Source of the DNA: Magallana gigas
Taxonomy: Eukaryota
Reading direction: 5' to 3'
Length of the DNA stretch: 64,000 bases
Assembly (NCBI RefSeq): GCF_963853765.1
Contig: NC_088854.1
Coordinates: forward strand, 34,534,001 to 34,598,000
Below the pieces are notes generated by a model, which saw only the letters and a list, made by a program, of their open reading frames with translations, did no database searches and had not been told where the DNA came from. Positions 1-64,000 of this stretch are shown one piece after another (the stretch's first letter is position 1; each line of letters begins with the position of its first letter). Both the position numbers and the translations under genes were made by a program.

Positions 1-137
1 GTTGTCTGAAATTACAATTCTACATTGCATAATAATCCGGATTATCCACTCAGAGCCATATCAACAAATTCTTTTACTATATGCTTGTAGACCAGTCAAC
101 AACGTATGCATAAACCATAATTTATGCGAAATGTATT

Positions 138-2915
138 TCATCCAAAGTCAGTTAAAGTGCCCCAAAAATATTCAAAAAACGGCTCAGAACAGATATCGCA
201 AGAAATGTATAAATTTGGATAGAGCAATATCTGAATGACCAGAAAACACATATATGAGCTCTGGAAAATCAGATATTATATTTTTCAGACATATTTAACA
301 AATCAAGTGTAGTTTTAGAAGTGAATTACGTAACTTCATGGAATACTATACAAAATGTAAAATAATTTTTTATTGTAGCATTCAAAATAGTGTTTTAAGT
401 AATAATACTTGATGCAGATAGAGTAACTATCCAATTAAAAACCATAGTTCAATGGAAAATTGACTATCAATTCTAAAATAGTCCATTTACCACATAGTAT
501 CTGTAAGGTAAAAAGTAAAAAAATGTTGTCTTATAAGAAACTTATTTTATTTATTCTTTTTTAAAACTTACATACTAAATTCAACAGAGATTATGCATCT
601 GCTTTCATTTGTATACCTTTTACGAAGAGATTTTTAAGTTTTTGTTATGTTGAAACTCAGAGGAAATATTTTTTTTAGACATTTTTTTTTTGGTCTTCTT
701 TGTAACGTAATTCACATTAATTCTTTAAAGTGCAAATCATTACGTTTTTTTATGATTAAACAGCAGTATTTCTACAAATGAAACTATGGGAAATAAAAAA
801 AATATATTGCAATACCTATGCAAATGATAAAATATATCTCCAAAGTGTTATGATTGTTTCAAATCAGATTATGGCACATTTCACATATCTTGTTAAATAT
901 CAGGGAAATTCAAAAGCTGCATGTTCTTAAAGAACATAATAACTACTTACTTACAGATAATAAAGCAATATTTTCTTGTGTCCATATAAATTTGATGGGA
1001 ATGGGCAATGAATTATATTTCAAAATAAGTCTGTAGAATAAAACAAGCAACGTAACGTAATTCACAAACGAAGTTGTAAGAGTCAATATGGAAATAAAAA
1101 TAAAAAGTAAATAAAGTTAACTTATTGAAGGGATTTTAATAGTTAATCACACAAACTTTGAACTTTTCTTCATATATTTCAGAAAATTTAAGCATATTTC
1201 TAGTCTCTTCCTGCTATACTGGGTCGTTCAAAGAGCAAAGAATATCACTATTTCTCTGTACTAGGAATCCAAGTTTTGTCTGTCTGTTCGGGCATTTAAA
1301 GGACTTTTCCCCACCTATCATAACTGTGATATGATATCCCTGGTCTTATTCGATAATTATTTCAACATACAGTGTACTATAAACCATCGTACATGGTGGC
1401 AACATGCACGCATCTACTTGATACTTGCGTTCACCTAATCACCAACAATATAATTATATGTTCCAGTGCTTGCTTTCTGTAAAACTGTTGGTAGGGGTGT
1501 TACCCTCACTGCCTTGCCAAGGAACAGAGCTCATACAACAAGTTACCCACTCTTTGCAAGCCACATGGTACCAAATTGACGTTTTTGAAACTTGCGTCCC
1601 AGAAACATGATCTGCACGGCTATTACAACTCACAACCCCCCCCCCCCCTCCCCCACCCCGTGAAATAACAGCATAATAACCTCTTTTTTGCGATAGTTTT
1701 CTCTAACCTTTGGTCTTTTTTGTTCCCAGGATTTCTTTTAAAGCTTTGCATATTTCATTCTAGTCATTATATTAAATTAAAACAGTAGTTATGTTTGTTC
1801 GTGAATTACGTTACACTGTTGTAAATTACGTTACACTCTTATATAGACTTATACCTCATTTAAACACCAAACGAATCAATGTTTCATATTTATGATATCA
1901 AAGTTTAACCTTTATTCTTCATTCTCAATATAAAATTCCAATAACATCATTAAAAACCAAAAAGTTTTCTTCAGTCACAAATAAGCATAATCACACTTCT
2001 GACGATTGCGTACACAACTGTAGTAGTCAAAATGGTTACCGCATGTAAACTTTCTTTCTACAAGTGCGTGTATGTTAAGCGGTGTCAATGAATAAAGATT
2101 CATGGTGATTTTGCCCCCCTTTAGGATTATTTTACAATATAAAGTAAATCGGTCATAACGTAATTCACTGTAACGTAGTTCACAGTCTTGACTTTTAATC
2201 AGAATACGAAATAAAACTGTGGCAGTTAGAAGCATTGTGTATGTAGTAACAATGATAGGCATCGGTGTGTACATCAGTCTGGATAGTTGAAGTTTGTAGC
2301 ATTCAGGAACTGTTTGCAAGATTGCGTAACGTAATTCACAATTTAATGTAAATATGGAAATTTTTCGAAATTTGTTATTCTTTTTTCAAAAATGGTATCT
2401 TTTGTTAGTGAGTCATAATTTTTTCATATCTTTGTAACTTTGTGATCAGTTTTATCCATTTAACCTCACGGTAAACGCCTATTACAATTTCATTATTGAT
2501 GCAAGAAAATCGTAACGTAATTCACAGCATTAAATGGGACACTCAAATTTTGGATTGTATTTTTTTCTTCGGCCAACAGGGAGAAATTTATAGACAAAAA
2601 ATGTAAAGTCTATCCCCTGATCATTATAATATTCATCACTTTGCTTCCTATATTGGTGCTTTTAGATTATTTTTTTGTACCTAAATACGACCACTCTCGT
2701 TTGTGACATTTGGTTTTGATCAAATTTGGCTTATAAATTCTTTATTTTAGTACAGTAAATGGGATTAATACATCGCAATATCTTAATTCATAAGTCAGTC
2801 ATACCTAGATATTAAATTTAATCCCCTTAACAATTAAAGATGGAGAATTTTGTTTTCAAAAATCGCTTGTGACAACGAAAACTGGTTTTGGGGCACTTTA
2901 ACTGACTTTGGATGA
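138..2915 (-). mobile_element. Non-autonomous/decayed DNA transposon, superfamily unassigned, with perfect 30-bp TIRs
   Basis: TCATCCAAAGTCAGTTAAAGTGCCCCAAAA (138-167) is the exact reverse complement of 2886-2915. If the termini are CATCC..GGATG (139..2914), the flanks are ATGTATTT / ATGTATGG, a 6/8 candidate 8-bp TSD. Nine internal copies of a (C)GTAACGTAATTCAC-like motif are present, plus minus-strand decayed coding frames at 1975-2319 and ~1145-1615. Confidence 0.75.
1145..2319 (-). pseudogene. Decayed ORF inside the TIR element (probable transposon protein remnant)
   Basis: 1615->1145 reads in one frame for ~158 codons with only 4 stops (ADHVSGTQVSKTSIWYHVACKEWVTCCMSSVPWQGSEG..GERKYQVDACMLPP..DILCSLNDP). 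The upstream 1975-2319 ORF has a Cys/His cluster (IHALVERKFTCGNHFDYYSCVRNRQKC). Family not identified. Confidence 0.5.
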
Positions 2916-3106
2916 TGTATGGCACACCAAATTCACAAAACGGGCTAAACATAGTTCCAAATACGATAAACTAGGTTTATTGGTTGTAAACCGTAGTTAA
3001 CGGAGTGTAAACAGTAAACTATAGTAACGACGTTAATCTGTAAACCATAGTTAACGTAATCATCTATATTTCAGAACCGTAAACTTTAGTTTACGAACCG
3101 TAAACT

Positions 3107-3423
3107 ATATTTACATTTTTTAGTGTCTTTGCCTGTAATAACACTACGTATCGATTTTGTACTATAAAACCCATAACTTCAAATGACGAATAAATGAGAC
3201 GCCAGCGGGGTTTGCTTATTTATATTTAAATATTAAATCGTACAATTACATATAATTATATAAATATAAATAATATTAAGGAATCATTCTTTGAATATTA
3301 TGAGGTGATTATTTTGGTCAGGGCATGATCAAATCTATCATAAAGCCCTTTGGGCTTTATTGGATTTGATCACGCTCCGACCAAAATTATCACCTCATAA
3401 TACTCAAAAAATGATTCCTTAAT
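3107..3423. repeat. Long-hairpin interspersed repeat, family H3, copy 1
   Basis: ~150-bp near-perfect palindrome at 3275-3423 centred on AAAGCCC-TTT-GGGCTTT. The 5' part and left arm recur at 53595-53835. Confidence 0.75.
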
Positions 3424-3624
3424 CCTTAATTAACAGTCGATAATCCTAGTTTATCGACTGTGGAACTATTATACTGTATGCCCATACTGTATAAATAGAA
3501 TAACAAAAATGCGTTTGTAATCATATGCGGTTTATTTGGTGTGGTAATAAACTTTAAATCTGTTTCATAAACATTTATGATTTCACACTCTTGATGACGC
3601 AATTCGGTTAGTGAAAAAGCTTAC

Positions 3625-4057
3625 AGGGACTTGGACACGAGTCAAGTTACAAGCGAGATATAGAGGTCAGAATTGGTTGTTAAGGTAACAAAGCTCGAGT
3701 CTTATACATGTAGTTGTTTACCAAAAAAAAAATGTAATGTAGAGAATTACCATTTCTTTGACAAAATGACATGTAAAAACAATTTAAACTAATTCAGTAT
3801 CTTCATTAATGCTATTATCAACAAAAGAAAGATACATTTGATTGAATCTTGCACCGATACAACACATATGTAAAAATGACATTATTCGAGCTTTGTTTAC
3901 AAAACAAAGAATTATGAATTCCGTATCTTGCTTATAACTTGATATCTGACTTTCAAATTTTGACATAGCATTATAAACTTCTATATTTATAAGTATAAAC
4001 ATTGAAAATGGAAAAATAAAATTTGAAAATTTTAAGTCAAATCGTGTCCAAGTCCCT
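3625..4057. mobile_element. TTAA-type MITE (Kolobok/piggyBac-like non-autonomous element)
   Basis: TIRs AGGGACTTGGACACG ... CGTGTCCAAGTCCCT. Flanked by TTAC (left, 1 mismatch) and TTAA (right). Confidence 0.7.
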
Positions 4058-5057
4058 TTAATACCATTACTAGTTTTTCACTGAATATTTATTGTGTGTC
4101 GAAGGGTTGGCCTCCTAGCCCTATACCAAGATTTTTGAGAATGGGAAATAAAGAGCGACACTTTGAACAAGGAAAACATTTTTGTCCCTTATTAGTCTAG
4201 GATATATAGATACACCTCTGATGAAAATATTTTTGTTCAAGCATGCGCTCAATGTTTTCTGATAGAAAAAATGTTTAATGTTATGTTTCTAAACTGTGGG
4301 CATTTGGATCAAAATGAAAATCATGAAGTAACTTTACATATAGGCCTATATGTGTACAAAGAAAACAAAAAATTAAAGAAAAAAAGATCATGTTCATTTT
4401 ACGGGCCATTCTAGGCTCATACATGTATCATATATAGTCCTTTGGGCTTGATTGGCCCATTGGTACTTAAAACGAGGATGAAAGTGTTGAATCTAAGAAG
4501 AACCCCGACGAAAAGCAGTCCTCTGATTAGCTAAAACATTGCGTGTTTTATCATTTTTTTCATTTCAAACTTTCCGAAAGGTTTTTTTTTTTTCTACAAT
4601 ATTAAGTAACTAATGGTTCATTTTGTTTTTCATCTAATTTTTATGCAAAGGGGCAATTTTAATTTAATACTAGTAGCGCAGAAGCAGTTCTAAGCGTTTG
4701 CCAATTGTCATATTTTCGGGTGTTGGAAAAAGAACGCTGAGTTCCTCAAACACGAACACTCGGAAGTACTGTTTTACAAGATACGGGGTTCACATAAAAC
4801 ATAGCATGACCAATGTGACGTAACAGGGGCAGTCTCAAAATACAAAATCAATATTATTACACCAATGACCTGGTGAATTGGAAAATTTATATTTTCTGAT
4901 GAGTATAAAGGCGTTGAATAGGACCTGATCCCTTGACACGAAATTCAAAACCTACGGAGGCATTTATGATTAGTCTGGTCGGTGATAAATGTTCTTAAGA
5001 CATTCAAAAACCAACAAACATCAATAAGAAGTCAGGGAAGTTCATCACAATATACAT

Positions 5058-5563
5058 GTATTTACATCCACTATGTATGTTTCACTCTATTTCTTATAGA
5101 AATTGCAATTCTCAGCTCTATTAATTAAAACTGACAAAACTGAAATCTACATGATCATGATTCAGTTTTATCCAGTTTATCGATGTGCGAAACCTCCAGC
5201 AACCTAAGAAAAATCACGGACTACACAAAATAATCATAATAATGTCAGATTCAAATTCTCATATTCTTTTGTACTGATATATAAACAATAAAGTTACTTT
5301 TACTTACTTTTTACGATCAATTCATTATTTTGTTAAAAGAAAGATGTAAACCTAAATAATAAAATGCTTTTTATGATTCATGCGGGTTATGAAGGTAGCG
5401 ATCACTGCAGGGAAAAAACATAACCCCGTTTGCGGGTTACTAGTATGTGATTTTTTTTTTCTGCAGGGAAAATACATAACCCGCGTCAGCGGGTTTTGTT
5501 ATTTTTCCTACAATGTCGCTACCTTCATATACTATAAGAATCACCAAAAGAAAGCATTTTATT
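5058..5563. repeat. Long-hairpin interspersed repeat, family H1, copy 1
   Basis: Palindrome 5357-5563 (AATAAAATGC..TGCGGGTTATGAAGGTAGCGA..TCGCTACCTTCATA..GCATTTTATT) with an internal duplication. Same family as 6304, 28021 and 50480. Confidence 0.7.
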
Positions 5564-5741
5564 AAATTTCTTTTATACAAAACGAATTCTTATTTATTCA
5601 TACCAATATTATAACTTTTCAAAGTAATTTAAAATTTGGATCAGATTATAAAAATAACATTAGTTGGATCGACCGATTATTATTGTTGCTGGTTACAATT
5701 TTAAATCATGATAATAAAAAGAAAACACAAGATGTACTCAC

Positions 5742-5945
5742 GTATGGATAGCATTACTAAACAAATTGGGAGCTTCATTTTCATCAGAATTCCGATTGTA
5801 ATGACTGACCACTTCAAAACTCTCAGAGGAATACGCCTTAACACTTTCTCGTATTTCCTTTAAGCTGTGATATCTGGGCATTCGCACCAACATCAGCTTT
5901 ATATCGGCAATAGGCTTAACTCCCATTTCCTTTACACTGCACATG
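5742..5945 (-). other. Orphan candidate exon (204 nt, phase 2-2, open frame)
   Basis: Acceptor TTGACTCACAG| at 5945 and donor |GTGAGT at 5742. One open frame (MCSVKEMGVKPIADIKLMLVRMPRYHSLKEIRESVKAYSSESFEVVSHYNRNSDENEAPNLFSNAIH). No partner exons found. Confidence 0.3.
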
Positions 5946-6303
5946 CTGTGAGTCAACACAAGTACTATTATAGTACTAGCTAACGCAGGTTATGTATTGT
6001 TTTTTGCTTTGTTGCCACCTTTATGTCGCCACCTTTATATCCTGCATAACACCCCCCCCCCCAAAAAAAAAATTGTTTAAACAAATTCAGGATAATCGTT
6101 TTGATTACAACAAAACGTAAATGAATGCAAAGTTTGTATGAACAAAAGGAAATGCAAGCTTACATGAACATTTCCACATTACTTGACAATGCGTCGCAAA
6201 AATAAGGATGCATAAAAATTAAAAGGGTGTACCGCCCAGAAAAAATTATAACAACAAAACTGCCTGTAAATAGTGCGTGTAAATTAAATATGCAAATGTC
6301 TTA

Positions 6304-6814
6304 ATATTTACATCTACGAAGTATTATTTCCTCTATTTTCTACGGAAACTTATAGTTAATTCATAGCCAGACTGAAATCTACACGCCCCGTATATCGATT
6401 GGTCGAAATATACAGCGGCTGAAACCGACAGGACTAAAATTAACACGCCCTGTTTATTGATTGGTCGAAGCCTAGCTACTGAACGACCAAAGAAAAATCA
6501 TGGGCTGCACGAAATTATCATGATGATGTCAGACTCAAAGTCTCACAGGTGACGATTTCGCCGTTTCTCTCAGCTAATGTATGTACATTAACAGTAAATT
6601 ATGGAATTTTACTAACTTTTCATAATCAATTTATTAATTAGTTAAAAGAAAGATGTTAATGTGAACAATAAAATGCTTTCTTTGATGATTCATGCGGGTT
6701 ATGAAGGTAGCGATCATTGCAGAAAAAAATTGCATAACTGTATAATATGTATTTTTCTGCAACGTCGCTACCTTCATATCCCGAATGAATTACCAAAGAA
6801 AGCATTTTATTGTT
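6304..6814. repeat. Long-hairpin interspersed repeat, family H1, copy 2
   Basis: Colinear with 28021-28551 over ~500 bp. Palindrome at 6664-6814 with its centre partly deleted. Confidence 0.75.
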
Positions 6815-7054
6815 AAATTAAAATCAACTACAAATTTTCGTGACATTCTGCATTCTTTCATTCAATATTGGCAAAACCTCATATTTTAAAATGAGCAAAA
6901 TTCCTGAAAATTTGAGGCATCGTAGTTTTCTTTAAATATATATTACATCTACCCAATATGACCATATATGACTATAAACACCTGTCTAGTGACTGCATAC
7001 AAATGGACTTGAGAACAAACCCAAACAATAACAATATATATATATAAAGTATAA

Positions 7055-7060
7055 TTTATT
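7055..7060 (-). terminator. Probable poly(A) signal of RSPH1
   Basis: AATAAA on the minus strand, ~135 nt downstream of the RSPH1 stop codon. Confidence 0.5.
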
Positions 7061-7194
7061 GATATTCTTTAGAACCATCTCCAGTTTCAGATTGCTGAAT
7101 CACAAAGAAGTTTCTCTCCTGTTATCGCGTTCACTCCTTTTATAGAATGTTAGGTAACAAAATGTAAATGTACGACAAAATTAAATAATTTTAA

Positions 7195-10100
7195 TTATTC
7201 TGCTGACTGTTCCTGATCCTCAGGGGCTGGGTCGGCCGTCTCCTGGTTTCCTCCCTCCTCGGCCCCTGTGGTGGTGTCCTCCCCAGCCTCGGGGGCGGTT
7301 TCCTGTTTGGTTTCCTCCTCTTTCTTCTCTTCCATTTCTCCTTCCTCAGTTTTTTCTTTCTTTTCTTCGGTTGTTTCTTCTTGTGATTCAGCTGGCTGTT
7401 CTGTGGAAGATGGTTCTGTGAAAAGATTAAAAAATTTTTACCTCTTTATTCCACTCAATTATTACATGTACTTTGTCACTTGTTCTAAAATAAATTAATA
7501 CATCTCAAAGGATGCTAGATACTGTACTTAACAGAATTAAAATCAGTACTGGGAGTTAGTCAATTGTAATACGTACGTACAGTATCAATGTATGACAACT
7601 TTGGTTATAACTAGTAATAAAATCTGACATGCACATCAATTTTAATTCAGATGATTTTCAACTAAACATGCCTCAAAATGCAAAATAAAACTCTTGTGCT
7701 TACTTCTTAACAAATGTATCACTGACAGATTTTTTATTTAATAAACAAATAAACATAGAAAATTATCAACAGCAAATGATTAAAGCCATTGATGAGTCTG
7801 TAATCTCAATTTGAAATGAAAAAAGCAACAATAACAAATAACAAGTAAAATTCAATGGACTAGATAAAAAACATTACCTCTGTGTCAGTTTATCTCTTAC
7901 CTTATGCTATGAATAGCAATTAATAATATGTAAAACACCCATAATATATATCTCATTTTCATATACAGTTTATAAACATTCAATATGAGGCAAACTAAAT
8001 TTGAAAAGAAACAATCTAAAATTCATGTTTTAGGGCAATGAATTCAGCATAGCTGCAGAACTGTAGTTCCACTGGAAATTCAGGTTGACGGACCCTGGAG
8101 CTACAGTTTCATCCAAATATAAAAAATTGTATATTCATTGTGCACAGTTTTGGACTTAATAAACTAATTTAGGAAAATATTCTTTAAAAATTTCAATACC
8201 GAAATATTCCTTTGACATTTTACTTCAGATGTCATTGCCTGTACTTAACTTGCCTCTGAGCTAGTATCAAACACCCTAGTCAGCTCTCGTAAAGTAAAAC
8301 AAAGTTGTTTATTTACAGACAAAAATGCGACTCTTGATCCAACATTTAACACACTTAAATTTCCGAGGTTGGTTAGGGTGTTTAGGAAAATGTTTGAGGC
8401 AAGTAAAGTGGTGATACAGTAGTAAAATATCTAAGGAATTTTTTGGTATAAAAAAATAATTACTGAATACATTCTTAGATAAGTAAAAAAAAAATGTGCA
8501 CAACTTTTAGTGCACAATAAATAGTTATTTGTATGAATGGAACTGTAGCCCCAGGCCCGCTCCACAGTCCGTCAACCCGAATTTCCTGTAGAGCTACTGT
8601 GACAGTTCTGCCGCTAATTAAGCATAATAGTGAATACAAAACTCTTTGATTATGCATTAAAGATTATATCTATATGATTGACAAACTGAACATGTCCAAT
8701 TTAGTCCGATACCTACCCTCTGTCTGTTCTTTGGCCGCCTCTTCCTCCTCTTCCATATCTTCCTCTGTCTTGAGATGAATAGCTGTAACTTGACCTGCTT
8801 TCCATTTAGGGACAATATTTGCTGAGGGCTCCTCATCATCACCTTTGTCTTCCTTCTCCTTTAATCAGAAAATTCAGTTTCTATTTTTAATTAACTTCAC
8901 TGGCAAGATAAAAAAATGTTTACAGAATAAGCGTGTATTAGAAACAAACTTTTTTGATGATGTTGCAATGGGTCAGTTTTTTGTATGAATGGAACTGTAC
9001 ATAGAAATTGTACATTTTATTTTGTTATACTTTCATGTTAAATACTGAAATCTGATTGGTTAAGACGCAGTTAATAATATTTACTATTACCCTCAGCGTT
9101 AGCAACGCACTTGGCAACGGGTAACATTAAAAAATATTACATGCGCGAAAATTATGCGCGTACGGTTCGCTGTAGAATTCACGTTATTCCTATATAAAAG
9201 CAGTAAAATTTTCTTAAAATTTTTAAAAAAGACATTCAGTATAACAAAATAAATAGTGCCTGTTTGGGAGGATAACAGTTGAAATTGACACCCCTCGAAA
9301 ACCATTGTCAACCTCCGCTTCGCGTCGGTTGACAATGGTTTTCTCGGGGTGTCAATTTCAACTGTTACCCTCCCAAACAGGCACTATTTATATAATATTA
9401 CTTTCATGTTGAAATCTGATGGTTTAGACACAGTTAATAATTCATTCCATTACCCTCAGCGTTAGCAACACACTTGGCAAGGGGGTAACACGATGAATTG
9501 TTACATGCATGTAAATTATGCGTGTACGGTTTGCGTAGAATTCACTTCATTTGTAAAAGAGTAAATTTTTCTTTAGAATTAAGACATTCAGTGTAATGAA
9601 ATAAATAGTGCCTATTTGGGAGGATAATAGTTGAAACTGACACCCTTAAATCGATCATCTTCGCGTCGGTTTGACAATGGTTTACTCGGGATCATCATTA
9701 ATCAACTTCACAGAAATACATGTATATGCAGACAAGGGGTTTTTGGAATGAATGTATGACCACAGCTTGAAATGCTGAGTTGCTAGGATCCAAAACACAA
9801 TAACTATACATAAACTGAAGATAGATATTGTATACATATATTCTAGCTAGTACCTATAATATATAGCCATGACTTACTTGTTCAATGGGAATGTATTCCC
9901 CGTGTTGCTCACATCCAATATCAAAAACATATTTTCCCTTCCCCATTGGCTGAAAATTGGAGCATAAAGACATAAAAGTTTGTATCTCTTGACAAGGCAA
10001 TTAATAAACTTAAAACCCTAAAAAATAATAAATTATGATGATTCATCTATATGATCAATTTAGAAGACTATATGTAATTAATTATTAATTGCAGTGTAAT

Positions 10101-12703
10101 TAATTAAGTATATATTTATATACTTCATAAACTGGCAAATGTATAATTATCATGCATACAAATTGTACCTTGTCATCTTTGAACACTCCGACATATTTAT
10201 GATTTGCATGAATAAGTTCACCATGCCCCTCTCGTTTCCCAATTTGCCATCGGCCTACATATTTTGTGCCAGTGGCAGCATATGTGTAGGTTCCCTGGCC
10301 ATGTCGCTGATGATCCTTCCATTCTCCTTCATATGTGTCACCATTTACATAGGAGTATTTACCAAATCCACATCTTTGATCATCTACCCAGCTTCCTAGA
10401 AGAAATGATCAGGAATAAGAAATAATACATATATACCGCTAATATTAAATCATAATTGGGATAGAAAATCTAATGCAGAATCTTTTAGATATAATTTTTC
10501 TCACAAAAATTAAGGCTTTTCCTAGCTAGGGCACATCATGGAATATGCCAACAGAGCAACTGCTATTCATAATGCCATGTTCACTAAATACTGTTGTTTA
10601 TTTCTTAATTAATACAGTATACTGCACACTGCATGTGAAAATAGATCGTACATACCTTCATATTTTGAGCCATCTGGATAAATAAATGTTCCTTGACCAT
10701 GTTTTCTGTTTTTCAAATACTCTCCGATGTATCTTGCACCATTTTTAAATCTGAATCCAAAAAAGGTAGTAAATTAAAAACAAAAAATCTTGTGGAAGTG
10801 CATGCATGAGTTGTATAATGAGTTGTAAGCCTAATGGTAACCAGGAAAAGACACAAGTTGGAATTAAAAATCATAATTATAATCACAAATCATGAAAACT
10901 TCTTTTACCCCATTTTTAAATATTGTTTTGATGTGTAAATCCATAATTGTTTGGTTTTTTATGCAAAAGAATGTGACATCATTTCAATAGAAACCATAAT
11001 GATCATAGCTGCAGTGTAATATACAATATATTTTTTCACATGGATATCTGTGACTGGAAACCACCGAAGATAAATATATATAACAATCAAGAAATAAGGA
11101 TCTAGATTCCACTGTGACCTTTGGAGTTTAGCAGATAATCCCAAATTTCTATAATTCCTTAGAGATATGGAATTATAAGCATGTGTTCTAACTTAAAATA
11201 ACAGGAAAAAAATCAACTTCAAATTAACTTGATTGAAGATGTTTTAAAGGAAAATTAACACTGTGTTTTTTCAATCATTTATCAATAAAAAAGATATCAA
11301 ATGAATATCAAAGTATGTATTAAGCAAAGTGATGCAAAAACATCTTGCGACATCAAGAATAAATTAAAGAACATAAATGTCATAACAATTAAGTAAAAAT
11401 CTTGTTCATTTTACCTGTATACACCTTGACCGTGTCGTTTCCCACAGTCATACATTCCTTCATATGTATCTGTATTTGGTAATGTTGCTTTTCCATGGCC
11501 ATGCCTTTCTTCATTTTCATTGCGCCCTCCTTCATATTCCTATTTATAAAGATGAATGAGACATAATCAGTATGATTTGAAAAATTACATTTTTAAAGTG
11601 AGTGTTTAAAGGTGATAATTTGTACAAGTTAACCTCCTGTATACTGGTAGTTACAGAAACAATAATCTGAATGAGATTGACTATTCTGCTGGAAATCTTA
11701 TTAATATATACATGCAGTCTATATAAGCTAGCTGTCCCAAGTTAATTTCACTTTCTGTCATACTTCGCTTTTAATGAAATTATGCATACCTGTCAAAGAA
11801 ATACAATATATTGAAATTGATGAAAGGGAAAAAAATTAAGATTCCTTGATAAAACACATCGTCTCCTTTCATCTAGCTGAAGGTCTAATATAGCTCCCAG
11901 GTTGTCCGTCTGAATGTTTTCAGACCAAAAGTTACAGACCTGCAGCTATCAGATAATATCAAAGGAACAAAAACCTATTTATTATGGAGATTCAATTATA
12001 ATGGAAAAACCTGACATCTTCCATCATTTGCACAATTTTTCATTGTCTTTCATATGTCTGTTTCAAAATCCCCGTCAACTTTATATTTAGCTGTGTATGA
12101 AAAATCTTGGGATTTTTTATAGTATTGAGAGAACATTGTTTGAAAACTGAGGTATTAATATAAATATGGGGTAACAAAATGTACAACATTAATATCTTTT
12201 GACAGAATATTATGCTGGCTATTTTAATTTAATTCAAACAAACTACTCTTAATTAACAGATTTAGGATACTTTGCTTTTAAGATATGTTATAGGTCTATT
12301 GATTTCATACAATTTCAACACAAATAACAACTTAAAACTGACTAAAAAGAAGTTAACAACTAAACATTCTACAAATATTACTGTACCAACAATATTAATT
12401 AGGCCTAATCATATTACTGTGTACATTGTATAGTATAATATATACCTTGTAATAATTTGCTTCCTTTTACTCTACTAGTATTAAAGTTAATTTACTAAAT
12501 TAATATTCTAATATTTTTCATTCAGTCTAACGTTACAGATATATGATTGTATGGGCAATATACACGCATGAGCATTCTGCAAGATTTGAAGTTGCGATAC
12601 GCTCTGTGTACTTGTTTAAAAAGAAAAATAAGACGCTAGTAATAAATACCCCAAGGTATGGACCCTGATCTTCTTCACCCTCTTCAGAACCAAAATCAGA
12701 CAT
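7195..12703 (-). CDS. RSPH1: Radial spoke head 1 homolog (MORN-repeat axonemal protein), 7 coding exons, 311 aa
   Basis: Exons 12703-12650, 11539-11415, 10750-10656, 10395-10169, 9949-9878, 8858-8717, 7415-7195. All introns are GT-AG with matching phases; 936 nt total. Protein [50 protein letters not shown] repeats..[21 protein letters not shown] plus an acidic tail closely parallels vertebrate RSPH1 as recalled. Confidence 0.96.
8045..8630. repeat. Inverted pair of ~110-bp repeats in RSPH1 intron 6
   Basis: 8045-8150 (GCAGAACTGT..GGAAATTCAGGTTGACGGAC..GCTACAGTTTCAT) matches the reverse complement of ~8505-8630. Confidence 0.65.
9020..9690. repeat. Long-hairpin interspersed repeat, family H2, two tandem copies (RSPH1 intron 5)
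   Basis: Copy 1 (~9020-9395) ends in a 143-bp near-perfect palindrome (9249-9391, loop TCCGCTTCGCGTC). Degenerate copy 2 spans ~9400-9690. Confidence 0.75.
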
Positions 12704-12757
12704 CTTTTTCTTCTGTGGTGTTTATCACAACTAAATTCGCAAGTGTATGGCGGCCTT

Positions 12758-12856
12758 TGTAAACAACGGTTGCCAAGCACGCAGGCGTGTACGATCACGA
12801 TCGAATCTTCGGAACTCTCCGTTCGGGTGTCCTTTGTGTATTTCTCTGTTGCCACG
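12758..12856 (-). promoter_or_regulatory. RSPH1 proximal promoter/5' region with forkhead and RFX X-box-like motifs
   Basis: TGTAAACA (12758-12765), GTTGCCAAGCAC (12769-12780) and GTTGCCACG (12848-12856) lie 55-155 nt upstream of the ATG. FOXJ1 and RFX are established regulators of motile-cilia genes. Confidence 0.5.
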
Positions 12857-13018
12857 CGCATACAAGTAAATAGCTTTCCAAAAATTTTAAGCTTGCCTGA
12901 CTAACGTTAAACAAAATTGTTCAATGGAAAGATGCATGTATCAATTAAGCTATCTTATAAGAAATTAAATTTACTTTTCGCTGCTGTTCATATTATTTTC
13001 ATAACCATGCATGATAAC

Positions 13019-13330
13019 ATGGCGTCGGAACTCGGAAGTCGGAAATTTGAAAGGGAGGGGGGGGGGATATAGACTAACGTTAATCGTCAGAAATCTTGAC
13101 AAGCAAAATTAAAAAATTTAGTATGCCTATAACTCAAAAAAATCTAGTCTTCCAAAATTTTTTTTCTCTAAAACCATGAAATTCCTTATCCGTGGGGGTG
13201 GGGGCTAATATATCTATGACTCTACATTCTCAATATCAATATTATAAAAAAAAATAATATATCAATTTTTAAAGGTAAATTAGTAACAGTTATGTTTGCT
13301 CGATAAAAAGTGGGGGACAGAAACTCTTTG
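13019..13330. mobile_element. GC/poly-G-ended MITE-like repeat fragment
   Basis: CATGGCGTCGGAA.. start, poly-G tract and AAAAAGTGGGGG end. Related ends occur at ~13950-13987, 32484-32655 and 35690-36028. Confidence 0.4.
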
Positions 13331-14044
13331 TCATCTTTTCTGGGAATGTGAATATGTAAGTGAAATCTGGGATAACTACTAGTTTGGATGAAGGAAGAAT
13401 TTGAATTAGATATACCACTGAACAGAATTGATGTGATATTGGGTAAATACTACAAATATTATAACAATTTCAATATAATAATATGTATTGTCAAGAGACA
13501 TATATATAGAAAAAGGAGTGGAAAAGAATTGCCCTCCTTTATTGGACTCAAAAGTGAAATACTTTATTATTACAAATGTGAAAAATTTATTTACACGAAA
13601 AATTGTGAATTAGAAAAATTTTATGGAAGATGGGCGAGGCTGTCCTTTAATAATGATTGTTGATTTTCAGCCTTTTGCCCCATGATCTTAGATATTACAA
13701 AGTACTTTATGTTTGTTTCATTGTAAAATGCTGATTTTTTGTACTTGATTTTGATGTAGAGAAATGTGAATATACATGCAACTGAATGAGTGGGCGTATG
13801 CATGAAGCTATTTGTAAAAATACCCTGTATCAAAATATATTTAGTTTATATATAATCATGTCAACTTATAGATTCCAAGGCTCCCAAACCTCGGCTATAA
13901 GAATACTTTTACATGTTCAGGGGTAATAAAAACAGTTGTTCAAAAAAAAAAGTGGGGGTCTGACCCCTCCCTGATGCTATGTGCCTGATGGTTAGGTGTA
14001 ACTTTGCAAAAAAAAAAACAAAAAACAAAAAAAGGGGTGGGGAA

Positions 14045-15800
14045 ATTTTTTTTCAAAGTGCGTTAAATTTTGGACCAAGTTAACCCACTTTGAAAATTTT
14101 TTTTCAAAGTGCGTTATGAAGGTACATCAAAATTTTTTAGTATCGACACTCTTAACGCAGTTTGAAAAAATATTTTTATATCACAAATTCTGGAACTGAA
14201 TTTCTATTTGTTGATAGTATGATGACTTGTTAACACTCGTGAAATTAATTTACCGTAGTTAGAACGGGGAGGGGGATGGGGAGAGAGTTAAGCAAAGATA
14301 CAGGTCAAATACCAGTGCATCATTTAATTGATTACAAGAAGAAGGTTCCCTACCCCTCATTTTTATTTCCAAAACATATGATATTAAGCAACTTTTGGTA
14401 AACATTTAAGATCGGAAAAAATATGCTCTGTATAAGTACATGCAGTGTTAATGAAAAAACGAGCTGGCCGAACAATAATTTCTCCATAATGGTATGTTAA
14501 AGAATCTATGTGTTTCAATCAAATGACTCACTCCAATAAAATAATATTAACATTAACGAACATTAAATTTTCATAAACTTAAAAATAAGCTTTAGAATGT
14601 GGGTTAATTTTCTCGCTCTGGTCTTCTAAAAGACCATATTGTTTTTTATAAACAGAACTATGGTATCCTTTTTCACATCATATTTGCAATAAGCCAGTTG
14701 AAATATATTATACATTGATCTCCATCATTCATATCTATAAATCATATTCGTTCTGGCATAGCCCAATATACTAGATAAGAAGTAAATTTACTGCATACTC
14801 AAAAAGGAAAATGCAGTTGCTTAGCGATGAAGTTTATGTCATATTTGGATAATTCAAAACTCCCGAATTTTTTTCTGTGTAAATTGTCGATATTGTCTTA
14901 TGAGAAAAGAAACAAATTCACATCTAGAAACTGTTTATCAAGTTAGCTAAGAATGCAATTGGTTCTTTTTTAAATAAAAAGCTAAACAAGGTTAAAACAA
15001 TCATTTAATGTGTATTATACTATCAACTATTTTCACTAAACCCTGAACATTTTTTTTCAAGGTGCGTTAATATCGACGATATCAACGCACTTTGAAAAAA
15101 AATAAAATAATTTTCAAAGTGCGTTGACTTGGTCCCAAAATTAACGCACTTCGAAAAATTTTTTCAAAGTGCGTAATTTTTTAAATTACTTATTTTGATG
15201 TTTATAATTTAATCTTTGTTTATGCAATTTTTTTTTTATATTGAAGTGATTTATTTGATTAGAATATAAAAAGAGGGTTAATGTTGAAACAGTTATAGAT
15301 TCTTTAACATACCTATGGAGAAATCATTGTTTTGCCAGCTCGTTTTTTCAATATCACTGCATTTACTTAATTTACAACACAGCATATTTCTTTTTCCGAT
15401 CTTAAATGTTGCTGAAAATCATATGTTTTAGAAGAGAAAATGAGGAATAGGGGACCTTCTTCGTCTGATCAATTAAATGATGTACTGGTAATTGGCCTGT
15501 ATCTTTGGTTAACCGCCCGCCCCCCCCCCCCCCCCCATCCCCATCCCCGTTCTCAAATACGATAAATTAGATTCACTAGTGTTAACAAATCATCATATTA
15601 TCTGCAAATTAGAAATTAAATTCGAGAATTTGTGATTTATACATATTTTTTAAAAGTGCGTTAAGAGTCTCGATACTAAATAATGTTGATGTACCTTCTT
15701 AACGTACTTTGAAAAAAAATTTTAAAATGGGTTAACTTGGTCCCAAATTGAACGCTTTTTGAAATTTTTTTTCAAAGTGCTTATTTTTTTTCAAAGTGCA
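14045..15800. mobile_element. Foldback-type element with ~550-bp imperfect inverted arms
   Basis: 14046-~14600 aligns to the reverse complement of ~15240-15770. About 10 copies of a TTTCAAAGTGCGTTAA-like motif lie at the ends and centre. Confidence 0.7.
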
Positions 15801-16204
15801 ATGTCACACACCTTACATGTGTATATGCAATATTCTGCGAAAAAAAATGATAAAGTTGAACATTCAACAGCTAGTATTTTTTGTTTTTTGTTTTTATAAA
15901 TTGTCAAAAATTAAAATCCAAGTGATATGCACTTTCCTGATATATGTACAAAACAACAACTTCTTATATCTTGAAAACTATAGGAGGAGTTATCCATACA
16001 ATAGGGATACCCCTCTCCCCCCGGCCCAACCGCCATCTTCACCATTTCAATAACCGATTTTTTTCTTTGGAAAACCCAGTTAAAAAAGGTTTACAACTGC
16101 TGATAAACAGAGACTACAAGATCAATTCATTCAGAACTGACAGGCTGATATAAATAATTCACCAAAGGGACATGATTTTTCAAAGTTATTAATCAAATTT
16201 TCAA

Positions 16205-16609
16205 ATCAAAGTTTGGATATATGAAAAATATTTAGATACATGTATTTTACCGCTGAAATTTGGAAAAAAAATTCTTGCAAAATTTCGTACTTCAAATCAT
16301 CACCTACCAGTTGAACTGGGAAGATGGGAAAGCATCCATTAATTGAAAGATTTTGCTATCTCTGTTAGACATAGCTGTTGAATTCAATATTGTTTTAGAA
16401 TGCAGTGCAATATCACAAGTCAGGAACAAATTAGATAAAACGCTTCCGAGTAGACCTAATATGCTTAAGTTTTCGGACCTGATGACAATATGTGATGTAA
16501 AATTATAGAGAAAACTATCTATGTTTATCACAGAAATATACGAGGTAGTATGTCCTCCATGAGTTTCAGCGGATATAACTTTTCCAACTTTTATTACCCT
16601 TATCAATAT

Positions 16610-16698
<89 letters not shown>

Positions 16699-16790
16699 GG
16701 ACTTTTGTAGCTCTGACTAAATCTATATACATTGTAATGTTATATAATCTGTCCTCGTTAATTATTTGTTAGAATGGTGTTGAGAGAAAT
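16205..16790 (+). mobile_element. 5'-truncated LINE: ORF2 C-terminus plus 3' UTR (RTE-X or L2/CR1-like)
   Basis: Plus frame EKYLDTCILPLKFGKKILAKFRTSNHHLPVELGRW, followed by a frameshifted remnant of the C-terminal Cys/His region. This matches the recalled FRxSNHxLPIExGRW signature of LINE ORF2 ends. Confidence 0.75.
16613..16693. repeat. (TA)n microsatellite
   Basis: ~40 perfect AT units; they explain the YIYIYI run of ORF 16304-16732. Confidence 0.95.
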
Positions 16791-17205
16791 TGAACTGATG
16801 ATACCCCGGAATACTTAGTATATTACTGCAGCTGCAAAGGAGTTACTAATATGCAAGTACACTGTACGCTGGGTATTAAAATAAAATATTGACTTTAGCT
16901 GGACAGCAGCTTAAGGGTTATAGCAATTAATTAAAGTCCTCACTGTAGGTTGACATCGGACATTTGTGATTACATGTAATACCTATGTAAAGCTAGTTCT
17001 TTACTCCCTCTACATTTAAACGCTGCTGCGATTAGTCCTTTAATCTACATTAATCTACTTAATCAGTAAACAGTATGAAAGGATATCACAACGAGAAACA
17101 GAATTTCAATTCAAGTCCGGTTTTGATTAACAGACTGACCCCACTAAAAAGCTACTAAGAAATTTGTACCGATATTTCTTGATTTGATGAGATTCAGGCA
17201 ATATA

Positions 17206-19964
17206 ATGATAATCTGGAGTTTGATCTTTGTTTTGTGGAACGCACGAGGTTCAAGTAAGTATTCATATTGACAACAGTGATTATCAAAAACTCTTTATAA
17301 AAATTGACAAAATACGAAAATGTAAATTAAAAATCTCAAGAAAACAACAATATATAGAATATTACAGATCTTGTCTATCACTTTCGTCAGGAAAAGGTGT
17401 TAAACTCCTCTGTAAAGAGTGAATCAAATGAATTCGTCCTGAAGGCACAGGGATCGAGTTCCACGGTGCCACAGAATCTTATATATTAAAAATGTTCTGT
17501 GTCACCTTAATGCACTATATTATCGGGGCTCTGAATATCGTGGTTTCATGTTAACTCTGTTGTGAACGATGACTAAATTTTAGCTCACCTGAGCCAAAGG
17601 CTCACATTAAAAAGATTTTATTTTTTACATAAGCAAAGTTTCAATAGCAATTTTAAGTAAAATTAAATACAGTGCATATATGTGATCACCGTGTGGGAAC
17701 GTATAGTGTATTACCTTACACAAAGTCTTTAAGAAGGATAGGTGGTCAACAATTCAACCATCAGATCTGCCTTAAACTGATATTTTAGCTTTCAAATTTA
17801 TCAGGTTTTTTTTTTATCTTTACATAGAGCTTTTTTTTTATTAGTAGATTTAAATAGTCTAAAAATGGCCACGGCCATTCTGCCGTCCTAACATTTCGAT
17901 TCAAGGTTCCTCGATACACAGATATTTTGTTTGATGGATCTTTTTTGAAATATGATTTGACAAAACAGAGACTAATATCGGCTTTTATGCACGGTCATTT
18001 CATGCATATCTTTTACAATTTTATGCTACATTATGGAATGCGATATCAATGATAAATGTATGCTATGAGATTTTAATGCAGTGCTATGAGATTTATATGC
18101 TATGAGAAATTGAAATAAAGAGTTTAATGATAGGGTATGCTATGCTATACTATGATATGCAGTGAGATTTGTACAAAATGTCTTTGTATACAGAAAAGTT
18201 TCAAACATTTCAAAGTAAGAAGATAATAAGGCAATGTTTACCACTAATATGCAATGTGAACATTTATTCTATAAAATAAGAGCATTTAAAATCGATTAAA
18301 AATAATGTTTACTGCTATGCTATGGTATTCTATGGTATGATATGATATGACAAATGAGAATCTATGAGATTGTATGCTATGGTATGACATTCCAATGCTA
18401 TAGTATGAGATTTAAAGGCAATGCTATGCTATGGTGTATATTGTAAAAGGTGTGCTTAAACTGACAGTAATATTGTTGATCTGGCTGGGACTATCAAGAA
18501 CATTTCACATGTTTGAGTGAATATTGTTAATTTATTTTGACAATAAATGCTGTATGAATTATTTCACGTGAAGTTTTTATGTATACAGAGGCGTTTTGTA
18601 CAAATCTCATAGCATAAGATACCATACCATAGCATACCATATCATTATGCTCTTCATTTCAATTCTTCATAGCATATAAATCTCAAAAAATCAACTTGTC
18701 AAAAAATCTGTAATTTTGTGGAAGCATCTTTGAGTCATGAAGACGAAAGTTCGTTCAAATCATAATCCCTTGGGTTAGGGAAAGGCTACAATGCGGGGTT
18801 GAATTTTTAGAAAGTAGTATTTAAAAAAATCTGTAAAAAAATCTTCTCAAAAACTGTTTGGACAGAAAATCTTAACTTGTGTGGAATCATCCTCTGGTAC
18901 AATAAAGGGTTTATTCAAGTTTGTTAAAATCATGAGCCCTAGGGTAGGGTGGAGCCATAATGGGGTGTCAATTTTTTAAATAGGAATAATATATAGAGAC
19001 AACTCTTTTAAAATTCTTTTAAAATTCTTCTCATGAAACCATTCGGCCAGAAAGTCTGTTACTTGTGTGGAAGCATCCTCAGATAGTGAAGATTACAATT
19101 TGTTCAAATCATGATCCCTGGGGTAAGGTGGGGCCACAATGGGGGCGGGGTCGATTTTTATTTTTTACATAAGAATACATGTACATTAATAAAATTTAAA
19201 AAACAATTGCTTCTTATAAACCAATTAGCCAGAACATCTATAACTGGTGTAGAAGCATCCTCGGGTAATGATCAAATCATGATCCCTTGGGTTACAGTGG
19301 GGCCACAATGGGGGGGGGGGGGGTTAAAAAATTTTCGGTGAAAAAAACTTCTAATTTTTTTTCAAACACAAAAATATCAAAAGAAGGAATAGTAATTTAA
19401 TAAAAAAGTTAAATCTTAATAAACAAGATACTCTGCGAAGCTATTTAGATATTTTATATTCGATACTTTTAAGACAGTCTTAAGGCTATTCTGATCTGTT
19501 ATGGCTATTGTTGCTCAGGTGAGCGCTGTGGCCCCTGGGCTTCTTGTTGTTCTGAACGACCTTATTAGAGTTAAAATGTATATGATATTCATATGATACT
19601 GCAAAATAAGCAGTAAACACGACACATGGTTTTAAATATTGTTCTACTTGTTACAGGCTGTTGTATCTTCCCCGTTAAGGGGACTTGGGACACCAGCGAC
19701 CATGGATTAGTTACATTTTCAGATACTGTAGTCAATGGATTTCGTAGCATTTTTTTCGGAACATCAGATTATACATGTGTTACCAACATTGATGAGAGAT
19801 ACATGGCTAGGTATGTCAACAGAGAGAGAGAGAGAGAGAGAGAGTTTTGCAGTTGCGGATCTAAAAATTTCCCCAATACGATGGGGTTGGGTTGAGGTTA
19901 AGTGTAAATACTAGATAACTATTATTATCTGTATATTTATTCTTTTTACCACTTATAAAGATAA

Positions 19965-20026
<62 letters not shown>

Positions 20027-23000
20027 CTAATGTTTGACCTAATGTTTTTTTAAAAGATGAATAAATCGAAACTGATGTTTATTGCAGATCTTCAAAATTT
20101 ATTCTACATGGTGTTGAATTTGAAGTATATCTTTGTTTACGTTTGATCTACGTAACAGCGAACAAATATAAATATCATTTGGCAACTGGTGAGTTTTTTT
20201 AATATTGTTCCTCAACTGTATCACATTGCTACATTTTATCAACTTCTCTTTAACAATAACATATAAATGTCTTTTATGTCTTCCTTTCTGTTAAGTAATT
20301 CAACAACAAAAAATTCAACTGCCACCCTCATCTCTTACGTAAATGAATTGTACGAATTCATTGAATAGATCTAGAAGAAGGTTTGCAACTCTTTTAAAAT
20401 AATGTTCACCTTTGAATAGCGTTTTCTAAATTTCTGGAAAAAAAGATTTTGTCTACCTAATAGAAAAAAAAATCATTTATAAATATTAGAGAATTAGATT
20501 CGAATAAGGTGTAAAATTGAGCGGCTTTTTTTTTTTTGTATTCAGATGAGAATCAGAATGCTGGCAACGAAAGATTGAAATCAGCCGCTTCTAATGCTCC
20601 TCTAACGTTTTCCGATGTCTGTGATAGAACTTTATTTGAAACTGGTTCATACAGCATGATGCTAAGATCAGGTATATAATCAAATAAATCATATATCTTT
20701 TCTTCACAGTTGTAATTATATACTTTGTAAATTGAATCAATGTTTTATACGAACAATTGTGAATGTCATGTCTGATTAATCTCCTTCTTTCTCCTTACAC
20801 TCATCGAGTGTAAGGAGAATGTCTAATGAATATCTCTTACGCGTTGTTTTTTTTTGGTGATTGAAGGGACCGTCCTTTCTGAAATGGTAGAATGTCCGAC
20901 AGATATCATAGCAAAGTGGAACTACGTAGTGACTGACTCCAATGGAAACAGTTACTGCACTGTGAATTCCTCCTTAGACATCTGTCAGAATACCACTCTC
21001 ATCTTTAACACTTCTGAATGCTCTGGAAACTTACTGCATTCAGGTAACCTAGTATATCCAAAATATAACGTTAGATATTTTGATTTTCTTGCTTGTATAT
21101 ACAATTTATTCAAGCAATACGACATGCCTTTTTATGACTGAAAGTTTAACTAAATGTCAAAACCAAATGTCAAAAATAATCTCACTTAGTTTCTGTTAAC
21201 TCAAAATTATTAAGGCATGTAGCAATAAGGGAGGCGTTGCTGAGCTCCAATTTATGTTGGAAGGCAGCATTTATTTAAAATTCACATATAGCAAAATAAA
21301 ATTTGAACGGAAAGAACTGAGCCCCAACTTTTAGCAGCACATGTACAGAAAACTTTTACAAAAAATTACAAAAAACTAATAACATTGATCAGATTTTTAT
21401 GAGGCCATATCCATTCCCCGTAGAATAATATCCCTACCGGGTATTTTGAGATCGTACTAATTGCTGGAAATCATTCATATGATCCCTTTTTGTGTCATAA
21501 CAAAATGCTCTGGTTTACATTAATTTTTTAGCATATCCAAAATATATGGATCCAATTTACTATTACCTTATCTGAAAAATTAGGAAATAAAAGAATTTAT
21601 CATGTATTGTATGTAAAACCTTCAATATTTTATGATAAAGCTAGAAAGAAACTTTTGCAGATAGAAGCAATTTAATATAATTATTTTTGTTACAAACCTA
21701 TACAATAAAGCGCTATTCTAAACGAAAAAGCACCGCTTCAATATGTTTTCTAATACGAAATGACAATGAATATAACTATATATCATTTTCATATATATTT
21801 AGTATTTCTAATTGTATGCTCCGATGGTAAAATTTTGCTTTTATTATTCACTATGTTTATTTTTCTTCATATTAAGATCAAACAAACAGCAGAAAGATTC
21901 TTTAAAATACTATAAACGTATTATCTTTGGCGTGTACGATATTTGGCGGAAATTAGTTTTTGAACAGGTTGGCGTGGATTTGAATTAGCGTATTCCTGAA
22001 TGTGACTATTCTTACGCATTTATGCATGGCATTTAGCGATGTACTTGATTTAGCGGAAGCCGCATTCCGCCAAAAGCGCTAAATAGAATACACAGCCAAA
22101 TGTAGTACGTTTACAGTATATGGTAAAATTAATAGCAGAGGGGCATTACAACTTAGTGCTAGAATATAAGGTTTTAAATCATTTCGAAACAAAATCACAG
22201 TATTAAAACATGTGTTTGCTTAATATTCCATGATCTTACACACATGTATCTTTCTTCTTATAAAACTTGACGCTTTGAAGTTTCTTACAATTAGGGTCTA
22301 ATGTTCATATGAATGCATAATTAGATCCATTTAAATAAGACCTTGGACTTTCGATATGACTTAAATATCTATTTCTTGCACCAAAACAAGTCAAAGACTT
22401 GCAAGTCAATAACAAGCTGGTTTCGAGTGAAATATGCATAGATTGCGTAGTCATAACTCAAAAGCCAGACAAATCTTGTTGAATTCAAAGAACCATGGCT
22501 GAGTGACCAGCAATGAAATACGTCACATTGCTTTTTACCCAACTACCCAAAGTCTAAGCTCTTGTTAAAATGGTTCTATCATAAACGCAAGTTTTTGCAT
22601 TCGTAAATTAACAATAGCTTTGAAAAAAAACTATTATCTGTAAACATTTATCTTTCAGTTGATGGTTCCTTCCATTGCATATATACTACCCAGGTTACGA
22701 CTTCTTCCTATTACATAACAACGTACAACGCTGACACCGTCACTCCCAACGAAAACACAACGTTCCGTTTCTCCTGTCTGGTAAGTACATTAACTCTCCT
22801 CCTTTTCAATGAATACAACAAACGTAGTGCCTTTAAAAATGTGTTCTAAAAGTATACATGTATTTGAAATGAACAAGATTTAAAGTTTTAACACAACCCG
22901 AGTTATGCTCCCACAAACAAGACAATGCCAACCAAAAATTCAAAAACAAAAACAAAAAAAGAAGCACATAGATACCTTAATTAGTTTGTTTTATATGCAT

Positions 23001-26000
23001 ATGTAAAAGATTGTAAACGCAGAATAATATTGTTTAAGCTGCAGAGCAATAAACGTCATATTTAACTCCTTGTTTGGTCAGCCACCTTTGTTTGAGCTAT
23101 TTAATCAACTCACTTTTTATCGTTTCGGTCGCTCACATTAATTAAAAGCTCAAGCGAGCTTCTCTAATCACATTTTGTCCAGCGTGTGTCTATCCGTAGG
23201 TCTGTAAACTTTTGAACATTTTAGACCAAGACACAAGACCAAGTCCACAAACATTCCTTTAACCACCCGTTTTTGAAATCAAATATAAATTGTCAACATA
23301 AAGGGTCAAATCTTTTTCAAAGGGGAAATAATCACAACAAGGTTAAAAAGGGCGTCTTGGTATAAATTAGTTTTGATGAACCACCAAGGAAACCCGTTTA
23401 GAATAAAGGTCTATATACATATATTATTTTTTTAATTAGCTGCAAAGCAACAGTGTGTATTAAAATGCAATTATCATGGTGTAGTATAGATTTAAGAGGG
23501 ATAGATGGTCATGGCCATTTTTAGACTGAATTGATCTCCCTTGAAAGAAGACCCCTATATAAAAATATTAGAAAATATCAACATTTAAAAGGTAAAATTT
23601 ATGATTTTTTTTAACAAAATAATAGTTTATTGCTAAACTTAGCATATCTTAAAATTTAAGGTAGATCTGATGGTTAATTTGTTGACTATGCAGCCTCCTT
23701 AAAATTGTTCAAACCTTCACCCCTGATAAAGTGGCACTCTATATACCATTGGAAGACACTTGGGACCAAAAGAGGTTTAAATTTTTAAGTCAAAAAAGTT
23801 TAAACAAGTTTTAATCTCGTCTATTTTTCCTCTGTCTCTCAGAACCTGATTAGAGTGTTTAAAAGAATGAGTTGCAAGAACTCACTTAATGAATGACTTT
23901 TGCTCAAGTAAGCGATTTGGCACATCAGTATCGTATTTTGTTTTTTGTAGCTTATGGAAGCAAACACCAAAGACAATATTTCTTTGTATCAATATCCTCA
24001 ACATTGCCATCCATTTCAAAATGCCAAAAACGTATCACCAGAGAATTTATTATCGCTCTCTTATCAAAGTAAGTAATAAAGTGAAGAAGATGCATTATTA
24101 ATTATTCGCAATCAGTTGTTTAAGTGTCTCATGATTTCTTTTCATTTTCCTTCCAGGATCATGTGGTAAGTAAATGGAGATGATTACATAGTTGCTCCGC
24201 GCAGTCACCCCCGTACTTGGTTCGTGAGTTGTGGGATACATACACAGACTGCAGTGCAGTATTTGTATAAGACAACATAAATCAATCATATGTGACACGC
24301 CATTGATATTCCTTGACAAAGAAGAGTAAATTCTCAAGGAAAAAATGACAAAAACAGTCAAGTATATCAATTCCTAAGCCCCGCCCCCGATAAGTAGATA
24401 TTCACATAAACTTTCACTTTGTTGGATTCTTATGGTTTGATTTCCTGTATGAATATTCATTGTTGCTACTATATACATGATTATCCAAGTCCATAATATT
24501 ATATTCTATGAAATCCATTTTAATATGGACAATTGCTTCATTTTTTTAAACTTACAATACCATGTATATTGAAAACCGTGCTTTTCACTTGCTTTTTTAA
24601 AGAAAATAAATCATTGGTTGGTTTCGCGGATTATACTGTTTAAGTAGATATACTGTCTAAATTACAAACAAAACATTAAAGTTGTTTAAAAATTCAATTA
24701 AGCATTATTACTTTCTGGTGTAAATAAAGTGTCTAGGAAAAATATTTTGTTGAGCTTATAATAACTTCTACATGATTTTTTGCAGCTACAGATATAATTA
24801 TATTAAACACAACAATTACGCCCACTTTGACGACGCAGAAACCAACGACTTCCGACGCAAACCAAGCCTATATAGCTGTGGCCATTGTTATACCAATCCT
24901 TATTGTCAGCATCATCGCAGTAATAGTTGGGTATTTGTTGTGGACAATGTACCAAAGAAAACTGAAAGCTAAGCCTTTACCAGATCCCAAGTTTCTTCAT
25001 GGTGAAATAAGAAATCGCAGACTTAATGTCCAGTTTGAGGGTATGTCGCCGACATACACAGACAGAGCGAATGTGTTGACAAAAATATCAGAAGACAGCC
25101 TCAGTTCTGCAATGATACAATCAGATTTATTGGAATCTTCAAGTGCAGGACCTTCAAGTCTATCGTCTTTATTGGTCAGTGTACCAACTCCCCACACTAA
25201 GGATGACGTGTATGTAATCAAGGAGTGTGTCAATGATTCGCCACATAATAATGACCTGGCACCTTCAATGTCCACGCCGGAAAATGATGATACCAGTATG
25301 GATATAAGTTTTCATTCTATTGGTGTTGATACGAGAGATTTGAAGAGTTCTCAAAACAAAAGAGAAACGCGGAGAACTTACCGGCGTCGTTTCCGGTTAG
25401 GGCGTTCCCGAAGTTCTGTCGGAGATAGCTTACTCTCCTTCCGCAAAGACAAATCAACATCGGTAAGATGATGGCAAAGCATCGATGAAAATTATCAATT
25501 ACAATAATCTAAATTTTCGTTTGTTCTGTGCTATGTGGTCATGTTTCTTGTTATCCCGATCTCATAAAATAATTATTTGTGTAAACCAGTATTTAACTGT
25601 ATCTAGAAAGCTTAAAGATAAACCATCAGTGTTTCTAATTATGCTTAGTGATATTTGACAGAAATTATATATCTTAATATGTGTATAAGTATCTCGATTA
25701 CTTTCTTGTTATTATATATGACAATATTCTTATAGAAATCGGTTGTGACATTTGGAACAAAGAATGTAGTTCTTGGAATACAGCCCCCGCCGATGAAAAA
25801 GAAAAGAAACGTAAGTTTTTCCTTGTTTTGAAAACATAAAACTATTAAAAATTCAAAAGAAAAAAAACCCTCAATAAATCAGAATCCGTCCGAATGAGTG
25901 ATAGTGGATCACCAGTGGTAGCATAGACTGGAAATTTCAGCCACAGGGATAGATTTCCGAACCTAATGTTTAAATTCCCATTTAATGGATACTGTAGTAT

Positions 26001-27059
26001 ATTTGTAGGGCCCAAAATCGATGAGAATTTAAATCTCCATGTTTTAATTTTTCATTTTGATTGCGTTCAAGGATGAAGTTCACTTTTAAAATACGAATGG
26101 AAAATTGCTTTCTAAGTACTAATGCACTCCATTTCATTTAATTGTTACATTGACATGAGAATATTTTTTTTGATTGGACATGGCATCTACTATCAATTCT
26201 TCAATATAAGTGGTTGTAAAATGTTACACAATTTGTAGTATTTTACATCCTAGCCTCGAAATAAATATATACAAATATTTGAAATATGTGTACAAACTTT
26301 TCTACAGAAAAATAGTTCTATTGATCGATCAGCACAGCCGATGGATGTGTTAGGAAAAAACGAAGTGAAAGACAAAATGAAGAAAACAAGAAAACACAAA
26401 TCAAGTCAAGAACGGCAAATTCTACAGGCAAGTACTAAATTATATGAAATTAAGTTAGTTAAATTACATTAAACCCTCCCCCCCAAACCCCCCCCCCCCC
26501 AAAAAAAAAAATCATTGCTTGTGCCTTGATAATTGTAAAAAAAACCTAGAAAGAAATGCAGCTTTCTAAATCTAATTTTTTCTTGTTTGATAAATATATA
26601 TAATCAATTTCCGTTTTGGTAGTTTGACTTAAAACATTCACCAAATAAATCAATATAGATTTACAAGTATTGTTGCAGACACCTGACACAGCTAAATCCA
26701 CAGTGTTTGAAGAAGATAAGACAATAACAGAGGAGGAACGTCACCCAATCATATTTTTTACGCAATATCAAGAGGAGGGTAATGTCAGATACTGCTAATA
26801 TAGAATAAAAAACAACTGGCATTTATGTGATGTGAGTGTTTATTTTTCTGTCTAAATATATATTTTTTATTTTATTTAGGATAGAAATTGCAATATTTTG
26901 TTGAACTTGTCCTCTCCTGTACATGTAGCCAGAGAACTAGTTGACTCCAAATGCTACCAAGCACTAATCATCGACAAGTGGCGCCATCCAAACCGTACGG
27001 CGTACATATGGGTTCCCGGGAAAAAAGTCAATATTTTACAATGGCGATCACATATGTAG
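17206..27059 (+). CDS. Gene A: uncharacterised single-pass type-I membrane protein, paralogue of gene B; exon 7 disrupted (possible pseudogene or truncated secreted form)
   Basis: Exons 17206-17254 (signal peptide MIIWSLIFVLWNARGS), 19657-19810, 20088-20188, 20546-20671, 20867-21043, 22659-22780, [24157-24325 decayed], 24786-25462 (TM AYIAVAIVIPILIVSIIAVIVGYLLW), 25736-25810, 26308-26427 (GC donor), 26679-26778, 26880-27059. Exons 1-6 are stop-free and phase-consistent. The last tail exons are lower confidence. Confidence 0.75.
17578..19548 (+). mobile_element. Helentron-associated non-autonomous element (HINE) carrying a Cg170-like satellite array, with nested insertions
   Basis: 5' end TTTTAGCTCACCTGAGC and 3' end GCTCAGGTGAGC..GGCCCCTGGGCTTCTTGTT form a perfect 12-bp subterminal inverted repeat. 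About 4 monomers of ~165-185 bp (CTTGTGTGGAAGCATCCTC..GTTCAAATCATGATCCC..GGGCCACAATGGGG) lie at 18710-19330. Confidence 0.7.
18050..18685. repeat. Degenerate pentamer (TATGC/TATGA) repeat with inverted ~100-bp arms
   Basis: (TATGC)-type runs at 18050-18445. The segment 18585-18685 is the reverse complement of ~18085-18195. Confidence 0.6.
19821..19844. repeat. (AG)12 microsatellite
   Basis: Starts 10 nt after the gene A exon 2 donor. Confidence 0.95.
19967..20026. repeat. (TC)~30 microsatellite
   Basis: Ends ~60 nt before the gene A exon 3 acceptor. Confidence 0.95.
21908..22118. mobile_element. TA-flanked MITE (Tc1/mariner-type TACTGT..ACAGTA family)
   Basis: Termini TACTATAAACGTA ... TACGTTTACAGTA; internal TTTGGCG/TTTAGCG repeats. 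Confidence 0.7.
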
Positions 27060-28020
27060 TATTTTAGAACCAGTTCTAATGTATGCCGTGTCCAGGACAT
27101 GCAATACAGATATGAGCGTGCATATTTGAAGTTCTGATAGGTTTTTTTTCCATTTTTTCTTCAAAAAATTAAGTTATTTTTTTAGAATTTAGTAATGAAA
27201 ATCCGTTTTTATACTGATTGTAGAGATAAATAATGAACTGGACAAACCTGGTGTGTATTTTCTATTGTTATTTAATATAATGAAAACTGTCATACTGGCA
27301 ATTACGTTTAAAATCAAAGTACTGAAGTACTGACGGGAGTTGGTTTTATCGATTACTAGTATCATTTCAACGATATGTGATTTTGCATGGCAAAAAGTAT
27401 CAGTAATCGAAATATTTCTGAGAAATGTATGGATCCAGGCAAGATTGAACTCATGTCTTGTTCAACCAAACGCTCGGCTGTCTCTGTTTATCTCCGACAA
27501 GAAAGAGACTCTGTTTTGTCGGATATTAAAGGAGACAGCCAAGCGTCTGATTGAACGAGACTACACTGAACTCCAGCGTAGGAATACATACGACTTTAGA
27601 AAATATCTAAACTGTTTGTACAATTTAAAATCTAACTATTTTCATGGTACTGATAAATAAGTTTTCTTGAAAAACAATGCTTCAGAATACATAGCATCGA
27701 ATTTATCGATTATTTTCAAGAAATAAGTGTTGTCAGCGGTACTGATTTGTGCTTAGGTCCAAACACTGTTTCACTTTCGCTTTGCCCGAGTAGGTGCATA
27801 GGAGAGTTGATTAAAATCAACTCCCAAAAATGACAATTATTTCTAATGAATGAATTACAGCAAACAATGCTTATGTGCACATGAAGTACATAACAAAGTA
27901 CATGTGATAATATGAGGCTCATACCTATATATGAGTAAAAATAATACGGAAGCGTATCGGGTCCTACACTAATTGTGTTATGACTCATATCATTTTTTAC
28001 CTTCTTAAAGTTATCAACAT

Positions 28021-28551
28021 ATATTTACATCTACCAAGCATAATTTCCTCTATTTCTTACGGAAACTTATAGTTAATTCATAGCTCTATAGAAACAACCA
28101 GACTGAAATCTACACGCCCTATTTATCGATTGGTCGAAATCTACAGCGGCTGAAAGTGACAGGACTGAAATTGACACGCCCTGTTTATCGATTGGTCTGA
28201 ACCTACAGCGACCTTGGTAAAATCCCGGACTGCACAAAATAATCATGACGATGCCAGACTCAAAGTCTCACAGGAGACAATTTGGCTGTTTCTTTTAGCT
28301 AACGTACTTTTGTACATGAACACTAATTTAGTGAATTTTACTAACTTTTCATAATCAGTTTATTAATTAGTTAAAGAAAGATGTTAATATAAACAATAAA
28401 ATGCTTTCTTTGATGATTCATGCGGGTTATGAAGGTAGCGATCATTGCAGGATAAATTTACATAACCCGCTAACGCGGGTTATATATTTTTCCTGCAATG
28501 TCGCTACCTTCATAACCCGAATGAATCACCAAAGAAAGCGTTTTACTGTTT
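28021..28551. repeat. Long-hairpin interspersed repeat, family H1, copy 3 (most complete)
   Basis: 161-bp palindrome at 28391-28551 centred on ATAACCCGC-TAAC-GCGGGTTAT. The 5' part has duplicated ACACGCCC..GATTGGTC motifs. Confidence 0.8.
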
Positions 28552-29354
28552 AAATAAACTATTGTGTTGTTTTATTTATGCAAATATTTCGCATTGTTTT
28601 GATGTTAGTTTACATAAATTAAATCACCTTATTATCTTGCCAGATTTCTTGCTATCTGCTATATCGACTTTACAAAATATTGAGTTAAAATAATAATGTA
28701 CGAATGAGTTTTGGTCACACGCAGACTGACATTGGCAGATTTCGTTAATTAAACCATCCATGAATTTAAATTAGCAGCGAATTATAAGTAACAGTGTTAA
28801 CACAGTATCAATATATTTATCATACAACACGATCTTAAGGCAATATTACTGGATAATAACCCACTGTCTCAACTAATATATAATTTAACTACGTTATCAA
28901 TGCTATTATATATGAACTAATTTCATGAACGTTGTAATTTCTCATTACCGTGATTTGATGCGAGTCTTTTCTTTATTCGCGTGGTGGAACGAATCGCATC
29001 AAATCATGATAGTGAGAAAATGCATGGCTCTTGCGATCAGCTCATGCATAATATTATTTAAAAGCAAATACAATTATTCTATATTTTTTGGACGCTTTGG
29101 CAAATGTAAAAAATATATCTCTCTTTTTTTTTTTTTTTTACTTTTTGATTATTACAACGGAAATATAAAAAAAAACCCATATACGAATTCATCATACAGA
29201 AGATTTCACGCATTATAAGCCTTTACCTATCAGTTTACAAGTCGTTACACTCATCCGGAAATTACACAATCATGTAAACAAACCTAATTATTCGAGTGCC
29301 ACATGATTGTGATTGCTGTCTAAAAATAGTTATAGCGGGATTGACCCAGCGGGA

Positions 29355-29735
29355 GTGGCATTCGTTGAGTTAAGCAAGTTACAGAGCTTACAATTCTTTG
29401 CTATGTAAACAAAGCTTTTATTTACATTTTGAACGATAAAGTTTTAGACCAAAAAGGAGTGTGGTAAACGTTAGGATTTGTTTATTTATGCTTAAAATGA
29501 ATAAAAAGATGGAAAATTAGCTTAAAAAAGAACTTTTACCTGTAAATTGAACTAATGTAAACAAAAACAAGGCACGAACCTTGTTTACACTACAAATAAT
29601 TGTGAGCCCTCTATATTGCTTATAACTTTTCTACTGACTCTCAAATGCCATTTAATAATTGGAAATGCATTCTCAAAGCATAAATAAAAAAAACCCAGAA
29701 AAACAGAATTTGACCAAAATCGTGACCATGCCCCT
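29355..29735. mobile_element. 5'-truncated copy of the TTAA MITE at 54639-55131
   Basis: Colinear with 54745-55131. Ends TTTGACCAAAATCGTGACCATGCCCCT followed by TTAA. Confidence 0.75.
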
Positions 29736-31479
29736 TTAAAGAGGTATGCGCACTTGATATACGATTTCGCCTAAAATTTAACACTTTTGCAAACGTCAAA
29801 CATTTTCAATATTAAACAATATTTAGTTAAAATACATTTAAAGATACGCATATAAACCAATAACCATGCTGAAAGTGTCTTAATTATATTACACGACATC
29901 ATCAAAATATTCAGGTTTTGTTAGGAAAATATAGAAAAATAGTTAGAATACGATAAAAATAAATTGTATATTTGACTATTTGAATCACTGTAAACATAAA
30001 AAAAAATCCTATTAAAATTTTGTTCTACGGGTATTGTAGTACACGTTTACATTGAATAAGTTTGAGTTACGTGGTCTTCGCACAGGAAATTAGACAAATA
30101 TTTCAATTAGCGTCTTTTCAAATACAATCATGTACCTCTAAAAAGTGTTAGATGGGTGGCCTAGTGGTCTTTTTGATTTTGTGGTCGCTGGATCGAATCC
30201 ATCAACTAGTAATTTCTTTCTCACTCAATTGAAACATAAAAAGAATGAACATATTAATTGACATGAATCTTATCTTCTTCTTCTTTTTTAAAATTATCTT
30301 GTTTAATTCAGTCTTAGTATGAGCACACTAAACATAAACAGATCTCTTCATTATTAACACTATAATGTACTCTATTTACACTTAGATCCATTGCCTTTTG
30401 CCTGAACTTATCGCGGTTTAGCATATCAACTGACGTTTTGCACAACGTTTCCCGAATTTATGTCAAATCAGTTGTCACAGACACCATTATTCTAATTTTC
30501 TAAAAATCAGTACCTGGTTTCGAAAATCATATAGCGACAGCTAGGTACCTGAAGCTATTTTTAGTAACAGGTACTTTTTGTCCAAACACAGGTGTAGGCG
30601 AAATAATGAGAAAAAGGCGCTATATACCTCTTTCAGGTTAGTCGATGTCTGTAGTAAGAAACACGCACTCGAAGAGAATGCTGCTTTACCATTCATCACG
30701 CAGCGGCTGAGATCTCGATCCGATGGTTTGAATGAATTCATCCATTGGCATGGGTCTAATGAATTTTTTGACATTTGTTTTGTAACAACTACATATATTA
30801 GACTTTGAATCGAATGTTTTGGAAGAAATCTATCGAATATACACACTTGACTAGTATAATTGTTAAATGTAGCAATGTACATTTAGTATGACACGCTAGT
30901 TATGTACTCCTTTCAAGATGAATAAAATAACCGAATTGATCGAAAATCGAGCCACACACTGCTTCGGCCTTGTATTTCCTCCTGTAAACATTCCAGCTAT
31001 ATGAATATATATTTGTTTTAATCCAAACTTATGATTCTTTGGTAATGAAGATAATCCAACACCAATTATAACTTACATTGTACCGACGTCGCGCACGATA
31101 CTGCTGTCTCTTTTACCTTCGCTATTATATATTATTTTGAGGGGTTGAGGAAGAGCCGTTAAAAGGAAAATATAAAAGTGTTGGGTATCAATGGCAAGGG
31201 AAATTTGTAAATAATGAAAATATCTTAAATAAAATGAATTTTACATACTTTTTGAGGAATGACAGGTCTTAAATATCTGTAGTTGACGTGATATATGGAT
31301 GTCCTGCGTTACATTCAGTAGCTATGCGCTTTATGCACAGGTTGACAAAACAATCAATTTTGCGCCAAACAGCATGACATTTGGAATGTAATTGTAACAT
31401 ATGTATCAAAGTATAAAGTCATAATCATTTCAAATGTTCGGTTGATAGATATAATATTGCAGCCTTTGAAATGGCGAAG

Positions 31480-31699
31480 TACTGTAGATTCCTTATTTTA
31501 CGCGAGTACTTAATTCCGCGATTCAACGGTTTTCCATCAAATCGCGAGAACATAACATCGCGAATGCCGAAATTTTATCATAGTTTCATGTAGTTTACAT
31601 GTCTGAAAATTAAAAGCGAGATTTTAAAATTCGCGAGACGGGCTTTTCGCGATTTTACGCGGATATTAATTCCTCGCGTTTAATTAGGAATTTACAGTA
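31480..31699. mobile_element. TA-flanked MITE (Tc1/mariner-type)
   Basis: Termini TACTGTAGATTCCT ... AGGAATTTACAGTA; internal TCGCGA repeats. Confidence 0.75.
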
Positions 31700-32874
31700 C
31701 TCGATGTCCCGTTTTTTGAAGATTCAGATAGACTGACATTTCAATCATCAATATTATGTCTAAAACGAAGGTAAGTTGCTTATTTTTGATACAGATATAT
31801 TGCACACGTATCGTATAATAAGATACAAACGACTATTATTTTATAATAACAATATCCATAAGTCAGGTTGATTTTTAAGTTGTCCACTGAAATGTCCCAA
31901 TGTAAAAAATACTGCACTTTTTAAGCAATTTAACGGTTTTAGTGCAAAATTTCAACCAATATACAATCGCAATTATTAAAATAAGTACAACAGACACAAA
32001 GTACATAAAATTTGCTACAGAGACATATCAACATTTTATGAATCCTCATATTAGTTTAAGGAAGACAGAAATTAATGAATGTCTAAATAAACGTCCCCTT
32101 TATGTTTGACGCTCCGTGACTGTGACGTGACGTTGATATACTCAAAACTGATTACGTCCAAACGAAAAACGTTGGTTGGTAAATAGTTATTATATAAGTT
32201 TTGATGCAGGTCCTTTTCGTAATTTTTTTTATTATATAGCAACAATAACATTTTCTGCCAAATACCCGTTTTTTTCTAATCTGGACTAAATTTATAAAAA
32301 AAATTAGATGATGCAAAGACGTAATGTAATCAAATCCTAACACTCTACCCATATTTTCTTTATTCCAATTTAGTCAAGATCTTTATAGACCGATCCATCC
32401 GTTTTAAAAAAAAATATCCTATACGCGTGATAAATATTAAAGTAATTTAAAAGCGGACATTAGCGGTCATACAAAATCTGCTAGAGGTCACGTAGCATCG
32501 GGGGGGGGGGGGGGGGGGGGCTTCCAATTTTTCTCACAGCAAACATCTTTCGTAAATTTACATGTAAAAATGAATAAACATAGAGATCCCCCCTCCAACA
32601 TTTTTTCGTTTGTCAAAAAGTCTAGCCCCACTTTCAAAAACAACGCCAGCCCGCTATTTTCTAATAGAACTTTACAGAATTATATTTTTGAATAAAGCAT
32701 TCGTGTTTTATTCATACTTGTATTAATTAGATAAATACTTTGATCGGAAATGAGGATTATTATTGAAAACCTGCATGGCGATCCATATGTCTCGGTACTA
32801 GTATTTGTGTTTAGGATTTTACAAATCTACAGGGTCTTTAATTTTGCGGTTTTCAGAAGAATGACAATGATACC

Positions 32875-35441
32875 ATGGATACGAAAATGTCCCCACGAGA
32901 AAGATTAGACTTATATAGAAATAAGAAACTTCAAAAACGACGACAACAAAAGCTAGCGTCGTATCATAAAAACAAAACTGTCAAACAGACTGAGTATAAA
33001 CAAACTTCTGATGCAATTAGAAAGCGCATGTACAGAGCAAAACAAGCTGAAACGAGACAGAAGGAAACAGAACGAAAAAGAAAATATAGAAATTAAGCGA
33101 GGAATAAAAACGTCGAGCTCTCTGCGAACACGAAAAATTCAAATGAAATGATAAGACGTGTTTTTAAAAACAGAACAAGAAAAACAGAGCATTAAAAAAA
33201 TTAAAGGATTCGTTACCCCAATCACCAAAGAAGCGGTCAGCTACACTGGCAGTATATTTGAAAAATTCAAACTCTCCAACGACAAAAATTTTAATTGATG
33301 CTGATGTCGTATTATCACCAGAAGAACAAAGTAAAAATCAAGAGAAAAACGGTTCTGCAAGATTTAAAAACAACAATTGACAGCTGGAAAATGAAAAGAT
33401 CGAAAGAATCGGTTACGTCTATGAACGTGCTAGTTGCATCAATAAGTGGTGAGCAAGTGACCCAAAGCAGCTGTCGAAAAAATCTAGCTAAAAAACTTGG
33501 TTTACCAGTTAGACGAATAAGTAAGGGAAACAGAATTCGCACCACTGTATTGAAAACTGAAAGATCTTGTTGGACTTACACGTTTAGAAAAACGCGCACT
33601 GACGCGATTTCAACGGAAACTAAACAACTTGCGTACGACTTTTGGATGCAGATATCAAGCGAGAAAGAATTGGACCCAAATTATACACGAGCCACGCAGT
33701 GTATATTTTAGAAAAGACCCAAACTGAAGTTTACCTGGATTTCATAATGTCACATTGTATATAAATCCTACTTTGCAATGCATGAAGCGACAGTGTTCAG
33801 AATGTGGTATCCACAAACGATACTTATTACCAGAAGAAACTGGAGACGCGGAGACAGACGAAACAGTCAAGTGGAAAAAATTTGAAAAAGTTGAAATCAA
33901 AGTGAAGGGCAATAAAACAACAAAGAAACTCGTCCTAGTTAAAAAGAATCAATTGTTAGTCTTTTTGCAACTATTAAAATCGTTTCCATTCCATCAACAC
34001 CGAGCTTCTTGGCAAAACAACCAATTTCAAGAACTTTCATCTAATCTTCCACTCAACCACTGCATCCGTGTTCATGACTTTTCTGAAAATTACCGTTGCA
34101 CAGAATTAAAACAACTTCAAAGTGCTTACTTTCAAAAAACTGAAGTCTCTGTTCACGTTACGATTATACATCGCCATGCACTACTCGACATTGATGGAAT
34201 GGAGAGCATTGAGCAGAACCCAGAAATAATCACTGAACTTTTTTTTGTTATTAGCGATGATCAACAGCATGACCAGTATTTCGTCCATGAAGTTCGTAAA
34301 ACAATATCCGAGTACTTGGCATCCATTTCCTACCCGGTTGACACCATGCACGAGTTTACAGATGGATGTGCAGCCAATATAAGTCGACATTGCTTTGGGG
34401 GTACCAGCAACTCCAGTCGGGATTTCGGTTTCAAACATTTTACCAGAAATTATTTTGAGACTGCACATGCTAAAGGTATTTATATTTTCTGCACACTTTT
34501 TTCTTAGGGATGCAAATACAGTGTCCATCAGATCGAACTAAGTACTTTAAACTTGTAAATGGTAGCTATTCTATTAGTATTTTCTTGCATTTACTATATG
34601 AGCATTTTTGTTTCAATTAAAATTTAATATTTTTGTATTATTACATGATTGTGTTTATGATGTAGGACCTCCTCGAGATGCTGCTGGAGGACTGTTAAAA
34701 AGACAGGCAGATCTGGCAGTTTTGCGTGGACAAGCCCATATACAAAATGCCCGGGATCTGAATGAATTTGCTGTTTCGAATTTGACGCGGACAAAATCTG
34801 TTTGCCGGAGACGGCTTTTCCGTTTTCTTGATTTCATCCCAAGAGAAGGCAATTTAAGTTTCAAACCAATTTCAAACATCAGATCTGTCCATCAAGTCAT
34901 CGTTGATAACTCATCTCCCCATATCATTATACGCGAACTGTCCTGATTTTGTGAAAAATGCATTTTACAAATTTATCACGAATGTGTAAATGTTCTAAGA
35001 ATTGGGCAAGTTCAACACCATGAAATGGTCAAAGAGACAAACAACACATTAGATGTTGAAGAAGATGACTAAGAGGTTCCCTTGTCCGATATGGTATCCA
35101 AAGGACAGGTAATTGCCGTATACGCGGATGACCCAGACCATGACTATTTCTGGTTAAAAGTTCAGGAAGCAATTCAAACATTAAACAGCGAAAGCACCGA
35201 CGCTTGGGGCTCAATTCTTCCAGCTGGTATTAAGGTCATCACAGGACTTTATTACGACAAAATTAATAACAAGAATCTTCTGTCATACAAACTTATACCC
35301 AGGAGAAGAGCCGTAGTGCCAGCCAGTGCAGTAGTTTATATCTGTTCAGAAATAGATGCTCGGGCCAATATTGTTTTGGACGAATGTGTCCATTTAAACA
35401 TATTGCAAGCAATAAACGACATTATTATGTCTTTAAAATGA
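32875..35441 (+). pseudogene. Decayed DDD transposase gene of a Sola2-like DNA transposon
   Basis: Frameshifted pieces at 32875-33096, ~33150-33711, 33755-34475, [intron 34476-34665 GT-AG], 34666-~35080 and 35082-35441. Motifs: LPQSPKKR, HDFSENY, ISDDQQHD, FTDGCAA, HAKG/P..DAAGGLLKR (three catalytic Asp) and RELS*FCEKC..C (stop where Cys is expected). The Sola2 assignment rests on recalled motifs. Confidence 0.75.
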
Positions 35442-38149
35442 ATTGTACATGATCGAATGCATAAACGTCAAAGATTGTAAAACCTAGTAAATAGAATAAT
35501 ATACCAGAATATAATTTTTCATGATTGTATAATTATATTATCCAAATACATGTATCTGTGCATTTAGCTGTATTGTCTGGGATAGAAGTGCAATATCGAA
35601 TGTGGAATGTTTTGAATTCGCTGATCAAATTTATAGTTTTATACATGCATGCTATCATAATAGATCGACAACATGTAAAAACTTGTTGCGATGCCCCCCC
35701 CCCCCCCTTTTTCTTTTACTTAAAAACCTCCGCTCACTGTTGTCAGACATACCATATAACATTTTCATCAATTGTGAATGTAAATGAACTTGCATCGGTT
35801 CATTAAAAATCTTGATATTACTTGCTCCCATTGTCTGCACTGTTTCGGAGAAGGCAACTATTTCCTAACGTCATGACGTCAGGCAATCAGTTTTTACATG
35901 TTGCGAAGACAGGTGGGGACATACTCCTTAATAATTCAGTTTTTAAATGTAAACTTAAGAAAGAAATGTTTGCTATGAGAAAAAGTGGGATGGGCAGGCC
36001 TCCCTGGCCCCCTTATGCTACGTGCCTGCCATAATTGAGTATTCACACACGAACAAGCGTGGCCTGAGCAGTTAAACCAGTCAGTAATTAATCAATCGAT
36101 ACAGTATATCTGAAATCGTTTAAAAAATCTAATAGTTTTGATTGCATTATAGTTTTGAGAATAAAAAGATGAATATAATGATAAGAATAAAGTGATGGTT
36201 TGTGTAAATATTTGATTATGTGTATTTGTTTTATTTATCCATATATGGTATTTGTATCTGTATATATACATTTATATATTTTACATGTCTATACTTGTAT
36301 GTATTCATATAAATTATGTTAGGCGCGCCTGGGTCTATACTACCCGGACGGGATTTGGCATTGTTACACATGCATGATATGTGCATATGATTAATCAGCA
36401 GCAATTGGCAATATTACTAATTGTCGATTAGATGTATTGCGGGGATTTGGGCATAAACCTCTATCTACAATAATGGTAATTATCACATTCTTAGATTTTA
36501 TATGATATTGCTCATATCTTTTTACGTTTGTTTTACGTTATTGTTATCTACACACAATATAATGTTACTCATTAAACCCTTAAACTTCGTTATTCTTTTT
36601 ATCCTTCCGAACTTGGATTATCTACGGGACTAACCTTTAGATAGTCCTGTTGCAACAATAAGAAGACGATTGCTCATTTTTGTTTTCGTTTTGAGAAGTA
36701 CCAGTATCCTATTGCCTCGAGAATTTACCATAAATATTTCAAAACCTTTGTAAATGACAGCATATCAATAAAAAAGAATAATTTCTTTGCAAATATCATT
36801 TCAGAATTATTCTTCTAAAATGACTTAAAATTTGATAAGTTTTAAGCCCCCCCCCTAATATATTACTACAATGGTAAAATGCATCTTCGCTAGCTAATGG
36901 TTTCCGATACACCCCGCTTCTTATGAGAAGCGAAGAGTATCGGAAACCCATGGCTTGCACAGATGGGTAAAACGATGCCTTATATGCTTGACCAAACTTT
37001 GAAGGTCAAGTTACAAACGAAATACAGATTTAAAATCTTTGTTATGTAGATAAGCTGAAGTCTGGACCCCCCCCCCCACACACACACACACGCTTCAATT
37101 AACATACTAAAATTACCGAATATGGCTTTGACTCCCACTGTCACCACCTACCCACCCCTTGCAAAACTAAATATCCCTAGGACTCTCCATTTCTATCTGA
37201 AAAAAAAATCAAGATCCGCGCATAAAAACGTTCCCTGTAATTCAAGGGTAGGTTTTCTCCAGGGTACGCTTTCTCCTGGTATCTCTGCACGCCATCTAGC
37301 GTTAATTCAGTGCAAGATAGCCGACGGTAATAAGTGGAGGATTGTAGATTACCTCTCGACGGAGAGGGTGTTTGAATCATAGTGGGCGTTTTCTTCTTAT
37401 ATTCTGCACTTTTGCTAATACAGTGGGAAATTGTTTGAGATTACGTTGTAATGTTTACAAAAAAATCCATAGAAATGAAACTAAAAAGAAAAGTATGAAG
37501 CATAACTGTGCATTTGTTATGGTTATATAAATGCATTTCTATATTGAATATGTACTGATGCACACCTTAAAATGTAAGTTTTTAAAAAATATAATTTATA
37601 AAAGTCGTTTAAATATCCTAGGTACAGGGGATTTGACAAGCATTGTATGCTCTTCTCCTCTGCTTATTTCTTAAAATTCGCCAATTCTATTCAATTTCTT
37701 TTTAAAACCATTTGTTTGTCATATGATATTAGGAGCACATGTGAATCGAGTTTTAATGTTATATGGTCAGTAAACATTTGAACTTGAATATTATTTCTGT
37801 TATCCCTGCAAAATAAAGACCTACTAGTATTGCTTTATAATGTATTTCTATATATGCACTATATTATATCTCGTAATAATTTGCTGAAATTTCAACTTTT
37901 GAAGAGGCCGTACGTGATAACGCAATTCTCCTTTTTTTTTTGGGCCATGACACTCATCATTCCGTAAAGATCAAGGCTTGCTGACTTTTGTCACGCACAA
38001 AATCAATCCTGCAACCTAGATCATTGGGATGACAATTTAAAGCTGATCACAAGTTTTTTTATGTGCTTAATGATAATACTAAAATTGAACAGATAATTAT
38101 ACATGTAGTTCCTCTTTTCGATTAGAGGACACTTTTTTCTTTGCCTCAC

Positions 38150-38645
38150 AGAAAACTAACACGGTTGACTTTTGACTATGCAGGAAACCAGCAAAACTGT
38201 TCCAAATCCAAGAGATGATTTTAAGCCTGTGTATGTTCCGAATTTAAAATCGTGCTTCTTAACAGTTCATGCTAATGAACATGCCTGCACACAGACATGC
38301 ATGACATAACCTACATCCTTTTTCAGTATCACTTTTGCATACCTTGAAATAGTTTGAATGCACATTCTGTGTGATTGTATTTTGTGGAATGGATTATATT
38401 GAATCTTCAAAATGCTTGTAGATCGTAATAAATTTTAGTGTTCGACTGGGGCCCCTGACTTTGGGTTGCATGTTAGAGCTGGCGGCTTTTAAAACTGTTT
38501 ATACATACATGTATAGGGTTTGTCAGATAAATCCAAAACGGTTCCTTTGAAAGATAGTTCATGGTTTGCCATTTTTGTTTGTATTAAAAGAACTTTAAGA
38601 ACATCATCTGTAACATCTTCTCCATTTACCTTAAATTCAGCTCAT
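38150..38645 (-). pseudogene. Decayed reading frame of unknown origin
   Basis: ~165 codons in one minus frame with 3 stops (AEFKVNGEDVTDDVLKVLLIQTKMANHELSFKGTVLDLSDKPY..CIQTISRYAKVILKKDVGYVMHVC..). No splice context or family recognised. Confidence 0.3.
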
Positions 38646-40663
38646 GTAATGTACAGTAAAAACCACGAGGACATACTTGATTTAATAATTATATCTTATT
38701 GAATAATATATTGAACATTCAATTTATCTTTACATGTTAGAAGAACTTAGAATTTTCTCAAAGAGCGATGCTTATTATTAGTGTTATTTACCTTTGTTAC
38801 GATGAACTGCTCTCATTTATAACTGATGTTTTTTTTTTATAATTGTTTACATGGAAAGTGTTTTTTCCCCGCTAGATATTAATGCGTATTGGGATTAGAT
38901 CCTTAATGACCTTTTGCTCCCTAAACCGTTCACATAGATATGCACGATTTTACTATTCTGTTGATGCATGTAAGGAAATACATATAATGCATATATGTAT
39001 GTATGTGTATTAACATTTGTAAATGTAAATATGCAAGTGTACACTTTAAAAAACTATTTTATGACGCATCATAAACAATATTTTTAAATTTAAGAAAGCA
39101 ATATTTTTTGGTTGACAAATGTTTATAATACATTAGACATAAATTAACTCCAGAGAAGACATGAATTTAGGTGAGTAAATTTATTACAGAAATGAATTTC
39201 ATAGTTTTTAAATTCATGCCCATTTTTGCTCTTTATCATCAGTACATTTTTAGATTCACAAAAAGAAAGATATTTGCAAATGTAAATTTATTAATGATAA
39301 AATTCACTTCAAGTTTTACTGAAAGTTACAAAATATGACATCTTAATCAAAGCTCAATGAATAAGCAGAACGAACGTCGAACGAGTAAAAACAGGAGATA
39401 GAGAGACTGGTTGTTCGGCTAAACAAATCAAGACTTTTGGTTATAGTTTAAAGTTTTTCGATAAGGTAAAGATCAAAAGATCACCAAAAACATACAGTGC
39501 AAGCTAAAATAACCTGGCGGACCACATCGCTCATAGTTTTTAACAAATACCATGTAAAACATGAGCATCGCATGAAAGCGGACAAAACGGTATTTGTAAG
39601 AACGACTGATGTCTCAGCAACATATGAACAGGTATCGCTCATGGCCGTCCAACGTATAAGGAATCGACAATAAAACTCATCTCACGGGTTGCTTGTTGTT
39701 TCTCCGTCGCAAATGTTCCTGCCTCGGAGTATTGAAGCGTATAAAACAGATACTGAAGTTTCCATCAACGTTATACACAAGTACGCTATCAATAGTTTGT
39801 TCTAAGTTATCATTTCCGTCTTTTGACGATTCTTAACGAAAATGCAAATACCTTCCAAACTACAATTGATCGGATTGAAATTGATAAAAGCGAAAACAAA
39901 CCTTCTACATGTGCATAATCACGAATCACGCCATATCTTTTTACCCGGAGAAACTCACAGGAACGAAATCACATTTCCTACGGAAAAAAATTTACGATAT
40001 TTGATATGTGAACTCATCCGGGACACCCCATGAAATTCTAATGTTATCATCCGTGGGCTTTCATGTGAAAAAAAAATCTTCGTTGACTTTATATTTAAGT
40101 AGTTCTTAAACCCAACAAGATAGAGGAAGGGTTTCAATAGAGAAACCAAATATTTTTTTTATTCAATTTTGTGAACAAATATCGTTTTGACCCTAGATTA
40201 TTCACTAATATGTAATGCAGAGTACATGCAATTTTAAAATTTTGTTGCATAGACACTTTGGGACGGAGTTAACAAACTTCATTGATCGAACCTTGTACTA
40301 GTCAAGCCAGAGCAGAACCGCTTTATACTTGGTTGTGAATGAGGTCAACGAGAGATTAACGAAAGAAAAATACAGAAAAAGAAGTTCGCGTATTTCTTAT
40401 CTTATTCCGTTTGTATCTGTTCAAAATTTAAACATGTTAAAATTTTTTAGCCCGATAAAACAGAGTTCACCAAACATTATCTAAAATTGCTATTGAACGT
40501 ATACACATAATCAATGAGGTAATGCCGCAAACAGAAGACAATTAAGGAATGGTTTCAAGTGCCCCCGTTTCGACGTCTAGGAAAAGCTATTCGGCGATGC
40601 GTGACTGGAGCTTAAAAAGCAAGTGCAAGAAATGAATAGAAATATTTGGCTCATATCTATTCT

Positions 40664-41280
40664 CTATTTAAGATGATGCCATCGATGTTTCACATTTTCT
40701 GGATCTATTTCCCGATCAAGCTGTAAAATAATATAATCACTGAGTAAAACAATTGTCGAGCTAGTTAAGTTTGAATTAAAAAAGTAATGCATTTAAATTG
40801 TAGTAACTTTGACCATACTAATGACTCTTTCATTCGGTTATTCATAAAAAGATGTTAAAGATATTCGCTACAATTCACATAATACATCTGAAATACCTCG
40901 GCATCCGCAACCTTTCTATGCTTTCGACTGGGTAGAAATCCTGTGTTTCCTTTTGGTACTCTAGCATATTCGGAATAATCCTCCATATGGTAGGAATTTT
41001 CCAATATATCTTTCCATGACAAAGGAGACCTTGTGTCCTTCCTTTGTCCTGGTGATGACAAGGGATACCAGCCATTTACCCGATCAGATTTTGTAGTTTT
41101 CATCTTTAAAAGAACATCGAATTGCTGTTTCAGACTAAGTAAAGAAATAAATTTAAAAAAAAGACAAATAAACCAACAAAACAAATTCCGGTTAAATCCT
41201 GCAACATGAAACGTGATAATGAAGTTAATCTATATCGTAAAGAAATAACATTTTATTCACCATCGCTTTATCAAGTCACA

Positions 41281-41347
<67 letters not shown>

Positions 41348-41881
41348 CCTTTTTAGTTTCTTTGCTGTTTTTCAAATGAAGCACAAGCATATTGGATGCA
41401 TACTGCAAGATATTGGGAACTTCCTTCTTCGAAACCTTAAATAAATTCAAATTTTGGTGTACATACGGTTTGAATACTTAGTTATTTTAATTAAAAGGAA
41501 TTTTTGTGTTATAAAATATACAATTGCATTCTCCTTCACATATCATGTATCCAAATTTGAAGTGCTTACACGTTTTGTATGGAGGGATGACTTGGACCCC
41601 GTAGACATAAACGGTGAACTCCCCAGTGATGTGTCGCCATCTGCTACTGCACGGGCATGTGCTCGGCTCGCCGCCGCCAGGGCTTTATGTATTTCCCAGC
41701 GGTTCTGTAGATAGTTTGGTCATTTTGAATGTTGGTTATCGATATGCACTTACACTGTACGGTGATTCTGACAATTTTATCTATACAGCCATACCTTAGA
41801 CTTGTCTATCTTAGATAAATCTATCTTTTCATAATTGCTTCTTTTCTTAGGTTTCAATCTGTCTTTCCGAGCTTGCTTCAG
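40664..41881 (-). CDS. Four phase-0 coding exons (distal 3' end of gene B or end of a separate uncharacterised gene)
   Basis: Exons 41881-41795 (LKQARKDRLKPKKRSNYEKIDLSKIDKSK), 41704-41570 (NRWEIHKALAAASRAHARAVADG..), 41124-40897 (QFDVLLKMKTT..RKHRKVADAE) and 40720-40664 (LDREIDPENVKHRWHHLK*). All are canonical YAG/GT and join in frame. The upstream exon is not resolved. Confidence 0.7.
41285..41345. repeat. (TA)n microsatellite
   Basis: ~30 TA units. Confidence 0.95.
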
Positions 41882-41996
41882 CTGTAAATTTACACAAAAC
41901 TGCTTATGAAGTTACAATAAGAAAGGTTAAAATGGAATGATACAGATTATCTATATATCTCTATATATACAGTATTCATTTTAGATGACGATTGTA

Positions 41997-43030
41997 AACT
42001 AGATGCCATATTGTTGCAAGCAACGGACAGGTCTTCCGTCCAATTTTCAGTATCAAATTGCCAATATACATGTAGGTCCCATTTAAGTGTCTCAATGTGC
42101 ATGGCCGACCCTTTTCAAAATCTAAATATGATTTCTTTATTTGAAGCGCCACTTAGTATTAAAACGTCACGATGAACATCTTTGCTTAAAAATGCTCCAC
42201 AAAATCTCAAACGTTTTTGAAATACATATGTATCTAGAAAAGACTTTTGGCCCCTAAACGTCCCTAATTTAAGGGCTTGTCCTTTCATCTGGACATCCTT
42301 GAAAAAGTCTTAGTATTGTAGTTTTCTTCTACTAGTCAAATCAACATGTTCTTTGTCTAGAAATAAATGAAACACTCAGTTTTAGGTGCAAGCCACTTTA
42401 CTTCCTAATACGAGTCATTTTGATTGTTTTGAAGATAGCATGTTGTTTAGAATTGAATTTCAAATCATTCTTACTCTAAAAAGATGCGAAAAGTATTTTT
42501 CGTTTAAAAATTACATAGTTTCAAAGTTTTAAGATTCTGGTTCCTTAAGATTCCTTATTTCGTAAAATAAAGAGTTAAACAGTTGTAAAAGTCAAGATGA
42601 ACATTTTTGCTTAATGTTGCATAATACTCAACAAAATCTCAATCGTCTTGTGATATCTAGACTTCTCTCCTATAGGTCACTTATTAAAGGATTGGTCCTT
42701 TATCTTGATATCATTGAAAAAGTCTTGGTATTTGCATTTTTTTGGTTCTTCCAGTCATATCAAATGTTTTCCTTGTTTTACCGCAAAAGAGACAATCAGT
42801 ATTAGGTGTAGGTATTTGTTATTTCTAAATTTGTATTTCAAATGCTCAAGGATTTTCCACTCAGTTTTGCATGCGAAATTCCAATTTAATTCCCGCGAAG
42901 GCATGTTTTTAGGTTACCAAAAAGAAACCAGTATTTGCGTGTGTGTGTTTTTAAGAAAAATTAATTGTTTGTTAATGAAACTGCCCACCAATAAGAGTCC
43001 AATAAGTAAAATGAGTGGAGACGAGTAGAA
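41997..43030. mobile_element. HINE-like repeat with a diverged ~430-bp internal duplication
   Basis: Starts AACTAGATG..GTTGCAAGCAAC..GGACAGGTCTTCCGTCC (short palindromes). 42170-42360 resembles 42595-42780. The right boundary is uncertain. Confidence 0.4.
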
Positions 43031-44213
43031 CAAATACTGTTTACTTTAAAACAGAACAAATAAGAGATATTCTAGTCTCGGTTTAACAAAACATGACATC
43101 TTACATGTACAAATATGTTTTAGCTAGATATATTTCATTCAACCGAGGAATGTAGTATCAATTCGTCAGTAACACCAATACTAAAGTCGTTAACACACGG
43201 TGAAAACTCTGATTATTATCGGACTATTTTGGCATATTAAAGTCTGGTTAACACTTGTATTACTTGCAATAAATTATCAACATATATTACTGTTCGCTAA
43301 AATGATTCAAGTCCTAGCAAGTCAATACGATTTAAAAAAATAAAAATGCTGATTCAGGTGGATTTAGGAGCGGCCTGGGCCAGGCTATGGCATCAACTCG
43401 TCCTGGAGGGCAATAAAGAATATTTCTGATTATTTATTTATTTTGTCTTTATTAACTCGAATCAAAGTTTCACATGACATAAATCAGATACAGTTACGTA
43501 CAGTTATACATTTAAGTACAACTAAATGTTTCATTTTATTAAAACGAAATATGAACGCCTAGGATTAAGCACAAAATTAAGATATTATTACATATCACAT
43601 TTGATAAATGAAGTGACCAATCAAGTTAATGAATTACTAAGAATAGGAATTGAAAACGATAATATAATTACTCCATTAATGCTCTTTCCATTCTACAGCG
43701 TAGCAGACTGCAGATAATTTAAAACTAAAGGAATACATGTTTTTACATTATAATGATTTTACAAAACGTAGCCTTATACTCTGCAGTATGCTTAATTCAA
43801 TAAACTGTACATTCAATTTTGAAATTGATATTTGGTTATCAAAAGAACATGAACAAAAGGCTTGCTATCTAACCTAGTCAAAAGTTTTAAGCCACTCCCT
43901 GCATTTGTTTTTGAGATACCCCCTCTAACTTAAATCCTTTCCCAATGACCCTCCGTTTGAAAAAAACTTTGCCCTTCATTCTCTTTGTAGCCCTTTTCAG
44001 GGTATTTATCCTTTACTCAGGAAGTTTCTTCTGTTGTTTTTAACAATAACCATCAGATTTTTTTTATACAATGAGCCCCTATTTTTCAATTCCTACTAGC
44101 AAGCTTTGATTTTGAGGGAAGTTCATGAATAATGTGTTCACTCTTTTAATTAACACAACAATTTCTACAAACATGGTGGACATTACTTATAATTTATGAT
44201 GTAAGTTAACGTA

Positions 44214-44424
44214 TACTGTGGTTTCATTAATTTTCGTGGGTATCAATTTTCGTGGATTTTCTGAAAACCACAGTTTCAAGGATACGTAATTTCGTGGCCA
44301 ATGATCCTATCAATACAAATTGTTAGTTGAAATTGAACTTCAATGAACATTTAATTTCGTGGATCAACTTAACAACGAAATCGACGAAAATTGGTATTCA
44401 GCGAATATTGATGAAACCACAGTA
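44214..44424. mobile_element. TA-flanked MITE (Tc1/mariner-type)
   Basis: Termini TACTGTGGTTTCAT ... ATGAAACCACAGTA; internal AATTTTCGTGG repeats. Confidence 0.8.
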
Positions 44425-44588
44425 ACGACTTGAATACGTGGTTAAGTTAAGGAATCAAGGAATGATGAAGCATATATGTACAAATCAATATAATCAACAT
44501 CTATCACTGAATTCATTTTCTGTATCATTGAGTTTTATGTATTTTCACTAGCTTGTAGAGTAGAGTCTAATTCGTTTATACTAATAAG

Positions 44589-47500
44589 TCAATTTTTGTC
44601 ATTCGGTGGCGACGAACGTTTCTTAGGCGAAGCATTCCGAGTAGCAGTTCTTTCAGGTTTTGGAGATTTTTGTTCAACTTGAGGCTGATCTTTCCAATAC
44701 TTAGCCCGGTCATAAAGGTAATCAAGGCTTTGGTTTGATGCAGCATTTATGTCTTTTTCTACACGCCTTCCTGCCGATGATTCTGTAAGAAAATATCCAT
44801 CGATATGGTATTAGTGAAATAACAGTATTATAAAATTTTTGTTTTACATAACTATTTTCTGGAGGGGGATAGGTTTTTCACCAACTGGGAGAATGGTAGT
44901 CGGGGCACTTTCATATTGGAACGTACTTCCTATCAAAGTAAACAATAAAATCAAGTAAAAGTTTTATAAATTCTTTCCCAGATATGCTACCTAACAACGT
45001 AGTGCAATTGGTTAGAGCTTTAATTAAGAATCTGTAAGTCATTAGTCCGAATCCCGCTCGGGCTTTTAAAATGTTCATCTTTCCAAATTCTATAACACTT
45101 TTTGGTCAAATTTAGAAAATTCTAAACGGATGAAAGTTGTTTGATTATATTGTACTTTTATACAGATTAATAGCGACATGTGTCCTATACCATCATAAAA
45201 TCAATAATTATTAAATGACAAACTTGGGCTACTAAACTGCAAAAGCATAAAATTTCCAGTTTTAAATAATTTATTTTTTCCATTAGTTTTTTATTGTTTT
45301 ATTATTGATTTTAAATAAAAATTATAAACAATAATGCTTTATATTATTCCATTTTAAAATGTGAAAAGACTAATGTGTATCATGGCTTCAAAATCACACG
45401 CTAATTAGAAACGCATGAAAAAATGGGAAAAGGCAACAGCAAGAACAATAAAATTACAGAACTTAAAGTTAAAAGTATCACGTGCCTAAATTGATTAACT
45501 TTTTAAAATTAGGATTTTTTTCTGTTTATTTGACTTTGACAAAGAATTTGTTCGTTTGTCTCTTTAAATGCACTAACAAGTAGCATACAAGTCAGATATC
45601 AAATAAAATAAAATCTTGTTTTTTTCACAAAAGGATACTAAGCACAACTTTAACAAGCAGGATTTTTTCTTGATAAAACTAATCTTAGATATAAACACAA
45701 TTTATGAAAATAAACAAAACATGTGTGTGCTTAGTGTCTATTTAAATATGTATGCACCAGCTATGCTTTAAATATCTAATTAAGTAGTGTCATTTTCTTT
45801 CTCATATATCATTTTTGTTTGTTATAGAGCAAATACATTGTTGAATTTATACCAAATATATTTTATCGCTGAAAAGATATTAATATAAAAATTAAATTTT
45901 TTTGAATTTCTCAATAGATTTCTGGTAGATTAAACTCTTTCCCTACAAATCAAAGAAAGGTAAAAAAAAATCGGTCACAAAGCAATAAATATGCTAAAGA
46001 AAAAACAAAGGGATTCGGACAGATACGAACGGATCAATGTAACGTGCGATTAACTGGCTTGCAATTGATTGTGTTTTTTGTTTAAAGAATTGGTGCAAAA
46101 AGAAATTATACATCAGAACATTGTATCGATTCACGATGATAATTTTATGAGCTTTAAAAACAAGGTTAGCACCATTAGCTTTAGCAATATCTAGGAATAT
46201 CTTCGAATTAGTGTGAATTTAAAATGATGAGACGCCTATTTCATCAATTCTTTGATTACAAACAAAACAAATGATAAAAATTATATATTTAAACTGGATT
46301 AACATTTCGATTTTGTACAGCTTTAAGTATGCAATAAAGAAACTATCGTTAATAAATACTTGTACACTGTACTCTTTTGTGAAAACTGGAATAAATCGCA
46401 ATCAATCAAAACACAAAATAGGCTTACAAAAGCCTATTATATAAGAATATCAGACACGCTTTTTTAATCAATGTATGTGTTTTTTACAAATCAATTAAAT
46501 AATAAAATCAGGCGTGAAGTAGAAACTCCGTTTAAAACACTCAGGCGATCGGTCACATGGCCTAGAATGTAAACTATTAAAAAACCAATCCCATCATTAT
46601 GTAGAAGTTGTTTTATATTTTTTCTTTATAGTTTATTTAAATTGTTTTTTTTTTCATTTTGTATAATTTGTGTTTTTAAATAGGGAACAATTGTCTGCAA
46701 AAACTGGCAATTTTCATTGGGCATTTCCAGTGCGTAAGGCTGAGTGTTGTTAAGTTTGTGATGCTATCTGTCTATCTGCATTGATCACGAGCTTTAAAAC
46801 TTTACTCAGTTACTGTGCTGTCAAGATGCTATTGTTGATTTGATGGTAATTTGAAAAATTGTTATAAAAAATATACAAAGATGTAGTTTCAATTTCATTT
46901 TATAGAAATAAAGAAAATATTTTTAGCCAAAAGGCATGTCGTTCTATTTATCTTTTAAAGAAAAAAAGCCCCTATTCCTAGCTTTATCACTTTTCTAATT
47001 AACATGTGAAGGTTAACTTAAGAGGGCTGGATGCTTGTGGCCATTTTTAAACTATACATATATATCCTTAAAATAAAAGGCACTGTATGAAGATATAGGA
47101 NNNNNNNNNNNNNNNNNNNNNNNNNNNNNNNNNNNNNNNNNNNNNNNNNNNNNNNNNNNNNNNNNNNNNNNNNNNNNNNNNNNNNNNNNNNNNNNNNNNN
47201 NNNNNNNNNNNNNNNNNNNNNNNNNNNNNNNNNNNNNNNNNNNNNNNNNNNNNNNNNNNNNNNNNNNNNNNNNNNNNNNNNNNNNNNNNNNNNNNNNNNN
47301 NNNNNTTCTAGCATAGTCAAAGTACTGCTTATCTGCATACAGCTCCTCAAGAAGTAATTTCCATTTGTTTTCGGACATTCTAACCCTGTTTATTGCTTCT
47401 AAGTCGATAGATTGGCCTCCATGAATGTCCCCAAACATATCGCTCCAGTACATCTGTTTACGCTTCCGATGAACTCTTTGAAGAGGTGGCAAGTCTTTCA

Positions 47501-50500
47501 TATTTGGATCATCTCGATACAATGGTAGTTGAATTTCTCCTTCAACTACAGGTAAATCTGGGTCAATTTTTCTTCTTCGTGATAGTCTCCTCAGAGGAAT
47601 TTTATTGATCTTGATATCACTGTAAGTAGATGATCCCTTTTTCTGTAAAAAAAAACAACCCATTATACATATGTACATCAGAAGTAATGGATTGAAAAAA
47701 AAATATACAAAAAGTGGTTAAAACTTTTATTCCGTTGATGTAATTGATAAAATTTAAGTACACTCTCTTTTTTTCAAATGAGTCGTTTTGTGTTAAATAA
47801 AAAAAAATATCAGTTAAGAAAATTATAGGAATTTGATAAACAAATCATTTTTGGTATAAAGGAATAGATTCTTTCTTGAAAGTAAAGAATAACAAAAATT
47901 ATACCAATTCAAGACCCATTCTTTTGCTAACTCTATCCTGGTCCCTATCAAATTTGGCTTATGATTTCAAATTCATTTGGCATAACATTACGAGCAGCAG
48001 GGTTAAAATAATAATAAAAACTTCGAGAAGGTCTTTATTAAGAATGAAAATTTTACAAAATTTTAACTATTTCTTCTTCCTTATTTTACATGGATGATGC
48101 CACTTGAACTCCAGCGTGTAACAGGGTCGTTATATGAAGCAGGGAGTTTTACGTGGTGCAGAGTGTACTTTGGCGCTAGCATACAATTACATGTCCAATA
48201 ATAATGTGGCTGATAGTTATTTTTTCTTAAAGTATCTATTATTGTTAGGAACTCTTACAATCTCAAAGTAATATAAATCAAGTTATTCTATCACAAACAA
48301 AATAATTGATTGGCTCTGCAATACATGCTCATGCTAGGTTTTATTTAACCGTATCTTGCAACAGACAATGCATATTTTTTTTTTAACGAATCATTTAATT
48401 ACAATTAAACAGCAATTGCACTATTAGTTTTGAAATGACACGAATTTTAATCCCTTTTAATTTTTACAGCAACAGCTTATGGTGAACATGGAAGACATCT
48501 TTTGTAAAGAAAAAACTCAGTAGTTATTAATTTCAAGTTAAGGACTCTTTTTTTTTAAATACTTGTAAATATTTACATCTTACTAAAATTTGCTCCTCTA
48601 TTTCTTATGAAAACCGATTGTAATTCACAGCGATGTAGATACTGACTGATATATACACTATTCGGTTTTAAAAAGTTTATCAATCGGTCGAAGCCTTCTG
48701 CAACTAAGAAATCACTGACTGCACGATACAATATGATGATGTTAGGGACCAGGCAAAATTTATCACAGTGATGGGACCGGTACAAATAAAAATATCCCTT
48801 AAAAAATTGACATGTCCCATGGCTTTCACATTGAAATGAAATATGTGTTCTATGCCTTTAGGCTTAAAAAAAGTTACTGTCCCATGGATACTACTAGTAA
48901 ATCTTCATAAGTAAATTGGCATAGAAAGTAGGAATTTCCAATCCTGGTGAAATAACATTAAGCAACCTGACATTTAAAACTCAATTTTTGTAAAAAAGAA
49001 AAAAAAATCGTTCAAATGTAGTTTACATGTAGACACCTGCAGTTATGATAGTATACAAAATCTCTAAAAACCCAAGTTTATGCTCCTACCTGTCCAAAAG
49101 TGATATTTTAGTTGTATTTATATACACAGTTGAACCCCCTCCCCCATCTTTCCATTAATTGTCTCCATTAACATTACATGAAGGATATATAAATGTACAT
49201 TTGACCTTCAAATAACATCTGCTGTGGTTGCTACTTTTAAAATGAACAAAAATCAACATCTTTTTGCCCTTTTATTGTCAATATAATTTTTTTTGTTATA
49301 TTTTGTTAACAATATTTTTGTTAACAATTATTTTTTTGGGGTTATATTTTTGTGTAAATGCATAAAAAATGTAAACTTTGAACATTTTTCATTTTTTTTT
49401 TAATTTAAGGCATGTATCACACTTCTAGGTCTTACTGTTTTAGCATGGTATATAGAAGGAGACTAAAAACCAGAATAGATATTAAGATATTCACTAAATA
49501 TGATTGTTAGCCTCCTTTTTCATGGAAACAAGAAATCACATGCAGGATGACATGTCTATTTATGAATAAAAATGCAACAAATCATCAAATTAACCAAAAG
49601 GAGCAACTCTTAGCATCAGCGATGATTATTTCAAATATGTGTGAGAAATGACTTATGGAAATTCATAATATTAGGTAAAATATTTCAAATTAATGTTTTT
49701 TATGAAAATCAAAACATAAGGGAAGGGCATACATGTAAGGGTATTTCTAAGTGATTTGATGCTTTTATCATGATACATGTAATATCATGTAGATGTGTGA
49801 AGCATTTGAAATAGGTTTCATATTAAAGGAGGTAGAATAATTATCAATTAATCTCTCACAGATTAAGTAAATATGTTTTATTGAAGGAGAGCCCCATGAA
49901 TCTGTGTTAAATATAAGAGAGTGGAAATGGTGGGTTCACTTACTAGTAATTGGCCATATTTCTCTTAAACCTCAATTGAATTAGCAATATGAGGCATACT
50001 TTTTCTCAGAATTGCATATTGAGCTTTCTAATTTAAAGACGAGATATCTTTTCATAGAATATTAGTGTAAGTTAAAGGTAGCAATTTTGGATAACAAGGG
50101 GAGTCACTCCCTCTTAAATGATTTAAAAAAAAAGATTTTTTGTGTTTAAAAAATAAAATATGTTTAAAAATTATAAATGTTTCTTTTGAGTTGAGAACTG
50201 TAACTCATTTAAAAAAGTATTTGTCCCATTGGTACTTCATACAAAAAAGGTTTTGTCCCATGCTTTATTTTTTACATGAAAAAAGTCATTGTCCCATGCC
50301 TGTTTGTACCGGTCCCATCATAGTGATAAATTTTGCCTGGTCCCTTAGAGTCAAAATCTTATATACGGCGGCTTGGCAATTTCTTTTACCTCTCCCACTG
50401 ATGTACATTGACAATTATTTAGTTTCTTTAACTTTTTATGATTAATTCATGAAATTGTTGTAAGACAGATGTAAATATAAACAATAGCAATGTTTCTTTA

Positions 50501-53500
50501 ATGATTTATGCAGGTTATGAAGGTAGCGATCATTGCAGAAAAAAATTACACAACCCGCTTACATGGGCAAGGTATATTTCCTGAAATGTCGCTACATTCA
50601 TATCATGCATGGATCACCAAATAAAGCATTTTATTGTTTAAATGAGACCAACAAGTATTTATATTTAGATTTTAGGCGGACATTCATCACTTTGTCAGCA
50701 TGTCTATGAGTTTATGTCTAACCATGTACCGCAGAGACTTGATCCATTTTATTTCAAAAACACGTACTTTTTAAATGAAAATTGAGGGTTTGCAAATGTA
50801 GGTGTTCTGTAATGTTCTGAGAAATGCACAATGTTGATTCAACAAGTTGCTTCTGTAGGATAAATTTTGAATAACTAGTTATCTAATTTAAATATGAATA
50901 TATTGGATAACATATCTTATTTGTGTATTAATAAAATCAAGTTTAACATAATAGTTCTTGAAGTACAAGGTATTGACTCATTTGAGGAAAAGGCTAATGC
51001 AACATCTCATTTCAAAGGGTACTTGCCTGATTTTAGAAACATATTGATAGCTTTGAACAGTGTTGCTTATAATTTCCAAGTAGAATTAAACCGTTGCAAA
51101 TCAATCGATTAAACTATTGACGATAAACTAGAACGTAACAAGTAAAAGATATTTACTCTACAAAAAGAAGGTCTCTTCACATTCTACAGTTACAACTCTT
51201 TTTAAATATATATGTATTAAAAGTAAATAAAAACTTTTATTTGGTTAGAAAAAAAACCCCAACCAAAAAGAGGGTGTGGATCTGAAGTGAAAATGTTAAC
51301 AGATTGCATTTATCTTCGTTCCCCGGATGTTAAAGTGCATCGATAACATGCACATCTGAATTTAATTTGATTAGCCATAAACTTGCGGAATTTTCCTGAT
51401 GGATATTTAAGTGAATACAAAATTGCTTTTGTAAATTCATCAGTCTAAACATCGTAACAATTTTTCAGTAAAATCACTCGTCGCCTTTTAAAATATAGAT
51501 TAACTTCTCTGAGTAAGCTTTGTTTATATCAAGTAAGCTTATGATATAAGTTTCATTTCCATCTTGTTTAACAATTAACTCTTATCTCAATGTAATATGT
51601 TCATGTATTAAGTCTTACAAAATTTAGGAAATTATCAATGTTTTGTCATTATTTCTTTTTATCACAATTATTCGTACACTGCCTTGAAATTAAGTGTTCA
51701 TTGTATTGTAAATCTTAAAACACTTGAATACACAAGATCAACCACTTTGTAAAAAAAAAAAGAATCAAATTTTGTCTACATGTACTTTATATTCAACTAC
51801 GGGCATAAAGTCGTATTATAAATCTTACATATCCACATATCAAATTAAACTCTGACTCATTAAGAAGAGTTTTGAATGTAACACTTTTAACAATATGTAC
51901 ATTGTTTACAATAAAAGAAATATTAATTCCATTGGCCTACAATCATAAGATATCCCAAATCTTTAGATCTATTGCTAAATTATTTTCTTTTTAAGTACTT
52001 CCATTTAACTACACCATATCTAATAATCCGATGATATTAACCAAACCATGCGTTTAAAGTGTATACGTGAAACCGGTATACAAGTCAAAGCATTTAAAAA
52101 TGCTTGTAAAACAAATAAACAATACAGCAGACCCTATAACAAGTAATAATACAAGTCGGCCATGAGTTCGAGGTGTGCAATCACTGAATCAGGTAAATTG
52201 AATGTGAAAGAAAGAAAAATCCTTATAGTGAATTCATATCTATGATTCGCGTTCAGCTTAAAATCAAAATGATCCTCGAATACTTGAATCAATTCAATCA
52301 GATTTTGCTTATTTTTTGTAAAGAAAATTTTCTTTTTGTTGTCGATTAAAAGAAGTTTAAAATTCAAGAAGCTATACTTCTTCACATGGTAATCAGAACT
52401 GAGTTGTTTATCATTTCACGTACTTATAGATGCAACATATTTAACTTTATGTTTACCTTTATTTTTAACTTTACCTTTTTCTTCTTCTTTTTCTTCTTCT
52501 TTTTTGATTCCCACTCCCCGTCCAAGTTCATTGTGTTCTTCCTTTTTTTCCATCCAGCTTGCGAAAAAAAGTCAAATTCATCCGAATCAGGATCACTGTA
52601 AATCACTTCCTCTGGTTTTTGTGGAATGTCCTTTTCATTTTCTGGCAGTTTGTCACCTTCGGTAATAGAATCCTTGTTTTGGAGAAATTTATTTTTCGTC
52701 TTGGAGATTTTTTCTCGTGCCAGTTCTTTGAGTCGTTTCATCGCACTCTTAGAGCGCGGTTCAGCTACTTCAAATTCTTCCACATCGTCTTTGCGTCTCC
52801 TGGCATCAATCCAATCCTCAGAATCCATCTAAAATTTAAATTCTGCTTACAAATCGCGTACCATCCTTTTGATGGCTTGCGTTTTATTTTCCGGAAAATA
52901 AGCATTTTTTAAATATAAATTTTAAGAGGCAGAGCCAAAACCCTGAAAGATCCAAACCCGGGCTAGATTTTTAAAATCCTTAGTCCATGTAAATACTTAT
53001 AGAATGTAAGCTGTTAAATAATGAAATATGATCATAAAATTTAGGCAGAGGTTTCAATAACTAGTTACACTGGCTCAACAAGTGAATGTCACTAAAGGTA
53101 CTGCATAATAAAAAGTTAACACTGCTCAAATTAGAGCATTAAACCCACCCTTTACCTAATTGTTTCGTCATTTACATTTTTTTTTTCAATACAAGGTCAT
53201 TCAAATTGCAAGGTCACGAAAATTGATGACAGACAATCTTAAACAGAAAAAACTTTGACAAAACATGAAATCATATAACATATTACTGTTGCTTTGAAAA
53301 CAAAATAAGACGACACATTTTCGTTTGTAACGTATCAACTTACCATTTGTCGCAGTTTGTATTCATCCATAAATTCATCATTCTTGAAAGCCTGTGTAAA
53401 GAAAACATCAATTATAGAAAGTACTATTTATTTTATGTGGTAATGCATAGTTCTAACAGAGATATATACGAAGGTCAATCAAAAAATACGAAGACAATGT

Positions 53501-56500
53501 AGCTGTCTATCATATGTTTTTAAGACCAATTCAAGAAAAAAGTGGGGATGTTCTGTCCTGGTTATAAAATCTTTAGATTGTTTTGTTTTTTTAAATATTT
53601 ACATTTTAGTGTCTTTGTCTGTCGTTACACTACGTATCGATTTTATACTTTATAGACCAATAACAATAAATTCAAATGACGGGCGCAGTATAAGCGTAAG
53701 TGTGGTTTGTTTGTTTATATTCAATTATTTGATGAAAATCATGTAAATATAAGTAATCATTCTTTGAATATTATGAGGTGATAATTTCAGTCGGGGTGTA
53801 ATCAAAACCTTCGGGCTTTATTGGATTTCATCATTGGAACATATGGTGAAATTTACATGTGATATACAATTTGTTTTTCTCAATTTTCAATTCATCCAAT
53901 TCAGCCGGAATTAGCCCCCTGTTGTGGACTCATTCTGGCTCATTGTAGAACATCGAATTAGACTATAAAGTTATGTTTCCATATCAATTTGATAAATGTA
54001 CACAAAAAGTTACTCAGAAAAAAATGTCCGAAGATATTTTAAACAAATTGACCTTCAACTTAAGCCCCCTAGAGGAGCCATCCTGACCCGGGGGAACCAT
54101 TTGAACAAAGTTGAATCTATACTCTATTAAGTTTATGCTCAATGAGAGTGATTCTACATATTTTTGTGATTTGTTAGTTCCGAAGTCCTTATTAAGAAGA
54201 ATATTTAAGACACCCACATAGTTTGTCAATTATTGTGATCGGCTTCGGCCGTTCACAGTTGTGTCCATATGAGGCATCTGGCAAATTTTACGATTTGCGC
54301 ACGCATTGCGTCTTACACTACTTTATGTTACTATGCAATGGCAACCTCATTCAAATATTTAATTACACGTAGATTTTTAAAACGTTACTCTTATCCGTTT
54401 GCAGTGAAAATAAAACATTTATACAGATACATCATAATGATTCAAATCACGTTTTTCTTCGCATATGCGTTTTAATATTTATTGGAAGTATAATACGCCT
54501 ACTAAAAGTAAAGTATGCTTTGCTATTTTGGAAATCAACAAAAAGGTGCAATTTTTAGTTTAGTACGTGTACGCGTAATGCTTTCGTTTTACATTAACAG
54601 AGCTGACCAATGATATCACATGCCGATCATTCCTTTAAAGGGGCATGGTCACGATTTTGGTCAAAAATTATTTTTTCGATTTTAATATCTATAATGCTTC
54701 ATTAAGGAATTTTTAATAGGCAACCAAAATTTGAGTGTCACTTGTTGAGTTATAAGCGAGTTACAGAGCTTACAATTCTTCGCTATGTAAACAAAGCGTT
54801 TGTTTACATTTTGAATGTTGAAGTGAAAATTTCAGTTTACGACCTCAAATGAATGTTTTAATCGTTAAGAACTGTTTATCTATGCTTAAAATGAATAAAA
54901 AGATAGACAAATCAGCCCGAAAAAGATTTTTTACTGGTTTATTGAACCTATGTAAACAAAAACAGGGCACGAGCCTTGTTTACATGACGAAGAATTGTGA
55001 GTCCTTTATCTTGCTTAAAACTCATCGACGGGCACCCAAATTTCATTTGATCATTAGATATGCATTCCTAAAGCATTGTAAATAATAAAAACAGAAAAAT
55101 AAAATTTGACCAAAATCGTGACCATGCCCCTTTAAAAGGAATACTTGTTTTCCCTTGAATAAGAGGCATTGCTCTTCTTTTTAAGAAACTTGATTTCCCA
55201 TCAAGAAAGCATACTTCTGCCATTTTTTTTTTTAATTTGCCATTTGATTCTAAAGAAAAAGATGAAAATGTAAAACGTAACGACGAAAAAAAAGGGACGA
55301 CAGCGACAGATTCAGACATTAGACATATTATTATTTAAAAATCTCATTTGAACCTTTGGTTCCAGTGACCCAAAACCACTTTTTTCATCTTTAAGGTAGT
55401 GTGGAGATGTCAAATATGAGAGGTTACAAACCTCATTGTCTCGATCTATAAGTCTTTCGTTTAAGTCGGTCTCCACCTTTGTTGGCGTGACGGGCTCTTC
55501 GTCCTCGTAGAATAGTCGCGTGATGTCATACACCGAATCGTCTGGCAGGCCCAGGTCAAGGGTAGGAGTGAGGGCAGCTTTTTCCATTCGAATTCTTTCT
55601 TTTCTTTCTCTTTCTATTCTTTCTAGTCGATCCTCTTCTTCCTTTTTCTTCAAGGCTTCGGCTTCAAGTCGTTTCTTTCGTTTGTAACAGTAATATACTA
55701 AGGCTATTACAATGGCAATTACGATAAGAAATGCTAGTAATCCAAGTACGATCGCCACTGTCGCACTGTATGTTTCTTCGGTTGCTAAAATAAGAGAAAA
55801 GATTGGTTAGTGAACAAAAGTGAGCAAGAAACAAATGGATCTTAACAGTAATCCAACTAGATACAAAAAGACATGAAAATAAATATCGGAAAGAATATTT
55901 GGTAGCATTTTTCAACTTCAACAATTGACAACTAGTGTTTATTGTTATGGTAAATCCATTCTAAAACAATCGTCATTAAATTATTATCATTCTTCACAAA
56001 TATCAAGAGTTAAAATCTGGACTTGTTTCACCAATGAATTTTAAATGTAAAGTTCCTTTCGCGAACTTTCCGTGAAGTTGCGGTTAGCCCGGTAGCATGC
56101 CAATCGGCTTTCTACTAAAAATACTACCCAACTTTCACAAACGTATCTTGTATTTGATTTGTATTGTAAACTGTAAATTGTAATGTAAAAGTTCTTAAAA
56201 TCCATATGGTGAATTCAGGGGAAAGCTCAATTCGTTACATTCGCTCAAGTTTACGCTGAATAAAAAAACTCCAAAACGAAACAAAAATTCAACAAGTTGT
56301 ATTTAAGTTGATGAAATAACGGTACATGGTATTCCAATGAAAACCGATTCTCTGAGTTTCGAGATAACAACTTGATAACGTGCGGAGATTCCAGCACGGA
56401 CAGTCCGATATAATTCTTTGCACAAAATCGACACTAACGTGCGGAAATCCAGCACAGATAGCCCGATATCACACACACTCCACTAACGTGCGGGGTTCCA

Positions 56501-59500
56501 GCACAGTTAGCCCAACATAACACTCTGTGCTAACGTGCGGGGTTCCAGCACAGCTAGCCCAACCGTTCTCTTCCAGATCTTAAACCATTCTCTCTTACAA
56601 TTATTTTTTTTGACAGGCATTGCTTTTTTTATGACAAATGGATAGTAATGGTATGCCAGAAAAGTAAACATTCACACATATAGCTGTTACGATAATTTCA
56701 CACTTCTACTGTCCAACAATTATTTAATTTGCCTGGAGATTAAGTAAAGAAGATATCAAAGACTAGTGTTAGGAGGATTAACATTTTTGTCAAATGAAAG
56801 CATCTCCGTTTGTTTGGTTATTTCCTCTTTTTTTTGTTACAAACTCAATTGCGTAATTAATCTGAGAGAAAAAAAAACCTTAAGTTATCATAGCAGCTTG
56901 TAAATTTTAAATCGATAACCTGTTACATCAAAAGTTTAAAATCGAAGATTTCTAAACTTATCTATAACAATCTTAGAAATCTTTGATTTTAAAGTCGGTT
57001 TGAGACAACAATATATTACTTGATTGATCTAAAAAGTACCGATATTTATTTTGAATCTAAACAAATTATTTTACAGCTAGATAACCTAGATTTCTTGTAA
57101 AAATACGGTTTATTCGCACTTTATATATTTGCTTTAGATCAGTCAAAATATACTCTACATCAGTTTGAATTTCAAAATTTCACTTAAATTTCGCAATTTC
57201 GTTTAAAATTCTTTTTGAAATAAGATTGTTTAGTGATTGATTTATGCTAGTGACGATTATTTCATCCATGGTTAAAAACATAATTATCCACAAATCTCGA
57301 TTTTCATTTGCATACTGATATTTTGTACCCACAAATATAACAAGTGTACCTGGCCGACTTTGACATGTATTTATCGATACTTATATAATGCATTAATTGA
57401 GCCCATATCTTAAGCTTTAGTTTAAATATGCTATGATAGTAGTTTGTACCAATTTAGATTACGTGTCAATAAATCTTTATAAATTTATAGATCTTTGTTT
57501 GTTAAAAACATTTTATTTTTTGGGAAGTGATAAGATCCGCAAAATAGCTCTTAATTTTCGACTGTTAAATTCCCAAATTACCCATATATCTAAGCTAAAC
57601 ATGTAGCTTGATTTAAAACCATCGTGGCAGTGACCATTCTTAGCAGAATTATCGCAATTTTTTTACATGTAGCAGTATGAATCCTTCTCTAGGTCTTAGA
57701 TAGTAAAACGTTACCAATATTCCTTTTCAAAAGATTTTTTAAAATTATTTTTTATCATTTTTCAAATAGTCATATGGATTTAAAGTTTAAAGAAAAAACT
57801 TTATGCATCAACTTACGACAAACTGAGAGGGACGACAGAACAACGAGAGCTCCGTTAGAGTCGGCGTACGTAGAGTTCCCATTTGGTGGACAGTCTTGAG
57901 GATTCTGGGACATGAAGACATTGTTACTATCGGAGGAAATTATCTGTAAAAAAAAAATTAACTCGGTATTTATTTTACATGCAGTTTGAGTATTTCATTA
58001 ATTAATCATTGATCAATGCGTAAGATTAACTGAACTATCAAGTTTACTCAGTATGTCAAATCTACTGTAAACAAAAGGAGTAGTTGAAAAGAAAATCTAA
58101 TTCATGGAAAGCGTCAAACTTAGCCGGAGCATAGGCCTAGCGATTGTTAATAATTAACCACGATATGGTAAGAAAAATGGATATTTTTTATTTAATATTT
58201 TTTTTTCTTTCAAAATACTTTTATCTAGTACCTTTTATTGGAATGATTGTACTCACATAACAAGTGAATCTGTAGGTGGTGGATTCGTCTGTTGTTGTAT
58301 CTGTGTTATACACATACAGATAAGTGTAGGAACCAACCGTTGTAGAGTGCAGGCAGTATAATTCTCCAGAAGCTGCCAAAACGTAACAAAGTGATCAATG
58401 ATTGCATGTAATGATCATTTCAAGAATGTAAGGGGAAAAAAATCTTTTGACATCACGTGTCAATACTTGTAACCGATGTTAAAGAGATTCATATGGTATC
58501 TACTAATCAAAAATCTGAAATTTTCTCTAACTGATGTTTGATCAGAATAAGAAAAAGAGTTGTACCATAAATGGTATAGAAAACAAGTGATAGCTACCGG
58601 TATATCTTATTATCAAATTCATATTGTTGGTGATAAAAATGATGTTAAAAGATTAAAGAGAATTTAATGATTGACTTACTGGAGTATGCTTGGGTCTGGG
58701 TACATTTCGTGTAATCAAAATCTAAAACTCCTGTGTTAGTACACACGTCGAGGTAAGCATCGTCGCACACGTTTCCACTGCCGGTGTCATAAGTGTAGTT
58801 CCAGTTCATCTGCAACTGGCTAGGACAAGTTATTTTGGCTTCTTCGATGCCACCTAAAAATGACATTTAGATATTTATTAAAGGACTGGACAATATACGG
58901 TAAGTATCGATTCTTAAAAGAGAAACCAATATTATCCTTGATTTCCTAAATCAGAAAAGGATATAGACAAATATCGAAATACTCTGAAAATCGCGAGACA
59001 AGCAAAACGTATAGGTAATACATGTCATACTTTGCTTGTGATCATGACTTTAAAATTGTCCTATACTCGACACTAAATGTGCTCATTAAATGAAGGCTTG
59101 GTTTTTTCATATAATAGATGCACGCACTAATAATCATAGACATAAGACAAAACATTATGATATGCAGTCAAAGATTACAGAGCTCAACGATTTTATCATG
59201 CAATATGAAAATAATAATTAATGATCTTTTATTATCAAATTATTGTTTACCGTGGTTTGGTATGACACAATATTGTAAAATATAATACGACATTGTATCA
59301 AATCATGTTAAATACAAGATCATATGGTGCAATATCATACGATACAAGATCAAATGACACAATATTGTAAAATATAATAAGACATTGTATCAAATCATGC
59401 TATACAAGATCATATGGTACAATATCATACAAGATCAAATAACACAATATCGTATCACATTATACAATATTGCATCATATGACACAATATCATGTAATAC

Positions 59501-62500
59501 GGTACGATTATATATTAAGATATTGTATACGTATCATAACGATATAATATCACATGACACAATATCATATTTAATCATATGATATATTATAATACCTCCT
59601 ATCAGTTTGTCTCTATAGATTCAATAAAAAATAAATCATCTAATTTCGCATAGTATAGAAAGGATTTATATACATTGAAGCGTAAGCATACTTTTCCGAA
59701 GTAAAGCAGGCAAAAGTCTTCCTCGAAAACCTTACAATACCTGGAGATGCTTCCACACAAATTAATAAAATCTAAGCTTTTCTGGCCAAATATTTTTTGA
59801 GAAAATATCTTTAGAATTTCTCGATTTATTCCTATGTAACAATTCATCCCCCAATTGTGGACCCATCCTACCAACGGGGACCATCATTTAAACAAACCTG
59901 AATCAACACTACCTGAGGATGCTTCCATACAAATTCAAGCTTTTCAGGCCCAATAGTTTTTTAGAAGAAGTTGTTTTTAAGATTTTCTCAATATACTCTT
60001 ATAAAAATGTGGCCCCAACCTATCCCCGGGAACCGTGGTTTAAATAAACTTAAATCTACACTACATGAGGATGCTTCCATACAAGTTCCAGCTTTTTTAG
60101 TCTAATTGTTTTTGAGAAGATTTTAAAGAATTCCTATATTTATTCTTAAGTAAAACTTGAGTCCCTATTGTGGCCCCATCCCACACCTGATATAGAAAAA
60201 AGCCCAATCACGTCTTGTGGTCGAGATTTATGCCAATGTAGAATAGGAATTTTATTTTGGGGACATAGTAGTAAATTCTATTTAACAGTTAGTATTATGT
60301 CCGATCATTACATAGAACCGATGCAGATATAGTAGGGGGCAAGTTGTTTTTTTTTTTTTAGAAACCGACGCATCTCTTAAATATACAGAAAAGAAAATGA
60401 ATTTCAAAGAGACTGTCTTCAAACATAATTGATCTTTAATCTTAACCTACCCTCTTTGACCATGATGTGATTCGTTAGATCCGTCGCTGAACTGGCATCG
60501 CAGAAGTCGCTTATTACGTTCACTACCTTTTTGTCATCTTTTAGATATATTTTGATTCTTTCATTTCCAGCGTCACTCAACTGATCTAGCATTGTAAAAT
60601 AGAAACAGAGAATCGACTATTACATTCAGTACTCAATTATGGGATAATTCATACCATGTTTATTACATTATGTTCATAAGTAAACACACAGAATATACTA
60701 AACATAGGTCGAGTTATCAAAGCAATTGCATTCAGTCTATAGTACAATCACTCACTGGTCGGGGTGTCGTAGGTGAATTTGGTGCTTGATTGTTGAGTCA
60801 TCCGCAGGCATAGGAAAGCTTCCAAATTTAGTCCAAGATACGTAAATTCTTCGGATCTGAAAATTTGAATTCAAATTATTTACAAATATATATTCAATAT
60901 TTAAAAAAAACGAGACATTGTGTCACAATATTTGCACATGAAAACCACTCATTCACAGACCTGTGAACGTGAGCGCTGAACGCTTCGTTGTTTTGGAATA
61001 ATAGGAGTTTCTTACAACAACCCTTAAATTAAGACGTCGTGAAACGTGCCCTAGCTAATTCAGTAGTATCCCTGGTTAGTTAAAAGTGAAAGGAGGACTA
61101 ATTTTTTTTAAAATAACAATTTATAATTTTCAATTGTATCACATATCGTCAGTCTCTTTTGGTAAAAAAAAAAAGAAATGTCGTAATATAAAAATATATG
61201 CTATATCGTACTGATTCTATTACACATTTTAGATTTTAACTTTAACATGATTATCAAACATAAGTATTAAACAGCTTAATTGAAAACATGAAACTGCTTA
61301 AAGGTGTTGATTTTGTAAGATTTTTCTAATGCTAATAAGTGACATTATTGAAGGCATTCCCGGTATCTTAAAGAAAATTTTGTTGAATAATATACAACTA
61401 CATGTATGTGAAACTATTTCATGACTGTTTGCTCATGATCGTTGTATAAGATTTCTTTTGTATAATAATGAGTTACAATTTTTATATTATTTTTTTATTT
61501 ATACATAAACAGAAAGAATATATTCCTATCGTGCTTTCTGTGGTATTTATCAGTGGTAAAAAAAATAACGTTTTTAAAGAAATCTATGTATTTTGATACA
61601 AGTAACCGGTTAATCGGTTGGAGTGAATAACGATTAACTGATTAATCGATTGACATTCCTACTGGATATTCTCATTAAACTTTTACCTGTTATTTTAGCC
61701 AATGAGTTGTTCTAAGTACTAATTTAATTATTGGATAAATAATATGATGGTGTGAGTTGCCATCCAAACAACACTATTAGCCGTATTTATTTGTAGATTT
61801 CATGGGAGTACTCGTTTATATACACGTCGTATTTATTATTTTTGACTGAGTCTCTATACAGCCATTTTTTCTATTTCGTGCATGTGTCATTTTTTGTCAA
61901 AGATTTTTAGCTATTGCTCCTCTTCTTGATTTAAGACTATGATTAATTATTTTTTTTTGGTAAAATTGCTGTTATAACGTACTGCAATTTGATTTTCTCT
62001 ATAATGACTTGAATAGATAGCAATAAAAATCTTCTCGCCCCCCCCCCCCAAAAAAAAGGAGCGCGTAAAACTTTCTTTTTATTGCCGCTAATATCTACAA
62101 ATGGCATCGCATAAATGGTAATAAAACATGTCAATGACAATTTAAAAAACGTGGAAATTCGGGGATCCACACACACCTCCAGAAACCTTAGCTGAAACCA
62201 TTTAATTAAGGTGCCTCACTACACCTTGAAATAGTTTCTCAAATTGGCAGAAAATTACTTGATTATAATAGAAAGCATAATAAATAAGAAGTATATACCG
62301 GTATGTCAAATGGGCGAAAAAATGTGCAATTTTAGATAAAAATGATATTTTTAGAATTGTAGTTCAGTAAACATGAACAAAAGCCCCAGATGGATTCGAA
62401 CTCATTCACAAGCATGATACTTTAACCACTGAGCTATGAGGATACAGATCTGAATCGATTGATATAAACAGTTAAACAAAACATTTAAATCGCCATCTTG

Positions 62501-63187
62501 TGACGTAGTGTCTTAACAAGTATATGTCTCGGTGTAGTAAAGTACCTTAAAGGGTATTAAAAATATCACTGACAATTTTAAAAATTGGAAATACGGGGAG
62601 GAAAATATTTCAATATTGAACCTAAAGTTAGTTGTGTAACGCTAAACGTAAGGGTTTTCAGTCTTAAGATCTCGATATAAGAAGCTTAACTTAAGATTAT
62701 CAGCACAAAACATTTAACACCGGTAAAAGGGAGTCTTACCTTAGGACGTAGTTGGTCTGGTCCGTACTGTCGCAGGTAAATGTGAAAGAACCTATCGTCC
62801 ACACCTGCCAACCAGCGAGGGTGGTGGATGTGAAATTAAGGGTTCCCTTGTGGCTATCATACCAAGAGTCAATGCCAGACGACCAAAAATTCCCCGGGAA
62901 GACGCATGTACTCTCTGAAAAATAATTTCACTGGTGGTTGAGCGCCTACATATTTATACGAACCAAATTGCATTGCTGGATCTATAATGATAACACTTTC
63001 GTTATGCTACTTTTACAATGATTCGGTATGAAGTATATGCATGCACCAACTCACAGTAGTATAGGAAAAATGATTTTATAAAGTCAGTATATTGAATTTC
63101 ATTGATCATTTGATCTTACAGACTTGATATTGAGTTACCTGTGCACACCAGAAGTGAGACAATGACAATCAAACTCCGGAAGTTCAT
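44589..63187 (-). CDS. Gene B: uncharacterised single-pass type-I membrane protein with a Cys-patterned ectodomain (possibly DUF7042-like) and a long charged cytoplasmic tail
   Basis: Exons 63187-63139 (signal peptide MNFRSLIVIVSLLVCT), 62914-62740, 60856-60756, 60585-60451, 58853-58680, 58372-58257, 57943-57817, 55784-55432 (TM VAIVLGLLAFLIVIAIVIALVYYCY, then KRKKR), 53391-53344, 52828-52475, 47642-(gap at 47305) and 44782-44589 (stop). All visible junctions are GT-AG and phase-compatible. The domain name is an unverified recollection. Confidence 0.85.
47101..47305. other. Assembly gap (205 N) interrupting gene B exon 11
   Basis: Run of N; the open frame ..KQYFDYAR runs into it. Confidence 0.99.
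48745..50344. mobile_element. PIF/Harbinger-type non-autonomous element (1600 bp)
   Basis: ~43-bp TIRs GGGACCAGGCAAAATTTATCAC..ATGGGACCGGTACAAA (2 mismatches), perfect TTA TSD (48742-44 / 50345-47), and subterminal TGTCCCAT repeats at both ends. GGG termini plus a TTA TSD are diagnostic of PIF/Harbinger. Confidence 0.85.
50480..50642. repeat. Long-hairpin repeat family H1, copy 4 (palindrome only)
   Basis: TGCAGGTTATGAAGGTAGCGATCATTGCAG..TGTCGCTACATTCATA..AAAGCATTTTATTGTT. Confidence 0.7.
53595..53835. repeat. Long-hairpin repeat family H3, copy 2 (right arm truncated)
   Basis: Colinear with 3107-3370. Confidence 0.7.
54030..54270 (-). repeat. Single Cg170-related monomer next to a GC hairpin (HINE fragment)
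   Basis: GACCCGGGGGAACCATTTGAACAAAGTTGAATCTA resembles the satellite monomer on the minus strand. Adjacent hairpin TGTGATCGGC-TTCG-GCCGTTCACA. Confidence 0.45.
54639..55131. mobile_element. Full-length TTAA MITE (Kolobok/piggyBac-like), 493 bp
   Basis: TIRs AGGGGCATGGTCACGATTTTGGTCAAA / TTTGACCAAAATCGTGACCATGCCCCT with perfect TTAA on both sides. Confidence 0.9.
56376..56563. repeat. Four-unit minisatellite with a conserved ~33-bp hairpin core and variable linkers
   Basis: TAACGTGCGG(GG)TTCCAGCAC(A)G.TAGCCC-like core at 56376, 56435, 56484 and 56531 (periods 59, 49, 47). Confidence 0.8.
59255..59585. repeat. Degenerate pentamer (ATATC/ATACA) repeat with a ~95-bp direct duplication
   Basis: GACACAATATTGTAAAATATAATA..GATCAAAT occurs at ~59263 and ~59357. 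Confidence 0.65.
59690..60185 (-). repeat. Cg170-like satellite array (~3 monomers)
   Basis: GAGGATGCTTCCATACAA-like cores at ~59740, ~59915 and ~60065; reverse complement of the 18710-19330 monomers. Confidence 0.75.
62210..62546. mobile_element. TTAA MITE (337 bp) carrying a tRNA-like Pol III module
   Basis: TIRs GGTGCCTCACTACACC / GGTGTAGTAAAGTACC with TTAA on both sides. Internal minus-strand A box TAGCTCAGTGG (62436-62426) and B box GTTCGAATCC (62401-62392). Confidence 0.75.
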
Positions 63188-63737
63188 ATTGTTTTAATCC
63201 ATATTGCTACTCCACATGATCTTGAAACAAGCGATTGTCAGTTGAGAGTTTCACATCTTTCTTCAGTAGTCGACGTGTATTGATTGAAATCGTTTCTATG
63301 TAATTATTCAGATTAGAATTTTAATCTTGCAGTCCATGGTCATTAATCGGTTATTATGGTAGTTTAATGGAGAGGATAATTCCAGATTAGTAAAGATCAA
63401 AATTTGATACATTCCAGGTCATTCTAAAACGTTGAATGGGCCATTGCAGACAAAATAAAGATGTTTACATGAAAACGGGAATATCATACATTATCATATT
63501 ACGTCCTCCCATGAAGATTTATCGTAACTTAAAAAGTTATATTCCTCTTAGAGCAGGTATTCGTAACTTCCAGACGTTCCAGTTAATCGGAGATAGGTAA
63601 TCAGTGCGGGAGTTTACAGATACGAATTTCCTACACCCACAAAAACAACATTTGGTGATGTTTAAATTTACAAACAGAAAACATCACCCTTAAACGAAAC
63701 CACATGAAAAAAACCCAAAAACAAAACAAAATAAAAC

Positions 63738-64000
63738 AACAAGAGGCTAATAGGCCTTAACGGTCACCTGAGTAGCATATAACCCATACACAAACTTGTC
63801 GAGGAGTCTCATATATTCATTTAATTGGGTTTCATGGAGAAGAAAAATTATAAATTTGTAATGACGACCTGACCTCCCTGCCTGAAATCTTTCAAAAAGA
63901 ACTATGAAACCTATAATTTTGGCGAAAAACTTAAAGATCTGGTCTACAAAATCATGAATTCAGTTTTCCTTTCAGGTGTGTGGGAGTCAAGAAGATAATT
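63738..64000 (-). mobile_element. HINE 3' end (runs off the window)
   Basis: AACAAGAGGCTAATAGGCC..GGTCACCTGAG is the reverse complement of the HINE 3' terminus type seen at 19513-19548. Confidence 0.55.

Follow-up and report, generated by a model that had tools for sequence, protein, structure and literature searches.

The window that we analyzed, 64 kb of DNA from the oyster M. gigas (Magallana or Crassostrea gigas), contains two convergent genes in a tail-to-tail arrangement, gene A on the forward (+) strand and gene B on the reverse (-) strand; B corresponds to RefSeq LOC105326810, a model named "uncharacterized protein." A and B have eight collinear exons in common, with canonical splice sites and intron phases 1,2,1,1,1,0,1. 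Both genes have 49 coding nt in exon 1 (A, 17206-17254; B, 63187-63139) and a 101-nt exon 3 (A, 20088-20188; B, 60856-60756). A preliminary description of this DNA had reported these common phases and lengths, and we reproduced them from the splice sites of both genes. Open reading frames at 32.9-35.4 kb of the window produced no family match in a Pfam scan.

All exons of A are on the + strand. Exon 1 (17206-17254) encodes the ATG and a signal peptide and ends in phase 1. Exon 2 (19657-19810; 154 nt), bounded by AG and GT sites, starts the first of two predicted barrels and matches positions 12-72 of a family profile (E = 1.5e-8). Exon 3 (20088-20188), which contains the YLCLR motif, and exon 4 (20546-20671; 126 nt), which contains AGNERLK, were each defined by splice sites, alignment of A with B, and the profile (E = 5e-7 and 7e-8, respectively). 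The second barrel is split between exon 5 (20867-21043; 177 nt; E = 4e-16), encoding a DUF7042-type first half, and exon 6 (22659-22780; 122 nt; E = 1.7e-8), encoding the second half with YNADT...FRFSC. Exon 7 (23951-24068; 118 nt; E = 7e-3) encodes the last ectodomain strand and part of the stalk. Exon 8 (24786-25462) continues with a Thr-rich stalk, a predicted transmembrane helix (about 24866-24943), and a tail with PDPKFLHGEIRNRRLNV and RRFRLGRSRSSVGDSLL motifs. Exons 2 to 7 matched the family profile collinearly (E = 4e-16 to 7e-3), and this profile was built from B-type and other family ectodomains with A excluded. Pfam scans of the A exons taken singly found no match at E <= 1. Exon 7 of A lacks the last conserved Cys and A has an extra Cys at the N terminus, so the disulfide pattern of A may differ.

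The preliminary description had ended A at 25471, where read-through of exon 8 reaches a stop codon (25469-25471). This 3' end must be revised, since two spliced transcript contigs (L023 and L024) use the donor 25462|GT, bypass this stop, and add four exons: exon 9 (25736-25810; 75 nt), which is conserved in Saccostrea protein P0110; exon 10 (26308-26427; 120 nt), which is followed by a GC-AG intron; exon 11 (26679-26778; 100 nt); and exon 12 (26880-27170), with a TAG stop at 26882-26884 and a 3' UTR of at least the extent given. With these exons, A encodes 607 amino acids. The junctions across exons 1 to 8 are based on splice sites, phases, and homology, and those of the 3' exons on the two spliced contigs. 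A pseudogene was ruled out by a frame open over 12 exons, by spliced transcripts, and by tail motifs conserved among oyster genera. A motif of the A tail is also found in scallops, and a Pfam scan of this tail found no family.

Transcript evidence for B, located on the - strand, extended over the entire ectodomain. Exon 1 (63139-63274) encodes the 5' UTR, the ATG at 63187, and a signal peptide. It is followed by exon 2 (62740-62914; 175 nt), exon 3 (60756-60856; 101 nt), and exon 4 (60451-60585; 135 nt), all three supported by splice sites and, like exon 1, by a transcript contig. Exon 5 (58680-58853; 174 nt) encodes the first half of DUF7042 (26.9 bits in Pfam for the exon alone) and exon 6 (58257-58372; 116 nt) the second half, which Pfam detected on the protein; both are in the transcript contig. 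Exon 7 (57817-57943; 127 nt; splice sites and transcript joints) ends the ectodomain. Exon 8 (55432-55784), delimited by joints 57817|55784 and 55432|53391, encodes a predicted transmembrane helix (about 55684-55764), an E/K/R-rich helix, and a GLPDDSVYDITRL motif. Exon 9 (53344-53391; 48 nt; transcript joints) is the last exon common to two tail forms. Each of the junctions linking exons 1 to 9 had an exact match in a 2,002-nt transcript contig and in joints from RNA-type runs. Because transcripts confirm all of these junctions, the ectodomain, transmembrane helix, and tail of B are joined in one transcript, a linkage on which the preliminary description of a receptor had depended.

Beyond exon 9, we observed two routes. 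In the long-tail form, exon 10 (52475-52828) is connected by joint 53344|52828 in two runs and ends in a K10 run at donor 52475, which we infer. Exon 11 (47306-47642) encodes LPPLQRV and SENKWKLLLEELY motifs, and its final base adjoins an assembly gap of N (47101-47305) that begins at the first intron base, with the donor falling in the N run. Exon 12 (44589-44782) encodes an LDYLYDRAKYW motif and the stop codon (44589-44591) of a protein of about 720 amino acids. Due to a phase argument and the C. virginica orthologue, no coding sequence is expected in the gap. In the second form, five alternative 3' exons within 40600-41881 (41795-41881, about 41570-41705, 41349-41435, 40897-41103, and 40600-40720, all on the - strand) were identified in transcript contig L025 and produce a protein of 616 amino acids. 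A loose transcript end at 53344 in two runs fits the alternative-tail splice. The alternative tail has conserved counterparts in C. virginica (81%) and in Mytilus (41%), and the long tail is common to mussels and scallops. B yields two alternative conserved cytoplasmic tails by splicing.

An exon 10 that starts with an ATG and an exon 8 frame that is open to a stop at 55315 might suggest that B ends near 55315 and that the long tail is a separate downstream gene from ATG 52828, but this reading is very improbable, as it is refuted by GT-AG joints 55432|53391 and 53344|52828 in spliced contigs from two runs, by zero depth over 55190-55375, and by the presence of the ectodomain and long tail in one protein in C. 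virginica, Saccostrea, Mytilus, and Argopecten. The E/K/R segment and K10 run previously noted in the tail of B are both present. Pfam scans of both B tails found no family. An AlphaFold2 model of the B-type long tail, with the C. virginica orthologue as proxy, had a pLDDT of 53, and its sole confident part was the membrane-adjacent helix (pLDDT of 83-94); for this reason we do not claim a folded domain in the tail.

Comparison of A and B by exon-wise global alignment supported common ancestry of the ectodomains. For exons 2 to 7, z scores were 6.2, 10.2, 5.5, 8.4, 9.7, and 4.3, respectively, and 500 shuffles never produced a score as high for any of these exons. Similarity was not found between the signal peptides of exon 1 (z = 0.3) or between the tails past the transmembrane helix, the latter in agreement with the preliminary description of unrelated tails. 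Most of the aligned motifs quoted in that description are present, including YLCLR/FLCLR, AGNER(L/I)K, LD(I/V)C, YN(A/T)D, and FRFSC/YRFTC. The spacing of two others required correction: the motif written as CP..(W)NY has the true form of CP, six residues, and WNY, and the spacing of C.FP..W is slightly unequal between A and B. The scallop Argopecten carries the same convergent pair, with an A-like (+) and a B-like (-) gene 4 kb apart, which indicates that the duplication is old. As judged from their sequences, A and B are real, old paralogues whose ectodomain is conserved and whose tails are unrelated, as had been proposed.

Oysters, mussels, and scallops retain one-to-one orthologues of A and B, tails included, and the tails contain short motifs that are conserved within each orthologue group. 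The earlier idea that signaling tails are exchanged across the family does not hold, since each tail type is conserved inside its own orthologue group and the tails are not shuffled cassettes. The only tail exchange that we observed was the alternative splicing within B.

We next consider the family to which these proteins belong. A stored database protein matching exons 1 to 9 of B (P0004) scored 46.2 bits against Pfam DUF7042 (PF23069) over residues 163-269, above the whole-protein gathering cutoff of 27 bits, so the DUF7042 membership that had been suggested for testing applies to B. The same protein had no match to DUF7043 (PF23070) at E <= 0.01 and was below its 27-bit threshold, and four relatives (P0015, P0011, P0027, and P0041) scored 17.6-23.3 bits against DUF7043 over the N-terminal domain. 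The whole two-domain ectodomain superposed on ESM Atlas models of mollusc and arthropod DUF7043+DUF7042 clusters, with TM scores of 0.65-0.68 over 239-251 residues, and homologues carry the UniProt label "DUF7042 domain-containing protein." Relative to DUF7042/7043/7044 proteins, the first barrel of B is below the DUF7043 threshold, and A and B carry, in addition, a transmembrane helix and a long tail of a type particular to its orthologue group. An ESM Atlas feature search with DUF704x families excluded returned no usable match. Matches of the exon-5 type number at least 31 in the genome, and almost all of them are on the same chromosome as A and B, which bears out the claimed lineage expansion. 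Although the locus had been put forward as an undescribed system, its family is already a Pfam DUF and both genes exist as RefSeq "uncharacterized protein" models; among the 8.4 million papers that we searched, none mentions the DUF7042 or DUF7043 domains. The best explanation of the pair is that A and B are convergent, anciently duplicated members of a mollusc-expanded DUF7042 family.

An AlphaFold2 model of the ectodomain was all beta (pLDDT of 90.4 and pTM of 0.87), and DSSP assigned 8 to 10 consecutive strands to each domain. The ectodomain has 12 conserved Cys residues, and one transmembrane helix was predicted per protein. On the basis of this model, we predict with confidence that the ectodomain forms two compact, all-beta barrels braced by the 12 Cys residues, the second barrel being Pfam DUF7042 and the first DUF7043-like. 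We are likewise confident in predicting that A and B are each type I membrane glycoproteins composed, in order, of a signal peptide, two barrels, a short Thr/Ser stalk, one transmembrane helix, and a mostly disordered tail. Comparing barrel 1 with barrel 2 in hhalign gave no significant match, so an internal duplication was not detectable.

Both halves of the model aligned to eight-stranded up-and-down barrels of the lipocalin/calycin superfamily with rmsd values of 2.7-3.8 Å and Z scores of 5.4-8.3, but with only 4-13% identity. The best matches were lipocalin-like (Z scores of 6.0-8.3), and the tool rates Z scores of 6-8 as a common arrangement in models that lack a clear relative. Unlike lipocalins, A/B-family proteins have no Pfam lipocalin match, and their barrels are membrane anchored, in tandem, and disulfide rich. 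Foldseek of the ectodomain model against the PDB found no match at E <= 0.001, and searching PDB sequences with the family profile gave none at E <= 10.

The vertebrate Wnt inhibitor APCDD1 spans the membrane once and has two barrels, six disulfides, and a pocket for lipid (PMC10193966). As a single-pass type I surface glycoprotein with two adjacent lipocalin-related beta-barrels and 12 conserved Cys residues, it resembles the organization predicted for A and B, and its structures (PDB 8e0p and 8e0r) aligned to the ectodomain model with a Z score of 5.8 over 115-120 residues. In contrast to A and B, APCDD1 has barrels of about 210 residues (about 135 in the A/B family) and a short tail, and the oyster has a separate true APCDD1 gene (C3:54.24 Mb). 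Pfam scans found no APCDDC (PF14921) match in A/B-family proteins, and hhalign against each of the two APCDDC domains in oyster APCDD1 gave probabilities of 0.05% and 0.26%.

We give a little better than an even chance to an overall explanation in which A and B are old DUF7042-family membrane glycoproteins with calycin-like candidate ligand-binding barrels. The barrels would probably bind, at the cell surface, a small hydrophobic ligand or a lipid-modified protein, by analogy to APCDD1 with Wnt, and the tails may use linear motifs and basophilic phosphorylation sites to couple barrel occupancy to trafficking or signaling.

A less probable but still credible alternative is that the same genes and fold encode barrels without a pocket, acting as rigid protein-binding or adhesion modules in cell-adhesion or matrix-contact molecules. 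The predicted heavy N-glycosylation and disulfide richness of the ectodomain are consistent with this role, as are interleaved module matches at C2:44.02-44.08 Mb, because strung modules are typical of adhesion or structural proteins. However, the closest solved folds to the models are mostly calycins that bind small molecules, which favors candidate ligand-binding barrels.

We consider it unlikely that A and B are innate immune pattern recognition receptors of a family grown in molluscs under pathogen pressure. The clustering of at least 31 exon-5-type copies on one chromosome and the fast divergence of the oyster A ectodomain (exon 5 identity to scallop of 30% for A, relative to the A-like protein, and 45% for B) are compatible with such a role, but a housekeeping or developmental role better fits the one-to-one conservation of A, B, and their tails, and Pfam scans detected no known immune signaling domain in the tails. 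An equally doubtful extension of the favored ligand-binding reading is that the DUF7042/7043 two-barrel module is an invertebrate counterpart of APCDD1-type surface lipid binders and that B is a receptor for one hydrophobic or lipidated ligand, signaling via either of its two spliced tails, whose conservation is ancient and of which the strongly basic one might have a nuclear role once cleaved.

Molluscs have a large DUF7042/7043 family, which also occurs in arthropods. As single-module, expressed proteins with one-to-one conservation, A and B provide a clean entry point to this family, and in B the splicing to alternative tails is itself conserved. If the barrels are not lipid binders, A and B are a well-annotated pair from an uncharacterized gene family. 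If lipids or lipid-modified signals do prove to be their ligands, as for APCDD1, the family would constitute a new class of lipid sensors at the invertebrate cell surface.

Genes A (+) and B (-), which lie tail to tail in the window (C2:34,534,001-34,598,000, C2 being a chromosome-scale contig of the 564-Mb assembly), are real, and both belong to a family that is catalogued already but uncharacterised. The window is AT-rich (G+C of ~32%), and its genes contain introns. Identical database proteins from Magallana (Crassostrea) gigas identify gene B as LOC105326810. Its stored protein, P0004, matched Pfam DUF7042 at 46.2 bits in residues 163-269, above the cut-off of 27, answering a check proposed in the preliminary description. 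Nine relatives scored 34-65 bits on DUF7042, and four of the nine gave sub-threshold DUF7043 matches (17.6-23.3 bits) in the N-terminal domain. Homologues occur in bivalves (oysters, mussels, scallops, and unionids) and gastropods (Haliotis, Patella, and Aplysia), several of them already named "DUF7042 domain-containing protein." We found no mention of DUF7042, DUF7043, or DUF7044 in the literature searched. The earlier view of A and B as a candidate for an undescribed system is not supported: the family, though uncharacterised, is already in Pfam as DUF7042.

Exon models of both genes were obtained by enumerating AG/GT sites around the open frames. These bore out the proposed ectodomain layout, with eight collinear exons in each gene, common intron phases (1,2,1,1,1,0,1), and a first exon whose 49-nt coding part stops after the first base of a codon (A, 17206-17254, +; B, 63187-63139, -). 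Exons 1-7 measure 49, 154, 101, 126, 177, 122, and 118 nt in A (+) and 49, 175, 101, 135, 174, 116, and 127 nt in B (-), each series being followed by a TM exon. The exon 1-8 junctions of gene A are predicted from splice sites and open frames. Global alignment of A and B exon pairs, each against 500 shuffles, gave z values of 6.2, 10.2, 5.5, 8.4, 9.7, and 4.3 for exons 2-7, with 0/500 shuffles reaching the observed score; the same analysis detected no similarity in exon 1, which encodes the signal peptide (z = 0.3). A profile of 28 family ectodomains, with A left out, matched A exons 2-7 collinearly (E 4e-16 to 7e-3) and no other sequence in the window. The ectodomain alignment contains 12 invariant or near-invariant cysteines, the last of which is missing from A, where an extra cysteine adjoins the first. 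Motifs previously listed as shared are present in both genes, with slightly different spacing. Past the TM helix, alignment detected no likeness between the A and B tails, as first described. Two database ORFs (P0006 and P0009) matching exon 5 of B and A carry many replacements of Thr, Ser, and Pro by Ile, Phe, and Leu, a pattern that bisulfite (C-to-T converted) reads would give when assembled like ordinary DNA.

Contigs of three RNA-type runs contained the gene B joints 57817|55784, 55432|53391, and 53344|52828, all GT-AG on the minus strand, and the read-through part of B exon 8 had zero contig depth in these runs. The transcript contig L025 (2002 nt) encodes a full 616-aa B protein and aligned to the window in 14 blocks at 97-100% identity, with boundaries that were exactly those predicted for B exons 1-9, plus five distal exons between 41881 and 40600 (-). 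Together, the L025 boundaries and RNA joints demonstrate that B transcripts run from the ectodomain through the TM helix into the tail, contrary to the outcome that the preliminary description had named as refuting its view. After exon 9, B transcripts take one of two routes, and both tail choices were found in the same RNA runs. In the short form, RefSeq isoform X2 of 616 aa, exon 9 is followed by the five distal exons; the loose end seen at 53344, translated on the coding strand, gives the opening residues of this distal tail. The long form, of 720 codons by exon arithmetic, uses exon 10 (52828-52475, with the K10 run at its end), exon 11 (47642-47306), and exon 12 (44782-44589), all on the minus strand. 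Here the donor of exon 10, which lies within an A-rich repeat (52400-52510), and the joints linking exons 10, 11, and 12 are predicted from phase and orthologues. Long-form B is collinear with orthologues in C. virginica (725 aa) and Saccostrea (709 aa), and its tail motifs GLPDDS.YDI.RL, DEFMDEY, LPPLQRV.RK, SEN.W..LLEELY.DK.YFDY, and LDYLYDRA.(Y/F)W recur in Mytilus and Argopecten proteins. The short-form tail is 81% identical in C. virginica, and its last ~100 residues match a Mytilus californianus isoform (41% identity, E 1e-15). Because both tails are conserved in other oysters and in mussels, the splice choice between the two tail modules is an old one.

An assembly gap (N run, 47101-47305) starts one base after the codon of the last residue of exon 11. 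This exon (337 nt) begins in phase 0, which leaves a single spare A at 47306; one base is just what the acceptor of exon 12 at 44782 requires, and the resulting codon would be AAA, lysine. Across this joint the orthologue in C. virginica has ...DYAR-K-SSAGRR... without intervening residues. This fit of phase and orthologue places the gap most likely wholly in intron 11, in which case only the splice donor is unread and no B coding sequence is probably missing. ORFs drawn through the N run were rejected as artefacts. Within B intron 8 lies a repeat of ~500 bp with sharp ends (54635-55135). Its contig word depth reaches 17,000-52,000 in one run, and many reads break off at its two borders (54634/54635 and 55135-55137), which points to a dispersed element, SINE- or MITE-like, that is transcribed and very abundant. 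Depth is high again at 53702-53887. Long microsatellite runs of (GA)n/(CT)n and (TA)n at 19815-20035 (A intron 2) and ~41290-41340 create poly-RE/poly-LS and poly-IY frames, which we regard as spurious.

Gene A had previously been given a stop at 25469-25471. A word search with the A TM/tail exon recovered a 216-aa ORF (P0107) on two independent spliced contigs, both of which splice at donor 25462, whose GTAAGA also encodes the last two residues of the earlier model. These contigs add four exons on the plus strand: exon 9 (25736-25810), exon 10 (26308-26427, with a GC-AG intron after it), exon 11 (26679-26778), and exon 12 (which starts at 26880 and reaches its TAG stop at 26882-26884), yielding a protein of 607 aa rather than the 510 aa of the read-through form. 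The A tail motifs PDPKF.HGEIRNRRLNV, GPSSL.SLL.SVP, SIGVDT.DL, and RRFRL.RSRSSV.DSLL are kept among oyster genera; the last looks like a basophilic-kinase site, and the first recurs in A-like proteins of scallops, at 54% identity across 35 residues (E 4e-10). Between the A and B 3' ends, a run of ORFs at 32875-35441 (+; 73-250 aa, some basic and Lys/Arg-rich) without a Pfam match looks like a decayed mobile element in intergenic space.

In Argopecten irradians, A-like (+) and B-like (-) genes are convergent and 4 kb apart. This pair, together with tail motifs specific to each orthologue group, places the A/B duplication before the oyster-scallop split. A reprolysin/ADAMTS-type metalloprotease gene lies upstream of the scallop A-like gene (L019:1-7768). 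The oyster A ectodomain has diverged faster than that of B: in exon 5, the A-like protein of the scallop shares 30% identity with A versus 45% with B. Two family members are adjacent in Haliotis too, but head to head. In the oyster genome (G000), the family profile matched at exon level 84 times, with at least 31 matches of exon-5 type, all on C2 except for one locus at C3:20.94 Mb. A third member lies on the 5' side of gene B (G000:C2:34653714-34660147, -), 56-62 kb past the window end, with profile matches to barrel 1 (DUF7043-like), exon-5 type (69.5 bits), and exon-6 type. Other matches fall near 22.5 Mb and near 44.0 Mb of C2. At C2:44.02-44.08 Mb and 45.21-45.28 Mb, dense matches to barrel-1 and barrel-2 (DUF7042) exons alternate ~2 kb apart on one strand. 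Intron-free frames of 477-714 aa with canonical DUF7043 and DUF7042 matches (G000:C3:21480156-21483494, C3:32957653-32961870, and C6:3643688-3647026), some with two DUF7043 copies, are a different family branch, possibly retroposed.

AlphaFold2 on the 28-sequence alignment predicted two all-beta domains (~residues 7-138 and 148-275; pLDDT 90.4, pTM 0.87). Foldseek of this model against the PDB returned nothing at E <= 0.001, the weak top rows being tandem-barrel proteins. In an exhaustive VIA search, both halves matched 8-stranded barrels of lipocalin-like proteins (Z 5.4-8.3), and domain 2 matched mouse APCDD1 with Z 5.8 across 115-120 residues; Z values of this size can reflect no more than a common arrangement. 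In the ESM Atlas, the mollusc cluster of B itself (TM 0.96) was followed by DUF7043+DUF7042(+DUF7044) clusters from molluscs and arthropods (TM 0.65-0.68). The single-pass protein APCDD1 consists of two barrels related to lipocalins, has six disulfides, and holds a lipid pocket that is believed to capture the palmitoleate of Wnt (PMC10193966). The architecture of the oyster two-barrel proteins is strikingly parallel, but the comparisons gave no sign of homology: profile searches against PDB sequences and the oyster's own APCDD1 domains were negative, the oyster carries an APCDD1 gene besides A and B, and barrels 1 and 2 of the family were not detectably similar to each other. With the C. virginica orthologue as a proxy, prediction gave a largely disordered B-type tail (pLDDT 53), with a confident 42-residue charged helix continuing from the membrane. 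By fold analogy only, the ectodomain of A and B may serve as a binding module at the cell surface, its ligands possibly being hydrophobic or lipidated, and would be coupled to disordered, motif-bearing tails.
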